Assembly: GCA_035652335.1 (NCBI GenBank) | Contig: DASRDZ010000010.1 | Span: 39,594 to 103,593, forward strand | Reading direction: 5' to 3' | Length of the DNA: 64,000 nt | From: Candidatus Dormiibacterota bacterium | GTDB taxonomy: Bacteria; Chloroflexota; Dormibacteria; Aeolococcales; Aeolococcaceae | Shown here: one piece after another, positions 1 through 64,000 of the stretch | Numbering within the stretch: the first letter of the stretch is position 1 | Layout: every line of letters starts with the position of its first letter | Made by a program: the position numbers and the translations under genes | Notes under the pieces: model-generated | What the model was told of the DNA's origin: nothing | What the model saw: only the letters and a program-made list of their open reading frames with translations | Database searches by the model: none

Positions 1-1140
1 GTCACCACCTTCGAGGCCAAGCGCAACGCCACGTCCGAGGCCCACTTCCAGCAGGACGAGGGCCAGTTCACCATCTACGGCGAGGGCGCGCAGCTCGCCG
101 TCGACTCGGGCTACGGGCACGACTACTCGTGCAACACGTCGGAGTACCAGGTCTACCGGGTGACCCAGGGCGGCTGCCCCACCACCTACGCCGGGAGCGC
201 CTCCGGGCACAACGTGGTGACCGTCGACTGCGACGGGGTCAGCACCCAGTGGGGTCGCGGCGGCGCCACCACCAGCCAGACCATCCCGCTGGAGATGTCC
301 AGCCCCGGGACCGCCTACGTGCGCAGCGATCTCAGCACCGCCTACTCGGCGACCGACCCGCCCAGCGGGGTGCCCATCGCCGCCCGCGACCTGCTGGTGA
401 GCCACGTCGCCGGCGAGCCGTACGTCGTCGCCGTCCGCGACGCGCTGGACACCAACGGCGCGCTGCACGACTGGTGCTGGACGCTGCACACCTCGGTCGA
501 GAACGCCGTGGCCCTCACCGGGGCGCAGACCTTCCTGGTGCGCAGCCCCGACGGCGTCTCCATGGCCGGGGCGGTGGCCAGCTCCTCGCACGGCACCGGC
601 GGGACCACCGTGCCGCAGCTCAGCGTGCAGCCGCAGGCCAACGACTTCGACCAGCCGGTCGAGCAGTGGGTGCTCTCCAGCGAGGTGCTGCAGACCGCCG
701 AGTACGACGGGCTCGGCGTTCTTGCCGTCAGTGGCATCAACGGCGCCGCCCCCGGCGTCTCGGTGCTCACCTCCACGGGCGGGTCGGTGATCGACGTCAC
801 CTGGAGCGGCGGCGAGATGCTGCTTGCGGGGGAGACCCACAACGCCGGCCCGGTGTCCTCGGCGCGGCTGCACTCCGACGGGCTTGTCGCCGCGGCGACG
901 CTCGGCCGCGGCGAGGAGACGCTGGACCAGGGCACCAGCCTGGTGGTCGACGGGGTGAGCGTCGTGTCGATCACCGGCGGTCCCGGGAGCGTCACCGTCT
1001 CCGAGGGTGCCGCCACCGCCAGTGGTCCCACCGGCGCGGTCTACACCGTGTACGCGCCCGGAGGCCTCACCTCGGCGACCGTCAACGGCACCGCGGTGAA
1101 CACCTGCGTGGCCGGCTCGTCGGTGCAGTTCCCCTGCTGA
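1..1140 (+). CDS. Secreted polysaccharide-degrading enzyme, C-terminal fragment (heparinase II/III-like?); Thr/Ser/Gly/Val-rich beta domain. The ORF is open to the window start, so the 5' end is outside the window
   Basis: Frame 1 has no stop from position 1 to the TGA at 1138-1140. The translation (VTTFEAKRNATSEAHFQQDEGQFTIYGEGAQLAVDSGYGHDYSCN...) is not low-complexity, unlike the overlapping Arg-rich ORF 129..1148. The family call is from memory only. Confidence 0.45.
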   Translation, partial: VTTFEAKRNATSEAHFQQDEGQFTIYGEGAQLAVDSGYGHDYSCNTSEYQVYRVTQGGCPTTYAGSASGHNVVTVDCDGVSTQWGRGGATTSQTIPLEMSSPGTAYVRSDLSTAYSATDPPSGVPIAARDLLVSHVAGEPYVVAVRDALDTNGALHDWCWTLHTSVENAVALTGAQTFLVRSPDGVSMAGAVASSSHGTGGTTVPQLSVQPQANDFDQPVEQWVLSSEVLQTAEYDGLGVLAVSGINGAAPGVSVLTSTGGSVIDVTWSGGEMLLAGETHNAGPVSSARLHSDGLVAAATLGRGEETLDQGTSLVVDGVSVVSITGGPGSVTVSEGAATASGPTGAVYTVYAPGGLTSATVNGTAVNTCVAGSSVQFPC

Positions 1141-1144
1141 GGGG

Positions 1145-1966
1145 CTAGGCCGCCCCGGCGGTGAGCTGCGCGTGGATGCGCACCAGCGCGTCGACGTCCT
1201 CACCGTGCGCGATGACCACGATGCCGTCGGCTCCGGCCTCGCGGTAGCGCTCCGCGGTGCCGGGCTCGACCTGCGACTGCCACACCGAGGCGAGCCGCTT
1301 GAGAGTGCGCGGATCCCGGCCGGCGCGCTCGCAGGCGGCGTCGACGCGTGCGTTGAGCTGGGCGTGGTCTTCGGGGCTGCCGAAGCCGTTCCACCAGTCG
1401 GCGTGGCGTGCGGCGACCTCCAGCATGCGCGGGCCGTGGCCGCCGATGAGCACCTCGGGGCGCGGTGACTGCAGCGGGGTCGGATAGCCGGCGGCGTCGG
1501 TGATGCGCGCATGCCTCCCCGTGAAGGAGAAGCGCTCGCCCGACCACATCCGCTCCAGCACCTGGCAGGTCTCGTCGAGCCGCCGCACGCGCTCACCGCC
1601 GGACGGGTACTCGACGCCGAACGCCTCGTGCTCGGCGGCCAGGCGCGCCGCGCCCAGCCCGACGACGAGCCGGCCGTCGCTGACGTGGTCCACGGTGGTG
1701 GCGATCCGCGCCAGCAGGGCGGGCTGCCGGAAGGTGACAGCCGTGACCAGAACTCCGAGGCGCGCCCGCTGCGTCGCCTCGGCGAGCGCGGCGAGCAGCG
1801 TCCAGCCGTCGTAGTCGCCCGGCGTCGTCTCGGTGAAGTAGTGGTCCCAGGACCACAGCGCGTCGTAGCCCGCGTCCTCGAGGGCGCGCCACGTGTCGCG
1901 CACGCGGCGGTACGGAGGCCGCGGTGGCGTCTGCACGTGGATCTCGAAGCGCCGCGCGCCGGTCAT
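1145..1966 (-). CDS. LLM-class (luciferase-like) F420/flavin-dependent oxidoreductase
   Basis: 273 aa; ATG at 1966-1964 and stop at 1147-1145. The N-terminus (WRALEDAGYDALWSWDHYFTE) and the LVVGLGAARL..EHEAFG pattern are typical of LLM oxidoreductases. Confidence 0.8.
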   Translation of the reverse strand: MTGARRFEIHVQTPPRPPYRRVRDTWRALEDAGYDALWSWDHYFTETTPGDYDGWTLLAALAEATQRARLGVLVTAVTFRQPALLARIATTVDHVSDGRLVVGLGAARLAAEHEAFGVEYPSGGERVRRLDETCQVLERMWSGERFSFTGRHARITDAAGYPTPLQSPRPEVLIGGHGPRMLEVAARHADWWNGFGSPEDHAQLNARVDAACERAGRDPRTLKRLASVWQSQVEPGTAERYREAGADGIVVIAHGEDVDALVRIHAQLTAGAA

Positions 1967-2173
1967 CGCACGGAGAGAGTGCAGGCTGGCCGGACCCGCG
2001 GGGGTGGTTGCGGGCCGGCCGCCTGCGAGGGGGGAGAGATTTGGGCCGCGGGTTCGCGGTCACGGCCCACCGTGCGGAAGTGGTGGTGCTCCCGGCCCGC
2101 TGCCACCCGGTTGGAGGTCTGAGTGGGGTGCGAGCCGGCCACCGCGGGAGACTTTAGCAGGATCATTGCCTTA

Positions 2174-2189
2174 GTGCAACCGTTTGCAC
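2174..2189. promoter_or_regulatory. Palindromic operator-like site GTGCAAccgtTTGCAC upstream of the LLM oxidoreductase
   Basis: Perfect 6-bp inverted arms with a 4-nt spacer, inside the 268-bp gap between the SMP-30 stop and the LLM start. Moderate GC and no run of Ts, so a transcription-factor site is more likely than a terminator. Confidence 0.25.
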
Positions 2190-2234
2190 GGAACCTCTCT
2201 GCGACGGCGTGGCGGGCGGCCCCGGCCGGGCTCG

Positions 2235-3131
2235 TCAGCCGGCGAAGAGGCGCGTCTGCCGCCCGCGCACGCCCGGCTTGCAGCGGAAGACGCCGCCCTC
2301 GCCCGGCCCGTCGTGGGGCAGCCCCTCGGGGTAGGCGCCTGCGCAGGTGATGTAGAGCTCGTCGAGGTCCTCGCCGCCGAAGACGGCGCTGGTCACCGCC
2401 AGCGGCGGGATGGTGACCACCTGGAGGATGTTCCCCTCGGGGTCGTAGCGGCGCACCTCGCCGGCCCCGTGCACCGCCACCCACAGCGCGCCCTCGGCGT
2501 CGAGGGTCATCCCGTCGGGGACGGTGAGCCCCGCCGGCGAGCTGTCGTCGTTGGGGATCTCGAAGGCGACGCGGCGGTTGCCGACGGTGCCCGCCGCGGC
2601 GTCGTAGTCGAAGGCGTCGACGCGGTAGGCGAAGGAGTCGATGTAGTAGAGGGTGCGCTCGTCGTCGGTCCAGTCCAGGCCGTTGGAGATGGTGACGTCC
2701 TCCAGCACGGTGTGGACCGACCCGTCGGGATCGAGGCGGTAGAGCGTGCCGGCACCCTGGTCGTACTCGTAGGCCATGGTGCCCGCCCAGAAGCGGCCCT
2801 GCGGGTCGCACTTGCCCTCGTTCATGCGCAGGTCGGGCCGGTCGGCCAGCACGGGGGCGATCATCTCCACCGCGCCTCCGCCGGCGTCGATCAGACCGAA
2901 GCCGTCCTGCACGGCGACGACGTAGCCGCCGTCGCGGCGCGGGGCGAAGGCGCCGATGTGCTGCCCGATGCCGTCGACGGTGTGCCGGCCGCTGCGCGGG
3001 TCGAGGTGGTGCAGCTCGCCGGACATGATGTCGACGAAGTCGAGCGCGCCGGTTGCCGGGTTCCAGACGGGCCCCTCGCCGAGCTTGCAGCGGCAGTCGA
3101 GGATGCACTCCGCGGTGAGCGAGGTGATCAT
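2235..3131 (-). CDS. SMP-30/gluconolactonase/LRE family lactonase (regucalcin-like)
   Basis: 298 aa. GGAGGG RBS 7 nt upstream of the ATG (3131). Beta-propeller family pattern (GEGPVWNPATGALDFVDI...TISNGLDWTDDERTLYYIDS...VPDGMTLDAEGALWVA). Sits downstream of the giant GH on the same strand. Confidence 0.85.
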   Translation of the reverse strand: MITSLTAECILDCRCKLGEGPVWNPATGALDFVDIMSGELHHLDPRSGRHTVDGIGQHIGAFAPRRDGGYVVAVQDGFGLIDAGGGAVEMIAPVLADRPDLRMNEGKCDPQGRFWAGTMAYEYDQGAGTLYRLDPDGSVHTVLEDVTISNGLDWTDDERTLYYIDSFAYRVDAFDYDAAAGTVGNRRVAFEIPNDDSSPAGLTVPDGMTLDAEGALWVAVHGAGEVRRYDPEGNILQVVTIPPLAVTSAVFGGEDLDELYITCAGAYPEGLPHDGPGEGGVFRCKPGVRGRQTRLFAG

Positions 3132-3177
3132 GGATTCTTCCCTCCACAGGCCGGCGGCTCAGGGCCGGCCGACTTCG

Positions 3178-6100
3178 TCAGTGATCGTAACGTAGGAGCC
3201 GGGGGCGGCCCAGCAGCCCGCTGACGCGCTGGTCCTCGGGACCGTAGATCGTCGGCACGCCACGCGCCACCAGCGGCGCCAGGGTGTTGGTCACCTCCAG
3301 CTCGATGAGGTTCTCGCCGGCACGCAGCGGGACCTCGATGCGCCAGGGGCGGCACCACAGCGCGCCGAGGTCCTCGCCGTTGACGCGCACGCCGGCGCTG
3401 CCGCGCACCTCGCCGAGGTCGAGCACCGCGTCCATGTCGCGCTCCACCCGCACCGTGGCGCGATGCAGGATGACGCCGGCGAAGGAGTCCAGGCCCTGGC
3501 GGTGCCAGGAGATGCCGGTGCGGATCACGCCGTCGCCGAGCGTCAGCACGGGGTGCTCGCGGAAGCAGGCGGCGCCGCGCCCGCCGGCCTGTGCCTGCAC
3601 GCGGATCGCCACGCGCGCACCGCCGCGCAGCGGCAGCACGCCGTCGTCGATCCGCACCTCCTCGCCGTCGAGCCAGGCCTGCACCTCGCCGTCGACCGGC
3701 AGCGTCATGCTGCGCGCGCCGGGCGGCGCCAGGAAGCAGAACCACGATGGCGGGGGCGGCTCCGGGGAGTCCGACCAGCGCTGCGGCACCAGCCCGCGCA
3801 CCACCTCCTCGCCCTCCAGCCAGGCGACGTCGGTGAGCGTGTGGCGGCGCTCGATCTGCTCGCGCGCTCCCCAGCCGGAGAGCGGGCTGCCCGCGCTGAG
3901 GCCGTAGGCGCCCACCCACGGTTCACCCGCGGCGCAGGTCTCCCAGCGCTCGTCGCTGCCGATCTCCAGCACCGCTCCCGAGCGCAGGCGCAGCCGCAGG
4001 CTGCAGCCGAAGCTCGGCGTGGTCATCGTCTCACCGGCGAAGGCCTCGACGACGTGCTCGCCCGCCTCCAGATGCGGCGGCACCTCGACGTGGTGCGTCG
4101 CCGCTGCGCTCGAGGACACCTCGACCTCGGCGGGCTCGCTCAGCGTGATGCGCCGCCGGAAGCGGCGCGCCTGCGGCGCGCCGCGATAGTCGGGGTGCAC
4201 CATCCGTCCGCCCCAGATGCCCACGGGCGCACGGCGGTAGGGCTCGCCGAAGCACCACGACAGCGCCGTCGGCGGCGGCTTGCTGTAGCCGCGATAGGCG
4301 AGATGCGGGGCGTGCCGCGGCACCACCTCGACGGCCACCTCGTGCCAGCCGGCGTCGAGGTGCACGGGGATGGCCAGCACGCCGTTGTCGAGCGGGCCGG
4401 CGAGATGCGTGCCGTCGAGCCACACCGTGATGACGGCGTCACCCTCGATGACGAGGTGCGTGTCGCAGGCCTGCGGCACGTGGCCGTAGGAGACCAGGCG
4501 TGCGCCGTCCTCGGGCAGCACCGCCTTCCACGTCTCCACCTTGCCGCGCACGCCGAAGAGCGTCTCCAGGCAGACGTCCTCGATGCCGTAGCGCTCCGAG
4601 TACTCGAAGGGGACGCCGTCGACGGTGGCCCGAGGGCCGTACGTCGACACCACCTCGCGCCAGCCGTCGCGCAGCATCCGCTCGCGCGGAGGGACGCGCC
4701 CGTTGTCGCCGCTCATGCGCTCCTCCATGCCCAGCGAACGCATGGGATGCTCGACGTCCTCGGGCACGACGGGAGCGCTGCGCCAGGCGGGATCGTCGCC
4801 CTCGCGCCAGGCGAAGGTGCGGCGCTCCACCGGCGGTGTGCCCGGGTTGGGCGGCAGGCGCAGGTCGCCCCAGCGGTTCTCGCCCCACTCGAGGTAGCGG
4901 CACTCCCACTCCACCGCCAGGGGGATCTCCTGCGACGGTGCCGGCGTGGCGACGCGCTGCGGCTCACCGGGCGGCAGCGCGACGATGGTGAAGGGGCCGT
5001 CGAGGCGCAGCAGCAGGTCGTCGCCGTCGAGCCGCGCGTCGAGGGGGTGCACGCTGCCGTCGCGGAACTCCCAGCGCTCGGCGCTCCGCGGGCCCACGCC
5101 GCGCACGCGCAGCTCGCCCTCGCCGGTGCAGAGCAGCAGGTCGAGGTCGCCGCAGCGCCGCCACTGCACGCGCACCTCCGCGCCGGCGGCGCGCGGCGGC
5201 GGCAGGGCGGCGGGCACCTCCGCGGGCGTGGCCACCACAGTCGCCAGCGAGCGCAATCTGGCCACGTGTGTCAGGAACTCGGCGTCGCCTGAGCCGTTCT
5301 CCGCCGACCAGTCCGGCAGCGGCTCGACGATCACCACGGGAACGCCTCGCTCCGCCCGCGCGATCAGGGCGTCGACCACCGGCAGCGGCAGGCAGCGGCA
5401 GGCCGGCAGCACCACGGGCAGGTCGGGCACCCGGTCCAGCCAGTCCTCGTTCACCGCCATGCGGTCGTGGCCGGCGTCGTGCAGGAGGCTGCGCGTCGCC
5501 CACTCGTCGGGCCGGTCCCAGCGCACCGAGCCGTGGTGCCCCATGAGCTGCACGTACACCTGGTTGGCGCGCTGCGCGCTCTCGCCCCACTCCATGTGCC
5601 CGAGCGTGTCGGCCCACACCGTCGAGAGCGGGTGGAGGACGGCCACCTCCGGGTGGTGCCGCCCCGCCGCCGCGGCCATCATCACCCGCGCCATGGCCTC
5701 GGCGAAGGGCGCGTAGTGCCGCGAGAAGGGCTGGCGCCAGAGCATCTCCGGCGAGGCCCACTCCCACCACATGCCGCGCGTCGCGTAGTAGCCACCGTGT
5801 GGCAGGAACAGCGACGCGCCCTCGCGCGCCCACTCGAAGAGCGCCTCCGCCTGGTGCGCCAGCGAGAGTCCCTGCCCCTGCGAGTGGAAGCCCTCCAGCC
5901 AGACGCGCGAGGCTCCGGTGAGCGTGGCCAGGGAGAGGTGGAAGCGGATGTCGCCCATCTGGTCACTGCCCGGCGCGTTGGCCCAGGCCATGGTCCGGAA
6001 GTGGTCGACGTAGGCGAGGGCGCCGATGATCGGCGTGCCCATCCGCGACATCTGGTCGTAGCCGGCCAGCAGGCCGCGCTCGCGCACCATGCGCGCGTAC

Positions 6101-6858
6101 GGCTCGGTGTAGGCGCGCTCGATGCGCTGCCTGGCCACGTCGCACACCTGCCAGCGCAGCGCCGGCATCCGCGGGTCGTCGGACGGCGCGAAGGGGACCG
6201 CGGGCGGGTCGAAGCCCTTGACGGCGCGGAACTCCTCGGCGAAGCCCGGCGCCCCGGTGCCGAAGCACCACATCTCGTCCTCGAAGAGCGCGACGACGGG
6301 ATCGCCGTCGAGGTCGCCGGTCGACTCCGCCAGCATGCGGTTGACCGCGCCGTCCCTCGCCAGCGTCGCGACGGCGCGCACGTTGCCGAAGTCGAAGCCG
6401 TAGGGAAGCACGGTCGGCCCCGGCGCCGTCATCTCGCCGCGGAAGTCGGGATGCTCGCGCAGCAGCGCGGACATGTCGCGCATGCCGCCCGCCTGGTAGG
6501 GGCTGCCGGTGACGACGCCGAGCCCCAGCTCGCGACAGCGAAGCAGGATGCGCCGGTAGAGCGCGGTGCGCTCGGGCGTGCCCACCGGCGGGTCGTCGCC
6601 GACCGAGCCGCCGGCAGGGCCGAAGGCTGCCAGCGAGGCCGTCGCCACACCGCCGCAGCCCATCTCGACCAGGCGGTCGAGCTGCCAGCGCAGCCGCTCC
6701 TCGTCGAGCTTCTCGCCGCTCCACCACCACGCCGGGATGGGGCGCCACCTGTTCTCCGGGTTGCCCGCGAAGGCGCTGCGCAGCTCGGCGGGATCCGCGA
6801 TCGCGCCGGTCCAATCCATGCGCACAGATGCCCTGGGGGCGGCGTCGTCGACGATCAT
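3178..6858 (-). CDS. Large multidomain glycoside hydrolase (1226 aa; family uncertain, GH106/GH2-like TIM-barrel plus C-terminal beta-sandwich)
   Basis: The real start is the ATG at 6858-6856 (MIVDDAAPRASVRMDWTG...), not the GTG at 7356; the N-terminal 166 codons of the track ORF are Arg-rich junk. This ATG overlaps the stop of the upstream PhyH gene (ATGA), indicating coupling. Motifs include WWWSGEKLDEERLRWQLDRLVEMGCGGV and a C-terminal ...GENLIELEVTNTLAPL tail typical of GH C-terminal beta-sandwich domains. Confidence 0.7.
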   Translation of the reverse strand: MIVDDAAPRASVRMDWTGAIADPAELRSAFAGNPENRWRPIPAWWWSGEKLDEERLRWQLDRLVEMGCGGVATASLAAFGPAGGSVGDDPPVGTPERTALYRRILLRCRELGLGVVTGSPYQAGGMRDMSALLREHPDFRGEMTAPGPTVLPYGFDFGNVRAVATLARDGAVNRMLAESTGDLDGDPVVALFEDEMWCFGTGAPGFAEEFRAVKGFDPPAVPFAPSDDPRMPALRWQVCDVARQRIERAYTEPYARMVRERGLLAGYDQMSRMGTPIIGALAYVDHFRTMAWANAPGSDQMGDIRFHLSLATLTGASRVWLEGFHSQGQGLSLAHQAEALFEWAREGASLFLPHGGYYATRGMWWEWASPEMLWRQPFSRHYAPFAEAMARVMMAAAAGRHHPEVAVLHPLSTVWADTLGHMEWGESAQRANQVYVQLMGHHGSVRWDRPDEWATRSLLHDAGHDRMAVNEDWLDRVPDLPVVLPACRCLPLPVVDALIARAERGVPVVIVEPLPDWSAENGSGDAEFLTHVARLRSLATVVATPAEVPAALPPPRAAGAEVRVQWRRCGDLDLLLCTGEGELRVRGVGPRSAERWEFRDGSVHPLDARLDGDDLLLRLDGPFTIVALPPGEPQRVATPAPSQEIPLAVEWECRYLEWGENRWGDLRLPPNPGTPPVERRTFAWREGDDPAWRSAPVVPEDVEHPMRSLGMEERMSGDNGRVPPRERMLRDGWREVVSTYGPRATVDGVPFEYSERYGIEDVCLETLFGVRGKVETWKAVLPEDGARLVSYGHVPQACDTHLVIEGDAVITVWLDGTHLAGPLDNGVLAIPVHLDAGWHEVAVEVVPRHAPHLAYRGYSKPPPTALSWCFGEPYRRAPVGIWGGRMVHPDYRGAPQARRFRRRITLSEPAEVEVSSSAAATHHVEVPPHLEAGEHVVEAFAGETMTTPSFGCSLRLRLRSGAVLEIGSDERWETCAAGEPWVGAYGLSAGSPLSGWGAREQIERRHTLTDVAWLEGEEVVRGLVPQRWSDSPEPPPPSWFCFLAPPGARSMTLPVDGEVQAWLDGEEVRIDDGVLPLRGGARVAIRVQAQAGGRGAACFREHPVLTLGDGVIRTGISWHRQGLDSFAGVILHRATVRVERDMDAVLDLGEVRGSAGVRVNGEDLGALWCRPWRIEVPLRAGENLIELEVTNTLAPLVARGVPTIYGPEDQRVSGLLGRPRLLRYDH

Positions 6859-7634
6859 CGGCAGCCGCGGAAGGGCATGTGGTCGCCGCTGCGGAAGCGC
6901 GGCGGCGTGGCGTACACGTTGCGGTGCGGCGTCCCGTCGCCGCGGAGCAGGTAGCAGATCGGCCAGGGTTGCTCGCCGCGGATGCGCGTGGTGGTGGGGA
7001 TGTAACGGATGGTCAGCCCGCAGCGGCGGCGCGTCGAGCGGTTCGCGCGCGAGCCGTGCACGATGCTCGGGTGGTGCACCGAGACCCCGCCTCGCGGCAC
7101 CACCACGTCGACGGCGGCGGACTCGTCGACGTCGAGCGCGATCTCGGAGCTGAGCAGGTTCTCGATCGCCGTGACCTCGCGCCGCTCGTGCACCGGCCAG
7201 TCGTGGCTGCCGGGGATGACGCGCAGGCAGCCGTTCTCCGGCAGCGAGTCGTCGACGGCGAGCCAGAGCGAGACCACCTCCATCGGCTCCAGCTGCGGCC
7301 AGTAGGCGGCGTCCTGGTGCCAGAGCACGGGCTGGCCGTCGCCGGGTGGCTTGCACACGTACTGCGAGGCGAAGAGCGCGATGCCGTCGCCGATGAACTG
7401 CGCGGCGACGTCGAGGAGGCGGTCGTCGCCGACCAGGCGCACCCAGAAGGGGTCGTCGGCGAGCAGGTCGACGCCAAGCGTCTCCGGGCGCCGCCCCGGG
7501 TTGCGCGCGGTGAGCCAGTCGACATGGGCGGCCACCTCGTCGATGAGCTCAACGTCGAGGACGTCGGGGAACACCGCGTAGCCCTGGCGGGCGTAGTGCT
7601 GCAGCGGCGACTCGGCGGTCGCGGCGGTGCTCAT
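6855..7634 (-). CDS. Phytanoyl-CoA dioxygenase (PhyH) family Fe(II)/2-oxoglutarate oxygenase, paralog 1
   Basis: 259 aa from the ATG at 7634 (MSTAATAESPLQHYARQGYAVFPDVL...). Carries the HxD...H facial triad context (LWHQDAAYW ... VSVHHPSIVHGSRAN). Its TGA stop (6857-6855) overlaps the ATG of the downstream GH. The track ORF 6855..8045 has an Arg/Gly/His-rich junk N-terminus. Confidence 0.75.
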   Translation of the reverse strand: MSTAATAESPLQHYARQGYAVFPDVLDVELIDEVAAHVDWLTARNPGRRPETLGVDLLADDPFWVRLVGDDRLLDVAAQFIGDGIALFASQYVCKPPGDGQPVLWHQDAAYWPQLEPMEVVSLWLAVDDSLPENGCLRVIPGSHDWPVHERREVTAIENLLSSEIALDVDESAAVDVVVPRGGVSVHHPSIVHGSRANRSTRRRCGLTIRYIPTTTRIRGEQPWPICYLLRGDGTPHRNVYATPPRFRSGDHMPFRGCR

Positions 7635-7648
7635 CGCCGGCGGCCCGG

Positions 7649-8557
7649 TCAGCGGCGGAGGGTCTGCACGAAGCGGCGCAGACGCGACGCTGCCGCCGCG
7701 CCCGCCGCCCCGCCGCTCGGCGCCGGGGGAGCCGGAGCAGGGATGAGGCTGCCGGCGAAGACGAGTGCGCCCAGCGCGGTGAGCAGGGTGCCGGGGAGCA
7801 GGCTGCGCAGCGGCAGCCCGGCGGCGACCGCCCGGATCGGCGTCCTGCGCAGCGGCGCCGCCCTCACCGGTGCTCGCGGCGCCGCCGGGACGACCGGTGC
7901 GGTCTCGACGGTGGGGATGGTGACCACGGCGGGCACCGGCGGCGGCGTGGGCACCAAGAGGTCGGCGGGCGGCAGTGGCGGCAGCACGGTGTTGCCGTCG
8001 TCGGTGGTGAGGATGGTGAGGATCGCCGAGGCCTGGCGGACGCACGGCGTGAGCTGGTCACCGGGATTGGGCAGCGGCACGGGCGGCGCGGCCGGCGGCG
8101 AGGGAGGAGTCACCGGAAGCGCAGGGATCGTGGCCACCGGCGACGTCAAAGGAGAGGGGCAGGCGGTTGCAGCGGGTGAGCCTGCGCCGATGTCCTGATA
8201 CACGGTGACCACCGCATCGCCCGGCGGGTCGTCCTGGGGGATCTCGAAGTTGCACTGCACCGTCCCGGTGTTGCTGGCGGAGCCGACCGCGCACTTCTGC
8301 GCCGGCGCGCCCGGCGCGCAGGCGGGTGCCGGGCAGACCGTCAGCGTGTACCCGACGGAGGGGGCGAACCCCTGCCCGGAGACGCTGATGGTGGCGCCGG
8401 GCAGGCCGCTGGCCGGCGCGACCTGGACGGCCGTCGAGGCCGTCGGCGGGGGCGGCTGGGTCGCGGCGGCCGGGTGCGCGTCGAGCAGCGAGAGCACGCC
8501 GGCCAGCGCCATGGCGGCGGCGACCGCCCTGGCGGCGCGACGGGGAGCTGTGCCCAT
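7649..8557 (-). CDS. Secreted proline-rich membrane-anchored protein (N-terminal signal peptide, C-terminal TM helix)
   Basis: Start trimmed to the ATG at 8557 (MGTAPRRAARAVAAAMALAGVLSLLDAHPAAA is a signal peptide). It has a Cys-containing domain, then long PPxP tracts (TPPSPPAAPPVPLPNPG..PTPPPVPAVV), and a C-terminal hydrophobic anchor (LLTALGALVFAGSLIP). It is the first gene of the operon PhyH1 - GH - SMP30. Confidence 0.55.
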   Translation of the reverse strand: MGTAPRRAARAVAAAMALAGVLSLLDAHPAAATQPPPPTASTAVQVAPASGLPGATISVSGQGFAPSVGYTLTVCPAPACAPGAPAQKCAVGSASNTGTVQCNFEIPQDDPPGDAVVTVYQDIGAGSPAATACPSPLTSPVATIPALPVTPPSPPAAPPVPLPNPGDQLTPCVRQASAILTILTTDDGNTVLPPLPPADLLVPTPPPVPAVVTIPTVETAPVVPAAPRAPVRAAPLRRTPIRAVAAGLPLRSLLPGTLLTALGALVFAGSLIPAPAPPAPSGGAAGAAAASRLRRFVQTLRR

Positions 8558-8599
8558 TCCCAACCAACCTCTTCTTCCCGCCCTCCGGGCGACCCTTCG

Positions 8600-8685
8600 G
8601 CGGCCCGGCGGCGACTCTAGCATTGACCACCTCGTATGATTAGGTAAAAATTCTAACAATGCAAGGTGGAGGAGGAAGGAAGGCC
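8600..8685. promoter_or_regulatory. AT-rich divergent promoter region between the Pro-rich/PhyH/GH operon (-) and the ABC transporter operon (+)
   Basis: TTGACCACCTCGTATGATTAGGTAAAAATTCTAACAATG lies in a roughly 72% GC genome. It contains TATGAT and TAAAAAT-like -10 candidates, and a strong RBS block GGAGGAGGAAGG follows. Confidence 0.4.
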
Positions 8686-9201
8686 GTGCCTGCGCGGTCC
8701 GCTGCCCGCGGCGCACGCCTGGCCGCGCTGGCCGGGGCGCTCGCCGCGGCCGTCACCCTGAGCGGCTGCGGCGTCCGGCTGCAGGCCAACCACCTGGTGG
8801 TGCGCATCGACGCCGCCGGCATGCACCTCGTCAGGGTCAACGGCAGCGCGGCCCGCGCCGGCACGGCCATCCCCTCGGGAGAAACCGTCATCGACGTCAT
8901 CAACGCCGACCCGCAGCTCGCCCACACGGTGAGCCTGGTGCAGGGCGTCGCCACGCCGGGCGCTCTCCCCGAGCGCGTGCGCGCCGCCCGCCTGGTCAGC
9001 GACGACCCCGACCAGATCCTCGACATGACCGACTCGCTCGACCGCGACCAGGTCAAGGTCAGCGCCAGCGGCGGCATCATCGACGACCCCCAGACTGCGC
9101 AGTTCCACGAGTACCTCGCGCCCGGCCAGGCCTACCTCATCGTCGACGTGGCCCACGCGAGCCGCGACTGGCTCGCCATCACCCCGAGCGGCGCCGCATG
9201 A
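8686..9201 (+). CDS. Small lipoprotein of unknown function (lipobox LSGC)
   Basis: GTG at 8686 sits 10 nt after GGAGGAGGAAGG (8668-8680). Signal plus lipobox: MPARSAARGARLAALAGALAAAVTLSGC. The stop TGA 9199-9201 overlaps the ATG of the next gene (ATGA). The ATG at 8659 chosen by the track lies inside the RBS. Confidence 0.6.
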   Translation: MPARSAARGARLAALAGALAAAVTLSGCGVRLQANHLVVRIDAAGMHLVRVNGSAARAGTAIPSGETVIDVINADPQLAHTVSLVQGVATPGALPERVRAARLVSDDPDQILDMTDSLDRDQVKVSASGGIIDDPQTAQFHEYLAPGQAYLIVDVAHASRDWLAITPSGAA

Positions 9202-11537
9202 ACGCTCCACGGACCGCCACGCCGCAGGGCGTCCGTCCCACCGGGACGGCGGCCGCGCTTGGGCTGCGCCTGCGGGCGAGCTGGCGAGCCATGGCGGCGG
9301 CGCTGGCGTCGGAGGCGCGCCTCTGGGCGCCCGCCGCGGTGTGGGCGCGGCTGCGCGCCCTGCCGCTGCGGCGGAGGGTCGCCATCGCCGGCTGGATCGG
9401 CCTGGTGGTTGCCGTCATGATCGCCGGCAACCTGCCCTTCGGCAGCGACCACGGCATCCTCCTGCCGCGCAAGATCCCGCTCGGACTGGTGCTCCAGGGC
9501 GTGATCTTCGGTGCGGTGTACTCGCTGGTGGCCATCGGGCTGGTGCTGGTCTACCGCGCCGGCCGCTACATCAACTTCGCCCAGGGCGGCGCCGGCGCGG
9601 TGGGCGTGGTGCTCACCGCCAAGCTCATCCAGATCACCGGGATGAACTTCTTCCTCGCCGCGATCGTCGGCGTGGCGGCAGCCGGGCTGCTGGCGATGCT
9701 GGTGGAGGTGCTGGTCTTCCAGGGCCTGCGCATCTTCAGCTCGCCGCGCCTGGTCGCCACCGTGGCCACCCTCGGCGTGATGCAGCTCTTCGGCTTCGTC
9801 GAGTACATGGTGCGCGGCATCGAGGCGGACCACTACTACAACCTGCTGCCCATTCCCAAGGCGCCGCTCAACCTCTCGTTCAGCATCGGCATCGTCGACT
9901 TCAACGGCGCCCACGTCCTGGTGCTGCTGGTGGTGCCGGTGGTGGTGCTGGCGCTGACGCTGTTCCTGCGCCTCACCGACTTCGGCGCCGCCATCCAGGC
10001 CGCCGCTGAGAATGCGGACCGCGCCCGGCTGGTGGGCATCACGGTGCGCCGCATGCACACCTACGTGTGGGCGATCGCGGGCGTGCTCAGCGGGCTCACC
10101 GCCATCCTCGCCGCGCCCTTCTTCAACTTCTCCAACGGCGTCAGCTCAGGACCGTCGCTCTTCCTGCTCGCCCTGGCACCCGCGGTGCTGGGTGGCATGA
10201 ACAGCCTGGCGCAGACCTTCTTCGCCTCCCTCGGGCTCGGCGTGATGGAGTCCGTGGTGGGCTGGAACTACAACGTGGCGACGCTGGAGATGGTGCTCCT
10301 CGGCGTGCTGCTCGTCGGCCTGCTGCTGCGCCGCCGGTTGACCAGCCGCACCACCGAGGGCGAGGAGCGCTCCTTCGCGGTGGCCTCGCGGGTGCGCCAG
10401 TTCCCACGCGAGCTGGCCAGGTTGCCGCTGGTGCGCGCCTGGCGCGGGGGCTTCCGCGCTCTGCTGCTCGGGATGGCCGTCCTGCTGCCGCTCGGCTTCG
10501 ACCTGCAGCACCAGGTGGAGGCCGAGAACGTCCTCGTGTTCATCATCGCCGGCGTCTCGCTGGTCCTGCTCACCGGCTTCTCGGGGCAGATCTCCTTCGG
10601 GCAGTTCGGCATCGTCGGCTTCGGTGCGCTCTTCGGCGGCTGGCTGCTCACCAACGCGGGCCTCGACTACTGGACCTCGATGCTCGTCGTCACCGTCGCG
10701 GGCGGCATGGTGGCGGCGGTCATCGGCATCCCCGCACTGCGCATCCGCGGCCTCTTCCTCGGGGCGGTGACGCTCGCCTTCGCGCTCGCCTGCACCGACT
10801 ACTTCTTCTCCGACAGCGGCCACTTCCCCATCTTCACGCCGAGCGGGCCCGTGCACCGTCCCAGCCTGCCCTTCGGCTGGGACCTGGGCACCCAGCTCGA
10901 CAAGGCGGGCGACGAGCTGCACCTCTACTGGTTCTGCCTCGGCGTGCTGGTGCTGGTGATGCTGATGGTCCGCGCGCTGCGCAACAGCCGCTGGGGGCGC
11001 GCCTTCCAGGCGGTGCGCGACAACGAGCGCGCCGCCAACGCCTACGGCGTGGGCTCGATGCAGACCAAGCTGCTCGCCTTCGCCGCCTCGGGGATGATCG
11101 CCGCGCTGGCCGGCTACCTCTACATCACCGTGCAGCAGCAGGTGGCCCCGACGTCGTTCCCGGTGACCACCTCGCTGGTGCTCTTCAGCGCGGTCGTCAT
11201 CGGCGGGCTCGGCTCGCTCTCCGGCGCGGTCATCGGCGGCCTCTTCTTCGAGGGCGTGCAGTACTTCATCAAGGTGGACGCCATCCAGCTGCTGACCACG
11301 AGCCTCGGCTTGCTGGTGGTGCTGGCGTTCTTCCCGGGAGGGCTGGGCTCGCTGTTCTTCAACGTGCGCGACGCGCTGCTCCGCCGCTACGCGCTGCGCC
11401 GCCGCATCGTGGTGCCGTCGCTGCTCGCCGACCGTCGGGTCGAGGACGGCACGGCGCCGGATGCCGAGGCTGCGCTGGTGGGCAACGCGGTCACCGCCGC
11501 AGCACCGGTCGGCGTCGGCGTGGGAGGAGGACAGTGA
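9198..11537 (+). CDS. Fused LivH-LivM branched-chain-amino-acid-type ABC transporter permease (two permease domains, 779 aa)
   Basis: The first half carries a LivH-like signature (LVAIGLVLVYRAGRYINFAQGGAGAVG) and the second half a LivM-like one (LLTGFSGQISFGQFGIVGFGALFGGWLL). The ATG overlaps the upstream stop; the stop TGA 11535-11537 overlaps the GTG of the next gene. Confidence 0.85.
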   Translation: MNAPRTATPQGVRPTGTAAALGLRLRASWRAMAAALASEARLWAPAAVWARLRALPLRRRVAIAGWIGLVVAVMIAGNLPFGSDHGILLPRKIPLGLVLQGVIFGAVYSLVAIGLVLVYRAGRYINFAQGGAGAVGVVLTAKLIQITGMNFFLAAIVGVAAAGLLAMLVEVLVFQGLRIFSSPRLVATVATLGVMQLFGFVEYMVRGIEADHYYNLLPIPKAPLNLSFSIGIVDFNGAHVLVLLVVPVVVLALTLFLRLTDFGAAIQAAAENADRARLVGITVRRMHTYVWAIAGVLSGLTAILAAPFFNFSNGVSSGPSLFLLALAPAVLGGMNSLAQTFFASLGLGVMESVVGWNYNVATLEMVLLGVLLVGLLLRRRLTSRTTEGEERSFAVASRVRQFPRELARLPLVRAWRGGFRALLLGMAVLLPLGFDLQHQVEAENVLVFIIAGVSLVLLTGFSGQISFGQFGIVGFGALFGGWLLTNAGLDYWTSMLVVTVAGGMVAAVIGIPALRIRGLFLGAVTLAFALACTDYFFSDSGHFPIFTPSGPVHRPSLPFGWDLGTQLDKAGDELHLYWFCLGVLVLVMLMVRALRNSRWGRAFQAVRDNERAANAYGVGSMQTKLLAFAASGMIAALAGYLYITVQQQVAPTSFPVTTSLVLFSAVVIGGLGSLSGAVIGGLFFEGVQYFIKVDAIQLLTTSLGLLVVLAFFPGGLGSLFFNVRDALLRRYALRRRIVVPSLLADRRVEDGTAPDAEAALVGNAVTAAAPVGVGVGGGQ

Positions 11538-13573
11538 AGCTCCGCATCGCCATGCCCAAGCGGCGCCGCACGCGCGTCCTGCTCGCCGGCGCCCCGCTGT
11601 ACCCGATCATCGCGCTGGCCCTGGTCAGCGCCCTCGACCAGCTCGACCTCGCCGTCTTCGGCGTCGTCTTCCCGGAGATGAAGGCCGACCTGCACTTCTC
11701 GCTGCAGGACGTCTTCTGGATCGGCTTCCCGGCGTCGCTGCTCGGCTGGTGCGGCATCTTCGTGATCGGCGCCCTCGGTGACCGACTCCGCCGGGTGACG
11801 CTGTCCTGGATCCTGGCGGCCGTCTTCGGGCTCAGCTCGTTCCTCACCGGAGCGGTGATCAGCTGGCCGCAGCTGGTCCTGCTGCGCACCTTCAGCGTGC
11901 TGCCCAACTCCTACACGTCGCTGCACCACAGCCTGATCGCCGACATCTACCCTCCCGAGGGTCGCGGCTTCGCGATGGGCCTGTGGACCGCGCTGCGACC
12001 CGCCGGCTTCGTCGCCGGCAGCCTGCTCGCCGGCGTGCTGGCGGCGGTGGCCAACTGGCGGCTGGCCTTCCTGGCGCTGTCCATCCCCGTCATCGCCGCG
12101 GTGGCGATGCTGTTCCGGGTGCGGGAACCCGCGCGCGGCGCGCAGGAGTTCGAGGCCTCCACCGCCGCATTCGCCAGCCAGGTTCACCTCGGCCCCATCC
12201 AGAGCGTCAAGCTGCTGCTCAACATCCGGTCGTACCGGCGGCTGATGTGGGCATACGGCGTGATCGGCATGGGCGTGGGATCGCTGGTCCCCCTCTCCGC
12301 CTTCGTGTACCAGGGCGTGTTCGGCGTGGGACCGTTCGGACGGGGCCTCATCAACGCCGTCACGCAGCTCATGGTCTTCCTCAGCAGCGTGGCGGCGGGA
12401 GCCCTGCTGCAGCGCTTCTCGCCGCGCTTCATCACCCTCGCCAACGGCCTCCTCGTCTCGGCGGCCGGGCTCTCCTACCTGTTCCTCGCCCTCGCGCCGA
12501 CCGCGGGACTCGCCGTCGCGTCGCAGCTCATCGGCAGCGCCGCCTTCGGCATCTTCTCGGTCGGCACCTTCCTGCAGGTGGCGGCGACGACTCCGGCCAA
12601 CATCCGGACCATGGCCTTCGCCGCGGCGGGCATCTTCATGATCCTCGGCAACCTCTGGGGTCCGATCGCCCTGGGCATCGGCGCCAGCCAGGGCTACCGG
12701 GTGGCCCTGCTCGCCTCCTTCTGGTGGTACATCGTCGGCGGCCTGGTGGTCGCCGACGGCGCACGGTTCGTGAAGCGTGACCAGGAGCGCGCCAACACGG
12801 TGCTGCGGGCCGAGGCGGAGGCGCGCCGCCGCCGCGCCGCCGGCGAGAAGCTCGCCCTGCTCGACGTGCGCCACCTCGACGTGGCCTACGGCAACGTGCA
12901 GGTGCTCTTCGACGTCTCGATGCAGGTCACCGAGGGCGAGATCGTCGCCCTGCTGGGCACCAACGGCGCCGGCAAGTCGACGCTGCTGCGCACCGTCTCC
13001 GGCTTGATCCGTCCCACCGAGGGCGTGGTGCTCTTCGAGGGCTCGGACATCACCGGCCTCGACGCGGAGCTGATCACCAAGCGCGGCGTCATCCACGTGC
13101 CCGGTGGGCGCGGCGTGTTCCCCGGGCTCACGGTGCGCCGCAACCTGCGGCTCGGCACCTACCTCTACCGCTCCGACCCGCTCTTCCGCGAGGAGCGCAT
13201 GGAGTACGCCCTGTCCTTCTTCCCGCGGCTCGGCGAGCGGCTCGACCAGGCCGCAGGCAGCCTGAGCGGTGGCGAGCAGCAGATGCTCAACCTGGCCCAG
13301 GCGATGATGGTGCAGCCACGCCTCCTGCTCATCGACGAGCTGTCGCTGGGCCTGGCGCCGCGCATCGTGGAGGAGATCCTCCAGGTCGTCGAGAGCATCG
13401 CCGCCAGCGGCGTCACCATCGTGCTCGTCGAGCAGTCGGTGAACATCGCGCTCAGTCTCGCCTCGCGCGCCTACTTCATGGAGAAGGGCGAGGTGCGCTT
13501 CGAGGGCCGCAGCGCCGACCTCGCCGACCGCGACGACCTGGTCCGCTCCGTGTTCCTGGCGGGGGCGCGCTGA
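11534..13573 (+). CDS. Chimeric protein: N-terminal 12-TM MFS-type transporter domain (about 415 aa) fused to a C-terminal LivF-like ABC ATP-binding domain (about 255 aa)
   Basis: GTG at 11534 lies 6 nt after GGAGGAGGA and overlaps the upstream TGA. The MFS motif A is present (GALGDRLRRV) across many TM segments. The C-terminus has Walker A (LLGTNGAGKST), the ABC signature (LSGGEQQ) and Walker B (LLLIDELSLGL). The track ORF 10067..13573 upstream of 11534 is an Arg-rich artefact overlapping the permease. Confidence 0.8.
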   Translation: MKLRIAMPKRRRTRVLLAGAPLYPIIALALVSALDQLDLAVFGVVFPEMKADLHFSLQDVFWIGFPASLLGWCGIFVIGALGDRLRRVTLSWILAAVFGLSSFLTGAVISWPQLVLLRTFSVLPNSYTSLHHSLIADIYPPEGRGFAMGLWTALRPAGFVAGSLLAGVLAAVANWRLAFLALSIPVIAAVAMLFRVREPARGAQEFEASTAAFASQVHLGPIQSVKLLLNIRSYRRLMWAYGVIGMGVGSLVPLSAFVYQGVFGVGPFGRGLINAVTQLMVFLSSVAAGALLQRFSPRFITLANGLLVSAAGLSYLFLALAPTAGLAVASQLIGSAAFGIFSVGTFLQVAATTPANIRTMAFAAAGIFMILGNLWGPIALGIGASQGYRVALLASFWWYIVGGLVVADGARFVKRDQERANTVLRAEAEARRRRAAGEKLALLDVRHLDVAYGNVQVLFDVSMQVTEGEIVALLGTNGAGKSTLLRTVSGLIRPTEGVVLFEGSDITGLDAELITKRGVIHVPGGRGVFPGLTVRRNLRLGTYLYRSDPLFREERMEYALSFFPRLGERLDQAAGSLSGGEQQMLNLAQAMMVQPRLLLIDELSLGLAPRIVEEILQVVESIAASGVTIVLVEQSVNIALSLASRAYFMEKGEVRFEGRSADLADRDDLVRSVFLAGAR

Positions 13574-14415
13574 TGGCCAGGCCGGTCGCGCTCGAGATCC
13601 GCGACGTGCTGGTGCAGTTCGGCGGCGTGCGCGCGGTCGACGTCGAGCACATGGCCATCAGGCGCGGGCGCATCGCCGGCCTGATCGGGCAGAACGGCGC
13701 CGGCAAGACCACCCTCTTCGACGTCATCAGCGGCTTCGTGCCGCAGCGCCGCGGCTCGGTCGTCCTCGACGGCGAGCACGAGCTGACCGGCCTCTCGCCG
13801 GTGCAGCGCGCCCACCTCGGCCTGGGACGCAGCTTCCAGGCCGCCACCCTCTTCGAGTCGCTGACCGTCGCCGAGTCGCTGATGGTCGCCTTCCACACGC
13901 GCATGGAGAGCAGCGGTCCGCTGTCGTCGGCGCTGCAGCTTCCCTGGGCGCGGCGCGAGGAGCGCGCGGTGCGGGTGCGCGTCGACGAGCTGATCGACCT
14001 GATGGGCCTGGGCGCGTTCCACGACAAGTTCATCAGCGAGCTGTCCACCGGGACGCGGCGCATCGTCGACCTGGCCGGCGTGCTCGCCCTGCAGCCCAGC
14101 GTGCTGCTGCTCGACGAGCCGTCGAGCGGCATCGCCCAGCGCGAGGTGGAGCAGCTCGGCGCGCTGCTCCGCGAGGTGCGCGAGGCGCTCGACTGCACCA
14201 TGGTGGTGGTCGAGCACGACATCCCCCTGGTGCGCACGCTCTGCGACGAGCTGTATGCGATGGAGACCGGGCGCGTCATCGCCCACGGCACCTGCGACGA
14301 GGTGCTGTCCGACGACAAGGTTGTGGAGTCCTACCTGGGCGGCGGCAGCCGCGCGGTGGAACGGAGCGGCGCCGCCACGGCGCCGGTCCCGGTTGCGATG
14401 GGAGGAACGCTGTGA
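13573..14415 (+). CDS. LivG-like ABC transporter ATP-binding protein
   Basis: Walker A (GLIGQNGAGKTTLF), signature (LSTGTRR) and Walker B (LLLDEPSSG). The ATG shares one nucleotide with the upstream TGA (TGATG). Confidence 0.85.
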   Translation: MARPVALEIRDVLVQFGGVRAVDVEHMAIRRGRIAGLIGQNGAGKTTLFDVISGFVPQRRGSVVLDGEHELTGLSPVQRAHLGLGRSFQAATLFESLTVAESLMVAFHTRMESSGPLSSALQLPWARREERAVRVRVDELIDLMGLGAFHDKFISELSTGTRRIVDLAGVLALQPSVLLLDEPSSGIAQREVEQLGALLREVREALDCTMVVVEHDIPLVRTLCDELYAMETGRVIAHGTCDEVLSDDKVVESYLGGGSRAVERSGAATAPVPVAMGGTL

Positions 14416-14975
14416 GCAGCACGACGATCAGCCGCGTCTCGAACCTGGGACGCGGTGTCAGCGCACTGGGACCGAAGCTGAAGCGCTTCGGCTCGCGGGC
14501 CGCGTCCGCGTCGGGGACGTGGCGGCGCTACGCCACCCCGCTCGGCCTCGCCGCCGTGGCCGGCGGCTTCGTCCTGCTCATCGAGAGCTGGTGGGACGGC
14601 AGCGGAACGCCGGACGCACGCGTCGAGCTCCAGGACGTCATCTCGGCGATCGGCGCGGGCGCGCTGGTCATCGCCGGCATGCTGCTCATCGTCGGCGAGC
14701 TCTTCATGTCGATGCGGCGCAGCGGCGAGCGGCAGTCGGAGCGGATGATCGCCGCGCTGCAGCAGATCGCCGCCGGCACCGCCGCGCAGCAGGAGACGGG
14801 CGGCGCCGCGGCAGTCAGCCCGTCGTCGGTGGTTCTGGCCAGCCATGCCTCATACCACACGCCCACCTGTGACCTCGTCCTGGGACGCGAGGGGGTCACC
14901 GTGACCACGCTGAGCGAGGCACACGCCAAGGGGTTGACCCCCTGCCGCGCCTGCCTCGGTGGAGGAGACCGCTGA
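14412..14975 (+). CDS. Small two-TM membrane protein with a C-terminal Ada-type zinc-binding domain (YH-x3-C ... A-x2-G-x2-PC-x2-C)
   Basis: GTG at 14412 is 6 nt after GGAGG and overlaps the upstream stop (GTGA). Two hydrophobic helices (LGLAAVAGGFVLLIESWW and AIGAGALVIAGMLLIVGELFM) are followed by SYHTPTCDLVLGREGVTVTTLSEAHAKGLTPCRACLGG, which matches the Ada_Zn_binding consensus (YHrpdC...eeAeaaGyrPCkvC). Confidence 0.6.
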   Translation: MSSTTISRVSNLGRGVSALGPKLKRFGSRAASASGTWRRYATPLGLAAVAGGFVLLIESWWDGSGTPDARVELQDVISAIGAGALVIAGMLLIVGELFMSMRRSGERQSERMIAALQQIAAGTAAQQETGGAAAVSPSSVVLASHASYHTPTCDLVLGREGVTVTTLSEAHAKGLTPCRACLGGGDR

Positions 14976-16750
14976 TGCACAGCACGCGCCGAGCCCGTCA
15001 CGTCCGTCTGCTGGTGATGCTGGGGCTGGCGGGGATCCTGGCCGGCTGCTCGCGCACACCTCCGGGCGGGATCATCGCGGGCGGCGGTCTTGGTGGCGCA
15101 GCGGGGGCGGCGGACGCGCAGACGCAGACGAGCGCGGACTCCTCGGCGACGGCCGGCAGCGGTGCGGGTGCGGGCGCGGGCGCCGCGGGCGTCAACGGCG
15201 CAGTGGCCGGCGCGGCGGGCGCGGCCGGTGCCACGGGCGGCTCCGCGGTCGCGGCGGCGGCCGCCTCCGGCCCCACGGGTGAGAAGCCGATCGCGTCGTG
15301 GCCCGGTGTGACGCCGACCACCATCGACATCGCCATCGCCGCCAAGCTGCACAACTGCAGCGAGTCGAACAACCCGCAGGAGTCGAGCGCCGGCACCTGG
15401 ACGCAGAAGTACGCCGACCTGGTCTCCGCCTACGTCGACTACGTCAACAAGTACATCCCCCTCCCCGGCGGCCGGAAGCTGAAGCTGGTCGGCAACGACA
15501 ACACCTTCGGCATCCCGCTCGTCGACGACGGCGGCCAGTTCTGCCCGACGCAGCAGGCTGCCGCCGGCCGCTACGTGGTCAACTCGCTCAAGCCCTTCGC
15601 CGCCCTGTACTCGCAGCCGACGCCCTCGGGCCCGGTGTTCGACGAGACCGTGGCCAACGGGCACGTCCTCGACATCGGCCAGGGCTGGCCGACGGTGCAG
15701 TCGATGACCAGCCGCTGGCCCTACGCCATCGGGGTGGCGGTGGTCGGCGAGCCGCTCGACCAGCACATGGGCTACCTCGCCGACTACGTGCACAAGCGCC
15801 TGCAGAGCACGCAGTACACGCCGCCGGCCGGGCCGTCGCAGCCGCGCAGCTACGGCGCGATGATCTACGACGACCCGTTCTACAACGGGCTGGCCAGCGA
15901 GACGCAGCAGCTCTTCGGACAGTTCGGCATCAGCGTCAAGATCTACCGGATCAGCAGCAACACCGCCACCGCCGCGCAGCAGGCCAACCAGGTGGCCCTG
16001 CAGATGAAGCAGGACGGGGTGAACACGATGATCTGGGGAGTGGTCGGCCAGCCCGGCATCGTCATGGCCAACGCCTTCGACTCCGAGGCCTACTACCCGG
16101 ACAACCTGCAGGCCTACAGCGGCGTCGCCTTCTGGGACACCGACTACTCGCACACGCAGTGGTCCCGCGCCTTCGGCATCGGCACCCCGTCGATCATCGC
16201 CGAGCGCAACGACACCACCCACTACACCACCGCCTTCGAGGGTGGTGACGCCTACGACGAGGTGTGGGCCAAGTCGACCCAGTACGACGGCAACACCGCG
16301 CAGAACGGTGCCGACGGCTACGGCATCTGGAACAACCTGATGACCCTGACGGCGGGCCTCGAGCGCTCGCCGGTCAACTTCACACCGACCTCGTTCGCCG
16401 ACGGGCTGGACTCCTCGGCGACGCAGTACCGCTGCGTCGAGGAGCGCTTCTGGGGAACCGACCACCCGCAGCTCTTCCGGGTGGCCTGGTACAAGGACAA
16501 CCCCGCAGGCGCAGAGGGGTACACGACCCTCTACTGGGTCAACAAGCAGTCGTCGTTCGGCACCCCGGGCTACTACGAGTCGTACGACGGGTACTACACC
16601 TACTTCGGGCTCAACGACCTGCCCAACTCACCCTCCGACGACACGGCCAACCAGTCGGTGCCGCCCATCAAGCAGATCCCGCACATCGGCGTCGACCCCT
16701 TCAAGTCGTGCCCCAGCATCGGGCTGCAGGGTGGCCTCTACGAGCACTGA
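14975..16750 (+). CDS. Large lipoprotein, putative divergent periplasmic-binding-protein-like substrate-binding component (591 aa)
   Basis: ATG at 14975 overlaps the upstream TGA. Lipobox LAGC, then a roughly 90-aa Gly/Ala/Ser-rich linker (GAGAGAGAAG...), then a roughly 480-aa globular domain. Position and lipidation suggest it is the operon's binding protein; its length and sequence are atypical for LivK. Confidence 0.6.
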   Translation: MHSTRRARHVRLLVMLGLAGILAGCSRTPPGGIIAGGGLGGAAGAADAQTQTSADSSATAGSGAGAGAGAAGVNGAVAGAAGAAGATGGSAVAAAAASGPTGEKPIASWPGVTPTTIDIAIAAKLHNCSESNNPQESSAGTWTQKYADLVSAYVDYVNKYIPLPGGRKLKLVGNDNTFGIPLVDDGGQFCPTQQAAAGRYVVNSLKPFAALYSQPTPSGPVFDETVANGHVLDIGQGWPTVQSMTSRWPYAIGVAVVGEPLDQHMGYLADYVHKRLQSTQYTPPAGPSQPRSYGAMIYDDPFYNGLASETQQLFGQFGISVKIYRISSNTATAAQQANQVALQMKQDGVNTMIWGVVGQPGIVMANAFDSEAYYPDNLQAYSGVAFWDTDYSHTQWSRAFGIGTPSIIAERNDTTHYTTAFEGGDAYDEVWAKSTQYDGNTAQNGADGYGIWNNLMTLTAGLERSPVNFTPTSFADGLDSSATQYRCVEERFWGTDHPQLFRVAWYKDNPAGAEGYTTLYWVNKQSSFGTPGYYESYDGYYTYFGLNDLPNSPSDDTANQSVPPIKQIPHIGVDPFKSCPSIGLQGGLYEH

Positions 16751-16760
16751 GCGATGCGGC

Positions 16761-16786
16761 GCGGTCCCGTCCCAGGGCGGGACCGC
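16761..16786. terminator. Bidirectional hairpin terminator between convergent substrate-binding-protein and PhyH2 genes
   Basis: GCGGTCCCG-tcccaggg-CGGGACCGC: a 9-bp perfect stem starting 11 nt after the substrate-binding-protein stop and ending 4 nt before the PhyH2 stop. It is a U-tract-less (I-shaped) terminator of the kind common in high-GC actinobacteria. Confidence 0.45.
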
Positions 16787-16789
16787 TTC

Positions 16790-17584
16790 TCACCGCGCCA
16801 GGCTGAAGGTCTCGGTGAAGAAGGCGCGCGTGACCTCGTTCTCGAAGTGGCCGTGCAGCGTGGCGCGGTGGATGGTGGGGATGTAATGCCCGAGGTGCAG
16901 CGCCGAGTCGCGGTACACGGCCACGTCGCCCGCGGACAGCGCGACCATCCGCGCGCCAGGCATGGAGCGGCGGTAGCGCGAGGCGGCGACCACGTACTCC
17001 TCCTCGCTCACCCCGTCGCGGCTGGGCGGCCCGGCGGCGAGGACCCGCGCCTCCTCGGGGGTGTCGTCGCGCACGTGGCTGCCGGGGACGACCCACAGCG
17101 ACATGTCGTCGTAGAGGGCGGCGTTGAACTGGTTGAAGAAGCGGAGGTCGGGGACCAGGGTGCGCCAGCGCTCCACGTCGGCCTGGGGGACGTTGTCCCG
17201 GTAGTCGCGGTGCCAGCGCTGGCACCACGACCCGGTGCTGCGCTGGAAGAGGACCGTGAAGGCCTCGGCGTCGAGGGCGAAGTCGGTGCCGAGCAGGCGG
17301 TCGACGACGCGGCGCAGGCGGGGCAGCTCGGCGAGCGCCGCGAAGGGCGCGGTGTCGATGCGCTCGCCGTAGTCGAGCAGCACCCTGCCGCCCACCGTGC
17401 CACCCGGCGGGCGCGTCGCGTCGGGGCCCAGCGTGGACCGCGTGTGGGCGCGAAGCACCTCGACCTGCTCGCGCATCCGCGCCAGCAGCGGCCCGGGGAT
17501 GGCGTCGGTGACGACGGTGAGGCCGTCCCGCGCGTATTCCTCGGCGTGGCGGTCGAGCTCGGCGGCCTGCATGGCTGCTCGCAT
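16790..17584 (-). CDS. PhyH-family Fe(II)/2OG dioxygenase, paralog 2
   Basis: 264 aa with clean non-repetitive sequence (WHRDYRDN ... VVPGSHVRDD ... ALHLGHYIP). Convergent with the substrate-binding-protein gene, with a hairpin between them. Confidence 0.8.
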   Translation of the reverse strand: MRAAMQAAELDRHAEEYARDGLTVVTDAIPGPLLARMREQVEVLRAHTRSTLGPDATRPPGGTVGGRVLLDYGERIDTAPFAALAELPRLRRVVDRLLGTDFALDAEAFTVLFQRSTGSWCQRWHRDYRDNVPQADVERWRTLVPDLRFFNQFNAALYDDMSLWVVPGSHVRDDTPEEARVLAAGPPSRDGVSEEEYVVAASRYRRSMPGARMVALSAGDVAVYRDSALHLGHYIPTIHRATLHGHFENEVTRAFFTETFSLAR

Positions 17585-17625
17585 TGTAGAGGCCGCGCCG
17601 CCGACTTCGGTAGGATTCCGAAATA
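17585..17625. promoter_or_regulatory. Divergent PhyH2 / beta-lactamase-like intergenic region with imperfect palindrome TTCGGTAGGATTCCGAA
   Basis: A 41-bp gap separates two divergent starts. The TTCGG ... CCGAA arms form an inverted repeat, followed by the AT-rich run AAATAATG. Confidence 0.3.
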
Positions 17626-18660
17626 ATGCTGCAGACCGTCGACCGCGTCCTCGACGTGGCCCGCGAGTTCGTCGAGAGGGGCTGGGATCGCGGCATCGCC
17701 GTGGCGGTGCTGCGAGACGGAGCCTGCGTCGTCGACGCCGTCACCGGCACCGACCTCGACGGGTGCCCGCTCGACACCGGCACGCGCTTCCTCTGGTTCT
17801 CGGCCAGCAAGCCGCTGACGGCGTTCTGCGTGGTGATGCTCGCCGACCGCGGGCTGCTCGGCTACGACGACCCGCTGGTGCGCTGGATCCCCGAGATCGG
17901 CGGGGGCGAGCGGGCGCGCATCACCGTCGACCATCTGCTCACCCACCGCGCCGGCATCCCCGACTTCTTCTGCACGGGGGTCACGGTCGAGGACTGGTAC
18001 GACTGGGATCGCGCGGTGCGGCTCACCGCCGCCCTCCCGCTGGAGTACGCACCGGGCAGCCAGACCGCTTACCACGCGCTGAGCTTCGGGCTGCTCGGCG
18101 AGCTGGTGCGGCGGGTCGACGGCCGGCCCTTCGCGCGGTTCTTCGCCGAGGAGGTGGCCCGGCCGCTCGGCCTCGACACGGTGACCTGGGGACTTCCGGA
18201 CAGGTCTGTCCCCTACACGCGCACCGGCGTCGAGGGCCAGGCGGAGGCCGCCAACGTGCACCGCTTCCAGACCGGCGCGGCGCTCGACGCCGTGGTGCCC
18301 GCCGGCAACGCCTGGGGGACGGCGCGCGACCTGGCGCGCTTCCATCAGATGCTCGGCGACGGCGGCGAGGGTCTCGTCTCGCCGCACTCAGCGGCCGAGA
18401 TGGTGCGTGCGCGCGTCGACGGCCACCAGGGCATGCTCGGCCGCGGGGTCGAGGTCGGACGCCGTCCCGGCGGCTGCACCGGCGACCTCGCCGGCCCGCG
18501 CGTCTTCGGGCACCCCGGCATCCGCTCGACGGTCGGCTGGCACGACCCCGACACGGGAGTGTCCTGCGCCATCCTCTGCAACGGAACGCCCGGCCCTGAG
18601 GAGGGCGAGCGCCGGCTGTCTGCCATCAGCGACGCGGTGATCACGGCGACGCGCGCGTGA
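17626..18660 (+). CDS. Serine hydrolase, class C beta-lactamase/esterase family (SxxK)
   Basis: Active-site motif FSASKPLTAF, with YHALSFGLLG downstream and a HPGIRSTVGWHDP region near the C-terminus. The stop overlaps the GTG of the next gene. Confidence 0.8.
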   Translation: MLQTVDRVLDVAREFVERGWDRGIAVAVLRDGACVVDAVTGTDLDGCPLDTGTRFLWFSASKPLTAFCVVMLADRGLLGYDDPLVRWIPEIGGGERARITVDHLLTHRAGIPDFFCTGVTVEDWYDWDRAVRLTAALPLEYAPGSQTAYHALSFGLLGELVRRVDGRPFARFFAEEVARPLGLDTVTWGLPDRSVPYTRTGVEGQAEAANVHRFQTGAALDAVVPAGNAWGTARDLARFHQMLGDGGEGLVSPHSAAEMVRARVDGHQGMLGRGVEVGRRPGGCTGDLAGPRVFGHPGIRSTVGWHDPDTGVSCAILCNGTPGPEEGERRLSAISDAVITATRA

Positions 18661-19472
18661 CCCGCAGCGGCGTGGTGCACCGGCCCGACGGTGCGCGCAT
18701 CCCCTGGGAGCTGCTCGGCGACGGCGGCGGTCCGCGCATGGTGTTCGGCCACAGCCTGATGGGCCGCGGCCTCGGCGCGGAGCCGATCTACCGCCCGCTC
18801 CTCGACGGCGGCTGGGCGATGCTCACCATGGACCAGCGCGGGCACGGTGAGGCCTCGCCGCCACCGGGCGGCGACTTCGCCGTGGAGACGCTGGCCGGCG
18901 ACATGCTGGCGGTGCTCGACGAGGTGGGGTGGGACACCGCCTGGCTGGGCGGCGGTTCGATGGGCGCCGCCGTCGCCACCGCCGCCGCCGCGCTGACGCC
19001 GCATCGCGTCGAGGGCCTGGCCCTGCTGGCGCCCGCCGTCGGCGGCGCACCCAATCCTGCGCTGCAGCCGTTCGCCGCGCTCGGCGACGTCTTCGGGCGT
19101 GACGGCCTCGACGCCGGCATCGCCGCGTACTCCGCCATGGCACGCGAGAACGGCGCGGACGAGGCCCTCCTCGCCCTGCGCGCCGAGCAGTTCCGCATGC
19201 AGCCTGCGGAGAGCTGGGTCGCCGCGCTGCGCGGCATCGCGCGCTGGAACCTGGCGGAGGCGCTCGACGCGGTGCAGGAGCTCGACGTCCCAACCGCCGT
19301 CGTCGCCTGGACCGGCGACGACGTGCACCCGTTGAGCGTCGCCGAGGACCTGGTGCGGCGCCTGCGCGACGCGCGACTGCACGTGCTGCAGGAGTGGAAC
19401 GGCGACCCCGCGCACCTCTTCCGCGTCATGCTCGACATGACGCAGGCCGTCAGCGCCGCCCGCCCACGCTGA
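18657..19472 (+). CDS. Alpha/beta hydrolase fold protein
   Basis: GTG start overlaps the upstream TGA (GTGA). Nucleophile elbow GGGSMGA plus an HGE motif; 271 aa. Confidence 0.75.
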   Translation: MTRSGVVHRPDGARIPWELLGDGGGPRMVFGHSLMGRGLGAEPIYRPLLDGGWAMLTMDQRGHGEASPPPGGDFAVETLAGDMLAVLDEVGWDTAWLGGGSMGAAVATAAAALTPHRVEGLALLAPAVGGAPNPALQPFAALGDVFGRDGLDAGIAAYSAMARENGADEALLALRAEQFRMQPAESWVAALRGIARWNLAEALDAVQELDVPTAVVAWTGDDVHPLSVAEDLVRRLRDARLHVLQEWNGDPAHLFRVMLDMTQAVSAARPR

Positions 19473-20364
19473 GCAGTCGCGACGGCGGGGTGCGCCGCTC
19501 GCTGACGATGTCGAAGCGCTGCACCACGCGCATCGGCCGCGGCGGCTCGATCCACTGCGCCGTCGACCAGCCACGAGTCAGCTCGTCCCAGTCGGGGATG
19601 AGCGGGAAGTAGTGCGGCCTGAGGCCGAAGTCGACGACGGCGTCGTCGCTGCGCTGGTAGCGGAAGTCGACGGAGAGACGCAGGCGATCGGTCGTGTTGG
19701 GCACCGAGCCGTGCACGGTGAGGCTGTGGAAGAGCAGCACGTCGCCGGCCCGGAAGTCGGTGGCCACCCATCGCGGGTCGTCATGGCGCACGCGCACGCC
19801 GACGCCGCCGGTGCCGACCATGCCGTGCACGCGGCGGAAGCCGTGCCGGTGCGAGCCGCGCAGGACGCGCAGGCCGCCCATCGCGGCCGGCACGTCGCCG
19901 AGCGGGATCCACATGGTCAGAACGTCGACCGTGCCCTGGATCAGGGGGAAGTCCTGGTGCGGGGGGGTGATGAAGCCGGGATCCTGGGGCAGGCCGGCGC
20001 GGAGGATCTTCAGCGGGTAGACGAGCAGCTCGCCGTCGCCGTGCGCGTCGAGCACCGCCGACGCCAGCGCGCGCAGGTGGGGGTGGAAGGCGAAGCGATG
20101 GAAGCTCTCCATCGCTTGCACGGCGGCGTACATGTCGGGGAAGGTCTCGCCGCCCTCGCGGCAGGCGCGCGGACCGGGATGCGCCTCGGCGGGATCGCCG
20201 CCCGCTGCGATCCACCCCTTGTCCTGCAGCGCTGTGGCGATCTGGGCGCGGATGTCCAGAACGTCGGCGCGGGGGAGGAGGCCGCGCAGCAGCAGGTGGC
20301 TGTCGCGGTCGAGCCGCCGGCGCAGCGCCTCGCCCTCGCCGAGCAGCGCCGTGGAGTCGACCAT
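19450..20364 (-). CDS. PhyH-family Fe(II)/2OG dioxygenase, paralog 3
   Basis: Start trimmed to the ATG at 20364 (MVDSTALLGEG...), 24 nt downstream of the GH51 stop. Metal triad context PPHQDFPLIQG ... LTVHGSVPN. Confidence 0.8.
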   Translation of the reverse strand: MVDSTALLGEGEALRRRLDRDSHLLLRGLLPRADVLDIRAQIATALQDKGWIAAGGDPAEAHPGPRACREGGETFPDMYAAVQAMESFHRFAFHPHLRALASAVLDAHGDGELLVYPLKILRAGLPQDPGFITPPHQDFPLIQGTVDVLTMWIPLGDVPAAMGGLRVLRGSHRHGFRRVHGMVGTGGVGVRVRHDDPRWVATDFRAGDVLLFHSLTVHGSVPNTTDRLRLSVDFRYQRSDDAVVDFGLRPHYFPLIPDWDELTRGWSTAQWIEPPRPMRVVQRFDIVSERRTPPSRLLSVGGRR

Positions 20365-20387
20365 GGCCGGCGCGGCGGCGGTGCTCC

Positions 20388-21911
20388 TCATGCGCCCGCG
20401 TCGACGATGAGCGCGCCCGCGGTGTGCGGCGGCAGCGTGAGCGTGGCCGTGCCCGTGCCGTCGACCTCGACCGCGACGTCGCGGAAGTGGACGGCGTCGG
20501 GATGGTCCTCGTCGTTGCGGGTGAAGGGGCCCGCTCCGGCGAGGTGGCGCAGGCGCCCGCGCCGTCCCGGCGGCAGGCCGTGCACCTCGACGCCGAGCGG
20601 CTCGTCGAAGAGGCGGTTGGCGAGGAACACCGTGGTGCCCGAGGCGTCGGCGGTGGCGGCGGCGTCGAGCGCGGCGGCGCGGCGCTCACCGGTCATCGGC
20701 GGGTCCTGCACCTGCACGTCGCGGAAGGGCGGCGCGGTGATCTGCTCCGCCTCGACCTGCACCGGCACGGTGCCGGCGCGCGCAGCACGGCGGTAGAGCA
20801 TCGCCACCAGGTAGGCGCTGGTCACGAAGCTGCGCTCACCCCGCGTCTGGATGGGCGCCATGCAGTTGACCAGGTGGCTGATGTGGGCCATCTGCACCCG
20901 CGAGGCGCGCTCGATCATGCGGTTGAAGCAGCCGGCGAAGAACACCGACCAGCTGAGCGGGTGGTTGGTGGTGATGAGGTCGCGCCACTGGTACCACAGG
21001 TTCCACTCGTCGAGCGAGATGGGGATGGCGCGCGAGCCGCCGGCGCTGTCGAACTCCGCCATGTTGCGGTCGAGCATGATGCCGAGCTCGTCGCTGCCGG
21101 TGGCCACCTGCAGGTAGTCCTCGACGTCGTCGCGCAGGTCGCGGCTCAGCACCGGCCCCGGGAAGTAGAAGTGCACCGACAGCGCGTCGATGTGCTCGCC
21201 GGCGATCTCCACCAGGCCGCGGTTCCACTCGGCGCTGCCGCCCTCGGGTCCGAGCCCACCGCAGCCCACGGCGACGATGCGGATGCCCGGGTCGACCGCG
21301 CGCATCGCGGTGGAGAACTCGACGAAGCGGCGCGCGTACTCGCCGACCGAGCAGTGGCCGATCTCCCAGTCGCCGTACGTCTCGTTGCCGACGGCCCACC
21401 ACGTCACCGGACGCGGTGCCTCGCCGCGGTTGCAGTACCGCACCCACTCCGCGGCCTCCTCGGGCGTGCCGCTGCCGAAGTTGGCCACGAGCATCGGCTC
21501 GACGTCGGTGTCCAGGCAGTAGCGGAGGAACTCGTCGGTGCCCACCTGGTTGGTCTCCACCGGGCCGAACTCGCGGGCCCACTCCGGCGGGAAGGCGTCG
21601 CCGAAGCTGAAGTCGGTCCAGAACTGGCGGTCGTGGGTCGGCCGCTTCGACTTGGGCCCGACGCCGTCGCGCCAGTGGTACCAGTCGGAGAAGCAGCCGC
21701 CCGGGTAGCGGAACATGGTGGGCTGCAGCGCGCGCACGGCGTTGAGGACGTCGCTGCGCGGGGCGTCGCGCTCGGTCGACCAGATGCCGCCGTACATGCC
21801 GCGGCCGAAATGCTCGGTGAGCGCGCCGAACACGAATGGGGAGAGCGGCACGGGTCCTGCACCGGCCGCGCCCACCCGGATCGCGGCGCGCGCCGAGGTG
21901 CTCGCTGGCAT
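20388..21911 (-). CDS. GH51-family alpha-L-arabinofuranosidase-like glycoside hydrolase
   Basis: 507 aa. WAVGNETYGDW provides the catalytic acid/base context (NE). MFRYPGGCFSDWYHW is typical of the GH51 TIM barrel. Confidence 0.85.
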   Translation of the reverse strand: MPASTSARAAIRVGAAGAGPVPLSPFVFGALTEHFGRGMYGGIWSTERDAPRSDVLNAVRALQPTMFRYPGGCFSDWYHWRDGVGPKSKRPTHDRQFWTDFSFGDAFPPEWAREFGPVETNQVGTDEFLRYCLDTDVEPMLVANFGSGTPEEAAEWVRYCNRGEAPRPVTWWAVGNETYGDWEIGHCSVGEYARRFVEFSTAMRAVDPGIRIVAVGCGGLGPEGGSAEWNRGLVEIAGEHIDALSVHFYFPGPVLSRDLRDDVEDYLQVATGSDELGIMLDRNMAEFDSAGGSRAIPISLDEWNLWYQWRDLITTNHPLSWSVFFAGCFNRMIERASRVQMAHISHLVNCMAPIQTRGERSFVTSAYLVAMLYRRAARAGTVPVQVEAEQITAPPFRDVQVQDPPMTGERRAAALDAAATADASGTTVFLANRLFDEPLGVEVHGLPPGRRGRLRHLAGAGPFTRNDEDHPDAVHFRDVAVEVDGTGTATLTLPPHTAGALIVDAGA

Positions 21912-21951
21912 TCGTTCGAGATCCTAATAAACGTGGTAGAGTGTGTCAACC
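21912..21951. promoter_or_regulatory. AT-rich divergent promoter region between GH51 (-) and the esterase (+)
   Basis: GATCCTAATAAACGTGGTAGAGTGTGTCAACC, with a TAGAGT -10-like hexamer. Confidence 0.35.
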
Positions 21952-22869
21952 ATGGCCGAGACGCCCCCCACCTGGATCGAGGCCCTGCGCTCGCTCGACC
22001 CCGACGCCGAGGCCGCGCCCGGCTTCCGCGCCGCCGACTTCCTCGCCCTGCACGACCACCTCGACGCGCCGCCCGGCGCGGTGCGCATGGACGCGGTGGA
22101 GTACGCCCGGGTCGACGGGCAGCCGCTGGTGCTGGACGTCTACGCGCGCGCCGGCGCGTCGGAGCGGCGCCCCGCGGTGCTCTTCGTCCACGGCGGGGGA
22201 TGGGCGGGCGGCTGCCGCACCTTCCACTCGCGGCACTGCGCAGCGCTGGCCGAGCTGGGCTACGTCGCCGCCACCGCGGACTACCGCCTGGTGCCGCAGG
22301 TGCGCTGGCCCGAGCCGCTGCTCGACGCCAAGCGGGCGCTGCGCTGGCTGCGCGCCAACGCCGCGCGCCTCGGCGCCGACCCCGACCGCATCGTCATCGC
22401 GGGCGGCTCGGCGGGTGGCCATCTGGCTGCGATGGTCGCATTGACCCCGGGGCGCTTCGAGCCCGCCGGCGCGCCGGACGTGCCGAGCACCGTCTCGGGC
22501 GCGGTGATCTGGTATCCGTGCGCCGACATGGAGTCGCTGCTGGCGCATCCCGACGGTGGTCCCATGGTGGAGGCGTTCCTCGGCTCGCGCGACGCCGAGA
22601 CCCTGCGCGAGGCGTCGCCGCTGTGGCAGGTCGCCGCCGGCGCGCCGCCGTTCCTCACCATGACCGGCTCCGCCGACCAGCTGACCACCGAAGCCGACAT
22701 CCGCCGCCTGCACGCGGCCTTCGACGCCTGCGGCGTGCGCAACCGGCTGCGCGTCTTCGACGGCGCCGACCACGCGTTCGACCTGGCCCCGGGCGGCTGG
22801 GAGCCCTGCTTCGCGGAGATGTGCGTCTTCCTCGACGAGGTGGTGGGCGCGGCCGTTCCCGCCGGGTAG
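21952..22869 (+). CDS. Alpha/beta-hydrolase fold-3 esterase/lipase (HGGG, GGSAGG)
   Basis: ATG at 21952. Oxyanion-hole motif VLFVHGGGW and nucleophile IVIAGGSAGGHLAA. Confidence 0.8.
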   Translation: MAETPPTWIEALRSLDPDAEAAPGFRAADFLALHDHLDAPPGAVRMDAVEYARVDGQPLVLDVYARAGASERRPAVLFVHGGGWAGGCRTFHSRHCAALAELGYVAATADYRLVPQVRWPEPLLDAKRALRWLRANAARLGADPDRIVIAGGSAGGHLAAMVALTPGRFEPAGAPDVPSTVSGAVIWYPCADMESLLAHPDGGPMVEAFLGSRDAETLREASPLWQVAAGAPPFLTMTGSADQLTTEADIRRLHAAFDACGVRNRLRVFDGADHAFDLAPGGWEPCFAEMCVFLDEVVGAAVPAG

Positions 22870-22881
22870 GCGCTTCCGCGC

Positions 22882-23889
22882 GTGGCCACGACGGAGGTGC
22901 TGCTCGACGAGGGCACGGTGCTCGCGCACCTGCGCTCGCGCGGTGTGCTTGGTGATGACGAGGCGGCGGTTGCGCAGGTGCTCGGTGGCGGCGTGTCCAA
23001 CACCGTCATCCTCGTCGAGGCCGGCCCGCGCCGCGTCGTCGTCAAGCAGGCGCTGCCGCGGCTGCGCGTCGCGCGGGAGTGGCTCGCCGACCCGTCGCGC
23101 ACGGTGACCGAGGGCCGTGCCCTGCGGGTGGCCGCGACGCTGCAGGAGGATGCGGTGCCCGCGGTGGTCGACCTCGACGAGGAGCGCAACGTGCTGGTGG
23201 TGGCCGCGGCGCCGGCCGGCACCGGCGACTGGAAGCAGCGGCTGCTGCACGGCGACGTGTCGGAGGACGACGTGCGCGTCGGCGAGTCCGTCGGAGCGCT
23301 GCTGGGGCGATTGCACGCGCGCACCGCGACCGACGCGTCGCTGCGCGCCGACTTCGACGCCTGGGCGGCCTTCGAGCAGCTGCGGGTGGCCCCCTACTTC
23401 CGGTCGATGGTGGCCGATACTCCGGAGCTGGGCGACATCGTGCTGCCCCACGTGGAGGCGATGGCGCGGCGGCGCGTCTGCCTCGTGCACGGTGACGTCT
23501 CGCCGAAGAACGTCCTCGCCGGCGAGGGCCTGCCCTGGCTGATCGACTTCGAGGTCGCCTGCTGGGGCGATCCCGCCTTCGACGTCGCCTTCCTGCTCAC
23601 CCACCTCGCCATGAAGGCGGTGCACCGCCCCGCGCAGGCGCCGGCGCTCGCGCGAGTCGCGAGGGCGTTCCTGGCGGCGTACCGCGCCGAGGCGGGCGCG
23701 CTGCTCGACGAGGCGCACGCCGCCGCGCTGCTCGGCTGCCTGCTCATGGCGCGCGTCGACGGCAGGTCGCCGGCGGAGTACCTCGACGGCGCGTCGCGCC
23801 AGGTGGTGCGCGGGCTCGGCCTGCGCGTGGCCACGGCTCCGCCGCGTACCCTCGACGCCGCAGTGCAGGAGGCCATGCAGTCCAGATGA
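22882..23889 (+). CDS. APH-fold small-molecule kinase (MtnK/aminoglycoside-phosphotransferase-like)
   Basis: GTG start. N-terminal LGGGVSNTVILVEAG and the catalytic region VHGDVSPKNVL...IDFEVACWGDP are APH-fold motifs. Its stop overlaps the ATG of the enolase gene (ATGA). Confidence 0.7.
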   Translation: MATTEVLLDEGTVLAHLRSRGVLGDDEAAVAQVLGGGVSNTVILVEAGPRRVVVKQALPRLRVAREWLADPSRTVTEGRALRVAATLQEDAVPAVVDLDEERNVLVVAAAPAGTGDWKQRLLHGDVSEDDVRVGESVGALLGRLHARTATDASLRADFDAWAAFEQLRVAPYFRSMVADTPELGDIVLPHVEAMARRRVCLVHGDVSPKNVLAGEGLPWLIDFEVACWGDPAFDVAFLLTHLAMKAVHRPAQAPALARVARAFLAAYRAEAGALLDEAHAAALLGCLLMARVDGRSPAEYLDGASRQVVRGLGLRVATAPPRTLDAAVQEAMQSR

Positions 23890-25199
23890 GCGACGCCGCC
23901 ACGCGCATCGCGCGCGTCGACGCCTGGGAGGCGCTCGACTCGCGCGGGCGTCCCACCGTCGCCTGCCGGCTGCTGCTGCAGGGCGGTGCCGAGGGGGAGG
24001 CGCTGGCGCCGAGCGGGGCGTCGACCGGCCGGCACGAGGCCGTCGAGCTGCGGGACGGCGGCGAGCGCTACGGCGGGCGCGGCGTGCGCACGGCGGTGGG
24101 CAATGTCCACGCCCTGATCGGCCCGGCGCTGGCGGGCATGGACGCGGCCGACCAGGCGTCGGTGGACGCGCGGATGCGAGAGCTCGACGGGACGCCGCAG
24201 CTCGCCCGTCTCGGCGCCAACGCGGTGCTCGCCGTGTCGCTGGCCTGCGCGCGCGCCGCCGCCGCCGCGACGGGCATCCCGCCGTGGCGCGCGCTCGCCG
24301 GGGACGGCGCCGGCGAGCCGCTGCTGCCCATGCCCATGGTCAACATCCTGAGCGGCGGCGCGCATGCCGGCCGCATGGTCGACGTCCAGGACTACCTCGT
24401 CATCCCGCTCGGCGCGGAGTCGTTCGCGCAGGCGATGGAGTGGGTGTGGCGCGTGCGCGAGGCGGCGGCCGCCGTTGTGGCCGATCGTGGCGGCAACCCG
24501 CATCTCGTCGCCGACGAGGGCGGCCTGGCCATGCAGCTGCACGACAACAGCGAGGGGCTCCGCCTGCTCTGCGAGGCGATCGAGCGCAGCGGGCTGCGGC
24601 CGTTGGACGACGTCGGCATCGCCCTCGACGTCGCCGCCACCCAGCTCTGGGCGGACGGCGCCTACACGCTCGCGGCCGAGCACCGCTCCCTCGACACGGC
24701 GGAGATGGTCGGCATGGTGGCCGGGTGGTCTCGCGAGTTCCCCCTGGTGTCGATCGAGGACCCGCTCGCCGAGGACGACTGGGAGGGCTGGCGGGCGGCC
24801 ACGGCGCTGCTCGGCGAGCGCCAGCTCATCGGCGACGACCTCTTCGCCACCAACGTGGCGCGCCTCCGCCGCGGGATCGGCGACCGCGCCGGCAATGCCG
24901 TTCTGGTCAAGGTCAACCAGAACGGCACGCTCAGCGGCACCGCCGAGGTGATGCGCCTCGCCCGCGACGCCGGCTACGCCACGGTGGTGTCGGCGCGCAG
25001 CGGTGAGACCGAGGACGCCTTCATCGCCGACCTCGCCGTCGCCTGGAGCGCCGGACAGATCAAGGTGGGCTCGCTGACACGTTCCGAGCGCACCGCCAAG
25101 TGGAACCGCCTGCTCGCCATCGAGGCGCAGGCCGGATCGAAGGCGACCTTCGCCGGGCGCGGCTGCCTCGCCGGCGGGGTCGCGGGAGGGATCACCTGA
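23886..25199 (+). CDS. Enolase (phosphopyruvate hydratase) family protein, probable paralog inside a catabolic operon
   Basis: SGASTGRHEAVELRDGG matches the canonical enolase metal/substrate motif; 437 aa. The stop shares a nucleotide with the ATG of the FAH gene (TGATG). Confidence 0.85.
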   Translation: MSDAATRIARVDAWEALDSRGRPTVACRLLLQGGAEGEALAPSGASTGRHEAVELRDGGERYGGRGVRTAVGNVHALIGPALAGMDAADQASVDARMRELDGTPQLARLGANAVLAVSLACARAAAAATGIPPWRALAGDGAGEPLLPMPMVNILSGGAHAGRMVDVQDYLVIPLGAESFAQAMEWVWRVREAAAAVVADRGGNPHLVADEGGLAMQLHDNSEGLRLLCEAIERSGLRPLDDVGIALDVAATQLWADGAYTLAAEHRSLDTAEMVGMVAGWSREFPLVSIEDPLAEDDWEGWRAATALLGERQLIGDDLFATNVARLRRGIGDRAGNAVLVKVNQNGTLSGTAEVMRLARDAGYATVVSARSGETEDAFIADLAVAWSAGQIKVGSLTRSERTAKWNRLLAIEAQAGSKATFAGRGCLAGGVAGGIT

Positions 25200-26125
25200 T
25201 GCGCCTCAGCACCATCCGCACCGACCGCGGGCCGCGCCTCGCCCTGCTCGACGGCGGCCTGGCCGTCGACCTCGCCGGCGCGCTCGACGCCACCGGGGAG
25301 CGCATCGCCGCGCTCGACGCGCCGGCCGGCGCCGGCGACCCGGCGAACGTCCTCGCACTGCTGCGCGCCTGGGACGACGCCCTTCCGGCACTGGAGCGCG
25401 CCGGTGCGCAGGTCGGTGCGCTGGTGCGCAGCGGCAGCCTGCAGCCGAGCGACGCGCAGCTCGGACCCTGCGTCCCGCGACCGGGGAAGATCGTCTGCGT
25501 CGGCCTCAACTACGCCGACCACGCGCGCGAGACCGGACAGCCGGTGCCGAAGAGCCCCGTCCTCTTCAGCAAGTGGGCCTCCTGCGTCGTCGGCCCCACC
25601 GACGACGTGGTCCGCCCGCTCGGCTGCACCGACCTCGACTATGAAGCGGAGCTGGGCGTCGTCATCGGCCGCACCGCGCGACACGTCCCCGTCGAGTCGG
25701 CGCTCGGCGTGGTGGCCGGCTACTGCTGCGCCAACGACGTCTCCGCCCGCGGCGCGCAGCTCGGCGACGGGCAGTGGGTGCGCGGCAAGTCCTTCGACAC
25801 CTTCTGTCCCCTGGGCCCGCTGGTCAGCGCCGGCGAGGTTCCCGACCCGCAGGCCCTCGGCATCGGCTGCCGCGTCGACGGCGAGGTGCGCCAGGACTCC
25901 AGCACCGCCCAGATGGTCTTCGGCGTCGCCGAGCTGATCGCCTTCTGCTCGCGCAGCTTCACCCTCGAACCGGGCGACGTCATCCTCACCGGCACCCCGC
26001 CCGGCGTCGCCCTCGGCCACGACCCCGCCCCCTGGCTCCAGCCCGGCCAGCTCTGCGAGGTCTGGATCGACGGCCTCGGTACGCTGGGCAACCGCATCGT
26101 CGACGAGTCCGCCGTCCGCGCCTGA
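25199..26125 (+). CDS. Fumarylacetoacetate hydrolase (FAH) family protein
   Basis: Start trimmed to the ATG at 25199 (MRLSTIRTDRG...), coupled to the enolase stop. The FAH core is recognisable (KIVCVGLNYADHARE ... DYEAELGVVIG ... GDVILTGTPPGV). Confidence 0.8.
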   Translation: MRLSTIRTDRGPRLALLDGGLAVDLAGALDATGERIAALDAPAGAGDPANVLALLRAWDDALPALERAGAQVGALVRSGSLQPSDAQLGPCVPRPGKIVCVGLNYADHARETGQPVPKSPVLFSKWASCVVGPTDDVVRPLGCTDLDYEAELGVVIGRTARHVPVESALGVVAGYCCANDVSARGAQLGDGQWVRGKSFDTFCPLGPLVSAGEVPDPQALGIGCRVDGEVRQDSSTAQMVFGVAELIAFCSRSFTLEPGDVILTGTPPGVALGHDPAPWLQPGQLCEVWIDGLGTLGNRIVDESAVRA

Positions 26126-26161
26126 TCCCGCGCCGCGGCAGAGCGCGAGCGCGTCCTCCTT

Positions 26162-27211
26162 CTACGGCTCGACGATGATCTTGAGGTGCCGCATGGGCTC
26201 GTCGATGAGCGGGGTGAACCCGTCCTCGACGACGCGGCGCAGCGGGATGCGGTCGGTGATCAGCGGGTCGAGCTGGACGGCGCCCGCGTCGATCATGCGC
26301 ACCGCCTCGACGAAGTCCTCGGCGAAGGTGTGCGACAGCGACGCCACCACCTCGCGCTCGCCCATCAGCATGTCGAGCATCGAGAGCGGGACGACGTCGT
26401 CGTAGACGCCGAGCAGGACGCTGCGCCCGCCGCGGCGCGCCAGCGAGATCGCCGCCATGGCGGCGCGGCTGTTGCCCGCGGCCTCGACGGTCACGTCGAG
26501 CCCGACGCCGCCGGTCAGGTCCAGCGCAGCCTGCGACGCCTCCTCGGGAGTCACCGCCGCCGCGGCGCCGAGCTGCGACGCCAGCGCGCGCCGCGACTCC
26601 ACGCGATCGACCACCACCACCTGTGACGCGCCTCGTCGCAGCGCGACCTGCAGCAGCAACAGCCCAACGGTGCCGCCGCCGACGATGCCGACCGTCGACC
26701 CGGCGAGGACGCCGCCGCGACGCGCTGCGCGCACCGCGACGGAGAGCGGCTCCGCCAGCGCGCCGTGCGCCGCGGGAACGGAGTCGGAGAGCGGCGCGCA
26801 CATCGAGGCCGGCGCCAGCATCAGCTCGGCGAGCGCGCCGTCGCCCATCAGCCCCAGGGAGGCGAGCTGGGTGCAGAGCTGCGTGTCGCCGCGACGGCAC
26901 CACCAGCACTCGCCGCAGTGCAGGTTGGTCTCGACAGCGACGCGGGTCCCGGGCCGGAGCGCGACGCCGTCGCCGACCGCCTCGACCGTCGCCGAGGGCT
27001 CGTGGCCCAGGGTGAGGGGGGCGGAGCGGTGGGAGAGGGGATGGGGAGCGGTGGGGACGAGGACGGGCCCGAGCTGGTACTCCTCGACGTCGGTGCCGCA
27101 GATGCCGCAGGCGTCGACGCGCAGCCGCACCCAGCCGGGCGGGGGAGCGCCGGGCTCGGCGATCTCCTCCACGCGGACGTCGCGCCGCGCGTGCCACCGT
27201 GCCGCCAGCAT
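26162..27211 (-). CDS. Zn-dependent alcohol dehydrogenase (MDR family)
   Basis: Catalytic zinc site GICGTDVEEY..GHEPS, structural zinc site CGECWWCRRGDTQLC, and a Rossmann motif GIVGGGTVG. Confidence 0.85.
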   Translation of the reverse strand: MLAARWHARRDVRVEEIAEPGAPPPGWVRLRVDACGICGTDVEEYQLGPVLVPTAPHPLSHRSAPLTLGHEPSATVEAVGDGVALRPGTRVAVETNLHCGECWWCRRGDTQLCTQLASLGLMGDGALAELMLAPASMCAPLSDSVPAAHGALAEPLSVAVRAARRGGVLAGSTVGIVGGGTVGLLLLQVALRRGASQVVVVDRVESRRALASQLGAAAAVTPEEASQAALDLTGGVGLDVTVEAAGNSRAAMAAISLARRGGRSVLLGVYDDVVPLSMLDMLMGEREVVASLSHTFAEDFVEAVRMIDAGAVQLDPLITDRIPLRRVVEDGFTPLIDEPMRHLKIIVEP

Positions 27212-27272
27212 CTCGTCCCTCCTTGAGTAAGTAAGGACAGTTTACCAAACCCGAAGGGCCCGCGCCAGTGTC

Positions 27273-28961
27273 TCACTCCACGTCGCGGTCGACCAGCTCC
27301 TCCATGAGCTGCAGGGCCACCCCGGCGGTCCAGGTATAGCGCCCGGTGCCCAGGCCGCAGCCGTCCTCGTGGGAGAGGTGCTCGAAGGCGTCGCCGCCCG
27401 CAGCGTACGCCGTCGCCACCGCGTCGCAGAAGGCGCGCGCGATCGCCGTGGCCAGCTCGACCTCGCCGTAGCGCATCAGCGCCTGGCAGGTGTGCAGCTG
27501 GTGGGGGCCCCAGATCGTGCCCGACCAGAACTCCGTCGGCGCGCCCGGCGCGGGATGCTTGCCGTCGAGCGGATGGTTGCTCTTGATGCCGTACGGCGAG
27601 AGCAGCCCCTTGTGCTCCACGCGGAACCAGCGCAGCTCCACCTCCTCGACGTCACACCCGGGTGCGTCGAGACGCAGCTCGCGGATCCCCGGGATCCAGT
27701 GTGGCCCGTCGCCGGGGAGGTGCGCCATGGTGTCGTGGCCCGCTCGTCCCTCGACGGCTCCCGGTTGCACCGCGTCCAGCGCGAGGAACGGATGCACCTC
27801 GCCGTTCCTGTCGGTCATGGTGAGTCGCAGCGACGCGCCGGCCTGGGCGCGCGCGACGCGCACCGACGCCTCCATCCGCGGGAACGCCGCGGCCGCCGGT
27901 CCGCGATCCGCGCCGAAGCGCGCGACGAAGCCACTCGGCGCCAGCTCCACTCCGCCCGCCGCCGCGCCCGCGCCGCGCGAGGGATGCAATCCGTCGGTGA
28001 CGACCTGGTAGCCGTTGTACAGCTGCGAGCCCAGCCGCACCGTCATCGCGCCGTCCCACTGCGGGTAGCCGCGCCGCCGGCCGCGAAGCGTCTCCACGAT
28101 GGCCCGCGCCTGCTCCTCGCTGGCGAAGCCGGCCCACATCGGCATCAGCATCGCCGGCGTGTGCCGGTACACGCGAGGCTGCGCGGCGCAGAGATCGCGG
28201 CGAACGACGGGGAAGAATCCACCGACGTCGCCGTCCCACATCGCCTCGTTCATCCGCGCGGCGAGAGCGTCGCGCCGCGCCAGCCACGCGGGCGTCGAAC
28301 CGGCGTCGACACGCGACGCCATGCGCACCAGGGCGTCGAGCTCCATCCAGAGACAGGAGTTGAGGAACACGTCGGCGATGGGCTCGTGCACCAGTCCGTC
28401 GTCGCTGACCGGGGTTGGCTCTCCCATCACCAGGTCGCGCTCCGGCGAGTAGTCGTGCCCGGACTCGTAGGCGACGAAGGTCGTCGTCGAGCCGCCGTAT
28501 TCGGACAGGCCGTCGCCGTCGTGGTCACGCCGCGGCGACTGCCACCAGTCGACGTGCATCGCCAGCTTGGGGTATACGCGAGCCAGGAAGGCGTCGTCGG
28601 GCTCGCAGGCGTCGACCTCCATGGCCAGCCAGGCGAGCATGGGCACCTGGGACCCGTCCTGCCCCGCCATGTGCCCGTCGCGATGCATGTGGCGCGCCAC
28701 CATTCCGCGGTCGGGGCCGTCCTGCTCCTGGAAGTCGAGCATGTTCTCGACGAAGCCCCTGGCCAGGTCGGGACGCCGGCCGACGGTGGCGACGCCACGC
28801 GCGGAGTAGGGGATGTCCCAGGTGAACTGCAGCCCGAAGCGCTCGTAGAAGGGCGCGACGCGCAGCGCCGTCCGCTTGTACACGCCGCCCGCGGGCACGA
28901 TGTTGTCGCCGAGGCTCAGCCGGTACAGCGCGCGCCGCAGCGACGGCGGGTAGCGATCCAT
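27273..28961 (-). CDS. (alpha/alpha)6-barrel glycoside hydrolase, GH63-like (mannosyl/glucosyl-glycerate hydrolase-type or trehalase-like)
   Basis: 562 aa. WDGDVGGFFP and HxWxxWxxG-like six-hairpin motifs. It starts immediately after the AKR stop, suggesting an operon. Confidence 0.65.
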   Translation of the reverse strand: MDRYPPSLRRALYRLSLGDNIVPAGGVYKRTALRVAPFYERFGLQFTWDIPYSARGVATVGRRPDLARGFVENMLDFQEQDGPDRGMVARHMHRDGHMAGQDGSQVPMLAWLAMEVDACEPDDAFLARVYPKLAMHVDWWQSPRRDHDGDGLSEYGGSTTTFVAYESGHDYSPERDLVMGEPTPVSDDGLVHEPIADVFLNSCLWMELDALVRMASRVDAGSTPAWLARRDALAARMNEAMWDGDVGGFFPVVRRDLCAAQPRVYRHTPAMLMPMWAGFASEEQARAIVETLRGRRRGYPQWDGAMTVRLGSQLYNGYQVVTDGLHPSRGAGAAAGGVELAPSGFVARFGADRGPAAAAFPRMEASVRVARAQAGASLRLTMTDRNGEVHPFLALDAVQPGAVEGRAGHDTMAHLPGDGPHWIPGIRELRLDAPGCDVEEVELRWFRVEHKGLLSPYGIKSNHPLDGKHPAPGAPTEFWSGTIWGPHQLHTCQALMRYGEVELATAIARAFCDAVATAYAAGGDAFEHLSHEDGCGLGTGRYTWTAGVALQLMEELVDRDVE

Positions 28962-29852
28962 CTACAGCAGCGCGGAGATCAGCGGGCGGGTTGCGGTGTC
29001 GCGGATGGCATCCTCGATCTGCTCGGCGCTGAGCGGTGTGAAGGCGCGCACCGCTTCGAGGACGGTGGGCATGATGCGCAGGTCGCCGACGGTCGGGATG
29101 CCCGTCACCGGCAGCGACAGCGTGAAGTTCACCGCGTCCTGGATGGCGTTGCGCTGGTCGAGCGGCTCGTACCAGGTGTTGTAGCGCCGCGCGGAGGGAT
29201 CGTTCCACGGCCCCTTGGCGATGGCCTTGATGGCCATGATCCCGAGGTCGCGCTCCGCGGCGGTGGCGAAGAGCTTCTCCAGCTCGGTGCGGTACTCGGG
29301 CACGCCCATCATCGAGGCGTTCACGGGAAGCATGATGGTGTCGAGGTCGAGCGCGTCCAGGGCGCGGTTGGCGACGCGCGCCACGTGCTCGAGATGCCCG
29401 GTCAGCCCGATCCAGCGCGTCAGGCCCTGCTCGCGCGCCTCCAGCAGCGCCTCGGCCGCGCCGCCGGGTGCGAGGATGGCGTCGAGGTCGTCGTCGTTGC
29501 AGACGGCGTGGAACTGGTGCAGGTCGACGCGGTCGACGTGCAGCGTCCGCAGCGAGTTCTCCAGCTCGCGCCAGAAGCCGTCGCGGGTGCGCTCGCCACT
29601 CTTGCAGCCGAGGAACACGCGATCGCGGAACGACGGAAGGGTGCGGCCGAGCTGCTCCTGGGCCATGCCGTACTGCGGCGCGACGTCGACGTGGTTGACG
29701 CCGCCGTCGAGCGCGAAGCGGATCGCCGCGTCACCCGAGTCGGGATCGTCGACCTGCCAGAAGGCGGCCATGCCCAGGATGGCCATGCTCGACATGTGGC
29801 CGGTGCGGCCGAGGCGGCGCCGGCCCAGCTCCGCCTGGGCAGACTCGGGCAT
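28962..29852 (-). CDS. Aldo/keto reductase
   Basis: AKR fold motifs (GVNHVDVAPQYG, LGCKSGE, HVDRVDLHQFHAV). Confidence 0.85.
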   Translation of the reverse strand: MPESAQAELGRRRLGRTGHMSSMAILGMAAFWQVDDPDSGDAAIRFALDGGVNHVDVAPQYGMAQEQLGRTLPSFRDRVFLGCKSGERTRDGFWRELENSLRTLHVDRVDLHQFHAVCNDDDLDAILAPGGAAEALLEAREQGLTRWIGLTGHLEHVARVANRALDALDLDTIMLPVNASMMGVPEYRTELEKLFATAAERDLGIMAIKAIAKGPWNDPSARRYNTWYEPLDQRNAIQDAVNFTLSLPVTGIPTVGDLRIMPTVLEAVRAFTPLSAEQIEDAIRDTATRPLISALL

Positions 29853-29903
29853 GGGGGGGAATGGTAGCGATCTTTACGATCGTCCGCCAGCGGGAGGCGA
29901 GCC

Positions 29904-31160
29904 TCAGCCGAGCAGGGCCTGGTCGACGACCCGGAAGGACGGCGTGGCCTGCCCCATGGCCAGCTGGATGGCTCCGAGGAGCGGTGCGTCGGGACCGATC
30001 GCGGTGGTCTCCACCGCCACCGCCTCGGCCGGCAGGCAGTGTCGCGCGGCCGAGGCCTGGGCCGCCTCGACGTAGGCCTCGCTGGCCACCAGCGGACCGC
30101 CGAGGACGACGATCGAGGGCGAGAGCACGTTGACCAGGTAGGCGATGCCGCGTCCCAGCTGGTCGCCCGCCTCGCGCACAGCGCGCAATGCGACGGCGTC
30201 GCCGTCACGGGCCAGCTCGACGACCATGTCGGCGGTCAGCCGCCGGCGGCCGCGCTGCAGCCTGGAGGACTCTCCTCCGCTCTTGAGCAGCTCACCGGCA
30301 TGGCGCACGATCGCCTGGCTGCTGGCCACCGTCTCCAGGCAGCCGCGGTTGCCGCAGCTGCAGCGCACGCCGTTCTCCACCACCGGCGAGTGGCCGACCT
30401 CGCCGGCATAGCCGGTGGCGCCGCTGAAGAGCGTGCCGTCGAGCACGACGCCTGCGCCGATGCCGCTGCCCGCGTACACCCAGACCAGGACGCGATGCTC
30501 CTCGCCGCGCAGCCGCGACTCCGCGATCGCCGCCGCGTGCGTCGAGTTGGCCACCACCGTGGGTGCACCGACCGCCGCCTGCACGCGCTGGCGGATGGGC
30601 ACGTCGTGCCAGTCGAGGTTGGGCGCGATGGCGCAGACGCCGCTGCTCGGGTCGACCAGCCCCGGCACCGCCACGCCGGCGCCGCGCACCTGCTCGCGCT
30701 TGACGCCGCTGCGGCTGATGGCCTGGCGCAGCGCCTTCTGCGCGTCACGGACCGACTGGTCGACATCGCCGTGCACGGCGGGCGTGGTCGCGGTGCTGAC
30801 CAGGTTGCCCAGCCCGTCGGTGACCGCGACGTGGGTGGTGTTGACGCCGAACTGGATGCCGGCGAAGGCGACGGCGCGCTCGTTGTAGACGAGCAGCGAG
30901 GGCGGCCGTCCGGTGCGATGCGTGGCCGGGTCGGCCCCCGTCTCGCGGACGAGGCCGGCGCCGACCAGGTCCTCGACGATGGAGGAGACCGTCGGCTTGC
31001 TCAGCCGGGTGCGCCGGGCCAGCTCGACGCGGGAGACCGGCTGCCCCTCGCGGAGGATGTCGAGCACGATGCTGCGATTGACCTCGCGCATCATGCCGTG
31101 GGCGACCTTGGTGCCCGTCGCCCGCCTCGAGGCCGTGCGGTCGCTGCTCACGGGCCGCAT
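29904..31160 (-). CDS. ROK-family transcriptional regulator (NagC/XylR-like)
   Basis: N-terminal HTH (RSIVLDILREGQPVSRVELARRTRLSKPTVSSIVEDL), the ROK zinc motif (CSCGNRGCLET) and the GIGAG sugar-kinase fold. Confidence 0.85.
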   Translation of the reverse strand: MRPVSSDRTASRRATGTKVAHGMMREVNRSIVLDILREGQPVSRVELARRTRLSKPTVSSIVEDLVGAGLVRETGADPATHRTGRPPSLLVYNERAVAFAGIQFGVNTTHVAVTDGLGNLVSTATTPAVHGDVDQSVRDAQKALRQAISRSGVKREQVRGAGVAVPGLVDPSSGVCAIAPNLDWHDVPIRQRVQAAVGAPTVVANSTHAAAIAESRLRGEEHRVLVWVYAGSGIGAGVVLDGTLFSGATGYAGEVGHSPVVENGVRCSCGNRGCLETVASSQAIVRHAGELLKSGGESSRLQRGRRRLTADMVVELARDGDAVALRAVREAGDQLGRGIAYLVNVLSPSIVVLGGPLVASEAYVEAAQASAARHCLPAEAVAVETTAIGPDAPLLGAIQLAMGQATPSFRVVDQALLG

Positions 31161-31227
31161 CCTAGCACCGGCCTAGTTAGTACAAATTATTTCCTTTCTG
31201 GGCCCGATTGGGGTAGAATCCCAGGCC
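31161..31227. promoter_or_regulatory. Divergent ROK-regulator / MR-dehydratase intergenic region with AT-rich box and a TAGAAT -10
   Basis: CTAGTTAGTACAAATTATTTCCTTTCTGG ... GGGTAGAATCCCAGGCC-ATG. The TAGAAT lies 9 nt before the ATG at 31228, and an AT-rich box (a likely operator) sits beside it. Confidence 0.4.
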
Positions 31228-32532
31228 ATGCGCATCACCGGGATCTCCACCGCCGTGCTCGAGGCCAACTTCGACTGGACCCTGATCAGGGTTGACACCG
31301 ACGCCGGTGTGAGCGGGCTCGGCGAGGCCTTCTTCGCCCCGGGCCTGACCGCCATGGTCCGCGAGTTCGCCACCATCCTGGAGGGCGAGAACCCGCTCGA
31401 CGTCGACCGCCTCTACCAGAAGATGCGCTGGGCGGGCTCGGCGGGCGCCATCGCGGGCTACGTGTACAACGCCATCAGCGGCATCGAGTCGGCGCTCTGG
31501 GACCTCAAGGGCCGAGCCCTGGGCGTGCCCATCTGGCAGCTCCTCGGCGGGCGCTTCCGCGACGCGGTGCGCATCTACGCCGACTGCCACGGCGGCAGCG
31601 CTCTGGAGTCGCTGGGACCGCTGCTGCAGCGCCGCCGCCCGTCGTGGGTGGAGGACGAGCACGCGCCCGCCACCGGCGGCTACTTCGACACCCTGGCCGG
31701 TGACGAGGAGTGCTTCACCCCCGAGGCCTACGCGCAGACCGCGCGCGACGCGGTGGCGATGGGCTTCGACGCCATCAAGTTCGACCTCGACGTCCCGGTG
31801 ATGGGCACGCGCCCGCCCGACGCGTACGCGCGCAACCTCTCGCCCGCGCAGCTCGACCACATGGTGCGACTCGTGGCGGCGGCATGCGAGGCGGCGGGGC
31901 CACATGTCGAGGTCGCCTTCGACTGCCACTGGCGCTTCACCGTGCAGGACGCCGTGCGACTCGCGCGCCGCATCGAGGGGTATCCCGTCGCCTGGCTGGA
32001 GGATCCCACGCCGCCGGAGAACGCCGCCACGCTGGCGCGCGTCACCGCCAAGACCTCGACGCCGATCGGCTGCGGCGAGAACTGGTTCGGCCGCGAGGGC
32101 TTCCGCGAGCCGCTGGCGCTCGGCGCCATCGACGTCGCCCTGCCCGACCTGCAGAAGTGCGGCGGTCTCGGTGAGGGCAGGCGCATCGCCGACCTCGCCG
32201 ACATGCACGACATCCCCCTCTCGCCGCACAACATCTCCAGCCCCATCGGGACCATGGCCTCGGCGCACCTCTGCGCCGCCATCCCCAACTTCCGCTCGCT
32301 GGAGTGGCACGCCATGAGCGTGCCGTTCTTCGACTCGCTCGTGCTCGGCGGCACCAGGATCATCCAGGACGGGCACGTCGTGCTCCCGGAGTCTCCCGGT
32401 CTCGGCATCGAGCTCGACTACGACGAGGCGCGGCGCTGGGCCAAGGCCGGCGAGCCGTTCTTCGACGAGGCGCCGACCGTGCTCGCGGGTGAGCGCGCCG
32501 CGACGGCTGCGGAGCCGGTGCCGGCGAGCTAG
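31228..32532 (+). CDS. Mandelate racemase/muconate lactonizing enzyme family (enolase superfamily) sugar-acid dehydratase
   Basis: 434 aa. MR-family capping domain and barrel (KFDLD ... WLEDP ... CGE). A TAGAAT -10 hexamer sits only 9 nt upstream of the ATG, suggesting a leaderless or short-leader transcript. Confidence 0.85.
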   Translation: MRITGISTAVLEANFDWTLIRVDTDAGVSGLGEAFFAPGLTAMVREFATILEGENPLDVDRLYQKMRWAGSAGAIAGYVYNAISGIESALWDLKGRALGVPIWQLLGGRFRDAVRIYADCHGGSALESLGPLLQRRRPSWVEDEHAPATGGYFDTLAGDEECFTPEAYAQTARDAVAMGFDAIKFDLDVPVMGTRPPDAYARNLSPAQLDHMVRLVAAACEAAGPHVEVAFDCHWRFTVQDAVRLARRIEGYPVAWLEDPTPPENAATLARVTAKTSTPIGCGENWFGREGFREPLALGAIDVALPDLQKCGGLGEGRRIADLADMHDIPLSPHNISSPIGTMASAHLCAAIPNFRSLEWHAMSVPFFDSLVLGGTRIIQDGHVVLPESPGLGIELDYDEARRWAKAGEPFFDEAPTVLAGERAATAAEPVPAS

Positions 32533-33206
32533 AAGCGCCCGGCCTCCTTGAAGAGCGACAGGGCGCGCTCGCGACGCGCCAGGCGCTCGCGGATCGCCGA
32601 CTCCTCGGCGCAGCACACCTCGGCCGCCTCGACGATCTCCGCCAGGCGGTCGCGCGGCACCACCACCACACCGTCCAGGTCGGCGACCAGGTAATCGCCA
32701 AGGGCGACCCGAACTCCCTCGATCTCGACGGGCTCGCCGACCGCGGTGATGCGGTAGCGACCGACCACGTCGATCGGGGTGCGGTAGCGGTACCAGACGG
32801 GGAAGCCGGTGGCGGCGACCAGCGCCCCGTCGCGCAGACCCCCGTCGATGATCGCGCCGCGCAGCCCGCCGACCTTGCAGGAGTTGGCGCTCAGCTCGCC
32901 GAAGTGCGCCGCCCAGGGTGGGTTGACGCCGGCGTTGGCCAGCAGCACCGAGCCGGCCGGCGCCGCCTCGTAGGCCTCGAGGATCTCGGAGATGATCACG
33001 TCGCGGTCGCGGATGGGCGTGACCTCGAAGCGATAGGGGAAGGCGGGACCGGCGACGCGCTGCGCCTCGTCGATGGCGACGAAGCCCGGTGGCAGCGCCT
33101 GGTGCCACATGTCGCGCTCCTCCATCACGTCGAGGATGGCGGGCGCGTAGAGGGCCTCCAGCCGCTCGGCCCAGGGATCCTGCGGCAGCGCGCCGTTCTC
33201 AGCCAC
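32529..33206 (-). CDS. RraA-family protein (4-hydroxy-4-methyl-2-oxoglutarate aldolase / RraA-like)
   Basis: Start trimmed to the GTG at 33206 (VAENGALPQDPWAERLEALYAPAILDVMEE...), 3 nt after the upstream ADH stop. The Ser-rich 31-aa N-terminus of the track ORF overlaps that ADH and is rejected. Confidence 0.7.
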   Translation of the reverse strand: MAENGALPQDPWAERLEALYAPAILDVMEERDMWHQALPPGFVAIDEAQRVAGPAFPYRFEVTPIRDRDVIISEILEAYEAAPAGSVLLANAGVNPPWAAHFGELSANSCKVGGLRGAIIDGGLRDGALVAATGFPVWYRYRTPIDVVGRYRITAVGEPVEIEGVRVALGDYLVADLDGVVVVPRDRLAEIVEAAEVCCAEESAIRERLARRERALSLFKEAGRF

Positions 33207-34224
33207 GGCAGTCGACCAGGATCTTGAGATGTGGCTGGGGATCGTCGATGAGCCGCTGGAAGCCCTGCTCGACGACGCCGTCGAGCGGGATGCAGTCACT
33301 CACCACCGGCTCCCAGTCGATCTCGTGCGCGGCGAGCAGCTCCATGGCGGGGCGGTAGTCGTCGTCGAGGGTGTGCGAGAGCGAGGCGACGATGCTGCGC
33401 TCCTCGAGCACCAGCGCGCAGAGGTCGAGCGGCTGCGGCGCGGGATGCACGCCGACGACGACCGTCACGCCGCTCTTCGCGGTGGCCTCGACGGCCTCGG
33501 CGAAGCCGGTCGGCTGCCCGCTGCACTCGAAGACGACCTGCGCTCGCGGCGCGGCGGTCTCGGGCGCATCGGACTCGAAGCCGAGCTGCCGGGCGACGGC
33601 GCGGCGCGACGGATGCGGCTCGCGCACCAGCACCGCGCGGGCTCCTCGTGCGCGTGCCACCTGCGCGGTGAACAGCCCCACAGGCCCGGCGCCGAACACC
33701 TGGACCGTCTGCCCGCGCAGGTCGCCGGCCCGGCGCACCGCGCGGACGGCGACGCTGAGCGGCTCGGCGATGGCGCCGATCTCGTCCGGAACTCCGTCGG
33801 GGATGGGCACGCACATCGAGGCGGGGACGTTGACCGCCTCGGCAAGCGCCCCGTCCAGCATCAGGCCGATGGCGGCCATGCGCTCGCAGAGCTGGGGCAT
33901 GCGGGCGCGGCAGCGCTCGCAGGTGGTGCAGCCGACGCTGTTCTCCATGCCGACGCGGGTGCCGGCGTCGATCCCGGCGCCGTCACCGGCGGCGACGACG
34001 ACGCCCATGCCCTCGTGGCCCAGCACCAGGGGAAGCTGCCTGCCGGTCAGCGGGTGCGGCTCGGTGGGGATGAGCACAGGCCCGTGGAGGATCTCGTCGA
34101 CGTCGGTGCCGCAGATGCCGCAGAAGCCGACCGCGACGGTGACCCACCCGGGCGGCGGCGCGGGCGGGCTGGGCCAGTCCTGGGTGCGGACGTCGTGGCG
34201 GCCCTGGTAGACGGTCGCGAGCAT
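33199..34224 (-). CDS. Zn-dependent alcohol dehydrogenase (MDR family), second copy
   Basis: Real start is the ATG at 34224 (MLATVYQGRHDV...); the upstream 183 codons in the track are Arg-rich junk. GFCGICGTDVDE..GHEGMG and CTTCERCRARMPQLC zinc sites. Confidence 0.85.
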   Translation of the reverse strand: MLATVYQGRHDVRTQDWPSPPAPPPGWVTVAVGFCGICGTDVDEILHGPVLIPTEPHPLTGRQLPLVLGHEGMGVVVAAGDGAGIDAGTRVGMENSVGCTTCERCRARMPQLCERMAAIGLMLDGALAEAVNVPASMCVPIPDGVPDEIGAIAEPLSVAVRAVRRAGDLRGQTVQVFGAGPVGLFTAQVARARGARAVLVREPHPSRRAVARQLGFESDAPETAAPRAQVVFECSGQPTGFAEAVEATAKSGVTVVVGVHPAPQPLDLCALVLEERSIVASLSHTLDDDYRPAMELLAAHEIDWEPVVSDCIPLDGVVEQGFQRLIDDPQPHLKILVDCRG

Positions 34225-34265
34225 CTCCCTCAACTCTACCAGGTTTCGTTCGAAAATCTTACAAA

Positions 34266-35009
34266 TCAGCCCGCCGCGATGCCGCCGTCGAGCACCAAGG
34301 CGGTGCCGGTGGCGAAGGCCGCGGCGTCGCTGGCCAGGTAGCAGACGGCCTCGGCCACCTCGGCGGGCGTGCCCAGGCGTCCCAGCGGCTGCCGGCCGAC
34401 CAGCTGGCGGCGCGCCTCGGCGGCGTCGGGCGCGGCGTCGAGCAGCCGTCCCACCCAGGGTGAGTCCACCGTGCCGGGGCATACGCAGTTGCAGCGCACG
34501 CCGCGCGTCGCGTACTGCACCGCGACCTGCTTGGTGAGGGTGATCACCGCGCCCTTGCTGGCGCAGTAGGCGGCGCGGTCGCGCAGGCCGATCATCCCCG
34601 CCACCGACGCGGTGTTGACGATCACGCCGCCGCCGTCCTGGGCGAGCATCTGCTTCGCCGCATGCTTGCAGCCGAGGAAGACGCCCCGCACGTTGACGGC
34701 GAACACCCTGTCCCACTCCTCGACGCTGCACTCCACGACGTCGACGGTGGAGCCGATGCCGGCGTTGTTGCACATGATGTCGAGCCGTCCCCGCCGGGCG
34801 ACCGCGGCGGCGACCAGGGCTGCGACGTCGCTCTCGCTGCTGACGTCCGCCTGCATCGGCGTGGCCCGCTCCGGCACGCCGCCCGTGTCGCGGTCGGCTC
34901 CGATCACCCAGGCGCCCTCGTCGAGGAGGATGCGGGTGATCTCCCTGCCGATGCCGGAGCCCGCGCCGGTGACGATGGCGGTGCGGCCCTGGAAGCGCGG
35001 TCCGCTCAC
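34266..35009 (-). CDS. Short-chain dehydrogenase/reductase (SDR)
   Basis: GTG start 6 nt after GAGGAG. TGAGSGIGRE cofactor motif, NNAG, and the YxxxK catalytic context (YCASKGAV). Confidence 0.85.
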   Translation of the reverse strand: MSGPRFQGRTAIVTGAGSGIGREITRILLDEGAWVIGADRDTGGVPERATPMQADVSSESDVAALVAAAVARRGRLDIMCNNAGIGSTVDVVECSVEEWDRVFAVNVRGVFLGCKHAAKQMLAQDGGGVIVNTASVAGMIGLRDRAAYCASKGAVITLTKQVAVQYATRGVRCNCVCPGTVDSPWVGRLLDAAPDAAEARRQLVGRQPLGRLGTPAEVAEAVCYLASDAAAFATGTALVLDGGIAAG

Positions 35010-35106
35010 TGTGCTCTCCTCATCGCGGCATTAGTATGCATAATTGCCGAACCCGGCCGAGGGCCCACCATGGTGCCGCGGCGGCCGGGACGGAAGGAGC
35101 CAGCCG
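35010..35106. promoter_or_regulatory. Divergent SDR / MR2 intergenic region with AT-rich box
   Basis: CATTAGTATGCATAATTGCCGAACC contains the palindromic core ATGCAT and a TGcATAAT extended -10-like element. Both flanking genes have strong RBSs. Confidence 0.4.
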
Positions 35107-36300
35107 GTGAAGGTCGACGCCGTCGAGACGGTACGCCTCGACGACCACCACGAGCACCTCTGGGTGCGCCTGCACACCGACGCGGGCATCGTCGGCACGG
35201 GTGAGACGACGCCGCGGGTGGGCAGCGTCGAGCGCATCGTCCACGAGGTGCTGGCGCCGCTGCTGCTCGGCGCCGAGGTGGCCCCGGAGCGCAACTGGCA
35301 GGCGATGTTCCGCGCGGTCGCCTACCACGGCTACGCCGGTGCGGAGCTGCGCGCCGTCTCCGCGCTGGACATGGCGCTGTGGGACGCGCTGGGACAGCAG
35401 GCGGGACTGCCCGTGCACCGGCTGCTGGGCGGCCCCTGCCGCGACGTGGTGCCGGTCTACAACACCTGCGTGTCGCACGGTCCGCTGCGCGACCACGAGC
35501 GCTTCATGGCCGACCCCGGCGGCCTCGCCCGCGACCTGGTCGACGAGGGCTACCGGGCGATGAAGATCTGGCCGTTCGACGAGCTCTCGCCCGCATCACT
35601 CGGGCATGACGTCGACCGCCGCGAGCTGCGCGCGGTCGCGCGCGTCTTCGCCGCCATCCGCGAGGCGGTGGGCGACCGCATCGAGGTTGCCCTGGAAGGC
35701 CATTCCTGCTGGGGTCTCCCCGCCGCGCTGCGCATCGCGCGCGAGGTGGAGGAGTTCGACCTGATGTGGCTGGAGGACATGCTGCACGCCGGCGATCCCG
35801 ACGCCTGGCGGGCGCTTCGGGAGTCGACGCGCACCCCCATCTGCGGCAGCGAGCGGCTCTTCACCCGCTACGGGATGGCGCCCTTCCTGCAGTGCGTCGA
35901 CGTCGTCAAGCAGGACGTGTGCTGGACGGGCGGCTTCACCGAGTTCGTCAAGGTGGCCGCCCTCTGCGGCGCGCACGAGCTGCCGGTGGCGCCGCACAAC
36001 TGCCACGGGCCGGTGGGCGCCATGGCGACGCTGCACGCCAGCGCGGCCATCCCCAACCTGCGCGTCATGGAGTCGGTGCGCGCCTTCACGCGCGGGTTCT
36101 TCGCCGACCTTGTCGACGAGCCGCCCGTGATCCGCGGCGAGGGCGCGGTCATCCCCGAGCGTCCGGGCCTGGGGCTGCGCCTGCGCGACGACGTGCTGGC
36201 GCGGGCGCGGCGCACCGTCAGCGAGCGTGGTGACGCCGTCGCCGCCGGCGGCTGGGGGGACGGCGATCCCTGGAAGGGCGGGCTGGGCGACCGCGTCTGA
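35107..36300 (+). CDS. Mandelate racemase/muconate lactonizing enzyme family (enolase superfamily), second copy
   Basis: GTG at 35107 sits 6 nt after GGAAGGAG. The 21 upstream codons of the track ORF (TTG start) lack an RBS. MR motifs (KIWPFD, WLEDM, CGSE). Confidence 0.8.
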   Translation: MKVDAVETVRLDDHHEHLWVRLHTDAGIVGTGETTPRVGSVERIVHEVLAPLLLGAEVAPERNWQAMFRAVAYHGYAGAELRAVSALDMALWDALGQQAGLPVHRLLGGPCRDVVPVYNTCVSHGPLRDHERFMADPGGLARDLVDEGYRAMKIWPFDELSPASLGHDVDRRELRAVARVFAAIREAVGDRIEVALEGHSCWGLPAALRIAREVEEFDLMWLEDMLHAGDPDAWRALRESTRTPICGSERLFTRYGMAPFLQCVDVVKQDVCWTGGFTEFVKVAALCGAHELPVAPHNCHGPVGAMATLHASAAIPNLRVMESVRAFTRGFFADLVDEPPVIRGEGAVIPERPGLGLRLRDDVLARARRTVSERGDAVAAGGWGDGDPWKGGLGDRV

Positions 36301-36327
36301 TCGCTTCGCGCTGGGAGCGCCTGCGCG

Positions 36328-37983
36328 TCAGAGCCCGGTGACGGCGGGCAGCTCGATCCAGGACGGCGTGGCGCCCCCGTGCAGCACCGTCTGCTGCGCG
36401 GGCTGGAGCGACGTCGCGGTGTTGGCGTCCTCGCCGGTCGAGGGATTGCGGTCGAGGCGTGGGAAGTTCGAGGACGACACCTCGACGCGCAGGCGGTGTC
36501 CGGCGAGGAAGGCCATCGCCGTCGAGCCCACCTCGACGTCGACGCCGGCCGGCTCACCTGGGGTCAGGCGCGCCCGCCGCACCGAGTCCACGACGTTGTA
36601 GGCGCGCCCGTCGGGGTGGACGTCGACCAGCTTCACCGTGACGTCCGCCGAGGGGGCTGACGACGCCACCACGACGTGGGCGCGGACCATGCCCATCACC
36701 GTGAGCGGCTGCTGCAGCGGCTCGGAGGTGTAGACGAGCACGTCGGGACGCTCCTCGACGCTGCGCTGGTCGCATGGTCCCGGCATGGGCAGATGGGGGC
36801 CGCAGCTCCGTCCGCCGCGCGAGGGGACCGGATCGCGCGGGTCGTAGCGGTACGTGTCGCTGCGCTGCTCCGGCGGGTTGGCGGAGGCCAGGCGCCCGTC
36901 GCCGCCCAGGCTGTTGGCGTGGCCGTCGGAGTCGAGGAAGAGCCGCTCCGGCTGCGACGGCGGCGGCCACGTGGCCATGTCGACCCAGCGGTTCTCGCCC
37001 ATCACGAAGATGCGCGCGCCGCTCTCGACCTCCTCGCCGCGCACCGCGCGGGCCAGCCAGCCGAGCATGTCCGCGGCGACGGTGGCGCCGAGGGCCGTGG
37101 CCCCGAAGTCCACCTCCGGCGACATGCGCTGGAAGATGTTGAAGTGCGTCCAGGGGCCGACGACGATGCGCTGCCCGCGCCGGGCGCGCTCGGTGGCGGC
37201 GGTCTGCTGCAGCCCGCTGAAGTTGCGCAGCGAGCCCTCGCAGAAGATGTCGTACCAGCCGGCGACGTGGTACGCGGGCACGGTGATCTCGGCGTGGCGC
37301 CGCTCGACGTCGACGGGTGCCCAGTGGTCCGCGTCCTCGGGGCGCAGCCAGCCGGGCAGCTCGTCGAAGATCCTCTGGATGCGCGGCGATCCCAGCGGCA
37401 GCGCGTACGCGTCCGCGTGGTCGTCGACGATGGCCTGGGCGGCGCTGCGCAGCTCAGGGTCGCTGCGCGGTGAGGTCGCCACGAATCCCGCGCCCCACTG
37501 CTCGGTGAAGCCGAGCTGCATGGCGCCGCCCTCGTAGAGCCAGCCCTCGGTGTAGCGGTTGGCGGTGCACACGGGGGAGATGGCGCGCAGCGCGGGCGGC
37601 GCCGACACCGCGCAGAGCATCTGGGTGGCGCCGACGTAGGAGCCGCCCCACATGGCGACGTCACCCGTGCACCACGGTTGCGCCGCGCACCATTGCACGG
37701 CGTCGTAGCCGTCGTCCACCTCCTGGTGGAAGGGGCGGAAGTCCCCGTCGCTGTCGAAGCGTCCGCGCGCGTCCTGGATCACGACGGCCCAGCCGGCTCG
37801 GGCCATCGAGACGGCGTCGGTGGTGAGCCGCGAGCCCGCCCGCGAATACGGCGTGCGCATCAGCAGCGCGGGACGCGGCGTGCCGTCGTCGAGGCGCACC
37901 ACGTCGGTGGCGAGGCGCACGCCGTCGCGCATCGGCACGCGCTCGTCGTCGACGGCGATCCTCGCCGAGGCCGGCGGGGTCAC
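36328..37983 (-). CDS. CocE/NonD-family alpha/beta hydrolase (X-Pro dipeptidyl-peptidase S15-like)
   Basis: Real start is the GTG at 37983 (VTPPASARIAVDDERVPMRDGVRLATDV...), which overlaps the TGA of GH31 (GTGA). The upstream roughly 440 codons of the track ORF are Arg-rich junk overlapping GH31. Nucleophile elbow WGGSYVG; C-terminal beta-sandwich. Confidence 0.75.
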   Translation of the reverse strand: MTPPASARIAVDDERVPMRDGVRLATDVVRLDDGTPRPALLMRTPYSRAGSRLTTDAVSMARAGWAVVIQDARGRFDSDGDFRPFHQEVDDGYDAVQWCAAQPWCTGDVAMWGGSYVGATQMLCAVSAPPALRAISPVCTANRYTEGWLYEGGAMQLGFTEQWGAGFVATSPRSDPELRSAAQAIVDDHADAYALPLGSPRIQRIFDELPGWLRPEDADHWAPVDVERRHAEITVPAYHVAGWYDIFCEGSLRNFSGLQQTAATERARRGQRIVVGPWTHFNIFQRMSPEVDFGATALGATVAADMLGWLARAVRGEEVESGARIFVMGENRWVDMATWPPPSQPERLFLDSDGHANSLGGDGRLASANPPEQRSDTYRYDPRDPVPSRGGRSCGPHLPMPGPCDQRSVEERPDVLVYTSEPLQQPLTVMGMVRAHVVVASSAPSADVTVKLVDVHPDGRAYNVVDSVRRARLTPGEPAGVDVEVGSTAMAFLAGHRLRVEVSSSNFPRLDRNPSTGEDANTATSLQPAQQTVLHGGATPSWIELPAVTGL

Positions 37984-40004
37984 CACGGCTCGTGCCCTTC
38001 GCGCACCAGCAGCGGGAGGCGATCGAGCGGCACGCCGTCGTGACGCACCCACGCCGGACCCTGGAAGCGCTCGCCGGTGAAGTGGTCCGTCCACGAGCCG
38101 GGCGGCACGTACACGTCGACGCGTCCCCCGGGCTGCAGCACCGGCGCGACGAGCAGGGAGGGGCCGAGGAGGTACTCGGTGTCGACGCCGTGCGCGCCGC
38201 GGTCGCCGGGGAACTCCAGCGCGACGGGGCGCATCACCGGCACGCCGGTGTCCGCGGCCTCCTGCGCGCAGCGGAGGAGGTACGGGCGCAGCCGGGTGCG
38301 CAGCGCGATGAAGTCGCGCGCGATGCGCACCGCGTCGTCGCCGTAGAGCCAGGGCTCGCGGCCGAGGATGCCGTGGAAGCGGCAGTGGCTGCAGAGCAGC
38401 CCGTACTGCATCCAGCGGATGAAGAGCTCCGGCTCCGGCCTCTCGATGCCGAAGCCCTCGTCCTCGGCGCGGTCGAGGTCGCGCACGTAGAAGCCGCCGA
38501 TATCGTTGGCCCAGAAGGCGAAGCCGCTCCAGGCGGCGCTCAGCGCGCCGCGCAGGTTGCCAGCCATGCCGGCCCACGTCGACTGCGAGTCGCCAGGCCA
38601 GTGCGCCGGGTAGCGCTGGCTGCCCGCCGTGCCGGAGCGCGTGTAGAGGAAGGGCGCGCCGGCGCGGTGGGCGGTGATCGAGCCGAGCAGGCCGTAGAGG
38701 TTGTGGACCTCGCGGCCGCTGCGGCCGTCGGCGTACTCGGCGGTGATCGGCGCCAGCTCGCCGTAGTCCAGCTTGAAGGCGTCGACGCCGGCGTCGAGGA
38801 GGCGGCGCATCTCGGTGATCCACCACGCGGCGCCGCCGCCGGTGAAGTCGACGAAGGCGCGCACGGGGAACTGCGTCTCGCGGGCGCGGCCCCTGCCGAC
38901 GAGGTTGTCCGGAACGTAGCCGGCCTCGTCCTCGACGACGTTGGGGTTGACCCACAGGCAGAGCTTCTTCCCCCTGCCGTGCAGCCAGTCCACGAACTCC
39001 TGCATGGGGCCGAAGTCCTTCTCGTTCCAGACGAAGTCGCAGAAGTCGTAGGCGCGGCCCGGACGGTTGGCCAGCCAGAGCGGATCGAGCCCGACCACGT
39101 CGACGGGGATCTCCAGCCTCTCCGCGGTGTCGAGCACCTCCTCGACCTCGGCGCGGCTCGCGTACATGCACTTCGACATCCAGACGCCGAAGCTCCACTC
39201 CGGCGGCACGGGCGCGCGACCGGTCAGCGCGGTGTAGCGCTGCAGCACCTGCTTGGGCTCGCCGAGCAGGACGAAGAGGTCGAGGTGGTGGCTCTCGACG
39301 CACACGCTCGCCGACGCCGTGGAGGTCGCGCCGACGTCGAACACCGCGCGCTCGCCGTGATGCACGAAGACCCCGTAGCCCTCGCTCGACACCACCAGCG
39401 GCACGCTCTTGTAGACGCGGTCGGTGGTGTTGGTCCCGCCCGGCTCGCAGATGAAGTGCGAGAGCCGGCGCCCGACCAGGCTCGGTCCCAGGAAGCGCTC
39501 GCCAAGCCCCCAGAGCTGCTCGCCGGGACGCAGCCGGAAGGTCTCGTACGCCTGCACGCGATCGCCCGTGCGCAGCTCGTCGGCCCAGCCGCCCGGCTCG
39601 TTGACGTTCTCCAGCAGCGAGGTGTCGGTGCGCTCCGTCGCAAAGGGGCCGAAGTCGACGCGATAGGGCTTGCGCCGCAGCACCAGCGCGGTGCCGCCGG
39701 CGTCGATGCGCACCTCGGTCGCCGTCTCCTCGACGTGGAGCGGCAGGCAGCGTGGCGGCGCGGCCAGCATCTCGGTGAGGTGCTCGTCAGGATCGCCGGC
39801 CATCGACCACTGCAGGCGCGCCACCTCCGGGTCGGGGAAGGTGATCCGCCCCTTGACGGGCTTGCCGCCGCGCGTCACCAGGGTGAGGTGGACGCACGCG
39901 GGCTCGGCGCGCAGGCCGGCCAGCTCGTCGATGGGATGGAACGCCCAGGCGCCGCGGTCGAAGATCGGCCGCGCCGTCTCGTAGGTGCCGATGTGCCAGT
40001 CCAC
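37980..40004 (-). CDS. GH31-family alpha-glucosidase/alpha-xylosidase
   Basis: 674 aa, GTG start. GH31 catalytic-region motifs (GVWMSKCMY, KLDYGE, WPGDSQSTW). Its stop overlaps the CocE start. Confidence 0.85.
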   Translation of the reverse strand: MDWHIGTYETARPIFDRGAWAFHPIDELAGLRAEPACVHLTLVTRGGKPVKGRITFPDPEVARLQWSMAGDPDEHLTEMLAAPPRCLPLHVEETATEVRIDAGGTALVLRRKPYRVDFGPFATERTDTSLLENVNEPGGWADELRTGDRVQAYETFRLRPGEQLWGLGERFLGPSLVGRRLSHFICEPGGTNTTDRVYKSVPLVVSSEGYGVFVHHGERAVFDVGATSTASASVCVESHHLDLFVLLGEPKQVLQRYTALTGRAPVPPEWSFGVWMSKCMYASRAEVEEVLDTAERLEIPVDVVGLDPLWLANRPGRAYDFCDFVWNEKDFGPMQEFVDWLHGRGKKLCLWVNPNVVEDEAGYVPDNLVGRGRARETQFPVRAFVDFTGGGAAWWITEMRRLLDAGVDAFKLDYGELAPITAEYADGRSGREVHNLYGLLGSITAHRAGAPFLYTRSGTAGSQRYPAHWPGDSQSTWAGMAGNLRGALSAAWSGFAFWANDIGGFYVRDLDRAEDEGFGIERPEPELFIRWMQYGLLCSHCRFHGILGREPWLYGDDAVRIARDFIALRTRLRPYLLRCAQEAADTGVPVMRPVALEFPGDRGAHGVDTEYLLGPSLLVAPVLQPGGRVDVYVPPGSWTDHFTGERFQGPAWVRHDGVPLDRLPLLVREGHEPW

Positions 40005-40101
40005 CGGGGCTGCATCCTCCCAACCGACCCCCTGCGCCGAATTAGTCTAGAATCATAACGAACCCGGCGGAGGGCGGTCGAAGGAGCGTACCCGGGAGCG
40101 A
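40005..40101. promoter_or_regulatory. Divergent GH31 / GH38 intergenic region with AT-rich box
   Basis: GAATTAGTCTAGAATCATAACGAACC, with TAGAAT and CATAAC hexamers and a central TCTAGA palindrome. Confidence 0.35.
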
Positions 40102-43100
40102 ATGAGCACGTCGGAGGTCCCCACCCGCGCCGGCGCGGGGGAGCGGGTTGTGTGGCGGATCGGCCGGCTCGACGGGGGCGCCGAGCAGTTCGCAGCGGGG
40201 CCGCGTTTCGACGCGGGCTGCGACGAGCTGCGCTTCCGGGTCGGGGTCGACGACGAGAGCAGCGCCTGGCCGTCGTACCAGCCCGGGCCGCTGATGGCCT
40301 GGACCGGCTACCGCTCGAAGCGCGTCGCCGTCGACTTCCATCTCGACGCGCCGCCGTCCACCGCGTGCGAGCTGCGCCTGCGCCTGCTCACCGTCACCGG
40401 GCCGCCGCCGGACGTCGACGTCTCCGTCAACGGCCGCCGCGGGCGCTGGTTCCTCGACCCGGTGCGGCGCGACCGCACCGACCTGTCCAGCCCCTCGCAC
40501 ATCGGCGGCTGGGACCTGCTGCGCGTGCCGGTCGACTCGGCGTGGCTGCAGCGCGGAGAGAACCGCATCGTCGTCGCCACCGTGCAGGACGACGCCGTCG
40601 ATCCCGCCGAGCTGGGGCCGATGCATCCCGAGTACCCGTACTTCTGGGGCAGCGTGCTGCGCCACGGCGGCGTCGAGCTGGTGGAGACGGGCGAGGCCAT
40701 GCCGGCGCGGTCCGTGCGCGTGTCACCGACACCGCTCTTCGTGCGGCGCGACGGAGCGTTCTGCGAGCTGGTCGACGTCGTCGTCACCGCGCCCGCTGGA
40801 GTCGCGGCCGGGGCGGTGTCACTCACGGTGGCGGGAGCGGCGCCGGTGTCCGCCGCACTCGATCCCGCCGGACGCGACACCGGCCAGGTGCGCGTGCGCC
40901 TCGCCGTGCCCGACCTCGGGGACACGCCATGCGATGCCGAGATCAGCGTCGCGCTCGACGGCGCCCCGATCCGCGAGCAGATCACCCTGCGCCCCTGCCG
41001 CAAATGGACGGTGCACCTGCTGCCCCACGTCCACCTCGACGTCGGCTACACCGACGTGCAGGCCAAGGTCTTCGAGGTGCACAGCCGCAACCTCGACCGC
41101 GTCCTCTCCATCCTCGGCGACGTTCCCGAGTACCGCTACTCCGTCGACGGCGGCTTCGTCCTCGAGCAGTTCGCCCGGTCGCGCAGCGCCGAGTCGCGCG
41201 AGTCCGTCCTCGCCGCGCTGCGCGACGGGTCGCTGAGCGTCAACGCCTTCATGGCGCTGTTCCTCACCGGCATCGCCTCGCTGGAGGAGTGCTACCGCGC
41301 CGGCTACGGAACCGCTGCGCTCCGCCGTGAGCACGGCGTGCCCGTCGACTACGCGAACCTCACCGACGTCCCGTCGTACAGCTCCGCGATGCCGTCGGTG
41401 CTCCGCGCGATGGGCGTCGACGCCTTCGCCGGCATCCAGAACCACGGCCGCGCCGCCACCGAGGACGGCGACGTGCTCCATCTGGTCTCGCCGTTCCTCT
41501 GGGAGGGACCTGACGGCGCGCAGGTGCTCAGCTTCTTCGCCGACTGCTACGCGCAGCTCCGCTACATCTGCGGCCATCCCACCACGGTGACGGGCAGCGC
41601 GCTGAGCCTCACCCGCCTGCTCGGCCGCTACGAGCGCGACGACTACCTGCCCCACGACTTCCCCCTGGTGGGCATCTACAGCGACAACGAGGACCTCGGC
41701 GACGGCGAGGCCGGCTTCGTGGCGCGCTGGAACGCCGCCTACGAGTACCCGCGGCTGCGCTACAGCACCCTGCGCGACTACTTCGCCGCGGTGCGTCCGC
41801 TGCGCGACCGCCTTCCCGTGGTGCGCGGCGACGGGGGCAGCTTCTGGGAGGACGGCGTCGGCTCCTCGGCCTCGCTGACGGCGGCGTACCGCCGCGCCCA
41901 GGCGCTGCTGCCCGTGGCCGAGGCGTGCAGCGCATTGGTGCAGACCGTCGACCCCTCGCTGCGCGCGGCCGTCGACGATCTCGACCGCGCCTGGCAGGGC
42001 CTGCTGATCGGATGCGAGCACACCTGGACCTGGATGCACGCGCACGAGCATCCGCACGGCGAGCAGACCGACGACCAGCTCGGCTGGAAGCGCGCCCAGG
42101 TCGACACGGCGCTGCGCGTCGCCGTCGACGAGACGCGCCGCGCCATGAGCCAGCTCGGCGAGCTGGTGCAGACGGACGGTCCCTCGCTGCTGCTCTTCAA
42201 CGCCCTGGGATGGCGGCGCGACGGCGTCGTCGAGGTGGAGCTTCCCCGGCGGCTGCACGTGATCGGCGAGGATGGCGCGCCGGTGCCGTCCGAGGTGACG
42301 TGGTGCGACACCGGCCTCCAGCGGGTGCGCCTGCGCAGCACCGTCCCCGGCCTCGGCTACCGCCGCCTCACTCTCGCCGAGCAGCCGGATCCCGACGGCG
42401 TCTCCACGGCGGGGCTGGCGCCACTCGACGGCGACCTGGTCGAGACGCGACGCCATCGCCTGCGCGTCGACCGCGGCACCGGACGCATCGTCTCGCTCTG
42501 GTCCACGACGCTGCAGCGCGAGCTGCTCGACTGCGAGGCCACCGGCGTCGCCCTCGCCGAGGTGCTCTACGTGCGCAGCGAGAACGCCGCGCGCGACAGC
42601 ATTCACGAGTTCTCGCGGCACCTTCCTGCGCCGTCGCTCACCGTCACGCCCGCCGCGATGCGCGTTGCCGGCGTGCGCCGCACGCCCTGGGGCGCGGTGG
42701 TCGCGCTCCGCGGTGAGGCGCCGAGCCTGCCGCGGGTCGAGGTGGACGTCGAGCTGCACGACGACGAGGAGCGCGTCGACGTCACCGTGCGCCTCGACAA
42801 GGAGGCGGTGCACGCCACCGAATCGGTCTACGTCGCCTTCCCCTTCGCCGTCCCGGACGCGACGCTGCGCTACGACCGCCAGCAGGGCTGGGTCGATCCC
42901 GCCGCCGACCACGCGCCGGGCGCCTGCAACGAGTGGTTCACCACGCAGCACGCGGTGGGCCTCGACGGCGGCGGCGCCGCGGTGACGTGGTGCTCGGCGG
43001 ACGCGCCGCTCTTCACCGTGGGCGACGTGGTGCGCGGTCGCTGGCCGCGCCATCACCAGCCCGGATCCTCGACCCTGCTCTCCTGGGTGATGAACAACCA

Positions 43101-43560
43101 CTGGTGGACCAACTACGCACCCGCGCAGTCCGGTGAGGTGACGCTGCGCTACTCCTTCACCGCCGCGCAGCGCTGGGACGCCGCCGCGGCCGCGCGTTTC
43201 GGGCGCGAGGCGCGCACGCCGCTCGCCGTCTCGACGGTCACCTGGCTCGACAAGATGGACACCGGCCCGCGCCGGCTCAGCCAGGCCGCGGCGTCGCTCC
43301 TCGACGTCGAGGCGCCGCCCAATCTCACCGTCACCGTCGCCCAGGCGCGCGCCGGGGACGGCCTGCTGCTGCGCCTCCAGGAGACCGCCGGCATCGCAGC
43401 GTCCGCCTCCGTCCGCCACCCCTTCGCGACACGCACCACCCCGCGCGTCGAGCGCTGCACCGCGCTGGAGGACGGCCTCGCCCCGCTCGACGTCGTCGAC
43501 GGCCGGGTGCGCGTCGAGGTCGCGCCGTACGAGATCGTCAGCATGAGGATGTCCCGATGA
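40102..43560 (+). CDS. GH38-like alpha-mannosidase family protein with an extra roughly 290-aa N-terminal domain
   Basis: 1152 aa. The GH38 N-terminal metal-site region is recognisable (VHLLPHVHLDVGYTD, like HSHxDxGW). The stop overlaps the sulfatase ATG (ATGA). Confidence 0.7.
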   Translation: MSTSEVPTRAGAGERVVWRIGRLDGGAEQFAAGPRFDAGCDELRFRVGVDDESSAWPSYQPGPLMAWTGYRSKRVAVDFHLDAPPSTACELRLRLLTVTGPPPDVDVSVNGRRGRWFLDPVRRDRTDLSSPSHIGGWDLLRVPVDSAWLQRGENRIVVATVQDDAVDPAELGPMHPEYPYFWGSVLRHGGVELVETGEAMPARSVRVSPTPLFVRRDGAFCELVDVVVTAPAGVAAGAVSLTVAGAAPVSAALDPAGRDTGQVRVRLAVPDLGDTPCDAEISVALDGAPIREQITLRPCRKWTVHLLPHVHLDVGYTDVQAKVFEVHSRNLDRVLSILGDVPEYRYSVDGGFVLEQFARSRSAESRESVLAALRDGSLSVNAFMALFLTGIASLEECYRAGYGTAALRREHGVPVDYANLTDVPSYSSAMPSVLRAMGVDAFAGIQNHGRAATEDGDVLHLVSPFLWEGPDGAQVLSFFADCYAQLRYICGHPTTVTGSALSLTRLLGRYERDDYLPHDFPLVGIYSDNEDLGDGEAGFVARWNAAYEYPRLRYSTLRDYFAAVRPLRDRLPVVRGDGGSFWEDGVGSSASLTAAYRRAQALLPVAEACSALVQTVDPSLRAAVDDLDRAWQGLLIGCEHTWTWMHAHEHPHGEQTDDQLGWKRAQVDTALRVAVDETRRAMSQLGELVQTDGPSLLLFNALGWRRDGVVEVELPRRLHVIGEDGAPVPSEVTWCDTGLQRVRLRSTVPGLGYRRLTLAEQPDPDGVSTAGLAPLDGDLVETRRHRLRVDRGTGRIVSLWSTTLQRELLDCEATGVALAEVLYVRSENAARDSIHEFSRHLPAPSLTVTPAAMRVAGVRRTPWGAVVALRGEAPSLPRVEVDVELHDDEERVDVTVRLDKEAVHATESVYVAFPFAVPDATLRYDRQQGWVDPAADHAPGACNEWFTTQHAVGLDGGGAAVTWCSADAPLFTVGDVVRGRWPRHHQPGSSTLLSWVMNNHWWTNYAPAQSGEVTLRYSFTAAQRWDAAAAARFGREARTPLAVSTVTWLDKMDTGPRRLSQAAASLLDVEAPPNLTVTVAQARAGDGLLLRLQETAGIAASASVRHPFATRTTPRVERCTALEDGLAPLDVVDGRVRVEVAPYEIVSMRMSR

Positions 43561-45014
43561 GCCGCACCAACCGTCCGCCCAACATCGTCCTGGTGCTCCT
43601 CGACCAGCTGCGCGCCGACGTCTGCGGCACCTACGGCAGCGCCATCTGCCGCACGCCGCACCTCGACCGCATCGCCGCCCAGGGGATCCGCTTCGACCGC
43701 GCCTACACCCCGATCGGCATCTGCAGCCCGGCGCGCGCCTCGATGCTGAGCGGCACGTACCCGCACCGCCACGGTGTGCTCAACAACGTGCACGGGCCCG
43801 ATGCGTTGCAGGTCGACCTCCGCCCGGGAACGCCGGTCTACCCCGCGCTGCTGCGCGACGCGGGCTACGCCACCTCGTACACCGGCAAGTGGCACGTCGA
43901 CATCGAGGACGGCCCGGCCAGCAAGGGCTTCACCCATGTCGGGGCGTGCGACGACTACATGCCCGCGCTCGCCGAGCAGCGCCGGCGGCTTGGCCTGCCG
44001 CACACCGATCCCATCGCCTTCGATCGCAGCACGACGTACCCGCCGCTGTCCGCGCGCGCCACGCGCACGGTGCCCGGCTTCCCGCTGGAGGGTCGCGAGA
44101 CGCAGCCCGTCGAGGGCACGCCGCAGGGCCTGTTCCTGGAGAACGCCCTCGACGCCATGGAGGCGATGCGCCGCGGGGACGCGCCGTTCCTGCTGGTGCT
44201 CTCCTTCCTCGGGCCGCACTGGCCCTACTCCGTCCCCGAGCCGTGGTGGTCGATGTACGACCCGGCCGCGATCCCGCCCTGGCCCAACTGGGAGGACGAC
44301 TTCACCGGCAAGCCCGGCGCCAACCGTCGCGGCCTGCAGCACTTCGGCGTCGAGGGCTGGACCTGGCAGGACTGGGCCCCCACCGTCGCCGCCTACCTCG
44401 GCTCGGTGACGATGCACGACGAGCTGATCGGCCGCCTCGTCGCCGCGCTCGACGCCGGCGGCGCCGCCGAGGACACGCTGCTCATCGTCACCGCCGACCA
44501 CGGCGACCTCTGCGGCAGCCACCGCCAGTTCAACAAGGGCCCGCTGATGTACGAGGAGGTCTACCGCATCCCCCTGGTGGCGCGCTGGCCCGGCGTCATC
44601 GCGCCGCAGTCGGCGAGCGACGCCTACGCCAGCTCACTCGACCTCTTCGCCACCATGCTCGACGCCGCCGGCGTGGCATTGCCCGACGCGCCGCTCGACT
44701 CCCGCAGCCTGCTCCCGCTGTTGCGCGGTGAGACCCCGCAGGGCTGGCGCGACTCCTGGGTCTCCGAGTTCCACGGGGACGAGTTCGGTCTGTATTCGCA
44801 GCGCATGCTGGTGCATGGGCGCCACAAGCTCGTCTACAACCCGCACGACGTCGACGAGCTCTACGACCTGGTCGCCGATCCCCACGAGCTGCGCAACCTC
44901 AGCGCCGAGCCGTCCCTGGCCGCGCTGCGCGACGACCTCGAGTCGCGCCTCGCCCAGTGGATGGACGCCACCGGCGACCCGCTGGGCAAGTACGCCTACA
45001 ACCTCCTCGGCTGA
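43557..45014 (+). CDS. Cys-type sulfatase (formylglycine-dependent, C-x-P-x-R)
   Basis: Signature LLDQLRADVCGTYGS ... CSPARASMLSGTYPHRHG, with the C-x-P-x-R formylglycine motif and the metal-binding D/D/N context. Coupled to GH38. Confidence 0.9.
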   Translation: MSRTNRPPNIVLVLLDQLRADVCGTYGSAICRTPHLDRIAAQGIRFDRAYTPIGICSPARASMLSGTYPHRHGVLNNVHGPDALQVDLRPGTPVYPALLRDAGYATSYTGKWHVDIEDGPASKGFTHVGACDDYMPALAEQRRRLGLPHTDPIAFDRSTTYPPLSARATRTVPGFPLEGRETQPVEGTPQGLFLENALDAMEAMRRGDAPFLLVLSFLGPHWPYSVPEPWWSMYDPAAIPPWPNWEDDFTGKPGANRRGLQHFGVEGWTWQDWAPTVAAYLGSVTMHDELIGRLVAALDAGGAAEDTLLIVTADHGDLCGSHRQFNKGPLMYEEVYRIPLVARWPGVIAPQSASDAYASSLDLFATMLDAAGVALPDAPLDSRSLLPLLRGETPQGWRDSWVSEFHGDEFGLYSQRMLVHGRHKLVYNPHDVDELYDLVADPHELRNLSAEPSLAALRDDLESRLAQWMDATGDPLGKYAYNLLG

Positions 45015-45021
45015 GCCGGCG

Positions 45022-45930
45022 TCAGGCGGTCGCCGCGGCGGCCTGCCGCGGCGCGCCGTCGCGCGCAGCCAGCGCCTCGCGGTACGCCGACATGTCGAGC
45101 TTCGGGTAGCGCGCCTGCACGCCGTCGACGGTGCGCTGCGTCCAGTACGGGTGTCCCGGCTTGGGGAAGCCGATCACGGTGAGCTGCTCGACGCCGGCCT
45201 GCTCGACGAACTGCCGCATCTCAGCGCTCAACCCCTCGTGCGGCCAGGCGCGCCAACCCATCCACTCCAGGCCCGCGCCGCGGAAGACGTTGTGGAAGGT
45301 GAGCCGGATGCCATGGGTGGCGAGCAGCCGCGAGCCGCGGTGGAAGGTCTGCATGTCGTAGAGCATGATCGTGCCGGCTTCGACCGCAACCGCCTGCTCC
45401 GCCTCGTACATCTCCGGCACGTCCTCGCGCGGCGGCGCCACCGGCACCAGCGGCCGCTCACGCGTCACCGTGCGCGACACCACCTTGGTCGGCCCCAGCT
45501 CGACGGTGACGTCCTCCAGGTAGAGGATCGAGGGCATCTGCCGGAAGCCGTCCTCGTCACTGGGGTAGAGGAGGCTGTTGTTCTGGTAGTCGACGTGGTG
45601 CGGCTGCTCCCAGTCGCCCCTCCCGGCGTACTTCGCCCAGAGCAGCGACTGGGTGAGGAAGACGTCCTCGGTGCCGACGATGCGGCGCGCCGCGTCGACG
45701 AGGTCGGGGCCGGTGCTGATGTTGTTGAGGGCGTCGTCCCTGAAGGGGAACTCCCAGTGGATGGGGAGGTTCTGGTAGCGGTGCGGCGCCGCGTAGTACT
45801 CCTCGGCGGTGGGGTAGTAGCGGTAGGCCACCTCGCGTGCCGCGGCCAGCTCGTCGGGGCTGAGGAAGCCCGGGATGAGCACGTAGCCGTGCTCCCGCCA
45901 GTGGGCGACCTGCTCGTCGGTGATGCGCAC
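45022..45930 (-). CDS. PhyH-family Fe(II)/2OG dioxygenase, paralog 4
   Basis: The best start is the GTG at 45930 (VRITDEQVAHWREHGYVL...), 8 nt after AAGGAG; the alternative ATG at 45993 (MVHNSYQ...) has no RBS. HHVDYQNN ... FHRGSRLL metal triad context. Convergent with the sulfatase gene. Confidence 0.75.
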   Translation of the reverse strand: MRITDEQVAHWREHGYVLIPGFLSPDELAAAREVAYRYYPTAEEYYAAPHRYQNLPIHWEFPFRDDALNNISTGPDLVDAARRIVGTEDVFLTQSLLWAKYAGRGDWEQPHHVDYQNNSLLYPSDEDGFRQMPSILYLEDVTVELGPTKVVSRTVTRERPLVPVAPPREDVPEMYEAEQAVAVEAGTIMLYDMQTFHRGSRLLATHGIRLTFHNVFRGAGLEWMGWRAWPHEGLSAEMRQFVEQAGVEQLTVIGFPKPGHPYWTQRTVDGVQARYPKLDMSAYREALAARDGAPRQAAAATA

Positions 45931-46000
45931 GCCGTGGTCTCCTTGCCTGCCCGCGGGGGGCCGTCTCGCCAATTGGTAAGAATTATGAACCATTAGCGGC
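45931..46000. promoter_or_regulatory. AT-rich promoter region upstream of PhyH paralog 4 (minus strand)
   Basis: Minus-strand read: GGTTCATAATTCTTACCAATT. CATAAT is a -10 candidate about 50 nt upstream of the GTG at 45930. Confidence 0.35.
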
Positions 46001-46141
46001 GCTGGAGGAAGGTGCAGCCGGCGAGGGGCCTGCGGCAGGCTCGCACCCAGCGCGGGAAGGGAGCGCGCGGCGGCGTCCCCCGGCGGGCCCGTCCGTGCTC
46101 GCCGAGGTCGGCCGGCGCGAGACGACGCTGCGGTCATTGCG

Positions 46142-46170
46142 TTGACACCTAACGGAGGCGCCCCTACACT
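46142..46170 (+). promoter_or_regulatory. Sigma70/SigA-like promoter TTGACA-17nt-TACACT for the membrane-protein/bluB transcription unit
   Basis: TTGACA at 46142-46147, an exactly 17-nt spacer, and TACACT at 46165-46170. The predicted TSS near 46177 is 6-18 nt upstream of the candidate starts. This is the best canonical -35/-10 pair in the window. Confidence 0.5.
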
Positions 46171-46194
46171 CCCGCGACGGGGGTGACACACACA

Positions 46195-47940
46195 ATGCCG
46201 TCGCGGGTGGGCAGCATCAGGGGCAGGTGGCGCCTGCGCGGTCTCGGCGTTCTCGCCGGTGCGGTGCTCGCGATCCTGCTCGGCGTGCAGGGCGCGGTGA
46301 CGGCGCTCGCCGACTGCGGCAACCTCCACGCGGCGGCGATCCAGGGCAGCTGGCAGATCCGCGTCACCTTCGACGGGTTCACCGGGTCGGCCGCGCCCGG
46401 GGTCGCGCGCCAGCCGGGGAACGTCGCCGTCGACGACGTCACCTTCCAGCCGGGCTGCGCGTCGAACGGCACCTGCGGCGTGCAGATGCAGGGCACGCAG
46501 GGATCGCTGAGCTTCTTCAGCAACACCAGCGGCCTGGAGGGCCCGGATCCCGACCACCCGCTGGTCGAGCAGGCCGACGGCACCTGGACCACCCAGTTCC
46601 GGCCGGGTGGCATCGGCGGCCGCAACCTGCCCCCCTGCTCGCCGCCGCCGCTGACGCGCACCCTCGTCCTCGCGGTGCAGCAGGCGGTCCCCTCGTCGTC
46701 GGCGAGCACGGGATGGAACGCCGTGGTGATGACCGGCACCGAGACGATCGTCTCCTACTGGACGTGCAACGGCAGCACCGGCGTGCCCTCGTCGGTCGAG
46801 AACTACACGCTGCTGGCGGTCCCCGCCGGCGCGCCGTTCCCCGCGTCGTCGCGGCTCGCCTGCGGCACGACGCTGAGCGCACCGGCCGCGCCCGCGGTGA
46901 CCGTCACGGGGTCGGGCGCCGTGGCCCAGTCGTCGTTCAGCAGCGCGCTGGCGACGCCGTCACAGAGCTTCGGCTCGGCGGGCACCACCATCGTCAACCT
47001 GGTGGTGACCATCGGGCTGGTGCTGTTCATCACCTTCCCCGCCCAGCTCTTCAACCGCACGCTGGAGGAGAACTACGACGACATCCGCGACATCCTCAGC
47101 CGGCGCTTCGGCTGGGTGCGGCGGATGCGCCGCGAGGTGGCCGCGGAGTCCACCCGCGAGACGCGGCTCGGCGTCTTCGCGGCCGTGGTGCTGGGCGGCG
47201 CGCTGCTGGGGTCGCTCAACGACCCGGGCTTCGGCTTCAACGCCAGCTCGGTGCTCACCTATCTCGGCGTGGTCGCCTCGATGCTGACCGGGCTGACGGC
47301 GGGCACCATGGCGGCGAAGCTCTACCGCCGCGCGCGCGGCGAGGACGCCAGCGGCAGGCTGCACGCACTGCCCGCCGGGCTGCTCGTCGCCGGCGCCTGC
47401 GTGCTGCTCTCGCGCTCGACGCACTTCACCCCTGGCTACCTGTACGGCGTGATCTTCGGCGTCGCCTTCACCGCCAAGCTGAGCCGCTCGCGCGAGGGGG
47501 CCGGCATCGTCGTGGGCACGGCGACGACGCTGGCGCTGGCGGTGCTGGCCTGGATCCTCTGGGTGCCGGTGCACGACCGCAGCGGCGGAGTTTCTGCCAA
47601 CGCCGGCCTCATCCTGGTGGCCGACTTCCTCGCCCCGCTGGTGGTCGGCGGTTTCGTGGGCAGCGTCATCGGGCTGTTCCCGCTGCGCTTCCTCTCCGGG
47701 GGCACGCTCTTCGGCTGGGATCGGCGCGTCTGGGCGGCGACCTTCGGCGTGGCGCTCTTCGGCCTGGTCCAGGTGCTGCTCCACCCCGGCGCCTCTCCGG
47801 CGCACAGCGGCAACGCGCCGATGGTCACCGCCATCGTGCTGTTCCTCTGCTTCGGCCTTCTCTCGCTGGGCTTCAACGCGTACTTCGAGCGGCGCAAGAA
47901 GCGGCGGCAGGCGGCCGCGGTCACAGCGGGTCACGCGTAG
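46195..47940 (+). CDS. Membrane protein: signal peptide, Cys-containing extracytoplasmic domain of about 270 aa, and a C-terminal polytopic (about 6 TM) domain; function unknown
   Basis: ATG at 46195 (or GTG at 46183) is downstream of a TTGACA-17-TACACT promoter. Signal: MPSRVGSIRGRWRLRGLGVLAGAVLAILLG. Hydrophobic helices run from about aa 280 onwards. The overlapping Arg-rich ORF 46227..48293 is rejected. Confidence 0.55.
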   Translation: MPSRVGSIRGRWRLRGLGVLAGAVLAILLGVQGAVTALADCGNLHAAAIQGSWQIRVTFDGFTGSAAPGVARQPGNVAVDDVTFQPGCASNGTCGVQMQGTQGSLSFFSNTSGLEGPDPDHPLVEQADGTWTTQFRPGGIGGRNLPPCSPPPLTRTLVLAVQQAVPSSSASTGWNAVVMTGTETIVSYWTCNGSTGVPSSVENYTLLAVPAGAPFPASSRLACGTTLSAPAAPAVTVTGSGAVAQSSFSSALATPSQSFGSAGTTIVNLVVTIGLVLFITFPAQLFNRTLEENYDDIRDILSRRFGWVRRMRREVAAESTRETRLGVFAAVVLGGALLGSLNDPGFGFNASSVLTYLGVVASMLTGLTAGTMAAKLYRRARGEDASGRLHALPAGLLVAGACVLLSRSTHFTPGYLYGVIFGVAFTAKLSRSREGAGIVVGTATTLALAVLAWILWVPVHDRSGGVSANAGLILVADFLAPLVVGGFVGSVIGLFPLRFLSGGTLFGWDRRVWAATFGVALFGLVQVLLHPGASPAHSGNAPMVTAIVLFLCFGLLSLGFNAYFERRKKRRQAAAVTAGHA

Positions 47941-47971
47941 GCGCGGCACGGCGGCCTACACTGTGCGGCCC

Positions 47972-48706
47972 ATGGCATCCACGGCCCCGAACCACGCCGC
48001 CGCCGCACGTCGGTTCGCCTTTCCCGCCGAGGAGCGCGACGCCGTGTACCGCGCCATCCACCAGCGGCGCGACGTGCGCCTGTTCCGCGACGACCCCGTC
48101 GACGACGCGCTGCTCGCCCGCCTGCTCGCCGCGGGGCACCACGCACCCTCGGTGGGCTTCATGCAGCCGTGGAGCTTCATGGTCATCCGCTCCGCCGAGA
48201 CACGGGCGCGCGTCAAGGAGCTCTACCTGCGCGAGCGGCAGAGCGCCGCCTGCTTCTTCGACGAGCCGCGCCGCTCCCAGTACCTGGCCATGAAGCTGGA
48301 GGGGATCTGCGAAGCGCCGGTCAACCTCTGCGTCACCTGCGATCCCACGCGTGGTGGCACCCAGGTGCTCGGCCGCAACAGCCAGCCGGAGACCGACGTC
48401 TACAGCACCTGCCTGGCGGTGCAGAACATCTGGCTCGCCGCCCGTGCCGAGGGCCTCGGCGCCGGGTGGGTCAGCATCCTCAAGACGGGCGAGCTGCGCG
48501 AGATCCTCGGCATCCCGCCGCACATCGTCCCGGTGGCGTATCTGTGCATCGGCTGGCCGGTCGACCTTCCGCCGCGGCCGATGCTGCAGGAGGTCGGCTG
48601 GAGAGATCGCATGCCGTTGCGCGACGTCATCCGCGGGGAGCGCTTCGACGCGGCCCCGCCGCTCGGCGACGACGTGATCGGGGCGGCGGAGGGGGCTGCG
48701 GGCTAG
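47972..48706 (+). CDS. bluB: 5,6-dimethylbenzimidazole synthase BluB (nitroreductase-fold flavin destructase)
   Basis: IHQRRDVRLFRDDPVDDALLARLLAAGHHAPSVGFMQPWSFMVIR matches the BluB-specific RRDVR and SVGFMQPW signatures rather than generic nitroreductase. Confidence 0.8.
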   Translation: MASTAPNHAAAARRFAFPAEERDAVYRAIHQRRDVRLFRDDPVDDALLARLLAAGHHAPSVGFMQPWSFMVIRSAETRARVKELYLRERQSAACFFDEPRRSQYLAMKLEGICEAPVNLCVTCDPTRGGTQVLGRNSQPETDVYSTCLAVQNIWLAARAEGLGAGWVSILKTGELREILGIPPHIVPVAYLCIGWPVDLPPRPMLQEVGWRDRMPLRDVIRGERFDAAPPLGDDVIGAAEGAAG

Positions 48707-48976
48707 CGCTGCTCGCATGGCGCCGTGGGCCCTGTGCCCACGCGAGGGCAAACCCGGTCGTGCCCTGAGCCTCTTGACATCGGCGCGGCAGGGCGTGAGA
48801 CTTCACGGTGGCTCTGATGCGTGCGACGTTCCCGCCGCATCGGACGGCTAGGGGCCTCGCGGACGTGTGAGGTCGTGACCGGGTCGGGTGCCCACCGGAC
48901 GGAGACGTCAGGCAGGCACCCGGCGCTGTTTAACGGGCCGCAAGGCCGTCCGTCGATCCTCTGACCGATCGGTACG

Positions 48977-51448
48977 GTGGCGGACACAAGCCGTTCGCCG
49001 GACCGGTTGCACGTCGCCCGGTGCTACGGTGATGTGGCCATCCGCATCGCCTTCACCTCGTCGAGCATCCCGCGTCGCTGCGGCATCGCCACGTTCACGG
49101 CGGACCTGATGGCCGCCATCAGGACCGCGGCGCCGGACACCCGGTGCAGCGTCGCGGCCATCGACGAGGCCAACGTGGTGCGGCCCTACGGACCTGAGGT
49201 GCGCTGGCGCATCCGGCAGGGCGAGCCCGAGAGCTACCGCACGGCGGCGCTCGCCATCAACGCGTCCAACGCCGACGTCGTCAACGTGCAGCACGAGTTC
49301 GGCCTCTACGGCACGTGGCGCGAGCCCGGCTACCGTGACGGTCGCTGGGTGGAGACCGGCTACGAGGACCACCTTCGCGAGTTCCTCGACACCATCCGAA
49401 AGCCGGTGATCACCACCCTGCACACCGTGCTTCCCGACCCGCCACGATCGGTGCGCGACGCGGTCCGCTCCATCGCCGAGCGCAGCGACGAGGTCGTCGT
49501 CATGGCGAGCACCGCCATCGACGTCCTCGCCGCCGACTACGGGGTCACCCATGCGCCGGTGGTCATCCCTCACGGCATGCCGGCGATCGAGCCGCACGGT
49601 CGCGTGCGACTCAAGGCCAAGCTCGGCGTCGAGGGACGCACCATCATCTCGACGTTCGGCCTGGTCGATCCTCGCAAGGGGTTGGAGTACATGGTCGAGG
49701 CGATGCCCGCGGTGGTGACGCGCCATCCGCGAGCGCTGTACCTGATCGCCGGGCAGACCCATCCCGAGCTGCTCAGGGCGCAGGGCGAGGCGTATCGCAA
49801 CGGCCTGGTCGACGACGTGCGCCGGCTCGGCATGCAGAGCCACGTCGCCTTCATCGACCAGTACATGTCGCAGCGCGACATCGTCGAGCTCCTGCTGGCC
49901 AGCGACGTGTACGTGACGCCGTACCTCGACCCCAACCAGATCACCAGCGGGACTCTCTCGTACGCGCTGGGGGCCGGCAAGGCGGTGGTGTCGACGCCCT
50001 ACCTGCACGCGGCCGAGGCGCTCGCGGACGGCCGCGGCCTGCTCGTCCCGTTCCGCGACGGCGATGCACTGGCGATCGCCGTGCTGTCGATCCTCGACGA
50101 TCCCCGACGCAAGGAGACCCTGGAGCGCGGCGCCTACGCGTACGCGAAGGATTCGGCGTGGCCGCGCGCCGCGGCGCGATTCGTCGAGCTGGCGCACGCC
50201 GTCGACAGTGCGCGGCGGGTGCGACATGCCGAGCGGCGCGCCGCTTCCCGCCACGCGGAGGCCGGCCTGGGGCAGCGCGTTGCGGGCAACCCGATCATCA
50301 CGCCCGCCGACGTCCCACCCTCGCGCCCCGGGCTCGAGGTCGTCTCGGTGTTCAACGCGGCCGCGGCGCGGGTGGACGGCGAGGTCATCCTGCTGCTGCG
50401 CGTCGGTGAGCGCCCGCGCACCGACGTCGATCCCCCCGAGGGCTCGATGACGTTCGACCTGAACGGTCCCGAGCCCCGCCTCTCGCCGCTGGCCCCAGGC
50501 ATCCCTCGTGACCAGCTCGTCGGCGTCGCCTTCCTGGACACGACGCCGCAGCCGCCGCAGGTCGTCGACGTGTACCTGCCAAGGGACATGCCGGGGCTCG
50601 ACCTCAGCGACTCACGGACCATCCGCTACCGCGGGTCGACGGGCGGCTTCACGGCCGCGGCCGACGACGTCACCGACCTCCTCACCCAGATGTCCCACCT
50701 GCGCGTGGCGCGCAGCGCCGACGGCGAGCACTTCCACGTCGACGACGCTCCCGCGCTCGCACCGGTGGACCGTCTCGAGGAGTACGGCTGCGAGGATCCG
50801 CGCGCCACCTGGCTCGACGGTGCGTGGGAGATCACCTACGTCTCGGTCAGCCGGCTCGGCATCACCACCAGCCGCGCCACCACCACCGACTTCCGCGCGT
50901 TCGAGCGCAGGGGGGTGATGTTCCTGCCCGACCACAAGGACGTGGTGCTCTTCCCCGAGCGCATCGGTGGGCGGTACGTGGCGCTCACGCGCCCGATGCC
51001 GCAATCGTTCGGGCGCGTGCTCGGCATCTGGATCGCCTTCTCCGACGACCTGCAGCAGTGGGGCGATCACCGGCCGCTGGCGCTGCCGCGCTGGGGAACG
51101 TGGGACGAGCTGCGCACCGGGGCGGGCACCGTTCCCTTCCGCGTCGCCGAGGGCTGGCTGGAGCTCTACCACGGCGTCGACCGCGATCAGCGCTACGCGA
51201 TGGGTGCGCTGCTCCTCGACGCGGACGATCCCACGCGCGTGCTTGCCCGATCGCGCCGCCCCGTCCTGGTGCCCAGCGAGCCCTTCGAGCGGGTGGGCGT
51301 CTTCGGCAACGTCGTCTTCTCCTGCGGGCACGTGCCCCTCGACGACGACGGTGCGCGCATCCGCCTCTACTACGGCGCCGCGGACACCTGCCTGGGAGCC
51401 GCCGACTTCGCGGTCCGCGACATCGTGGACGACCTCGAGCCATGCTGA
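48977..51448 (+). CDS. Bifunctional fusion: N-terminal GT4-family glycosyltransferase (about aa 1-410) plus C-terminal GH130-family glycoside phosphorylase/hydrolase (about aa 440-823)
   Basis: One uninterrupted 823-codon frame. The GT4 part carries the GT-B EX7E region (GRTIISTFGLVDPRKG ... YVTPY ... E). The GH130 part has GNPIITPADVPP...SVFNAAAARVDGEVILLLRVGERP, GCEDPRATW, YHGVDRD and YYGAADTC motifs. Several start codons are possible (GTG 48977 or GTG 49034). Confidence 0.8.
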   Translation: MADTSRSPDRLHVARCYGDVAIRIAFTSSSIPRRCGIATFTADLMAAIRTAAPDTRCSVAAIDEANVVRPYGPEVRWRIRQGEPESYRTAALAINASNADVVNVQHEFGLYGTWREPGYRDGRWVETGYEDHLREFLDTIRKPVITTLHTVLPDPPRSVRDAVRSIAERSDEVVVMASTAIDVLAADYGVTHAPVVIPHGMPAIEPHGRVRLKAKLGVEGRTIISTFGLVDPRKGLEYMVEAMPAVVTRHPRALYLIAGQTHPELLRAQGEAYRNGLVDDVRRLGMQSHVAFIDQYMSQRDIVELLLASDVYVTPYLDPNQITSGTLSYALGAGKAVVSTPYLHAAEALADGRGLLVPFRDGDALAIAVLSILDDPRRKETLERGAYAYAKDSAWPRAAARFVELAHAVDSARRVRHAERRAASRHAEAGLGQRVAGNPIITPADVPPSRPGLEVVSVFNAAAARVDGEVILLLRVGERPRTDVDPPEGSMTFDLNGPEPRLSPLAPGIPRDQLVGVAFLDTTPQPPQVVDVYLPRDMPGLDLSDSRTIRYRGSTGGFTAAADDVTDLLTQMSHLRVARSADGEHFHVDDAPALAPVDRLEEYGCEDPRATWLDGAWEITYVSVSRLGITTSRATTTDFRAFERRGVMFLPDHKDVVLFPERIGGRYVALTRPMPQSFGRVLGIWIAFSDDLQQWGDHRPLALPRWGTWDELRTGAGTVPFRVAEGWLELYHGVDRDQRYAMGALLLDADDPTRVLARSRRPVLVPSEPFERVGVFGNVVFSCGHVPLDDDGARIRLYYGAADTCLGAADFAVRDIVDDLEPC

Positions 51449-52539
51449 GGCAGCTCGCCCGCCTCACCCGCGCCGTGCCGGCGGCAGGGCCCGCCGCCGT
51501 CGCACTCGCGGTGTACGCCGATGCCGACGATGCGCTGGTCCCCGCGCGAGAATCGGGAGTCGAAGGCGTCGCCTGCGTCGACGACGCCGCCCGCGCGATC
51601 CTGCTGCTCTGCGCTGTGTGGGAGGACACCCGGCTGCCCTGGGTGCGCACGTGGTGCGAGGGGCTCCTCGACTTCCTGGCCTGGATGCAGAACCCGGACG
51701 GGCAGTGGGTGAACTTCGTCAGCGACTGGGACGGGACGCGCAACCGCGGAGGCAGCAGCTCCGTCGCCGGCGGCGCCTTCTGGCAGGCGCGTGCGCTCCA
51801 GGCCGCGGCGCGCGCGGCCATCGTCCTGGATGACGCGCGCGCCGATGCGATGCTGGACCGGGGCATCGTCTGGATGCGCGCGCCCGCGACGCCGGACGTG
51901 CGCGCCCTGCACGTCATGACCGCGGTGGACCTGTTGCGAGCGGGCCGGTTCCCGCGGTTGCGCGACCACCTCACCGGTTGGATCGACCAGATGCTGACCT
52001 GCACGCGTGACGGGATGCTGATGAACGCGCCGAACGAGACCGGCTCTCCCCACCTGTGGGGGCACGTCGAGGAGGCTGCGCTGGCCGACGGCGGCGCGCT
52101 GCTCGGCCGCGACGGCGTGGTCGACGTCGCCCGGCGCAGTGGAGAGCTGCTCTTCCGCGACGTCATCGGCGCCGGCTTCGACCTGCCTCACGTGCAACCG
52201 TACGACGTGGCCTCGGCGATCCTGGTCATGGACCGCCTCCATGCCGTCACCGGCGCGGCGGAGTACGCCGCGCTCGCCCAGACCGCCCGCCGGTGGTTCG
52301 ACGGGCGCAACCCGGCTCGCCGTCCGGTCTACGACACGAGCAGGGGGCGTGTCGCCGACGGCATCGACCAGGGACGGCTCAGCCGCAACTCCGGGGCCGA
52401 GTCCAACATCGTCGGCGCGCACGCGCTCCTGGATCGCACCGTGGAGCAGGCGCGGCGGCTCGGCGCCAATGCGGCGCTTCCCTGGCGAGATGCCGCGATG
52501 CCGCGCCGGGCCGTCGACGCCGCGCGGCCGGAGGCCTGA
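51442..52539 (+). CDS. Hypothetical protein, possible (alpha/alpha)6-barrel glycosidase/epimerase-like fold, translationally coupled to the GT4-GH130 gene
   Basis: ATG at 51442 overlaps the upstream stop (ATGCTGA). 365 aa and non-repetitive (ACVDDAARAILLLCAVWEDTRLPWVRTWCEGLLDFLAWMQNPDGQW). The track ORF 50824..52539 upstream of 51442 is a frame artefact overlapping the fusion gene. Confidence 0.5.
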   Translation: MLRQLARLTRAVPAAGPAAVALAVYADADDALVPARESGVEGVACVDDAARAILLLCAVWEDTRLPWVRTWCEGLLDFLAWMQNPDGQWVNFVSDWDGTRNRGGSSSVAGGAFWQARALQAAARAAIVLDDARADAMLDRGIVWMRAPATPDVRALHVMTAVDLLRAGRFPRLRDHLTGWIDQMLTCTRDGMLMNAPNETGSPHLWGHVEEAALADGGALLGRDGVVDVARRSGELLFRDVIGAGFDLPHVQPYDVASAILVMDRLHAVTGAAEYAALAQTARRWFDGRNPARRPVYDTSRGRVADGIDQGRLSRNSGAESNIVGAHALLDRTVEQARRLGANAALPWRDAAMPRRAVDAARPEA

Positions 52540-52723
52540 CGGCACCGGGATCCGACGCCCGCCACGCCGGACCCACTCGTCAGCGCCTGCCGCGATCGGC
52601 GCAACCTGCCCCGCCGCCGACTCGCCGCAGCCTCGACGGTCGACGATCGTATGCGGCGGGAAGCACGGCGGTCGGTCCGCCGCCGTACGAACAATGCAAC
52701 GCCTTGCGGTGTGCGGTGGACGG

Positions 52724-53458
52724 CTACGTCGCGGAATCCCGGTCGGGTTGCGCGATCGCGTCGTCGAGCTCGCGCTTGATGACGCTGTAGCACTCGCACG
52801 CGACGCCTTCCAGGCCCGGCCGGTCGATGATCGACACGTGGCCGCGGTGGTAGCGGATCAGGCCGGCGGCCTGGAGGATGCCGGCAGAGAGCGTCACCGT
52901 CGCCCGGCGGGAGCCCAGCATCTGGCCGAGGAACTCGTGGGTGATGGCGAACTCGTCGACGCCGACGCGGTCGTGGCTCATCAGGAGCCAGCGGCTGAGA
53001 CGTTCCTCGTTGGAGTGGAGCCGGTTGCACGCCGCCGCCTGGGCGATCTGGCCGAACAGCGCGCTGGTGTACCGCTGCACCACCTCGTAGAGCGCGCCGC
53101 GCCGCTCCATCTCGCCGAGGAACGGCGACGCCTCCATGCGCAGCGCCCGTCCCGGCACCTGCGAGATGGCGCGCACCGCCAGCGACCCGCCGGGGACCAG
53201 CGGGACGCCGACCACGCCCTCGTTGCCCACCGTGGCCACCTCGACGATGGCGCCGTCCTCGAGCGGCGTCACCAGCGAGACGACCCCGTCGAGCGGGAAG
53301 TGCACGGCGTCGATGCGCTCGCCCGGCTCGAAGAGGACGGTCTTGATCTCCAGCGAGACCGGAGTCAGCAGGGATGCCAGGCGTTGCGCCTCGGCCGCGG
53401 GGACCGCTGCGAGAACGTGGTTCCGGTTCTGATGGTTGTCTGGGTTGGCTGGTCCCAT
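52724..53458 (-). CDS. Crp/Fnr-family transcriptional regulator
   Basis: cNMP-binding beta-barrel (IVEVATVGNEGVVG) and a C-terminal HTH (EFLGQMLGSRRATVTLSAGILQAAGLI). Confidence 0.8.
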   Translation of the reverse strand: MGPANPDNHQNRNHVLAAVPAAEAQRLASLLTPVSLEIKTVLFEPGERIDAVHFPLDGVVSLVTPLEDGAIVEVATVGNEGVVGVPLVPGGSLAVRAISQVPGRALRMEASPFLGEMERRGALYEVVQRYTSALFGQIAQAAACNRLHSNEERLSRWLLMSHDRVGVDEFAITHEFLGQMLGSRRATVTLSAGILQAAGLIRYHRGHVSIIDRPGLEGVACECYSVIKRELDDAIAQPDRDSAT

Positions 53459-53513
53459 GCGCGAGCCTCTATTGGATTCTGGCCGGTGATGCGGTGCGCC
53501 GTGCCGGCGGCTG

Positions 53514-53600
53514 CGGAGCGAGAGGGATTCGAACCCCCGAGGGCTTGTCGGCCCTTGTGGTTTTCAAGACCACTCCGATCAACCACTCCGGCATCGCTCC
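53514..53600 (-). tRNA. tRNA-Ser (anticodon TGA), class II with long variable arm
   Basis: Minus-strand read: GGAGCGA-TG-CCGGAGTGGTTGATCGG-A-GTGGT-CTTGAAA-ACCAC-A-AGGGCCGACAAGCCCTC-GGGGGTTCGAATCCCTC-TCGCTCC-G. A 7-bp acceptor, the GTTCGAATC T-loop, anticodon loop CT-TGA-AA and a long variable arm identify it as Ser. CCA is not encoded. Confidence 0.85.
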
Positions 53601-53641
53601 GCCGCGCAGTGTACCTCCGCCGCGACGGGCCGGCGGGGCGC

Positions 53642-54682
53642 TCAGTTCGGCGCCGGCGCGCCGACATCGCCGTCCTGCGGCCGGAAGTGGACCAGCGCGA
53701 GCGCCGCCGGCACGGCGATCGATCCCAGCCCGCGCGAGACGGCGACGTCGCGCATCTCCCAGCGCGGCGCGAACTTGTCCTTGAACCGCGCCAGGGAGCG
53801 GTAGTCGTACCCGAACGTGCCGTGGCGGAACAGCCAGTGCCGCAGCGAGCGCGCCAGCCGTCCGTCGGGCGCGTCGCCGTCATGCGTCGAGTCGCGGAAG
53901 GGCGCGACTCCGAGCGACGCCACGCGCAGGCCGCGGGCGCGCGCCGCGTCGAGCGCCGCCGCGATGCACAGGTCCATCGCCCCCGCGGGTGCGACGGGTG
54001 AGCGCCGGAACATGTCGAGCGCGATGCCGTGCCCACCGAGGCGCAGCCACGTGGTGAACGCCTGCGCGCGCCCGTCCGCACCGCGGACGACGCTGACCGT
54101 CGCGTCCGCGTCGAGGATCTCCCCGAAGCGCCCCACCGAGAATCCCAGCTCGCGCCAGGGCCGCCGCGCCAGCCAGGCGTCCGACACCCCGCGCAGCTCC
54201 TCCCACGTCGCGCCGTCGACGTCGTCCGCCCGCAGCACCGACGCCGACATCCCGGCGCGGCGGGCCCGCGACAGCTCGTGCCGCAGATTGGCGCGCCGCG
54301 GCGACGACGGGCAGAACGACTCCAGGTCGACCACCGCCTCCTCGCCGAATGCGTACACCCGCAATCCTGCGGCACGGTACGCCGGTCGCAGCGACGGATG
54401 CGTCTGCATGAAGCACACCGGCAGGCGCGCCGTGCGGCAGATGGCGACGAACTCGTCGACGGCGCGCCGCTGCAGCTCGGGCGCCACCAGCGGATCGCCC
54501 GCCGCGACGACCACCCCCGCGGCGACCCGGAACCCGACGACGGCACCGCAGTGCAGCCGCAGCTGCTGCTTGTCCCGCGAGCCTGCCAGGCAGCTCAGCT
54601 GCGATGCGGCGTGGCGCCGGCGGGCCGCCTCGACCTCGGCTGCGTCCGCCCGCAGCAGCTCCAGGGCTGCCGTCCTTCCCAT
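53642..54682 (-). CDS. Standalone MprF C-terminal-domain-like protein (DUF2156 / LPG-synthase C-domain; aminoacyl-tRNA-dependent aminoacyl transferase, VlmA-like), no membrane flippase domain
   Basis: Real start is the ATG at 54682 (MGRTAALELLRADAAEV...), 346 aa. The roughly 800 upstream codons of the track ORF 53642..57076 are an Arg-rich artefact on the opposite strand to the TPR gene. It resembles the soluble C-terminal synthase domain of MprF/LysX (...YAFGEEAVVDL...FSVGRFGE...DYRSLARFKDKFAPRWEMRDVAV). Confidence 0.75.
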   Translation of the reverse strand: MGRTAALELLRADAAEVEAARRRHAASQLSCLAGSRDKQQLRLHCGAVVGFRVAAGVVVAAGDPLVAPELQRRAVDEFVAICRTARLPVCFMQTHPSLRPAYRAAGLRVYAFGEEAVVDLESFCPSSPRRANLRHELSRARRAGMSASVLRADDVDGATWEELRGVSDAWLARRPWRELGFSVGRFGEILDADATVSVVRGADGRAQAFTTWLRLGGHGIALDMFRRSPVAPAGAMDLCIAAALDAARARGLRVASLGVAPFRDSTHDGDAPDGRLARSLRHWLFRHGTFGYDYRSLARFKDKFAPRWEMRDVAVSRGLGSIAVPAALALVHFRPQDGDVGAPAPN

Positions 54683-54740
54683 GGCGCCGAAGCCTACCCT
54701 CCCGGGACCGCCGAGGGCGGTCGCGGGACGGTGCCCTGGG

Positions 54741-54746
54741 TATACT
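54741..54746 (+). promoter_or_regulatory. TATACT -10 hexamer of the tRNA-Ser(GCT) promoter
   Basis: GGGTATACTCGAC; the hexamer ends 13 nt before tRNA position +1. Confidence 0.35.
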
Positions 54747-54759
54747 CGACACCCTCCGC

Positions 54760-54854
54760 GGGGAGGTGGCTGAGTGGCCGAAAGCGCCCGCCTGCTAAGC
54801 GGGTGAGGGGTATTAAACGCTCCTCCGAGGGTTCGAATCCCTCCCTTCCCGCCA
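54760..54854 (+). tRNA. tRNA-Ser (anticodon GCT), class II, CCA encoded
   Basis: GGGGAGG-TG-GCTGAGTGGCCGAAAGCGC-CCGCC-TGCTAAG-GCGGG-(long variable arm)-CGAGGGTTCGAATCCCTC-CCTTCCC-G-CCA. The acceptor has 6 Watson-Crick pairs plus one G-T. A TATACT -10 hexamer lies at 54741-54746, 13 nt upstream. Confidence 0.85.
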
Positions 54855-55072
54855 GGGCTGCTTCGTGCTCCGTCTTGGGGTTGGTTCCGTTTGGTGCGAA
54901 CCCCGGACACAACGAAGCCCCGCGGGCTCGGCGTCGGGGCGGCGCACGCTCCCGTCGGAGTTGCCTTTACCTGCTTTGACAATCGTGAACGCGGGCAAGG
55001 TCGCGTCGCGGTGCGCAGCGGTGGAGCATCGCCAGCGCAGGCCCCGAAGGCCGTGCAGCCGGGAGTCCCGCC

Positions 55073-58000
55073 ATGTCCCACAGGCGAGGCAGCGCCATGC
55101 GATGGAGCGTCGGGGTCGTCGTGGTGACGGCTGCGATGGTCGCGTTTCCCGTCGCCCTGGTCGCCGCCCAGCCCGGGCTGGCCACGCCGCCCGCCCCGCC
55201 GCCTGCCGCGCCCCGCCTGCCCCCGCTGCCCGCCTCGCAGCCGGGTGCGGCGGCGACGCTCGACGCGGTGGTCGCCCACGGACCGTTCCTCGCCACGGGC
55301 TTCCCCGACCTCCCCTCCGAGGACGCCGCCACGGAGGTCGCGGCCCTCGACCCCCGCGACGGGGCCGCCGCCCAGCGCGCCTTCCTCGACGCCTGGGACG
55401 CCATGCCCGCCGCCGACCCGCAGCTCTCCGAGCAGTTCGCCGCCGCATTGATGGCCGGCCCGCTGGCCATGAACCAGGACCCGCCCAGCCCCGCCGACCA
55501 GGCCTTCGAGGGCTTCACCGGCGACCCCGACAACGCCGCCCGGCTGGCCAACGCGGCGGTGGCCCTGTTCACCCTCGGCGTGGCGCAGATGGACGGCGCT
55601 GCGGTGACCGACCAGTCGGTCGGCAAGGGCGACGACGTCGAGGACAACGCCGCCCAGCTCCTCCAGCTCGGCTACCGGGCGTTCTCGGCCGACGCCCCGC
55701 AGGCCGTGGAGACGCTGAGCCTCGACCTCGGCTTCCTCACCCCGCTGGTCGGCGAGTTCAACTCCTCCGCGGTCGACGCGCTGGAGGCGTGGCTGCGCAC
55801 GCATCCCGCCGACGCGACGGCGCGCTACCTGCTGGGCACCCTGCTGGGCGCGGGGTTCACCAGGGCCGCCGTGGTCGGCCAGGTGTCGCCGACCCCGCCG
55901 CCTCCGCTGGCCGCGGCGATGCAGGTGCTCGCACCCCTGGAGCACGACGCGCGCACCGCCGCGCTGGGCTACTCCGCCGTCGGCGACGCCGAGATGCGCG
56001 AGGCGCAGCGGGCCGTGGCGGAGAGGCCCTACGCCGCGCGGCAGGACGCCCGCGACGCGCTCGACGCCTACGACGCCGCCATCCGGCTCAACCGCGACCC
56101 CGGCCTGCTGGCCGGCCGCGCCGTCGCCCTCGACTTCCTCGGCGACGAGGCCGGCGCCGTCGCCGCCCAGCAGCGCGCCGTTGCCGCGGCGCCGCGGTCG
56201 GCGGCCGGGCTGGTCGAGTTGGCGGCGCTGCAGCAGAAGCTGTGCGACTCGCGGTCGCCGTGCGACGAGTCGGCGGTCGAGGGCACCGCGCGGTCGGCGA
56301 TGGGCCTGCTGGAGTCGGCATGGCAGCCGCGCGTCGACACGTCGCGCTTCCCGCGGTGGACGGAGCCCTGCCTCTCGGAGTGGAGCGGCGAGGTCGTCGC
56401 CGCCACCGACCCCGGCGACGATCGCGGCTACGCCGGCTACTCCTTCGGCAGCCTCGACGACGCCGTCCCGGTGATGCGCACCCCGGAGGGCTGCGGTGCC
56501 GGCGGAGCCGTCTTCCTCAGCTACACGCTGGTCCCCACCAGCGACGACACCGGCGTCGACGCCCGCCACGCCGACGGCGCCATGCTCGACACCGCCGCGT
56601 CGATCGCCATGCAGGCCGCGGCGCTCCGCGGCACCGCCGGCGACGCCGACACCGCGTACCGAGCCTGGCGCGCCGACGTCGCCGACGCCCGCCTCGGCGC
56701 CACCGCGGGCACGGCGGTGTGGACGGGACGCCGCCATCTCATGGCGTCGTACGACGAGGCGGCGCACCTCGTCGTCGCACCCGCGCCGGCGACGCCCGAC
56801 GCCGGCCCCCAGCAGTGGCCGGAGTCGCTCTTCGTCGCCGACTCGATCCTGCGCCACGCCGGCCGCTTCAGCCAGGCGGCGCGGGTCTGCCAGGCGTCGG
56901 TGTCCGCCCTGGCGGGCACCACCTACCCGCTCCGGTGCGAGGGGGAGGACGACTTCCTCGCCGGCGACGCCGCCGCGGCGCAGCGGCTCCTGCAGCCGCT
57001 CGACGGCAGGCTGCGGACCCCCGCCGACAGGGACTGGCTGAGCGACGACCTGCTCGCCGCCGACATCCGCCTGCACCGGGATGCCGCCGCGCGCAGCATC
57101 GTCGCCGCCGCCACCGACGACGACGTCAGCAGGGAGAAGCTCGGCGAGGTGGCCATGGACGCCGGCGACCTGCGCACCGCCGAGGCGGAGTTCGCCAGGG
57201 TGGTGCAGTCACAGCCGCAGGGACGCCCGCCCTCGCTGGTCGCCGAGGCCGCCTTCTCGGACCACGGCATCGTCCTGCTGCGCGAGATCCAGCCCGCCGC
57301 CGACGCCACCCCCGACTGCACGACGCACCGCGCGGACTGCGAGACGGCGCGCGCCGACTTCCTCGCCGCGTCGGCGATGGACCCGCGGAACCCGGTCTTC
57401 CTGCTCAACCTCGCCTGGGCCGACCGCCTCCTCGACTTTCCGCCGGCAGTGACCGAAACCGTGCTGCGGCGCGCCGTCGCGGAGGACCCCACCCTGTTCC
57501 CCGCCTACAACGACCTCGGCGTCCTCGAAGCCGGGCAGGGCGACACCGACGCCGCCCGCCAGGACCTGGAGCGGGCGCTCGCCGTCGCGCCCCAGTACGA
57601 CCTGGCCACGTGGAACCTCGGCGTCCTCGACATGCGCACGGTCGGCGGCATCCCCGCCGGGCAGGCGCTGCTGGCGGCGGCGACGTCGCGCAACCCCGTG
57701 CTGCGCGGCGAGTCGACGGTCGAGCTGCGCACCGACGAGCGCGTCTACGACGTGGCCCTGGGCCGGGGCGCGCTCCAGCCGTTCGACCGCACCTACGGGG
57801 TGGCCGCGGCGGCGCTCGGCGGCGTCAGCCTGGGCGCCCTGGCGGTGGGCACCCTCGTCGACCTGGGCAAGGAGCGCGGCCTGGAGACCGTCCTCGACCA
57901 GCTCGGCGAGCGGGCGCGGCGCTTCACCGCCGCCGTGGAGCGGCGCCTGGGCCGGGCGCTGCGCGGCATGCGGGCGCGGCCGTGGATGGTCACCGCACCG

Positions 58001-58540
58001 ATCCTGGTGGCGCTGACCGCGACGGTGACGGTGTGGACGGGGCAGGGGAGCGGCCTCCCGTCGGTGCTGATCGCCGCCTATGCGGCGCTGCTCGGCCTGC
58101 TGGTGCACGAGACCGGGCACCTCGTCGCCGCCGCGGCGCTGCGCCGGCGGGTGCGCCCGGTGCAGTCGCCGCTGCTCCTCGGCGTCGCCGTCCTCATGCT
58201 GCCGCTGCGCCTGCTCGGCGGCCCCTGCGTCGGCCACGAGGTGGTCGCCCGCGAGGGCGAGGCGGCGGGCGCGGCGCCGCGCCGCGACCTGGTCGTCTAC
58301 TGGGCCGGTCCCGCCGCCAACCTGCTCGTCGCCCTCGCCGCCGGGCTCGCCGCCGTGGCGCGGCCGCTGCCCATGCTGCGCGTCATCCTGCTGGTGCAGC
58401 TCGGCATGGTGGCGTTCAGCTTCCTGCCCGTCGAGCCCATGGAGGGTTCGCGGCTGGGCCGGGTGCACAGGCGGCCGCTCGCCGTGTTCCTGCTCGCCCT
58501 CGTGGTGGTCGCCATCCTCTTCTCGGAAGGCGTGCTGTGA
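55073..58540 (+). CDS. Giant secreted TPR-repeat protein with a C-terminal site-2-protease (peptidase M50-like, HExxH in TM) membrane domain
   Basis: Signal peptide MRWSVGVVVVTAAMVAFPVALVAAQP. A Pro-rich linker and TPR-like repeats follow (AYNDLGVLEAGQGDTDAARQDLERALAVAPQYDLATWNLG). The last roughly 230 aa are polytopic with LLVHETGHLVAAAAL and FLPVEPMEGSRL (the S2P LDG-like motif). The alternative ATG at 55097 is also possible. Confidence 0.65.
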   Translation: MSHRRGSAMRWSVGVVVVTAAMVAFPVALVAAQPGLATPPAPPPAAPRLPPLPASQPGAAATLDAVVAHGPFLATGFPDLPSEDAATEVAALDPRDGAAAQRAFLDAWDAMPAADPQLSEQFAAALMAGPLAMNQDPPSPADQAFEGFTGDPDNAARLANAAVALFTLGVAQMDGAAVTDQSVGKGDDVEDNAAQLLQLGYRAFSADAPQAVETLSLDLGFLTPLVGEFNSSAVDALEAWLRTHPADATARYLLGTLLGAGFTRAAVVGQVSPTPPPPLAAAMQVLAPLEHDARTAALGYSAVGDAEMREAQRAVAERPYAARQDARDALDAYDAAIRLNRDPGLLAGRAVALDFLGDEAGAVAAQQRAVAAAPRSAAGLVELAALQQKLCDSRSPCDESAVEGTARSAMGLLESAWQPRVDTSRFPRWTEPCLSEWSGEVVAATDPGDDRGYAGYSFGSLDDAVPVMRTPEGCGAGGAVFLSYTLVPTSDDTGVDARHADGAMLDTAASIAMQAAALRGTAGDADTAYRAWRADVADARLGATAGTAVWTGRRHLMASYDEAAHLVVAPAPATPDAGPQQWPESLFVADSILRHAGRFSQAARVCQASVSALAGTTYPLRCEGEDDFLAGDAAAAQRLLQPLDGRLRTPADRDWLSDDLLAADIRLHRDAAARSIVAAATDDDVSREKLGEVAMDAGDLRTAEAEFARVVQSQPQGRPPSLVAEAAFSDHGIVLLREIQPAADATPDCTTHRADCETARADFLAASAMDPRNPVFLLNLAWADRLLDFPPAVTETVLRRAVAEDPTLFPAYNDLGVLEAGQGDTDAARQDLERALAVAPQYDLATWNLGVLDMRTVGGIPAGQALLAAATSRNPVLRGESTVELRTDERVYDVALGRGALQPFDRTYGVAAAALGGVSLGALAVGTLVDLGKERGLETVLDQLGERARRFTAAVERRLGRALRGMRARPWMVTAPILVALTATVTVWTGQGSGLPSVLIAAYAALLGLLVHETGHLVAAAALRRRVRPVQSPLLLGVAVLMLPLRLLGGPCVGHEVVAREGEAAGAAPRRDLVVYWAGPAANLLVALAAGLAAVARPLPMLRVILLVQLGMVAFSFLPVEPMEGSRLGRVHRRPLAVFLLALVVVAILFSEGVL

Positions 58541-58680
58541 CGCCCCATCGCGCCCGGCGGATTTGACGCGCACGCGTCATTGCCCCAGACTCCGGCGGCA
58601 TAGGAAGGCGGACGTCCGGGAGGCGGCACGCAGTTCGCGGCGTGGGCGCACGTCCGCCGGCACAAGGAAGGGAGAGAGCC

Positions 58681-60564
58681 GTGGAAACCTCGATCCGAGC
58701 GCGCGCCGGCGCGCGCCCATCACGCCGGGCACTGGGAGTGCTCGGCGCCGCCGCCATCGCCGCGGCGGCCATCGCCGCGGGGCCGCAGGTCGCCGTCCGC
58801 GCCCAGGCCGGCTGCCCGAACGGCACGTCGCAGAACGGCGGCACGATCTCGCCGAGCGGCGGCGTGCCGTTCATCCTCTGCAGCGGGATGATCGCCAGCT
58901 TCGACGGCACGCCGCTCGACGTCGACGTCTCCATCCCGGCGTCGGCGAGCGGCGCGCTGCCACTGATGGTGATGATGCACGGCTGGGGCAACAGCAAGAC
59001 CGAGTTCGAGTCGACCACCCTCGCCGGCGACGGTGCGCATTCGTACGACTGGAACAACGCCTGGTTCACCGCCCAGGGGTATGCGGTTCTCACCTACACC
59101 GCACGAGGCTTCCATCAATCCTGCGGCAGGGAGAACTTCGTCCCTGTGGTGAACGCCGCCTGCGCCGGCAAGGCGAGCTGGACGCACCTCGCCGACCGCC
59201 GCTGGGAGGTGCACGACACGCAGTACCTCGCCGGCCTGCTCGTCGACGACGGTGTCGCCGACGCCAGCCACATCGCGGTCACCGGCGACTCCTACGGCGG
59301 TGGGCAGAGCTGGCTGCTCGCCCTGTCGCAGGACGAGGTGATGGCCACCGACGGCTCGACCTCGAGCTGGACGTCGCCCAACGGCACCGCGCTGCACGTC
59401 TTCGCCGCCGTGCCGCAGTACACCTGGAGCGACCTGCTGGAGGCGCTGACCGACAACGGCGGCGCGTCCGACGGCGCCAACGGCGCGCCCGCCCAGGCCG
59501 ACCACACGTCGCCGATCGGCGTCGAGAAGGCGAGCTACGTCGACGGCCTCTTCGCGCTCGGCGAGCAGACCGCGCAGTTCGCGCCGCCACAGGTCGATCC
59601 CACCGCCGACCTGGTGTCGTGGTTCGCCGGCCTCAGCGCGGGCGAGCCGTACGAGGTCAACCCGCAGGTGGCCAACGCGATCACCCAGGTGACCCAGTTC
59701 CGCTCGCCCTACTACATGGCCGTGCCGCCGGCGGGCCACGAGGTCCCCGTGCTGGCGCTGCAGGGCGTCACCGATCCGCTCTTCCCCGCCATCCAGGCGG
59801 AGCAGGAGATCCAGAAGCTGACCGCAGCAGACGCCGCCTACCCGGTGTGGTCGATCTACGGCGACATCGGCCACTCCTACGCCGCCAACCCGGGCGCGGT
59901 CTGGCAGACGCTCAACGGTGACGCCAACACCTGGCTCAGCACCATCCTCGCCGGTGGCACGCCCACGCTGGCGCGTGCCACCGTGGCGACCGTCGTCTGC
60001 AACTCGTCGCAGAGCACGACGTACCTCACCGGCGGCAGCCTCAGCGCCATCGCCACCTCGACGGTGACCCTCAGTGCGAGCGCCACCGCGACGACGAGCA
60101 GCGCCACCCCGCCGGGCCAGGAGGCCGAGCGTGCCGACCCCATCGTCAACGGCGGCGCACCGGGAACCACGCCTGGTTGCGTCACCATGCAATCGCAGAC
60201 CGACCAGGGCGTGGCCGCATGGACGTTCAGCCCGAGCACGCCGATCACCGTGGTGGGCAGCCCGGTGGTCGACGTCAGCGCCACCCTGCTCGGCACCAAC
60301 GCCGTGGTGGCGACCCGGCTGTGGGACCTCGACCCGCAGTCCGGCCGGCAGACGCTGATCACCCGCAACGTGTACCGCCTGGCCGGCACGCCGGGCTCGA
60401 CCGTCCCGCTCAGCTACGAGCTCTGGCCCACCGGCTGGCAGCTCGTCTCCGGGCACCAGCTCAAGCTCGAGATCACCCAGGACGACGCGCCCACCTGGCG
60501 CGCCGACAACCTGCCCTCGGCGCTGCTGCTCAGCGGCGTCAGCCTCACGCTGCCCACGGCGTAG
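58681..60564 (+). CDS. Secreted CocE/NonD (peptidase S15)-family alpha/beta hydrolase with a Tat-like signal
   Basis: GTG at 58681 follows GGAAGGGAGAGAG. The N-terminus SRRALGVLGAAAIAAAAIAAGPQVAVRAQA is twin-arginine-like. MVMMHGWGNS and the nucleophile elbow GDSYGGG; C-terminal beta-sandwich. A perfect 12-bp hairpin follows 13 nt after the stop. Confidence 0.7.
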   Translation: METSIRARAGARPSRRALGVLGAAAIAAAAIAAGPQVAVRAQAGCPNGTSQNGGTISPSGGVPFILCSGMIASFDGTPLDVDVSIPASASGALPLMVMMHGWGNSKTEFESTTLAGDGAHSYDWNNAWFTAQGYAVLTYTARGFHQSCGRENFVPVVNAACAGKASWTHLADRRWEVHDTQYLAGLLVDDGVADASHIAVTGDSYGGGQSWLLALSQDEVMATDGSTSSWTSPNGTALHVFAAVPQYTWSDLLEALTDNGGASDGANGAPAQADHTSPIGVEKASYVDGLFALGEQTAQFAPPQVDPTADLVSWFAGLSAGEPYEVNPQVANAITQVTQFRSPYYMAVPPAGHEVPVLALQGVTDPLFPAIQAEQEIQKLTAADAAYPVWSIYGDIGHSYAANPGAVWQTLNGDANTWLSTILAGGTPTLARATVATVVCNSSQSTTYLTGGSLSAIATSTVTLSASATATTSSATPPGQEAERADPIVNGGAPGTTPGCVTMQSQTDQGVAAWTFSPSTPITVVGSPVVDVSATLLGTNAVVATRLWDLDPQSGRQTLITRNVYRLAGTPGSTVPLSYELWPTGWQLVSGHQLKLEITQDDAPTWRADNLPSALLLSGVSLTLPTA

Positions 60565-60576
60565 GGGACCCCTGGA

Positions 60577-60606
60577 GCCGGTCGCCGCCCGGGCGCGGCG
60601 ACCGGC
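60577..60606 (+). terminator. Hairpin terminator after the secreted S15 hydrolase gene
   Basis: GCCGGTCGCCGC-ccgggc-GCGGCGACCGGC: a perfect 12-bp stem with a 6-nt loop, 13 nt after the stop. There is no U-tract. Confidence 0.5.
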
Positions 60607-60634
60607 CCATCGCCCGGCGGGCTAGGATCACGCC

Positions 60635-61486
60635 ATGGCCGACCCCCGACTCGCGCTCCGCGGCCGCCGGGTGCTCATCACCGGCGCCGCCGGCGGGATC
60701 GGCGGTGCCACAGCAGCGGCGATGCGCCACCTCGGCGCCACCGTGGTGGGCGTCGACCTGCAGGCGTCGCCGCCCGAGATCCTAGCCGCCGACGTGCGCG
60801 ACGCCGAGGCCGTGCAGCACGCCGTCGACGAGGCGGCTGAGCGCATGGGCGGAATCGACGTGCTGGTCAACGCCGCCGGGATCGGCATCGCCAACGACGC
60901 GGGCGCCTTTCCCGACGCCGCCGCCCGGCGGGTGCTCGACGTCAACCTGCTGGGCACCTGGACGGCCACCGCCGCGGCGCTGCCCCATCTGCTCCGCGCC
61001 CACGGGCACGTCGTCAACATCGCCAGCGGGCTGGCCTACGTCACCGTTCCCTTCGCCGTCGCGTACACGGCGAGCAAGCGCGCCGTCACCGCCTACTCCG
61101 ACACGCTGCGCATGGAGTACCGCGGGCGCATCTCGGTGAGCACCGTGTACCCGGGCTACGTGCGCACCCCCATCCACGACGCGCCGGCGGCGCAGGGCGT
61201 GTCGCTGGAGGGAGCGGTTCCTGCCGAACCTGTCGAATACACGGTGGGCGCCATCATCCGCTCCTGCGTGACCCGCAAGCGCGACCTGGCCACCGGCCGC
61301 GGCACGGCGGTGGGCATCTTCCTGGGGCGGCACGCGCCCTCCCTGCTCGACGCGCTGGTGGCGCGGCGCTTCGAACGGCGCTTCGCCGGCCGGGAGCGGC
61401 CCGCCTTCCTGCGCAGCTTCGACAGCGAGACGCCGGACGCGCTGAGCGCTCCGCGCAGCGCGCCGCCGGCCGGCAGCCAGCGCTAG
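60635..61486 (+). CDS. Short-chain dehydrogenase/reductase (SDR)
   Basis: ITGAAGGIGGA cofactor motif, NAAG, and YTASKRAV (YxxxK). Its TAG stop overlaps the convergent DinB stop. Confidence 0.8.
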   Translation: MADPRLALRGRRVLITGAAGGIGGATAAAMRHLGATVVGVDLQASPPEILAADVRDAEAVQHAVDEAAERMGGIDVLVNAAGIGIANDAGAFPDAAARRVLDVNLLGTWTATAAALPHLLRAHGHVVNIASGLAYVTVPFAVAYTASKRAVTAYSDTLRMEYRGRISVSTVYPGYVRTPIHDAPAAQGVSLEGAVPAEPVEYTVGAIIRSCVTRKRDLATGRGTAVGIFLGRHAPSLLDALVARRFERRFAGRERPAFLRSFDSETPDALSAPRSAPPAGSQR

Positions 61487-61989
61487 GCGGTTCCCACCAG
61501 CCCGTCGAGCTGCGCCGCGTGCTGCTCGAGGTGGCCGACCATGAACTCGTCGACGATGCGCGGCAGCGGCATGACGCCGAGGGTGGAATGGAGGCCGCGG
61601 GCGGCCCAACCGGCGTCGGGGACGTCGCGGAGGAACGCCCGCGTCGCGCCGATGCCGTCGCGTGTGCGCTGCCACAGGGACCGCACCGCCTGGTTGCGGT
61701 CGCGCTCGATGGCGGAGATGCGGCCTGCGTCCGCCTTGGTGCGTCCGAAGGGCACGGGCTCGCCGTGGTACGCGGCGATCACCTCGCGCGCCTGGGCCAG
61801 CCAGTAGGGCAGGAACTCGGCGAGGTGGGCCCACACCTGCCCCCACTCCCAGGTCTCGCCGGTGGGCGGGTCGGGGTCGGTGCGGCGGCCGCCCGCGCTG
61901 CCGGCGTCGCGCTGCGCGTGCTCCGCGAGGCGCCGCTCCACGGCGTCGAGACGCTGCAGGAAGTCCGGCGCCGGCGGCGCGTCGCTCAT
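61483..61989 (-). CDS. DinB/YfiT-like (DinB_2, mycothiol-dependent-isomerase-N-terminal-like) four-helix-bundle metal-binding protein
   Basis: 168 aa. The ATG overlaps the upstream FAH stop (ATGA). A His-containing helix pattern is present (WGQVWAHLAEFLPYW ... MVGHLEQHAAQLDGL). Confidence 0.6.
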   Translation of the reverse strand: MSDAPPAPDFLQRLDAVERRLAEHAQRDAGSAGGRRTDPDPPTGETWEWGQVWAHLAEFLPYWLAQAREVIAAYHGEPVPFGRTKADAGRISAIERDRNQAVRSLWQRTRDGIGATRAFLRDVPDAGWAARGLHSTLGVMPLPRIVDEFMVGHLEQHAAQLDGLVGTA

Positions 61990-62897
61990 CGCGCCACGAC
62001 GCGGTTGCGCAGCACTCCGAGCCGGTCCACCTCCAGCTCGACGACGTCGCCCGGCCGCAGCCAGGGATACCTCTCACCGCCGTGCACCAGCGAGAGCTCG
62101 AGGATGCATCCCGTGCCGCACGTCCCCGAGCCGATGACGTCGCCCGGCTCGACGCGCGTGCCGCGTGACGCCCACGCCAGCATCTCCCCGAATCCGTAGT
62201 GGATCGTCGCCAGCGACGAGCGTGACCACTCCTCGCCGTTGACACGCGCGACCATCTGCAGGTCGAACGCCCTGTTGCTGCGGAGGGGCTCCAGCTCGTC
62301 CGGCGTCACCAGCATCGGGCCCAGCGAGGTGGCGAAGTCCTTGCCCTTGACGGGGCCCATCGACAGCTTCATCTCGCGCCGCTGGATGTCGCGGGCACTC
62401 CAGTCGTTCATCACCATGTAGCCGGCGATGTGCTGCTCCGCGGTGGAGGCGTCGAGGTCGGCTCCGGCCCTGCCGACGACGGCGGCGACCTCCAGCTCGT
62501 AGTCCATCTCGGCCGTGCCGGGCGGCATGGCCACGTCGACGTCGGGCCCGACGGTGGCGTAGGGATTGCTGAAGTAGAAGACCGGGAACTCGTACCACTC
62601 GGGGATCATCTCCAGCCCGCGGCGCTGACGCGCGGTGCGGACGTGCTCCTCGAAGGCGTAGAAGTCGCGGATGGTCGGCGGCCTGGGCAGCGGGGCGCGC
62701 AGCTGCACGTCGCTCAGCGCGACCACCTCCGCCGGCTCGCGCAGTGCCATCGCACCCATGCTGTGCAGGCGGTCGCCGTCGTCGCCGAGGAGGTCGACGA
62801 GCGCGGTGCCCTGCGGCATGGCGTGCACGTCGTCGCCGTGCAGCACGCCGCAGCGGTCGTGCTGCGTCTCGGGATGGCGGTAGGTGACGAACCTCAC
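61986..62897 (-). CDS. Fumarylacetoacetate hydrolase (FAH) family protein, second copy
   Basis: Real start is the GTG at 62897 (VRFVTYRHPETQHDRCGVLHG...), which overlaps the TGA of the aminotransferase (GTGA). The upstream roughly 300 codons of the track ORF are Arg-rich junk overlapping the aminotransferase. Core motifs FPVFYFSNPYATVGPD ... DYELEVAAVVG ... GDVIGSGTCG. Confidence 0.8.
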   Translation of the reverse strand: MRFVTYRHPETQHDRCGVLHGDDVHAMPQGTALVDLLGDDGDRLHSMGAMALREPAEVVALSDVQLRAPLPRPPTIRDFYAFEEHVRTARQRRGLEMIPEWYEFPVFYFSNPYATVGPDVDVAMPPGTAEMDYELEVAAVVGRAGADLDASTAEQHIAGYMVMNDWSARDIQRREMKLSMGPVKGKDFATSLGPMLVTPDELEPLRSNRAFDLQMVARVNGEEWSRSSLATIHYGFGEMLAWASRGTRVEPGDVIGSGTCGTGCILELSLVHGGERYPWLRPGDVVELEVDRLGVLRNRVVAR

Positions 62898-64000
62898 GCC
62901 GTCAGCTCGACGGCGCTGAGCTCGGCGATCCGCGCCATCGCCGTCTCCACCGCCTCGCGGCGCGCCGTGAAGCAGAGGCGGAAGCGATCCGGCATCCCGA
63001 ACGCGATGCCGGGCGCGACGATGACGAGCTTCTCGGTGAGCGCCTGGGCGAAGGAGAGCGCGTCCTCCCAGGGGCTGCGCATCCAGAGGTAGAGGCCGCC
63101 CTGCGGCGCCGCGACGTCGAGGCCCGCGTCCTGCGCGCATCGCACCGCATGGTCGCGGCGCTCGCGGAACGGCTGCAGGTCGACGTCCCAGGAGTCGAGG
63201 TGGAGCAGCATGCGCTGCATCGTGGCGGGCGCGTTGACGAAGCCGAGCGCGCGCTGGCACAGCTCCAGGCCCCGCTGCACCTCGACGTCCGCCAGCTCGG
63301 GATGCACCGCGAGATAGCCGATGCGCTCGCCGGCGAGCCCGAGGTCCTTGGAGAAGGAGCGGGCCAGCACCGTGGCGCCGTAGAACTCCATGGCGTTGAG
63401 ACTCTGGTGCGGCGGGTACACCAACCGCCGGTAGACCGCGTCGACGATGAGGACGACGCGCCGCCCGCTGCGCCGGCGATGCTCCTCCAGGAGCGACGCC
63501 AGGGCACGCAGCTCGCCGGCGGTGACGACGTGGCCGCTCGGGTTGTTGGGCGTGTTGAGGATGAGCGCGGCCGTGCGCGGGCTCAGCGCGGACTCGATGC
63601 CGCCGAGGTCGAGCGACATGTCCTCGCGCGAGGGCACCGGCACGAAGCGCGCACCGGCGGCCGCGCAGTAGGCGCGGTACTCGCCGAAATAGGGCACGAC
63701 GCCGATCACCTCGTCGCCGGTGTCGACGAAGGCGCGCAGCGCCAGCGACATCGCGGCCCCGGCGCCGCCGGTCATGGCGACGCACTCGCGAGTCACGCCG
63801 GGGAGCTCGACGTCGAGCGCCGCCCGCTCACGCACCTCGGGGTAGCCGAGGTTGGGCATGTAGCCGAAGCGCTCCCGGCCGCGCTCGGCGGCGGCGCGCT
63901 GCAGTGCCTCGCGCACCTGCGGCGAGGGCTCGCCGAGGGGCTGTCCGAGGGCCAGGTCGCTCACGGCCTCGTCGCCGTGCAGCGCACGCAGGCGCTGTCC
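62894..64000 (-). CDS. Class I/II PLP-dependent aminotransferase; the frame stays open to the window end, so the N-terminus may lie outside the window
   Basis: SFSKDLGLAGERIGY gives the PLP-lysine context, and NTPNNPSGHV is present. A GTG at 63964 is a possible start, but the frame has no stop from there to position 64000. Confidence 0.75.
   Translation of the reverse strand, partial: GQRLRALHGDEAVSDLALGQPLGEPSPQVREALQRAAAERGRERFGYMPNLGYPEVRERAALDVELPGVTRECVAMTGGAGAAMSLALRAFVDTGDEVIGVVPYFGEYRAYCAAAGARFVPVPSREDMSLDLGGIESALSPRTAALILNTPNNPSGHVVTAGELRALASLLEEHRRRSGRRVVLIVDAVYRRLVYPPHQSLNAMEFYGATVLARSFSKDLGLAGERIGYLAVHPELADVEVQRGLELCQRALGFVNAPATMQRMLLHLDSWDVDLQPFRERRDHAVRCAQDAGLDVAAPQGGLYLWMRSPWEDALSFAQALTEKLVIVAPGIAFGMPDRFRLCFTARREAVETAMARIAELSAVELTA

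Follow-up and report, generated by a model that had tools for sequence, protein, structure and literature searches.

GH106 alpha-L-rhamnosidases are known from the solved structures of BT0986 (PDB codes 5MQM and 5MWK) and RHA-P (6Q2F) and from the Ram106B enzymes (Thermotoga maritima TM1074 and relatives), which are of ~116 kDa, have no signal peptide, are Co/Ni-dependent and carry D-E in place of D-S; an oligosaccharide or glycoconjugate substrate has been proposed for these intracellular enzymes (Baudrexl et al. 2019, PMC6828813). Within the PF05721 oxygenases, FJS and PHYHD1 are 2'-O-methyl-ribonucleoside demethylases, which sets a chemical precedent for a 2OG enzyme to strip an O-methyl group off a sugar ring and release formaldehyde (Stonkus et al. 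2025, PMC12709175). In porphyran-utilisation loci, a cytochrome P450 demethylates 6-O-methyl-D-galactose (Robb et al. 2018, PMC6292453). The SMP30/regucalcin gluconolactonases and Caulobacter XylC (7PLB) have been reviewed in the context of the Weimberg/Dahms pathways (PMC9795676).

The locus described here lies in a stretch of 64,000 nucleotides (the window) from the genome of a Candidatus Dormibacteraeota soil bacterium. Four ORFs follow one another on the minus strand, in the order Pro-rich protein, PhyH oxygenase, 1226-aa protein and SMP-30 lactonase, behind an AT-rich patch:

8630..8665, no strand assigned: AT-rich divergent intergenic patch, 33% GC against 73% for the window
7649..8557, minus strand: Pro-rich protein, 302 aa, predicted from the ORF and its hydrophobic segments to be secreted and C-terminally membrane-anchored
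6855..7634, minus strand: PhyH-family Fe(II)/2-oxoglutarate dioxygenase "PhyH-A" (PF05721), 259 aa, predicted cytoplasmic
6855..6858, minus strand: ATGA, in which the TGA stop of PhyH and the ATG start of the hydrolase overlap
3178..6858, minus strand: 1226-aa multidomain probable glycosidase, divergent GH106-like by profile and fold searches
3140..3145, minus strand: GGAGGG ribosome-binding site (RBS) serving the lactonase, whose ATG (3131) follows after 8 nt
2235..3131, minus strand: SMP-30/gluconolactonase-family (SMP-30/SGL, PF08450) predicted aldonolactonase, 298 aa, cytoplasmic

The four genes, the patch, the ATGA and the RBS are all present as an earlier, sequence-only reading had described them; its coordinates, 3178-8557, cover the first three genes but omit the lactonase (2235-3131) named in its title. 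With moderate confidence, we regard the four genes as a cytoplasmic module within a large glycan-catabolic island, composed of an exo-glycosidase from a rare, deeply divergent clade related to the GH106 alpha-L-rhamnosidases, an aldonolactonase and a recently landed, carbohydrate-linked PhyH. All substrates named below, and the chemistry of the oxygenase, are predictions.

The 1226-aa protein, earlier called a glycoside hydrolase of uncertain family, is very probably a glycoside hydrolase and a distant relative of GH106, as judged from sequence profiles and the predicted fold. It matches no Pfam model even at E <= 10, and so not the GH106 model PF17132; the NCBIfam model NF045579 (rhamnoside_JR) reaches 44.2 bits, under its cut-off of 50, and does so over residues 1125-1192 only. 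A profile built on the family matches the GH106 enzymes of the PDB (5MWK/5MQM, E 2e-30; 6Q2F, E 2e-28) over both the barrel and the C-terminal domain. The AF2 model (pLDDT 90.6, pTM 0.91) has eight barrel strands, and its top three Foldseek matches are all GH106 (6Q2F, 6e-23; 5MQM, 2e-19), with GH42 next. Homologues 27-36% identical carry PF17132 above its cut-off, as do five of the seven nearest out-group homologues, which places the protein among GH106 homologues. The domain order is that of GH106 and Ram106B, with an N-terminal (beta/alpha)8 barrel, accessory beta-sandwiches and a C-terminal rhamnosidase-type jelly roll. Unlike the solved GH106 enzymes, it has in addition a GH42M-like alpha/beta domain and is ~100-200 residues longer, while a ~270-residue insertion of BT0986 is absent; its identity to PF17132-positive proteins is only 24-39%. 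The clade is small (38 homologue matches), being represented in the 50%-identity library by one full-length representative cluster and a few short fragments among 1.84 billion representatives. A second Met 13 codons downstream could serve as an alternative start; the upstream ATG is favoured, since the N-terminal extension is retained in the closest homologues (P0002, P0004 and P0005), of which two have no second Met. No hydrophobic segment is present at the N-terminus and there is no signal peptide, hence a cytoplasmic location is predicted.

The candidate catalytic residues of the hydrolase are E195 (FEDE, at the end of strand 4) and E322 (VWLEGF, at the end of strand 7). E322 aligns with the general base E593 of BT0986, and together with D194, E195, D268, D285 and D299 it is invariant across 46 sequences, homologues of 24-31% identity included; the AF2 model places these residues where barrel strands end. 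The acid of BT0986, E461 (DSWE), falls at a non-acidic position and is not conserved in register. As for the Ca2+ ligands, D458 is kept as D194, S459 is replaced by E195, E538 by D268 and E561 by M290, such that only some of the metal ligands match; at the E538 position Ram106B has His. The Asp-Glu found where BT0986 has D458-S459 is, by contrast, shared with Ram106B. We thus regard the active site as a variant one that is not necessarily dead, because the same D-E substitution occurs in Ram106B, which are active rhamnosidases. The hydrolase seems nearest in type to this intracellular, metal-dependent group, being likewise large, devoid of a signal peptide, presumably intracellular and having sugar-catabolic genes and an ABC transporter as neighbours. 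A rhamnoside would be the default guess for the substrate and only that: the neighbours vary between loci, and the context of the lactonase orthologue (locus L014) appears to be of pentose type rather than rhamnose type.

PhyH-A appears to be an active Fe(II)/2OG oxygenase and belongs to a subfamily that is highly conserved. It matches PF05721 with E 7e-34 (118.3 bits against a cut-off of 22), and its iron triad, H106/D108/H193, is invariant and of the HxD type, not the HxA/G of halogenases; conservation of the 2OG-binding R204 is at least 90% over the orthologues and two paralogues. The AF2 model (pLDDT 91) is closest in fold to ThoJ (TM 0.77), SyrB2 and PHYHD1 (TM 0.70), and the PDB sequence matches are ThoJ (E 5e-20, 24% identity), PHYHD1 (1e-14) and EctD (1.5e-11). 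Among the characterised members compared (ectoine hydroxylase, PHYH, PHYHD1/FJS, ThoJ and others) none exceeds 26% identity, and the NCBIfam equivalogs score far under their cut-offs. The protein is identical to an NCBI entry from a Candidatus Dormibacteraeota MAG, and has more than 2800 homologues, about 60% identical across phyla; its orthologues (50-73% identity) occur in five bacterial phyla and a haloarchaeon. With FJS and PHYHD1 it shares the Pfam family, the DSBH fold and the HxD...H triad, but those enzymes take free nucleosides as substrates (PMC12709175) and have not been reported from glycan loci, and identity to the PF05721 nucleoside demethylases, including the one from Poribacteria, is only 23%. 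The P450 demethylase of porphyran loci offers a parallel in concept, hypothetical for PhyH-A: encoded alongside glycoside hydrolases, an oxygenase takes off a decoration that would block sugar catabolism. It belongs, however, to an unrelated enzyme class, haem P450s with redox partners as opposed to Fe/2OG enzymes, and comes from different, marine organisms (PMC6292453). Sequence and fold neighbours of PhyH-A also include EvdO1/EvdO2 (everninomicin) and SnoK/SnoN (nogalamycin), which act on antibiotic sugar moieties. These enzymes illustrate that the fold accommodates oligosaccharide or aminosugar substrates and oxidises sugar C-H bonds; they differ from PhyH-A in being biosynthetic, with ~22-25% identity, and in lying within antibiotic gene clusters instead of catabolic loci.

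The lactonase has the characters of a bona fide SMP30-type aldonolactonase. PF08450 is matched over nearly its full length (positions 1-245 of 246; E 4e-80, 269.5 bits), and mouse and human SMP30 (E 6e-60) and the Caulobacter xylonolactonase 7PLB (E 3e-34) are recovered. As in SMP30 and XylC, the six-bladed propeller is full-length and all four metal-site residues are conserved, E19, N104, N150 and D206 aligning with E18, N103, N154 and D204 of SMP30. Genes for an IlvD/EDD dehydratase and an aldehyde dehydrogenase come after a 66%-identical orthologue in L014, an arrangement known from pentose oxidative pathways; at the present locus, unlike in SMP30 and XylC systems, the lactonase gene follows a glycosidase and not a dehydrogenase or dehydratase. 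Hydrolysis yields no lactones, and a dehydrogenase step is needed before the lactonase can act. The lactonase named in the sequence-only reading stands, direct action on the product of the hydrolase does not; candidate dehydrogenase genes lie elsewhere in the island, outside the operon.

The Pro-rich protein has hydrophobic segments at residues 8-27 (N-terminal) and 253-276 (C-terminal) and contains 18% Pro overall, 25% in residues 125-260; an alternative ATG at 8623 would give 324 aa. Its C-terminal region reads ...SLLPGTLLTALGALVFAGSLI...RLRRFVQTLRR. Sortase anchoring (LPXTG/LAXTG) was rejected, as the motif is LPGTL, without Gly at the fifth position, and the protein seems better described as carrying a C-terminal membrane anchor. 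Residues 40-105 resemble a small Ig-like (neocarzinostatin-like) domain, through weak sub-threshold matches to PF00960 (E 3.6e-4, 20.9 bits against a cut-off of 25), NF040680 (E 7e-6, 25.9 bits against 86) and apokedarcidin (E 0.012). Membership of the enediyne chromoprotein/neocarzinostatin family was rejected, the scores being under the curated cut-offs; what is shared is a small beta-sandwich only. Homologues form only four clusters in 5.8 billion proteins.

Comparison with related loci bears on how PhyH came to lie before the hydrolase. Two relatives with an 86%-identical hydrolase lack PhyH at this position: the Pro-rich orthologue there is directly upstream of the hydrolase, as seen in L013 and L028/L029. 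In the junction alignment, the ancestral hydrolase start, ATGAGCACCGCCGC, is found on PhyH. The adjacency thus appears not to be ancestral, and to result from a single recent event in which the PhyH ORF was inserted inside the first codons of the hydrolase; that the event was an insertion and not a deletion is what we infer. The 8 kb around the 70% relative L006 contained no PhyH-A orthologue, and PhyH is missing from flanks of up to 8-10 kb at six of the 13 distinct hydrolase loci, three of these six being short contigs with much less flank. In L013, a PhyH paralogue overlaps the 3' end of the hydrolase gene. The pairing with the 1226-aa hydrolase is unique to this genome and recent, therefore it provides no evidence of a dedicated oxygenase-hydrolase partnership; it could be neutral at this locus.

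PhyH-glycosidase pairs as such do recur in other genomes, as the earlier reading had proposed to check. The PhyH-A subfamily is found repeatedly in operons with glycoside hydrolases or sugar transporters. One orthologue lies directly upstream of a GH31 gene with an ATGA junction and another 1 nt before a GH38 gene in Cohnella; further orthologues neighbour a sugar ABC transporter, GH38 genes in Dormibacteria, a GH30 gene and, on a haloarchaeal plasmid, GH172 with an ABC transporter. The window itself holds a second ATGA-coupled pair, in which a GH51-like gene precedes a PhyH paralogue. In L022, a PhyH paralogue, GH31, a homologue of the hydrolase and an esterase form one tight operon, and L022, L023 and L024 contain 3 to 5 PhyH genes per 20 kb, interleaved with glycoside hydrolases. 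When contexts were picked via the PhyH match list alone, a CAZyme or sugar transporter lay within two genes in six of eight (rough binomial P of 9e-4 to 1e-2 on assumed backgrounds of 0.19 to 0.30); two orthologue contexts are without carbohydrate genes, the orthologues there standing by themselves next to an AraC regulator or among genes not linked to carbohydrates. The placement of close relatives of PhyH-A directly upstream of sugar-cutting enzymes in several other phyla points to an oxidative helper step in the breakdown of glycans that has not been described. We would call this a glycan island of the ordinary kind, in which the divergent GH106-like clade stands out and the PhyH-glycosidase link is a lead worth following.

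The island around the operon is rich in genes for carbohydrate breakdown. The CAZymes in the window include the GH51-like gene, an MGH1-like GH, GH31, GH38 and GH130, accompanied by a sulfatase and esterases; also present are two MR_MLE dehydratases, an SDR, an FAA hydrolase, a zinc ADH, an AKR, an RraA-like aldolase and a ROK regulator. The repertoire is the same around the homologues in L014, L022, L023 and L006. In the mechanism we propose, the hydrolase probably trims imported oligosaccharides in the cytoplasm, a sugar dehydrogenase would make a lactone for the SMP-30 enzyme to open in a non-phosphorylative oxidative pathway, and the island-encoded dehydratases and aldolase/hydrolase enzymes would complete catabolism of the sugar acid. 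PhyH-A would most likely oxidise a carbohydrate-derived small molecule, for example by O-methyl removal or sugar hydroxylation, and so let the hydrolases or catabolic enzymes proceed. Its gene would have entered the first codons of the hydrolase recently, the latter now being translated by reinitiation at the ATGA.

PhyH may instead be a recent neutral insertion in a recombination-prone island, with a function unrelated to the hydrolase or the lactonase; it could, for instance, be an enzyme working alone in the scavenging of a small, common metabolite (a modified nucleoside, say, or an amino-acid derivative). We consider this unlikely, yet deserving of serious attention. Its absence from the position in two close relatives and the visible footprint of insertion agree with it, as do the orthologues without carbohydrate neighbours; ~60% identity across phyla with changing GH partners points to one common small substrate and not a partner-specific glycan, and demethylation of free 2'-O-methyl nucleosides is common among PF05721 members. 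Against these points, the tight junction of PhyH with a downstream glycosidase arose independently with three GH families, a different paralogue is ATGA-coupled to the GH51-like gene of the same window, the clusters of PhyH genes among glycosidases recur in three loci, and identity to a proven nucleoside demethylase is low. The sequence-only reading had suggested the opposite, that PhyH modifies the hydrolase's own glycan, with the lactonase then taking a lactone from the pair and the Pro-rich protein perhaps tethering the complex or binding the polymer; in such a model, translational coupling would set the stoichiometry of the two enzymes. The ATGA junction before a hydrolase without an independent RBS, the L022 operon and the overlapping paralogue in L013 speak for such a partnership. 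It is nevertheless improbable: the adjacency is missing beside the 86%-identical hydrolases, L006 has no PhyH-A orthologue within the 8 kb examined, in size the PhyH-A family exceeds the hydrolase clade by a factor of hundreds (over 2800 matches against 38), lactones are not products of hydrolysis, and tethering is ruled out, as the enzymes have no signal peptides and the Pro-rich protein is extracytoplasmic.

Catabolism of a natural product or xenobiotic strikes us as quite improbable. Here the hydrolase would cut a (rhamno)sugar off a small-molecule glycoside, be it a flavonoid, saponin, glycolipid or antibiotic, and PhyH would oxidise the aglycone or deoxysugar, a role that PhyH-fold enzymes have in antibiotic pathways. 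Small rhamnosides are substrates of the characterised GH106 and Ram106B enzymes, the fold neighbours SnoK, SnoN and EvdO2 act on antibiotic sugars, esterases, a beta-lactamase-family hydrolase and an APH-type kinase are encoded near the operon, and a 44%-identical homologue lies in an NRPS/PKS cluster; however, polysaccharide-type CAZymes (GH31, GH38, GH51-like, GH130 and the sulfatase) and sugar-acid catabolism dominate the island, and PhyH-A orthologues of at least 50% identity accompany sugar transporters and glycosidases, not biosynthetic clusters. We give hardly any credence to a large protein that is no hydrolase, be it a non-catalytic binder or a transglycosylase or phosphorylase keeping only a GH106-like fold. 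The sub-threshold family HMMs and the displaced acid of BT0986 would fit such a protein, but the six invariant acidic residues at the barrel strand ends and the activity of Ram106B rhamnosidases with the same D-E motif argue for catalysis by a hydrolase.

The layout of the four genes is compact, and their spacing suggests co-transcription. PhyH starts 14 nt past the stop of the Pro-rich gene, and 46 nt separate the hydrolase from the lactonase. Translation of the hydrolase is likely coupled by reinitiation at the ATGA, because no Shine-Dalgarno sequence is evident upstream of its ATG. ATGA/GTGA overlaps are commonplace in the window, with others at 9198-9201, 11534-11537 and 20388-20391. The AT-rich patch separates the operon from a plus-strand ABC-transporter operon, to which a promoter-like site, TTGACC-17-AAAAAT (8623-8651), belongs; reading of the minus strand gives TTGCAT (8664..8659) and TAGAAT (8655..8650). 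A promoter scan of the patch returned the plus-strand site and no minus-strand promoter, for which reason the patch is only a putative promoter of the minus-strand operon. The lactonase is the last gene of the operon, and a 268-nt gap with a near-palindrome precedes the next gene.

Two results from this locus are worth keeping, the GH106-like reading of a clade of "hypothetical" proteins and the cross-phylum link of a PhyH oxygenase subfamily to glycosidases and sugar transporters; taken as a unit, the operon is an unexceptional part of a glycan island. The sequence confirms the proposed arrangement of four minus-strand genes with an ATGA junction and a GGAGGG ribosome-binding site behind an AT-rich patch:

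7649–8557, minus strand: Pro-rich protein, first of the four co-directional genes
6855–7634, minus strand: PhyH dioxygenase, ATG 14 nt past the stop of the upstream gene
3178–6858, minus strand: 1226-aa protein, start overlapping the PhyH stop as ATGA
2235–3131, minus strand: SMP-30/SGL protein, GGAGGG 8 nt ahead of the ATG, after a spacer of 46 nt

The AT-rich patch (8630–8665; 33% GC in a window of 73% G+C) lies upstream of the operon, in a divergent region common to it and to a plus-strand ABC-transporter operon. A scan of the four-gene unit found no terminator-like or Rfam element within it; the span first proposed for the unit leaves out the lactonase gene. ATGA and GTGA overlaps are frequent across the window, so the PhyH/hydrolase junction alone is not unusual. 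A hydrolase start at M14, which would abolish this coupling, was rejected because the homologues P0004 and P0005 are without that Met yet keep the A-(A/P)-P extension. The gene downstream of the lactonase, encoding an F420-type LLM oxidoreductase (1145–1966), is probably a separate unit, as it is set apart by a 268-nt gap with a near-palindrome. This near-perfect 16-bp palindrome at 2174–2189 (GTGCAAACGGTTGCAC), in a relatively AT-rich part of the gap, resembles an operator that would serve a separate transcription unit. At another locus, L007, an LLM-class oxidoreductase gene is found directly upstream of a hydrolase homologue.

No usable match to the 1226-aa protein came from direct Pfam and NCBIfam scans (none in Pfam even at E 10), and its classification therefore relies on a family profile and a structure prediction. 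Only the last 70 residues show a weak similarity, to a rhamnosidase jelly-roll model and to the C-terminal end of BT0986, a solved GH106 alpha-L-rhamnosidase. A search of 5.8 billion sequences returned 38 full-length clusters of homologues at 49–86% identity, all labelled hypothetical and mostly from soil Gaiellaceae, Acidimicrobiia/Acidimicrobiales, Ilumatobacter, Frankiaceae and other actinobacterial and Dormibacteraeota MAGs. The GH106 model PF17132 is carried by a few more distant proteins, at 22–31% identity, and a 46-sequence profile of the family matches the three solved GH106 entries (E 2e-30 and 2e-28). In a 50%-identity representative library, searched with the N-terminal 547 residues, the clade amounts to one full-length representative cluster (P0020, E 2e-183) and a few short fragment entries. 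Past P0020 the full-length relatives fall to 39% identity or less, and of the seven nearest out-group proteins that were tested, five score above the PF17132 cut-off.

The profile alignment, read with BT0986 residue numbers taken from PMC6828813, places the general base E593 of BT0986 on E322 of the hydrolase (VWLEGF) and the Ca ligand D458 on D194. E195 stands in place of S459, and the hydrolase differs from BT0986 in having no in-register counterpart of the general acid E461. The D194–E195 pair is a likeness to the Ram106B subgroup of GH106, which shows the same D–E replacement and whose enzymes (~116 kDa, without signal peptide, Co/Ni-dependent) are active rhamnosidases (Baudrexl et al., PMC6828813). 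Six acidic residues (D194, E195, D268, D285, D299 and E322) are invariant in all 46 family sequences. The AlphaFold model of residues 14–1212 (pLDDT 90.6, pTM 0.91) shows a barrel of eight strands, in which E195 follows strand 4 and E322 follows strand 7; beyond the barrel lie an alpha/beta domain and several beta-sandwiches. In a Foldseek search with this model the GH106 structures 6Q2F and 5MQM rank first, ahead of GH42, GH35 and GH164 barrels. The protein has no N-terminal hydrophobic segment. Taken together, these results make it a predicted glycosidase of the cytoplasm, from a deeply divergent clade of GH106-like proteins; the profile matches, the GH106-topped structural list and the invariant acidic residues all support the original assignment of the large protein as a glycoside hydrolase. 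A clade of ~1200-aa "hypothetical" proteins can now be read as divergent GH106-like glycosidases, a reading that extends a small CAZy family and aids the annotation of carbohydrate metabolism in poorly known soil phyla. Tandem copies of the hydrolase gene occur on Gaiellaceae-type or soil-metagenome contigs (L002, 8001–11720 and 12799–16488; L009, 2–529 and 1646–5344), and one MAG carries two unlinked copies (L003 and L004).

The PhyH protein of the operon has an identical counterpart at NCBI, from a Candidatus Dormibacteraeota MAG. It shows a complete HxD...H triad, the 2OG-binding Arg and, in the predicted model, a confident DSBH fold. We found no characterised relative above 26% identity; the best matches are ThoJ, SyrB2, PHYHD1, a proline hydroxylase, SnoN/SnoK and EvdO2. 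A halogenase was rejected, as the HxD motif is present. Orthology with the nucleoside demethylases or with ectoine hydroxylase is likewise rejected, given sub-threshold equivalog scores and an identity of only 23% (the value for the proven 2'-O-methyl-nucleoside demethylase).

Comparison of junction sequences provides insight on how PhyH and hydrolase came to be neighbors. On two independent contigs (L013 and L028/L029), whose hydrolases are ~86% identical to that of the window, the Pro-rich gene is followed directly by the hydrolase gene without PhyH, and the divergent ABC operon is again present beside the Pro-rich gene. The L013 hydrolase starts ATGAGCACCGCCGCCCCTGAAACCGTGCGCATGGATTGG (MSTAAPETVRMDW). 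The window PhyH opens with the same ATGAGCACCGCCGC (MSTAA...), and the window hydrolase picks up again at ...GACGCCGCCCCCAGGGCATCTGTGCGCATGGATTGG (MIVDDAAPRASVRMDW). From these junctions it looks as if the PhyH ORF was inserted within codons 4–5 of the hydrolase, with a short GCCGC repeat on the flanks. PhyH would then hold the old start site, and the hydrolase appears to depend on a new ATG overlapping the PhyH stop. Parsimony favors an insertion here over two losses as the direction of change. A search for PhyH-A (the subfamily of the operon protein) within 8 kb of the hydrolase relative in L006 (70% identity) returned no orthologue. At least one PhyH-family gene occurs at 7 of 13 distinct hydrolase loci with fetched flanks of up to ~10 kb, the loci without one including three short contigs (L008, L009 and L012) with much less flank. 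A dedicated partnership of this PhyH with the GH106-like hydrolase is therefore unsupported, as the pair is absent from the closest loci, L013 and L028/L029.

The wider subfamily presents a different picture. PhyH-A has more than 2800 matches, at ~60% identity across phyla, and ranges from 50 to 73% identity across Dormibacteraeota, Actinomycetota, Bacillota, Armatimonadota and one haloarchaeon. Its genes were found in the following settings:

Acidimicrobiales: PhyH-A ATGA-coupled to a downstream GH31
Acidimicrobiales, same locus: four further PhyH genes among GH78, GH31, a hydrolase homologue, GH172 and esterases
Cohnella: PhyH-A 1 nt upstream of GH38
Alicyclobacillus: PhyH-A as first gene of a sugar ABC-transporter operon
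Another Dormibacteria genome: PhyH-A as one of three tandem PhyH genes, with GH38s on the flanks
Capsulimonadales: PhyH-A convergent with GH30, a glucuronoyl esterase near
Paenibacillus: PhyH-A adjoining a cell-surface amylase
Halomontanus rarus plasmid NZ_CP119799.1, 215885–234625 (L030): 52%-identical PhyH-A orthologue beside GH172 and an ABC transporter
Ilumatobacter: PhyH-A as middle of three tandem PhyH genes, Gfo/Idh/MocA and SGL genes adjoining

Recurrence of PhyH–glycosidase pairs in other genomes is thus borne out, by the GH31 ATGA overlap, the 1-nt GH38 spacing and others, and the Halomontanus plasmid carries the association across the boundary between bacteria and archaea. When contexts were drawn from the PhyH list alone, six of eight had a sugar transporter or CAZyme at most two genes away (P ~1e-3 to 1e-2 at assumed backgrounds of 0.19 to 0.30, a rough estimate from eight contexts). 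Two PhyH-A contexts contain nothing carbohydrate-related. Functional equivalence with PhyH-A probably ends at about 50% identity, because a Streptomyces homologue at 44% lies within an NRPS/PKS cluster. That one PhyH subfamily is tightly associated, across phyla, with glycosidases and sugar transporters is a real theme. Text searches of the accessible literature found no paper describing PhyH oxygenases with glycan-degrading loci (polysaccharide utilisation, GH38). The haloarchaeal megaplasmid also encodes, near PhyH-A, a heparinase II/III-family protein, a second PhyH, an enolase-family protein and Gfo/Idh/MocA oxidoreductases.

The window itself holds a second ATGA pair, in the order glycosidase then PhyH, the reverse of that in the operon:

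20388–21911, minus strand: GH51-like alpha-L-arabinofuranosidase, stop overlapping the ATG (20391) of the PhyH paralogue
19450–20391, minus strand: PhyH paralogue, 313 aa, 25% identical to the operon PhyH

A third PhyH gene (16790–17584, minus strand, 264 aa), whose PF05721 E-value of 4e-5 comes from a longer translation of the ORF, brings the number within 14 kb to three. It has a lipoprotein-like ORF of 591 aa on one side and a serine hydrolase of the beta-lactamase family on the other, and no GH adjoins it.

The island around the operon encodes further glycoside hydrolases (an MGH1-like GH, GH31, GH38 with a CBM-like domain and a GT–GH130 fusion), a sulfatase, a BD-FAE esterase, a ROK regulator and genes of sugar-acid catabolism (zinc ADH, AKR, two MR_MLE dehydratases, SDR, FAA-family hydrolase and RraA-like aldolase); the same repertoire recurs around hydrolase homologues. 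Non-phosphorylative oxidative sugar pathways proceed by a dehydrogenase, a lactonase, a dehydratase and then an aldolase or diketo-hydrolase. As the island holds parts of such a pathway, the lactonase fits a step after a dehydrogenase, and its direct action on the hydrolase product is unsupported. The SGL protein is a full-length SMP30-type lactonase that keeps the four metal-site residues (family background in PMC9795676). At locus L014 genes for an IlvD/EDD dehydratase and an aldehyde dehydrogenase come after a 66%-identical orthologue, an order that suggests a pentose-type (Weimberg) route, whereas the MR_MLE, SDR and FAA-hydrolase genes of the window suggest a 6-deoxyhexose route. With signals so mixed, we do not name the sugar.

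The Pro-rich protein, with only four clusters in the database, combines a signal-like segment with a small Ig-like domain, a stretch rich in Pro and a membrane segment at the C-terminus. This topology speaks against its proposed role as a tether for the enzymes. A sortase substrate is rejected for want of a true LPXTG motif, and an enediyne chromoprotein because the Ig-like domain matches neocarzinostatin models below threshold. Taken as a whole, the sequence-only reading holds for the identity of the hydrolase and the PhyH–glycosidase theme, and is unsupported for the specific partnership, the tether and the direct lactone link.

A working scheme can be drawn from these parts. Oligosaccharides would be imported, the syntenic ABC system next door being the candidate importer, and trimmed by the GH106-like enzyme and other cytoplasmic GHs; the released sugars would be oxidised, the lactones opened by the SGL enzyme and the products passed to central metabolism. 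PhyH-A may oxidise a carbohydrate-derived small molecule. Because it stays highly conserved while its GH partners vary, a common small substrate (for instance a monosaccharide with a methyl or other decoration) is favored over a polymer specific to each partner. Precedents for O-demethylation exist among PF05721 enzymes (PMC12709175) and in the P450 sugar demethylase of porphyran loci (PMC6292453). It is conceivable, if on present evidence unlikely, that PhyH-A, with proteins of ~260 aa, represents a so far overlooked group of Fe(II)/2OG oxygenases acting on carbohydrates, which would serve the cytoplasmic breakdown of glycans as an "auxiliary activity" and is repeatedly translation-coupled to GH31, GH38 and GH106-like genes. 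Such an enzyme might strip the O-methyl groups of 3-O-methylmannose, 6-O-methylglucose, 2-O-methylfucose and the like as formaldehyde, or it might hydroxylate sugar C–H bonds, possibly including that of the anomeric carbon, which would yield an aldonolactone for the neighboring SMP-30 lactonase. The multiple PhyH paralogues of the islands would then be an enzyme family with differing sugar specificities. If PhyH oxygenases do remove or oxidise sugar decorations, they would be the second oxidative means known, beside the P450 sugar demethylases, by which decorated glycans are unblocked, and what becomes of methylated sugars as soil carbon turns over could be tested directly. Otherwise the operon is a sugar-catabolic unit of the ordinary kind that happens to hold a recently inserted gene.

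Several further features of these islands were recorded. The unusual ABC operon (8659–16750, plus strand), divergent from the Pro-rich gene and syntenic in L013, L028 and L029, encodes a 180-aa lipoprotein-like ORF (LSGC lipobox), a 779-aa double BPD_transp_2 permease fusion, a 679-aa MFS-plus-ABC-ATPase fusion, a LivG-type ATPase and the 591-aa lipoprotein-like ORF, which is without a Pfam match. Permease fusions of a similar kind also occur close to the hydrolase homologue of L007 and, in L024, close to the PhyH and GH38 genes. Large proteins with an unusual combination of Kelch/beta-propeller and GH10 domains (plus fn3) adjoin PhyH genes in L013 (7408–9831) and L014 (1–1238 and 15221–17389). 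GH38 proteins of ~1160 aa recur in PhyH-bearing islands (window, 40051–43560; L023, 23246–end; L024, 416–3901), the window and L023 copies having a CBM-like module (PL4 domain III) at the N-terminus; the L024 copy was recorded with the GH38 N-terminal domain only. The GT–GH130 fusion of the window (48965–51448, plus strand, 827 aa) joins a GT4-type glycosyltransferase domain (Glycos_transf_1) to a mannoside-phosphorylase-like GH130 domain. The only Rfam matches in the window are two tRNA genes, at 53514–53600 (minus strand) and 54760–54851 (plus strand).

What the first reader, a model, noticed from the sequence alone, without database searches (positions are those of the whole stretch)
6855..45930. 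Four PhyH-family Fe/2OG dioxygenase paralogs scattered through one CAZyme-rich region
PhyH-like genes occur at 6855-7634, 16790-17584, 19450-20364 and 45022-45930. All are 259-323 aa and clearly related but diverged. Each abuts a glycoside hydrolase, a sulfatase or a transporter gene: PhyH1 is coupled to the giant hydrolase, PhyH3 sits 24 nt after GH51, and PhyH4 is convergent with the sulfatase. Four paralogs of one oxygenase family repeated among polysaccharide-degrading genes suggest an unrecognised oxidative step in glycan catabolism, for example removal of methyl or other ether decorations or hydroxylation of deoxy sugars. The sulfatase neighbourhood also recalls the Fe/2OG alkylsulfatase (AtsK-type) chemistry.
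Basis: partly seen in the sequence, partly recalled or inferred. Interest (0 to 1): 0.55.

Follow-up and report, generated by a model that had tools for sequence, protein, structure and literature searches.

The report
Co-regulated PhyH oxygenases in sugar-catabolism island
Four very different iron/2-oxoglutarate oxygenase genes sit among sugar-degrading genes of an uncultured soil bacterium, share a promoter motif with them and recur with the same partners in other phyla, which points to an uncharacterised oxidative step in glycoside breakdown whose chemistry is still unknown.

Summary
All four genes match Pfam PhyH (PF05721) above its curated cutoff and keep the HxD...H iron triad and the 2OG-binding Arg.

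They are not recent paralogs. They belong to four anciently separated subfamilies (23-30% identity), and none reaches the cutoff of any named enzyme family.

The link to carbohydrate catabolism appears real, on three grounds:
- PhyH1 overlaps a 1226-aa GH106-like-tailed gene by 4 nt, and PhyH3 overlaps the GH51 stop by 4 nt.
- In an Ilumatobacter genome, orthologs of PhyH4, PhyH1 and PhyH3 lie in tandem beside orthologs of the giant protein, the BD-FAE esterase, an SGL lactonase and the same odd ABC transporter. Other genomes show multi-PhyH clusters with GH38, GH78, GH106, GH63-like genes and sulfatases.
- An 18-nt motif precedes all four PhyH transcription units and the GH and sugar-acid operons, is absent elsewhere in the window, and recurs upstream of PhyH operons in two other genomes.

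All these enzymes lack signal peptides, so they probably act on imported glycosides. The chemistry is unresolved. My best guess is oxidative removal of methyl ethers, following the PF05721 2'-O-methylribose demethylases FJS and PHYHD1. The AtsK idea has no family-level support.

The parts
6855..7634 (-). PhyH1, 259 aa Fe(II)/2OG dioxygenase (HQD at 106-108, H193, R204)
   Evidence: PF05721 at 118.4 bits. AF2 model pLDDT 92.7; best PDB fold match is ThoJ at 23% identity. The family is about 60% identical across phyla.
3178..6858 (-). 1226-aa protein whose start overlaps the PhyH1 stop by 4 nt; unassigned family with a GH106-like C-terminal jelly-roll
   Evidence: No Pfam hit. The C-terminal ~70 aa match BT0986-type GH106. 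A 51%-identical ortholog lies in the L007 PhyH cluster. No signal peptide.
7649..8557 (-). 302-aa unknown protein, first gene of the PhyH1 operon (15-nt gap to PhyH1)
   Evidence: Only a weak neocarzinostatin-like Ig hit.
2235..3131 (-). SMP-30/gluconolactonase (SGL) gene, 46 nt downstream of the giant gene
   Evidence: PF08450 at 269.5 bits. An SGL gene is also present in the L007 cluster.
8643..8660 (+). Shared 18-nt promoter motif (GGTAAAAATTCTAACAAT) in the divergent region between the PhyH1 operon and the transporter operon
   Evidence: leave-one-out score 15.8, p about 0.003.
8686..14415 (+). Transporter operon: 171-aa lipoprotein, fused double BPD_transp_2 permease (9291-11537), MFS_1-ABC_tran fusion (11534-13573) and a LivG-like ATPase (13573-14415)
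   Evidence: The same set lies next to PhyH genes in L007, L087, L090 and L095.
14975..16750 (+). Unknown protein (591 aa from the first ATG) at the end of the transporter operon; a homolog is present in L007
   Evidence: no Pfam family.
16790..17584 (-). PhyH2, 264 aa, the most divergent of the four (HRD at 125-127); monocistronic
   Evidence: PF05721 at 25.4 bits. The triad is conserved. The family is rare: 303 cluster representatives at E<=1e-3 out of 1.84 billion.
17606..17623 (-). Motif copy (palindromic TTCGG..CCGAA) 22 nt upstream of PhyH2
   Evidence: the weakest copy; leave-one-out score 8.5, p about 0.007.
19450..20391 (-). PhyH3, 313 aa (HQD at 145-147); its start overlaps the GH51 stop by 4 nt
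   Evidence: PF05721 at 64.6 bits. A 99%-identical protein is also called at 313 aa. All six relatives examined are next to GH or sulfatase genes.
20388..21851 (-). GH51-type alpha-L-arabinofuranosidase, upstream gene of the PhyH3 operon
   Evidence: PF06964 at 64.3 bits. No signal peptide.
21914..21931 (+). Motif copy in the divergent region between the GH51-PhyH3 operon and the BD-FAE operon
   Evidence: leave-one-out score 12.7.
21952..22869 (+). BD-FAE-type carbohydrate esterase, a recurrent partner of the PhyH clusters
   Evidence: PF20434 at 126 bits. Orthologs in L007 and L087 (two copies there); a BD-FAE gene also lies in L094.
26162..29852 (-). Zn-ADH (26162-27211), MGH1/GH63-like hydrolase (27273-28961) and AKR (28962-29852), with a motif copy at 27228-27245
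   Evidence: In L093 the 63%-identical ADH and an MGH1-like GH follow the PhyH3-like gene directly.
29904..31160 (-). ROK-family regulator (wHTH plus ROK), candidate regulator of the island; motif copy at 31177-31194, 17 nt upstream of its start
   Evidence: A 66%-identical ROK gene directly follows the PhyH4 ortholog in L092, with a motif copy upstream of that operon.
31228..36300 (.). Sugar-acid catabolism genes (two MR_MLE dehydratases, an RraA-like aldolase, an ADH and an SDR), with motif copies at 34248-34265 and 35031-35048
   Evidence: The 34248 copy was outside the training set.
37980..43560 (.). GH31 (37980-40004, minus strand) and a 1152-aa GH38N plus CBM-like protein (40102-43560, plus strand), divergent, with a motif copy at 40045-40062
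   Evidence: A 45%-identical ortholog of the GH38N protein sits directly upstream of three tandem PhyH genes in L087.
43557..45014 (+). Cytoplasmic sulfatase (SGSH-like), convergent with PhyH4
   Evidence: PF00884 at 181.5 bits. No signal peptide.
45022..45930 (-). PhyH4, 302 aa (HVD at 112-114, H197, R209); monocistronic
   Evidence: PF05721 at 51.8 bits. AF2 model pLDDT 94.7; best PDB match is ColD (8xp6) at 30% identity.
45973..45990 (-). Motif copy (GTTCATAATTCTTACCAA) 43 nt upstream of PhyH4
   Evidence: leave-one-out score 15.1.

Best explanation
The window's first ~46 kb (coordinates 1-46000) is one co-regulated cytoplasmic island for breaking down imported, heavily decorated glycosides or oligosaccharides. 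The four PhyH genes are accessory oxygenases of that island. They belong to four different, anciently separated PF05721 subfamilies.

Shown:
- All four have intact Fe(II)/2OG sites.
- Two are translationally coupled to GH-type genes.
- Three have orthologs lying in tandem in another phylum, together with the same partner genes.
- All four transcription units carry the same promoter motif as the GH, esterase, transporter and sugar-acid operons.

Inferred:
- A ROK-family repressor (29904-31160) binds that motif.
- Substrates enter through the unusual BPD_transp_2 / MFS-ABC transporter.
- Esterases, a sulfatase and GHs remove the hydrolysable decorations and linkages.
- Each PhyH enzyme uses O2 and 2-oxoglutarate to hydroxylate a C-H bond that hydrolases cannot attack. 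The most likely target is the methyl carbon of an O-methyl sugar, which would give an unstable hemiacetal that collapses to the free hydroxyl plus formaldehyde.
- The freed sugars (probably rhamnose, fucose, arabinose or mannose types) then enter the dehydrogenase, lactonase, dehydratase and aldolase or hydrolase genes of the island.

My confidence is about 0.8 that this is a genuine conserved glycoside-catabolic oxygenase module. It is about 0.35 for O-dealkylation as the specific chemistry.
For: - Family and active site.
- Operon coupling.
- Cytoplasmic location: no signal peptide on any GH, the sulfatase or a PhyH.
- L007 (Ilumatobacter): PhyH4-, PhyH1- and PhyH3-like genes at 9054-11661, with the giant protein (51% identity), BD-FAE esterase, SGL, ADH, the permease, the MFS-ABC fusion and the 480-aa unknown.
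- L087: GH38N ortholog followed by three PhyH genes, plus two BD-FAE esterases, a GH38 and the same transporter.
- L093: four PhyH genes with GH78, a GH2-like protein, a GH63-like protein, ROK and RraA.
- L090 and L095: PhyH genes in operons with the transporter, GH106, GH78 and GH127.
- Cohnella and L008: a PhyH1 ortholog with GH38.
- L089: sulfatase followed by a PhyH3-like gene.
- L096: GH63-like, then G6PD, then a PhyH4-like gene.
- Motif: only 9 hits in the 128 kb scanned on both strands, all in island intergenic regions, one of them outside the training set. Seven control intergenic regions were negative, and leave-one-out p was at most 0.01. Copies occur upstream of the PhyH operons in L092 (score 16.0) and L007 (two copies), against a background of about one hit per 145 kb.
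- Chemical precedent: the PF05721 enzymes FJS and PHYHD1 demethylate 2'-O-methylribose of nucleosides and release formaldehyde (PMC12709175). PhyH1 is 35% identical to PHYHD1 over 141 aa.
- Functional analogue: P450 demethylation of 6-O-methyl-galactose in porphyran catabolism, which has a conserved non-formaldehyde Zn-ADH next to it (PMC6292453, PMC10033563). A Zn-ADH recurs next to PhyH3-type genes here too.
Against: - No substrate evidence of any kind.
- None of the four is an ortholog of FJS or PHYHD1 (21-35% identity over partial lengths; PhyH2 and PhyH4 show essentially no match).
- The nearest solved relatives are natural-product tailoring enzymes: ThoJ, ColD, PtlH and SnoN.
- No formaldehyde-detoxification gene was found. 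The ADHs are polyol or inosose dehydrogenase types.
- About half of the PhyH1-ortholog contexts show no carbohydrate neighbour (L005/L085, L009, L010, L011, L015).
- The L092 PhyH4 ortholog has only a ROK neighbour.
- PhyH2 has no comparative context at all.
- The transporter is of the branched-chain-amino-acid (Peripla_BP_6) type, which is not typical for sugars.
- The motif was found by a sampler on a small set and the external hits were evaluated post hoc. The regulator is assigned by inference only.
- The contexts were chosen from long contigs, not sampled at random.
Confidence: 0.5

Rival explanations
1. The oxygenases act on the non-sugar part of imported plant or microbial small-molecule glycosides, such as phenolic or flavonoid rhamnosides or esterified aromatic acids. 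They would hydroxylate or O-demethylate the aglycone, while the GHs and esterases only release it.
For: - The transporter is HAAT-like with Peripla_BP_6 binding proteins. That family is known to carry amino acids and aromatic acids (my own knowledge).
- There are many esterase-fold genes: BD-FAE, two S15/CocE-type hydrolases, a beta-lactamase-fold protein and an alpha/beta hydrolase.
- GH78 rhamnosidases recur, and an AMP-binding ligase follows the PhyH3-like gene in L095.
- The nearest solved relatives act on polyketide or peptide scaffolds.
Against: - No aromatic ring-cleavage or beta-ketoadipate genes lie in the window.
- The downstream genes are sugar-acid enzymes.
- Direct coupling is to GH38, GH51 and GH106-like genes.
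Confidence: 0.2
2. The oxygenases perform C-H hydroxylation, epimerisation or oxidation of the sugar or cyclitol ring itself, rather than removing a substituent. Examples would be hydroxylation of 6-deoxy sugars, SnoN-like epimerisation or KanJ-like oxidative deamination.
For: - PhyH-family enzymes that work on sugar carbons, SnoK, SnoN, EvdO2 and HygX, are among the fold matches.
- GFO/IDH/MocA plus AP_endonuc_2 pairs and inosose-dehydrogenase-like ADHs recur beside PhyH3- and PhyH4-type genes.
- Deoxy-sugar pathway genes are present.
Against: - Identity to those enzymes is only 16-24%.
- No catabolic precedent is known to me.
- Deoxy sugars already have a complete non-oxidative-hydroxylation route encoded in the island.
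Confidence: 0.15
3. The co-location has no functional meaning. PhyH genes are simply numerous in these soil lineages, and each acts on an unrelated small molecule such as an osmolyte, amino acid, phosphonate or lipid.
For: - PhyH1 orthologs in Actinopolymorpha and several other genomes sit among housekeeping or unrelated genes.
- PhyH2 and PhyH4 are monocistronic.
- The base rate of PF05721 genes in this MAG is unknown.
Against: - Two 4-nt overlaps with GH-type genes.
- Subfamily-specific orthologs are re-clustered with the same partners in another phylum.
- All 7 PhyH3-family contexts and 5 of 6 PhyH4-family contexts have GH or sulfatase genes within 10 kb.
- The promoter motif is shared within the island and is conserved upstream of PhyH operons in other genomes.
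Confidence: 0.1
4. The oxygenases carry out oxidative desulfation of sulfated sugars by AtsK-type chemistry: hydroxylation of the carbon that bears the sulfate ester, which releases sulfate and a carbonyl.
For: - Sulfatases lie next to PhyH4 in the window, next to PhyH3-like genes in L089 and L095, and near the PhyH4-like gene in L094.
Against: - AtsK belongs to the TauD family (my own knowledge), and no TauD-family domain was found.
- Classical sulfatases are already present.
- PhyH1 partners are GH38, GH106-like proteins and esterases, not sulfatases.
- The window's sulfatase and PhyH4 are convergent.
Confidence: 0.05

Closest known systems
FJS / PHYHD1 2'-O-methyl-nucleoside demethylases (PF05721; PMC12709175)
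   Same: Same Pfam family and the same HxD...H...R site. They remove a methyl ether from a sugar hydroxyl and release formaldehyde, in a catabolic salvage role. PhyH1 and PhyH3 have PHYHD1 among their best characterised matches.
   Different: Identity is only 21-35% over partial lengths, and PhyH2 and PhyH4 are essentially unrelated to them. There are no nucleoside-metabolism genes nearby; the partners here are GHs, esterases, a sulfatase and sugar-acid enzymes.
Cytochrome P450 6-O-methyl-D-galactose demethylase system of marine porphyran degraders (PMC6292453, PMC10033563)
   Same: An oxygenase embedded in a glycan-catabolic gene cluster that removes a non-hydrolysable methyl ether so that the sugar can be metabolised. 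A conserved Zn-ADH that is not a formaldehyde dehydrogenase sits beside it, as one does beside PhyH3-type genes here.
   Different: The enzyme class is unrelated (haem P450 with redox partners, against Fe/2OG). That system is found in marine Bacteroidota PULs with SusC/D. It has one oxygenase rather than several subfamilies.
PhyH-family sugar-modifying tailoring enzymes of antibiotic biosynthesis (SnoK/SnoN, EvdO1/EvdO2, HygX)
   Same: The same fold, acting on carbons of sugar residues. They appear among the sequence and fold matches.
   Different: They are biosynthetic rather than catabolic. Identity is 16-24%. The window has no PKS, NRPS or NDP-sugar pathway genes.
ThoJ (6zyk/6zyl) and ColD (8xp6/8xpf)
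   Same: The best solved-structure matches of PhyH1 (E 4.6e-20 by sequence) and PhyH4 (E 5.6e-33).
   Different: Identity is 23% and 30%. Both appear to be natural-product enzymes (ColD was solved in complex with collinodins), so their substrates cannot be transferred.
Ectoine hydroxylase EctD and PtlH
   Same: The best NCBIfam names for PhyH1 and PhyH3.
   Different: Scores are far below the curated cutoffs (40.5 against 336.5, and 57 against 550). There are no ectoine or pentalenolactone genes nearby.
AtsK-type Fe/2OG alkylsulfatase
   Same: Fe/2OG chemistry, with sulfatase genes in the neighbourhood.
   Different: AtsK belongs to a different Pfam family (TauD, my own knowledge), and no such domain is in the window.

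Membership tests
PhyH family (PF05721) Fe(II)/2OG dioxygenases | Profile match above Pfam's gathering score | tested here: met
   118.4, 25.4, 64.6 and 51.8 bits against a cutoff of 22. PhyH2 is marginal.
PhyH family (PF05721) Fe(II)/2OG dioxygenases | HxD...H facial triad, plus an Arg about 11-12 residues after the distal His that binds the 2OG C5 carboxylate | tested here: met
   H106, D108, H193 and R204 (PhyH1 numbering) are invariant across the four. HxD positions are given. The same columns are invariant in the PhyH1 and PhyH4 family alignments.
PhyH family (PF05721) Fe(II)/2OG dioxygenases | Double-stranded beta-helix fold resembling solved PhyH-family structures | tested here: met
   PhyH1 model pLDDT 92.7 and PhyH4 model 94.7. 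Foldseek probability 1.00 to ThoJ, SyrB2, SnoN and PHYHD1 (PhyH1) and to ColD, SnoN and proline hydroxylase H11 (PhyH4). PhyH2 and PhyH3 were not modelled.
PhyH family (PF05721) Fe(II)/2OG dioxygenases | 2OG- and O2-dependent turnover | not testable with these tools
   Needs an enzyme assay.
2'-O-methyl-nucleoside demethylase clade (FJS/PHYHD1) | Close sequence relationship to enzymes shown to be active | tested here: not met
   Best matches are PhyH1 to hPHYHD1 at 35% over 141 aa (E 3e-16) and to FJS at 21%; PhyH3 at E 2e-9; PhyH2 and PhyH4 not significant. The reference sequences were OCR copies from the paper's supplement.
Ectoine hydroxylase (TIGR02408) and 1-deoxypentalenic acid hydroxylase PtlH (NF045813) | Score above the curated equivalog cutoff | tested here: not met
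   40.5 against 336.5, and 57 against 550.
AtsK/TauD-type Fe/2OG sulfatases | TauD-family domain | tested here: not met
   No TauD-family hit for any window protein scanned.
CAZyme gene cluster / polysaccharide-utilisation-type locus | Several GH or CE genes with a transporter and a regulator in one co-regulated neighbourhood | tested here: met
   GH51, GH31, GH38N, a GH63-like protein, a BD-FAE esterase, a sulfatase, an ABC transporter and a ROK regulator, with a shared promoter motif. It is not a SusC/D-type PUL.
ROK-repressor regulon | The regulator binds the shared operator and responds to a sugar | not testable with these tools
   Circumstantial only: the motif lies in the ROK gene's own promoter and upstream of the PhyH4-ROK operon in L092.

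The most novel reading that the evidence does not exclude
Several PF05721 subfamilies together form a previously unrecognised class of cytoplasmic auxiliary enzymes of glycan catabolism. This would be an oxidative deprotection toolkit that strips methyl ethers, or other non-hydrolysable groups, from imported oligosaccharides. It would be spread across Dormibacterota, Actinomycetota, Bacillota and other soil phyla, controlled by a conserved operator, and fed by a new MFS-ABC-fusion transporter.
Probability: 0.3. Interest if true: 0.8.

Novelty: new variant of a known kind. Interest (0 to 1): 0.6.

Why it matters
Methylated and otherwise ether-decorated sugars block glycoside hydrolases. Examples (from my own knowledge) are 2-O-methyl-fucose and 2-O-methyl-xylose of rhamnogalacturonan-II, 4-O-methyl-glucuronate of xylan, 3-O-methyl-rhamnose and 3-O-methyl-mannose of microbial and lower-plant glycans, and methyl-inositols. 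Their fate in soil is largely unknown. The only well-described sugar demethylase I know of in glycan catabolism is a marine P450.

A family-level Fe/2OG solution in abundant but uncultured soil phyla would add a new auxiliary activity to carbohydrate turnover. It would also give function to a large pool of genes annotated only as 'phytanoyl-CoA dioxygenase family protein'.

The conserved partner set, the defined motif and four soluble 260-310-aa proteins make the idea directly testable.

Tried and rejected
- **PDB codes in the literature:** searches for 8XP6 and 6ZYK found nothing. Fold search later identified the entries as ColD and ThoJ, which gives no transferable substrate.
- **Prior descriptions:** searches for PhyH with PULs, CAZymes or sulfatases found no description of this association.
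- **Formaldehyde dehydrogenase:** I tested whether the recurrent Zn-ADHs are formaldehyde dehydrogenases, which would have supported demethylation. They are polyol or inosose dehydrogenase types.
- **Giant protein:** I tried to assign the 1226-aa protein to a GH family. It has no Pfam hit even at E<=1 and matches GH106 only at its C-terminal tail.
- **Neighbour clustering:** all-against-all clustering of neighbours in 17 PhyH1-ortholog loci found little conserved synteny beyond sugar ABC permeases. Family-level annotation was needed to see the pattern.
- **Regulatory RNA:** no riboswitch or other Rfam family lies near the operons, only two tRNA-Ser genes.
- **Biosynthetic gene cluster:** rejected, because the window has no PKS, NRPS or NDP-sugar genes.
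- **PhyH2 context:** it could not be studied.

Full report
**Source and gene map.** The window has about 73% GC. It comes from a soil-type metagenome contig whose PhyH1 protein is identical to one that NCBI labels Candidatus Dormibacteraeota. High GC produces many false ORFs, so I called genes by third-position GC.

**The observation.** All four proteins match PF05721 above its cutoff, at 118, 25, 65 and 52 bits. A four-way alignment shows the HxD motif, the distal His and an Arg 11-12 residues after it as invariant columns. AlphaFold models of PhyH1 and PhyH4 are confident (pLDDT 92.7 and 94.7). They superpose on solved PhyH-family structures. No other 2OG oxygenase was found among the window's other called genes. 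So the four genes are real, and the catalytic residues are intact in all four.

**They are not recent paralogs.**
- Pairwise BLASTP is mostly non-significant, with a best E-value of 1e-6.
- I pooled 481 homologs collected for the four proteins. The best cross-family hit was 25% identity at E 3e-16, and the other pairs gave 1e-6 to 1e-9.
- The families differ in character. PhyH1 is large and tightly conserved, about 60% identical from Paenibacillus and Cohnella to Actinopolymorpha, Armatimonadota and Dormibacteria. PhyH3 and PhyH4 are rarer and mostly metagenomic. PhyH2 is rare, with 303 cluster representatives at E<=1e-3 among 1.84 billion.
- None reaches a curated NCBIfam cutoff. Ectoine hydroxylase scores 40.5 against 336.5, and PtlH scores 57 against 550.
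- The nearest solved structures are ThoJ for PhyH1 (23% identity) and ColD for PhyH4 (30%). PtlH and SnoN are the nearest for PhyH3, and PhyH2 has none.

**Anatomy in the window.**
- On the minus strand, a 302-aa unknown gene, PhyH1, the 1226-aa gene (4-nt overlap) and an SGL lactonase form one operon. It is divergent from a transporter operon.
- The transporter operon encodes a 171-aa lipoprotein, a fused double BPD_transp_2 permease, an MFS_1-ABC_tran fusion and a LivG-like ATPase.
- GH51 and PhyH3 form a second operon (4-nt overlap), divergent from a BD-FAE esterase operon.
- PhyH2 and PhyH4 are monocistronic. PhyH4 is only convergent with the sulfatase.
- The rest of the first ~46 kb holds GH31, a GH38N plus CBM-like protein, an MGH1/GH63-like hydrolase, a ROK regulator and a set of sugar-acid genes. 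That set comprises two MR_MLE dehydratases, an RraA-like aldolase, an FAA hydrolase, an SDR, an AKR and two Zn-ADHs. The FAA hydrolase's best match, below cutoff, is 2,4-didehydro-3-deoxy-L-rhamnonate hydrolase.
- Several esterase or peptidase-fold genes are also present.
- No GH, PhyH or sulfatase has a signal peptide. The chemistry is therefore most likely cytoplasmic, acting on imported material.

**Comparative evidence.**
- A pattern scan of GTDB genomes with PhyH1 returned 80 loci. In L007, an Ilumatobacter MAG of the Actinomycetota, subfamily-specific orthologs of PhyH4 (45%), PhyH1 (63%) and PhyH3 (46%) lie head to tail.
- The same L007 cluster holds orthologs of the giant protein (51%), the BD-FAE esterase, the permease, the MFS-ABC fusion and the 480-aa unknown. 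It also holds an SGL, an ADH and a GFO/IDH/MocA oxidoreductase.
- In a second Dormibacteria genome (L087), an ortholog of the window's GH38N protein (45%) precedes three tandem PhyH genes. They are flanked by two BD-FAE esterases, a GH38, an AraC regulator and the same transporter.
- L093 carries four PhyH genes with GH78, a GH2-like protein, GFO and AP_endonuc_2 pairs, ROK and RraA. Its PhyH3-like gene is followed by an ADH (63% identical to the window's) and then an MGH1-like GH.
- In L090 and L095, PhyH genes are in operons with the small protein and the MFS-ABC transporter. They sit beside GH106 (above cutoff), GH78, GH127, a sulfatase and Peripla_BP_6 binding proteins.

Tally of contexts examined:

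| Family | Contexts with a carbohydrate link |
|---|---|
| PhyH3 | 7 of 7 have GH or sulfatase genes within 10 kb |
| PhyH4 | 5 of 6; the exception (L092) has only a ROK gene, 66% identical to the window's |
| PhyH1 | about 10 of 19 have carbohydrate neighbours (GH38 in Cohnella, L008 and L087; CUT1 sugar transporters; esterases); 5 have another PhyH adjacent; the rest show no such link |
| PhyH2 | no comparative context available |

GH38 also lies within 10 kb of more distant PhyH genes in several marine MAGs. Four of those loci look like related genomes, so they are not independent.

**A shared promoter motif.**
- The divergent promoter between the PhyH1 and transporter operons contains an AT-rich element in a GC-rich genome.
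- A Gibbs sampler run on ten island promoter regions found an 18-mer, roughly GKnnnnRATYCTWACnAA and partly palindromic, in each of them. This includes the regions upstream of all four PhyH transcription units and of the ROK gene itself.
- Scanning both strands of the 64-kb window at the score of the third-weakest site gave 9 hits. All were intergenic and within the island, and none fell in coding sequence. One hit (34248) lay in a short gap that was not in the training set.
- Seven control intergenic regions outside the island, or inside operons, scored no better than shuffles. Leave-one-out matrices recovered every region at p<=0.01. The sites were chosen jointly, so this figure is optimistic.
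- External validation came from three places. A copy lies upstream of the heparinase-like gene beyond the window's edge on the source contig. A copy scoring 16.0 lies 37 nt upstream of the PhyH4-ortholog-ROK operon in L092. Two copies lie in the promoter heading the operon with the three PhyH genes in L007.
- The background is about one hit per 145 kb of high-GC sequence. Post hoc, that gives chance probabilities of about 1e-3 for L092 and 2e-6 for L007.
- I infer one regulon, with the ROK protein as the most likely regulator. That assignment is not shown.

**What the oxygenases do.**
- Nothing here identifies a substrate. The most relevant precedent is that PF05721 enzymes (metagenomic FJS, human PHYHD1, and plant, fungal, viral and bacterial homologs) remove the 2'-O-methyl group of free nucleosides as formaldehyde (PMC12709175).
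- PhyH1 and PhyH3 have PHYHD1 among their best characterised matches, but at 32-35% identity over partial lengths. PhyH2 and PhyH4 do not match. They are therefore not members of that clade.
- A functional analogue exists in marine porphyran degraders. There a P450 demethylates 6-O-methyl-galactose, and a Zn-ADH that is not a formaldehyde dehydrogenase is conserved beside it and is needed for growth (PMC6292453, PMC10033563). A Zn-ADH of polyol-dehydrogenase type recurs beside PhyH3-type genes here.
- I therefore favour oxidative removal of methyl ethers, or another non-hydrolysable decoration, from imported glycosides, at about 0.35.
- The alternatives are action on aglycones of small glycosides (favoured by the HAAT-like transporter and the many esterases), ring C-H hydroxylation or epimerisation, AtsK-like desulfation (no family support) and mere coincidence (disfavoured by the operon coupling, the cross-phylum re-clustering and the motif).

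**Verdict.** The genes are known-family members of unknown specificity. What appears new is the conserved, co-regulated association of several distinct PhyH subfamilies with cytoplasmic glycoside catabolism and an unusual transporter. The searchable literature does not describe this.

**Limits.** About 30 contexts were examined, chosen from long contigs. My own gene calls were used for some loci. The motif statistics are partly post hoc. There is no comparative context for PhyH2 and no biochemical evidence.

Noticed in passing
window 8686-14415; also L007 1-3734, L087 17327-20804, L090 10900-16229, L095 284-7491: An unusual ABC importer: a small lipoprotein (151-171 aa, lipobox LSGC in the window), a permease made of two fused BPD_transp_2 domains (748 aa), and a protein that fuses a 12-TM MFS_1 domain to a LivG/F-type ATPase. 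Peripla_BP_6 binding proteins accompany it in L090 and L095. It repeatedly sits next to, or in an operon with, PhyH genes. I do not know of a described MFS-ABC fusion of this kind.
   Followed up: partly
window 49007-51448 (+): A single 813-aa protein that fuses a GT4 glycosyltransferase to a GH130 (beta-mannoside phosphorylase-type) domain. It lies just outside the motif-marked island.
   Followed up: no
window 22882-26125 (+): An APH-family kinase, a second-copy-like enolase and an FAA-family hydrolase form a tight operon after the BD-FAE esterase. An enolase inside a sugar-catabolic operon suggests an unusual phospho-sugar-acid route.
   Followed up: no
window 46264-47940 (+): An FGLLP-motif membrane protein (NCBIfam NF041501, 214 bits), divergent from PhyH4. 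Function unknown.
   Followed up: no
L012 6201-10445: In an Acidimicrobiales MAG, the PhyH1 ortholog follows a PfkB kinase and a SIS-domain protein and precedes a GFO/IDH/MocA oxidoreductase. The kinase-SIS pair resembles fructosamine (Frl-type) catabolism, which hints at a glycated or amino-sugar substrate for this subfamily.
   Followed up: no
L024, L046, L048, L050 (about 18-20.5 kb) and L080 (4047-6455): GH38 genes lie within about 8 kb of more distant PhyH-family genes in marine Pseudomonadota and SAR324 MAGs. The PhyH-GH38 link may therefore extend beyond the PhyH1 subfamily. Four of these loci look like related genomes.
   Followed up: partly
L089 6757-10900; L093 8152-10891; L091 12678-17956: GFO/IDH/MocA oxidoreductase and AP_endonuc_2 (xylose-isomerase-like TIM barrel) pairs recur in operons with PhyH3- and PhyH4-type genes. 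This is the gene pair used in oxidative (3-keto) glycoside cleavage and in inositol or rhizopine catabolism (my own knowledge).
   Followed up: no
window 53513-53600 (-) and 54760-54854 (+): Two tRNA-Ser genes (anticodons TGA and GCT) flank an LPG_synthase_C-domain gene. They lie a few kb beyond the last carbohydrate-related genes of the window.
   Followed up: no
window 7649-8557 (-): The first gene of the PhyH1 operon encodes a 302-aa protein whose only similarity is a weak neocarzinostatin / enediyne-chromoprotein-like Ig domain (E about 4e-4, below cutoff). It might be a small-molecule-binding domain.
   Followed up: no
L001 12274-16559 (source contig beyond the window's left edge): The heparinase II/III-like gene that is cut off at the window start is 807 aa long and is preceded by a GH116 gene. 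A copy of the promoter motif lies between them, so the island extends beyond the window.
   Followed up: partly

Follow-up and report, generated by a model that had tools for sequence, protein, structure and literature searches.

Layout of the locus

The window (by which we mean the whole stretch of DNA analysed, 64,000 nucleotides long) comes from a Candidatus Dormibacteraeota MAG and not, as the original prediction supposed, from a relative of the Thermoleophilia. Between positions 8686 and 16750 it carries six genes on the + strand, which follow one another behind one sigma70-like promoter (Table 1). This is the single promoter-like site that we found between positions 8300 and 17000, where shuffles give 0.3. 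The GTG at 8686, from which g1 is read, is preceded by a strong Shine-Dalgarno run, GGAGGAGGAAGGAAGG, and the database gene call for g1, 171 aa long, agrees with this start.

It had been claimed that each of the six reading frames overlaps the next, and we recovered the frames and all five overlaps: ATGA at 9198, GTGA at 11534, TGATG at 13573, GTGA at 14412 and TGATG at 14975. In the gene tables of these genomes we counted 53 other pairs of neighbours on the same strand, of which about 15 overlap by 1 or 4 nt. Since overlaps are this common in these genomes, five of them in succession mark a tight operon and nothing exotic.

Table 1. Genes and signals of the operon, in positions of the window
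Feature	Positions	Strand	Description
sigma70-like promoter	8623..8651	+	TTGACC, 17 nt spacer, AAAAAT; short AT-rich island upstream of g1
g1	8686..9201	+	171-aa lipoprotein, lipobox LSGC; predicted cupredoxin-like beta-sandwich without type-1 copper ligands
g2	9198..11537	+	779-aa permease of LivH-LivM type, fused, two BPD_transp_2 domains
g3, N-terminal part	11534..12853	+	MFS domain of about 12 TM helices, then a linker of about 35 aa
g3, C-terminal part	12854..13573	+	ABC ATPase domain, LivF/UrtE-type
g4	13573..14415	+	280-aa ABC ATPase, LivG/UrtD-type
g5	14412..14975	+	187 aa, two TM helices, cytoplasmic C-terminal zinc-knuckle-like motif HASYH-x3-C-x24-C-x2-C
g6	14975..16750	+	591-aa lipoprotein, lipobox LAGC, Gly/Ala linker of about 80 aa, divergent domain, putatively Peripla_BP_6-related

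A Liv-type skeleton with an MFS domain fused to LivF

The product of g2 matches the Pfam family BPD_transp_2 in two stretches (E 1e-60), its N-terminal half being UrtB/LivH-like and its C-terminal half UrtC/LivM-like according to NCBIfam; a PDB sequence search with g2 gave nothing useful. The ABC_tran domain at the C-terminus of g3 matches LivF (E 5.6e-62) and UrtE (E 2.3e-58) and displays a Walker A motif GTNGAGKS, a signature LSGGEQQ and a Walker B motif LLLIDE. The separate ATPase g4 matches UrtD (E 4e-57) and LivG (E 7e-55) as well as BCA_ABC_TP_C, and in it we read a Walker A motif GQNGAGKT, a degenerate signature LSTGTRR, a Walker B motif VLLLDE and an H-loop VVVEH. Each of the two ATPases has its catalytic Glu and both Walker motifs. 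The proposal of a Liv-type (HAAT) skeleton is borne out by Pfam and NCBIfam, with two LivH/LivM-type BPD_transp_2 domains and a pair of LivG/LivF-type ATPases. When orthology with LivHMGF or UrtBCDE was looked for, all the NCBIfam scores fell far under the equivalog cut-offs (for instance 209 against 441 for LivF and 193 against 304 for UrtD). For this reason we draw no inference on the substrate from the likeness to Liv and Urt proteins, and the name "Liv" was rejected as a guide to it.

Both domains that had been announced in g3 were found by the domain searches, the MFS part matching MFS_1 over model positions 1-347 of 347 (E 5e-36, 124.7 bits against a gathering cut-off of 33.4). The hydropathy plot of this part displays eleven clear segments and a weaker TM4, and motif A (G-x3-D-R/K-x-G-R-R/K, between TM2 and TM3) is found as GALGDRLRRV. 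Over 119 fusion proteins, 33 positions are conserved at 90% or more, among which D35, D38, D83-R84-x2-R87, R118, G158 and G167; the short linker which leads to LivF has two positions conserved to the same degree, D416 and G437. At 29% identity against 60%, the divergence of the MFS domain is about twice as fast as that of the ATPase. In the PDB, EmrB and NorA are the entries nearest to the MFS domain, and no MFS subfamily model comes near its cut-off. More generally, the best PDB and NCBIfam matches are DHA2/DHA1 drug:H+ antiporters, of which EmrB and NorA are examples, and aromatic acid:H+ symporters; these matches involve mainly the six N-terminal helices and lie far under the family cut-offs. 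In common with g3 these carriers have motif A, an Asp in TM1 and an Arg in TM4; unlike g3, none of them is fused to an ABC ATPase. As motif A and the buried Asp and Arg residues are retained, it is most likely that the MFS domain has kept its cycle as a proton-coupled carrier and has not become a dead anchor. We note that efflux-type carriers of the DHA2/EmrB kind, the best matches of this domain, make an awkward fit for an importer.

The fusion itself is genuine and conserved: the MFS and ABC domains stand together in 119 of the 119 best database relatives, and the case named beforehand as a refutation, MFS and LivF being separate genes in all relatives, is the opposite of what these relatives show. 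In 102 of these 119 relatives LivG is included as well, so that MFS, LivF and LivG form a triple fusion. It is on this single chain, found in most relatives, that we base the argument for a fixed stoichiometry.

The binding-protein candidate and the two additional proteins

The lipobox LAGC of g6 contains a Cys, C25, which is invariant in 8 sequences and predicts a lipoprotein; beyond the putative binding domain the protein has a C-terminal extension of about 100 aa. The weak similarity to LivK that had been claimed for g6 could not be recovered directly: g6 has no Pfam match, Peripla_BP_6 included, and no PDB match, PDB sequence searches with the profile of the g6 family and with the Gaiellaceae homologue gave nothing useful, and the AF2 model computed from an alignment of 8 sequences (pLDDT 36.7) is unusable. 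It was recovered by transitive homology. Over 472 aa, g6 and the syntenic protein of a Gaiellaceae locus have 26.7% of their residues in common (E 3e-34), and this homologue does match Peripla_BP_6 (E 2e-12, 47.8 bits against a cut-off of 31.7). Hence, g6 is predicted to be a very divergent LivK-type binding lipoprotein, by way of one transitive link.

The family of g1 is small, with 16 representatives in 1.84e9 proteins; in all 16 sequences the Cys of the lipobox LSGC, C37, is invariant, which predicts a lipoprotein here too, and the family alignment displays the further invariant residues G74, E75, T76, N82, P104, H150 and D163. Pfam and NCBIfam searches at lenient thresholds on members of the g1 and g5 families returned noise only. 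The fold of g1, which the original prediction had left as unknown, is predicted to be cupredoxin-like: the AF2 model has a mean pLDDT of 89.9, and among PDB structures Foldseek ranks azurin, auracyanin, rusticyanin and EfeO highest, at E 2e-4 to 1e-2 and a target-normalised TM of 0.45-0.61, with a probability of 1.00 for the first three. The likeness is thus to the cupredoxins and to the cupredoxin-like N-domain of EfeO, and auracyanin is tethered to the membrane, as is predicted for g1. Unlike the cupredoxins, g1 has no Cys for a copper site, and its conserved residues are others (E75, N82, H150 and D163). The type-1 ligand set (His-Cys-His-Met/Gln) is absent from g1, which has no conserved C-terminal Cys-x-His-x-Met loop; the lipobox Cys37 being its only Cys, g1 cannot form a type-1 copper site, and we rejected it as a copper protein.

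In g5, hydropathy places TM segments at 39-59 and 73-103, and the invariant residues are H145, H149, C153, C178 and C181, of which the last four are candidate ligands. An Ada zinc finger had been announced in this protein. We found no match of g5 to Ada_Zn_binding (PF02805) at E <= 0.1, and none in four g5 relatives and one small paralogue of the g5 hairpin at E <= 10; a PDB profile search with the g5 motif returned no Ada entry and a PDB sequence search with g5 nothing useful. On the other hand, hhalign aligned g5 with a provisional sequence of the N-terminus of Ada, with a probability of 79.9% over 41 columns and with the ligands in register. The ligand spacing of g5 (x3, about x24-26, x2) is like that of the N-terminal zinc domain of Ada (Cys38, Cys42, Cys69 and Cys72), and the two have "A..G..PC..C" in common. 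In the hhalign register, however, a His occupies the position of Cys38, the nucleophilic Cys of Ada which accepts the methyl group, and the set of four Cys is incomplete; moreover the motif of g5 is carried by a two-TM hairpin, not by a DNA-binding or AraC-type domain. What is left of the claim is a likeness at the level of the motif. A bona fide Ada domain was rejected, on the grounds of the missing PF02805 match and of the His in place of Cys38.

When compared to LivHMGF-LivJ/K and UrtABCDE (HAAT, TC 3.A.1.4), the window is alike in its two BPD_transp_2 permease domains, in its two ATPases, one of LivG/UrtD type with a BCA_ABC_TP_C tail and the other of LivF/UrtE type, in a binding protein predicted to be related to Peripla_BP_6 and in its organisation as an operon. 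It differs in that LivH and LivM are fused, LivF is preceded in the same chain by a 12-TM MFS domain, Pfam and PDB sequence searches miss the putative binding protein, which is longer by an extra 100 aa C-terminally, and two conserved subunits, g1 and g5, are added.

Conservation and proposed working of a probable importer

Clustered at 90% identity, the fusion proteins amount to at least 119 sequence clusters, which come from Actinomycetota and Dormibacterota of soil and sediment. The MFS-fused design is widespread in uncultured soil bacteria, and in databases the fusion proteins are labelled only "MFS transporter" or "ATP-binding protein"; we found no description of an MFS-LivF/ABC fusion in the literature searched. 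In every locus which extends upstream of the fusion gene, a fused LivHM lies directly upstream of it, and all the loci sampled have g6-like proteins beside the transporter, including four triple-fusion loci in which they were detected with an independent profile (E 4e-15 to 3e-22). The full set of components is present in seven loci, the window and six others. As a reciprocal test, a metagenome scan with g5 as query gave three loci, all of them with g6, and with the whole set where they were long enough. Among the matches listed, a genome scan with a 4-sequence MFS alignment led back to the Gaiellaceae locus. We found g5 in the window and in 8 of 9 loci complete at that position, the Gaiellaceae locus being the one without it, and g1 in 8 of 8 loci of the two-gene class. 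The conservation of the operon as a unit holds for the co-occurrence of its components but not for their arrangement: gene order is not fixed, g1 and g6 vary both in place and in strand, and the Gaiellaceae locus has no g5.

The triple fusions of Acidimicrobiia and Frankiales (called "MFS transporter" in RefSeq, for example WP_208028158.1) have the same MFS lineage and domain order as the window, the same fused LivHM immediately upstream and the same g6-like neighbour. In the window, by contrast, LivG has a gene of its own, which is translationally coupled, the g6 partner is a predicted lipoprotein where that of the triple-fusion loci is TM-anchored, and g1 and g5 are present. As the four triple-fusion loci sampled have neither g1 nor g5, these two are not essential to the core design. 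The claim that the products are stoichiometric parts of one machine gains from the fact that they travel together down to about 30-36% identity, and from the single chain discussed above.

We consider it probable that the six genes specify a single ABC importer of the Liv/Urt type, dependent on a binding protein and made of LivHM, the MFS-tethered LivF, LivG and the divergent LivK-type g6, with g1 and g5 as accessories and with an MFS module which is likely a working carrier. In such an importer g6 would capture an organic substrate and dock on LivHM, and the binding and hydrolysis of ATP by the LivF/LivG heterodimer would power import. The MFS domain would sit beside LivHM in a 1:1 ratio, tied to LivF by the linker of about 35 residues, and may double as a docking platform for g1 and g5. 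These would be lineage-specific accessory subunits, g1 a cupredoxin-fold lipoprotein on the outer face and g5 a protein of two TM helices whose zinc knuckle lies in the cytoplasm. The neighbours of the operon in the window are PhyH dioxygenases and hydrolases, to which sulfatases are added in relatives; given these neighbours and the divergence of the binding protein, a simple branched-chain amino acid is an improbable substrate.

That the fusions result from a frameshift or misassembly, and that the six genes are neighbours by chance, can practically be dismissed. The source is a MAG, it is true, and in one relative (L001) the MFS part is read in two different frames. Nevertheless, the identical architecture is found in independent NCBI, JGI, ENA and Logan assemblies and in the cultured Rhabdothermincola sediminis (WP_208028158.1), and the full set persists in seven loci while the identity of the MFS domain to that of the window falls to about 36%. 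A frameshift artefact was rejected on the strength of these independent assemblies and of the 119 fused relatives out of 119.

Two other readings concern the MFS domain. It could be a non-transporting, TMD0-like scaffold, which would anchor LivF and recruit g1, g5 and g6 to an ordinary Liv-type importer. In ABCC and TAP transporters, extra N-terminal membrane domains do serve as interaction hubs, the faster divergence of the MFS domain and the lack of any subfamily model close to its cut-off would suit a scaffold, and the occurrence of g1 and g5 follows that of the two-gene form. We nonetheless find this reading unlikely, in view of the 33 conserved positions, which include residues of MFS cycling and proton coupling (D83-R84-x2-R87, R118 in TM4, D35/D38 in TM1), and of the triple-fusion loci, which retain the MFS domain though they have neither g1 nor g5. 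At the other extreme, and in line with the hybrid primary/secondary transporter of the original prediction, the ATPase cycle could gate or drive the MFS carrier. One machine driven by ATP would then offer two routes: LivHM, for example, would import a substrate, and the MFS domain would export or exchange a product in a proton-coupled manner. The original prediction also put forward an internal sensor, a role which would fall to g5. The covalent 1:1:1 association of MFS, LivF and LivG in 102 of 119 relatives, the short linker with its conserved D416 and G437, and an MFS domain which is H+ antiporter-like while the remainder is an importer all argue in this direction. A fusion demonstrates co-assembly, however, not energetic coupling, and the searched literature offers no characterised precedent; we therefore regard such a hybrid as rather improbable. 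The same low credence goes to its more detailed version, in which the alternating-access cycle of the MFS domain would be mechanically coupled to the LivF/LivG dimer, a conjugated substrate, for instance, entering through LivHM and its product leaving or being exchanged through the MFS domain, with g1 and g5 as extracytoplasmic and cytoplasmic regulators respectively.

Among transporters, the two largest classes are formed by ABC importers and MFS carriers, which are regarded as mechanistically separate. In the family of the window, an ABC importer and an MFS carrier are covalently joined in a fixed ratio. For the importer with a likely working MFS module, which is the reading we prefer, the role of this module (second pathway, gate or scaffold) bears on whether a single complex can unite primary with secondary transport; should the coupled reading be true, this would be the first known case of a secondary-carrier fold and an ABC importer forming one stoichiometric, ATP-controlled machine. 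The analysis also defines three unannotated families, a clade of putative binding proteins which Pfam misses, a copper-less lipoprotein of predicted cupredoxin fold and a two-TM zinc-knuckle protein, and thereby allows better annotation of abundant uncultured soil lineages.

The MFS-LivF fusion and the core transporter

The third operon gene, g3 (679 aa), matches MFS_1 over the whole model (positions 1-347 of 347, scoring 124.7 bits where the cut-off is 33.4) and continues, C-terminally to this domain, into an ABC domain of the LivF/UrtE type (E 6e-62). A homologue search with g3 yielded 2049 proteins at E ≤ 1e-10. The best 120 of them, the window's own g3 and 119 relatives from assemblies of NCBI, JGI, ENA and Logan, combine MFS with ABC Pfam domains without exception. 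The original prediction had proposed a frameshift as the test of its chimera; with the same architecture recurring across best-listed relatives from separate assembly sources, such an artefact is excluded and the fusion is genuine. Its carriers among the listed matches come from Acidimicrobiia, Frankiales, Gaiellaceae and other groups, and include the cultured Rhabdothermincola sediminis. The protein is about 680 aa long in 16 of the 119 best relatives and about 1000 aa in 102, the longer form being a triple fusion, MFS-LivF-LivG, whose domain order is that of g3 followed by g4 in the window.

At a separate locus, L001 (16717-18149; MAG GCA_964499205.1), the g3 homologue has its MFS part in two different reading frames, with a gene call of only 443 aa; the sequence there either is a pseudogene or carries a frameshift from assembly.

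In the second gene, g2 (779 aa), two BPD_transp_2 domains are present, with a LivH/UrtB-like N-terminal half and a LivM/UrtC-like C-terminal half; g4 (280 aa) is LivG/UrtD-like with a BCA_ABC_TP_C tail. Both ATPases (the C-terminal part of g3, and g4) keep their catalytic motifs; the signature motif of g4 is degenerate (LSTGTRR). All NCBIfam scores stay far below the equivalog cut-offs, which means that the Liv/Urt names give architecture and not substrate.

We aligned 119 fusion proteins, that of the window and 118 relatives with a length of 600 aa or more. Mean identity to the window protein is 29% in the MFS domain against 60% in LivF, and 33 positions of the MFS domain are at least 90% conserved. 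These include D35 and D38 (TM1), D83-R84-x2-R87 (motif A), R118 (TM4), and G158 and G167 (TM5), residues on which MFS carriers rely to switch conformation and couple to protons. Among solved structures and curated models the nearest are EmrB, NorA, DHA2 and aromatic-acid/H+ symporter models, each with a score far below its cut-off. The domain is thus a distinct MFS lineage, functional in appearance.

The best-supported reading, which we consider fairly probable, is a binding-protein-dependent ABC importer of the HAAT type (the Liv/Urt family) that includes an MFS module in fixed stoichiometry and accessory subunits particular to the lineage. A transport-dead scaffold role for the MFS domain seems unlikely; true energetic coupling between ATPase and MFS domain strikes us as distinctly improbable.

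Operon layout and conservation of the gene set

Six consecutive forward-strand ORFs span 8659/8686 to 16750 and are bounded on both sides by reverse-strand genes. Their products have exact database matches (HZS13345.1 to HZS13350.1) in a Candidatus Dormibacteraeota MAG, those of g1, g5 and g6 being annotated 'hypothetical protein'. The five overlapping junctions that had been predicted were all found, with the same motifs and coordinates (see the table). In the gene tables of the compared loci, by our own count, about 15 of 53 other same-strand pairs also overlap by 1 or 4 nt; hence the five overlaps show a tight operon and nothing exotic. Strong Shine-Dalgarno runs precede g1, g3, g5 and g6, and the g1 start (GTG 8686) is that of the database gene call (171 aa). 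The sole sigma70-like promoter match in 8300-17000 (0.3 in shuffles) lies just 5' of g1, at 8623-8651, in a short AT-rich island (8620-8660, ...TATGATTAGGTAAAAATTCTAACAATG...) with surroundings of 72-75% G+C, the window as a whole having about 72%.

Junctions of the operon and neighbouring features in the window
Feature	Position	Strand	Remark
Junction g1/g2	9198	+	ATGA
Junction g2/g3	11534	+	GTGA
Junction g3/g4	13573	+	TGATG
Junction g4/g5	14412	+	GTGA
Junction g5/g6	14975	+	TGATG
PhyH-family (phytanoyl-CoA dioxygenase-like) gene	6855-7640	-	flanks operon
PhyH-family gene	16790-17584	-	flanks operon
PhyH-family gene	19450-20391	-	flanks operon
Beta-lactamase-fold gene	17626-18660		3' of operon; L004 likewise
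Alpha/beta hydrolase gene	18657-19472		3' of operon; L004 likewise
ORF cut by window start	1-1137	+	45% identical over 388 aa to an 834-aa L004 protein
Very long ORF	3178-6954	-	at least 1258 aa; no Pfam match at E ≤ 0.001
Secreted Pro-rich protein, 355 aa	7649-8716	-	divergent from operon; weak neocarzinostatin-like match (E 4e-4); homologues in same position in L004 (62%), L009 (42%), L001 (36%)

All components were scanned with profiles in the window and 15 loci (L001-L015); L016 and L017 were taken from gene tables. The six components are complete in the window, L001, L004, L007, L010, L011 and L015, and all except g5 occur in the Gaiellaceae locus; in the triple-fusion loci L006, L012, L016 and L017 the set is limited to LivHM, the fusion and a g6-like protein. 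Reciprocally, g6 stands beside g5 in 3 of 3 loci found with a g5 query, and contigs of sufficient length show the whole set. The order g2-g3-g4 is invariant across the loci scanned. The gene g1 precedes g2 or follows g4 or g5, and g6 is found next to the other genes, upstream of them, on the other strand or at a distance of 3-4 kb. As a conserved unit, therefore, the predicted operon holds in the association of its components, but its exact six-gene order is specific to close relatives (L004, L013).

The partner proteins

Exhaustive searching of 1.84 billion representatives with phmmer brought up no more than 16 relatives of g1, all of 150-180 aa, with the lipobox Cys, G74, E75, T76, N82, P104, H150 and D163 invariant. 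The AF2 model from this family alignment (mean pLDDT 89.9) matches azurin, auracyanin, rusticyanin and the EfeO N-terminal domain in Foldseek against PDB (E 2e-4 to 1e-2, target-normalised TM 0.45-0.61). The product, first described as of unknown fold, is thus predicted to be a lipid-anchored protein of cupredoxin fold. Since its sole Cys is that of the lipobox, no type-1 copper site can form, and a type-1 copper protein is ruled out.

Domain searches proposed with the original prediction recovered MFS_1 and ABC domains in g3, but neither Ada_Zn_binding in g5 nor any Pfam domain in g6. The g5 protein has hydrophobic segments at 39-59 and 73-103, whose flanking positive charges would place both termini in the cytoplasm. 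Invariant in its family are T66, D68, R70 and Q74, in the loop between the helices, and a C-terminal block HASYH-x3-C-D-L ... G-L-x-P-C-x2-C. The Ada_Zn_binding model has no match to g5 (E ≤ 0.1) or to the relatives tested (E ≤ 10), and the block profile gives only trivial zinc-knuckle matches to uS14 in PDB. As a lead only, aligning profiles of this region and the N-terminal part of E. coli Ada gave 80% probability over 41 columns, with H149, C153, C178 and C181 on Ada Cys38, Cys42, Cys69 and Cys72. The motif's resemblance is real, but a His replaces the methyl-accepting Cys38, and membership in the Ada family is not upheld. The simplest interpretation is a putative structural zinc site; that g5 acts as a sensor is speculative.

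A conserved gene pair lies 3' of g5 in more distant loci of the two-gene class, with separate LivG (L007 13475-14682, L010 13651-14963, L011 13508-14577, L015 ~6712-7829), and is absent from the window and close relatives. One member has 266-321 aa; the other, of 90-116 aa with two TM, resembles the g5 hairpin without the zinc motif. Neither matched Pfam where tested.

The g6 sequence itself has no match in Pfam, NCBIfam or PDB sequence searches. The k-mer-indexed database contains just eight close relatives, too shallow an alignment for a usable AF2 model (pLDDT 36.7), and the family profile has no match in PDB. Its affinity was found by comparing the proteins encoded beside g3 homologues: g6 is 26.7% identical over 472 aa (E 3e-34) to the binding protein of the Gaiellaceae locus, which matches Peripla_BP_6 (47.8 bits against a cut-off of 31.7). 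By this homology g6 is a putative, very divergent LivK-type binding protein, in line with the weak similarity to LivK first proposed. In the family the lipobox C25 is invariant, as are four Cys residues; a Gly/Ala linker, disordered and about 80 aa long, and a conserved C-terminal extension of about 100 aa rich in Trp, Tyr and Gly are also present. A g6-like protein adjoins the transporter in every examined locus, including the four with triple fusions (E 4e-15 to 3e-22 with a profile built without them), where it has an N-terminal TM anchor in place of the lipobox.

Neighbouring genes and significance

PhyH genes lie near the transporter also in L001, L004 and L012, and neighbours in relatives include sulfatases, glycosidases, MR_MLE enzymes and PhyH. 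Sulfatase genes (PF00884) recur a few kb from the transporter in the more distant loci L005, L007, L010 and L011, alongside GH3, MGH1-like glycosidase and MR_MLE genes, which may be a clue to substrate class. Taken with the operon's neighbours in the window, these enzymes are a mere hint that the substrate may be an organic compound and not a plain amino acid.

The 834-aa L004 protein, to which the product cut by the window start is related, has no Pfam match and is encoded directly 3' of g6; it has counterparts after g6 in L014 (78%) and, with 790 aa, next to the L001 homologue of g6. The truncated product may thus belong to one more partner, here displaced by about 7.5 kb.

In searches of the full-text literature we found no description of an MFS-LivF/ABC fusion. 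Automatic annotations show the architecture, as 'MFS transporter' or as an ABC ATPase COG with an MFS COG; hence the sequences are already known and the system itself is uncharacterised. The window supplies a single example out of over a hundred sequence clusters, and the mechanism is proposed from sequence and models. The fusion architecture would surprise transporter specialists, and the analysis defines three unannotated partner families.
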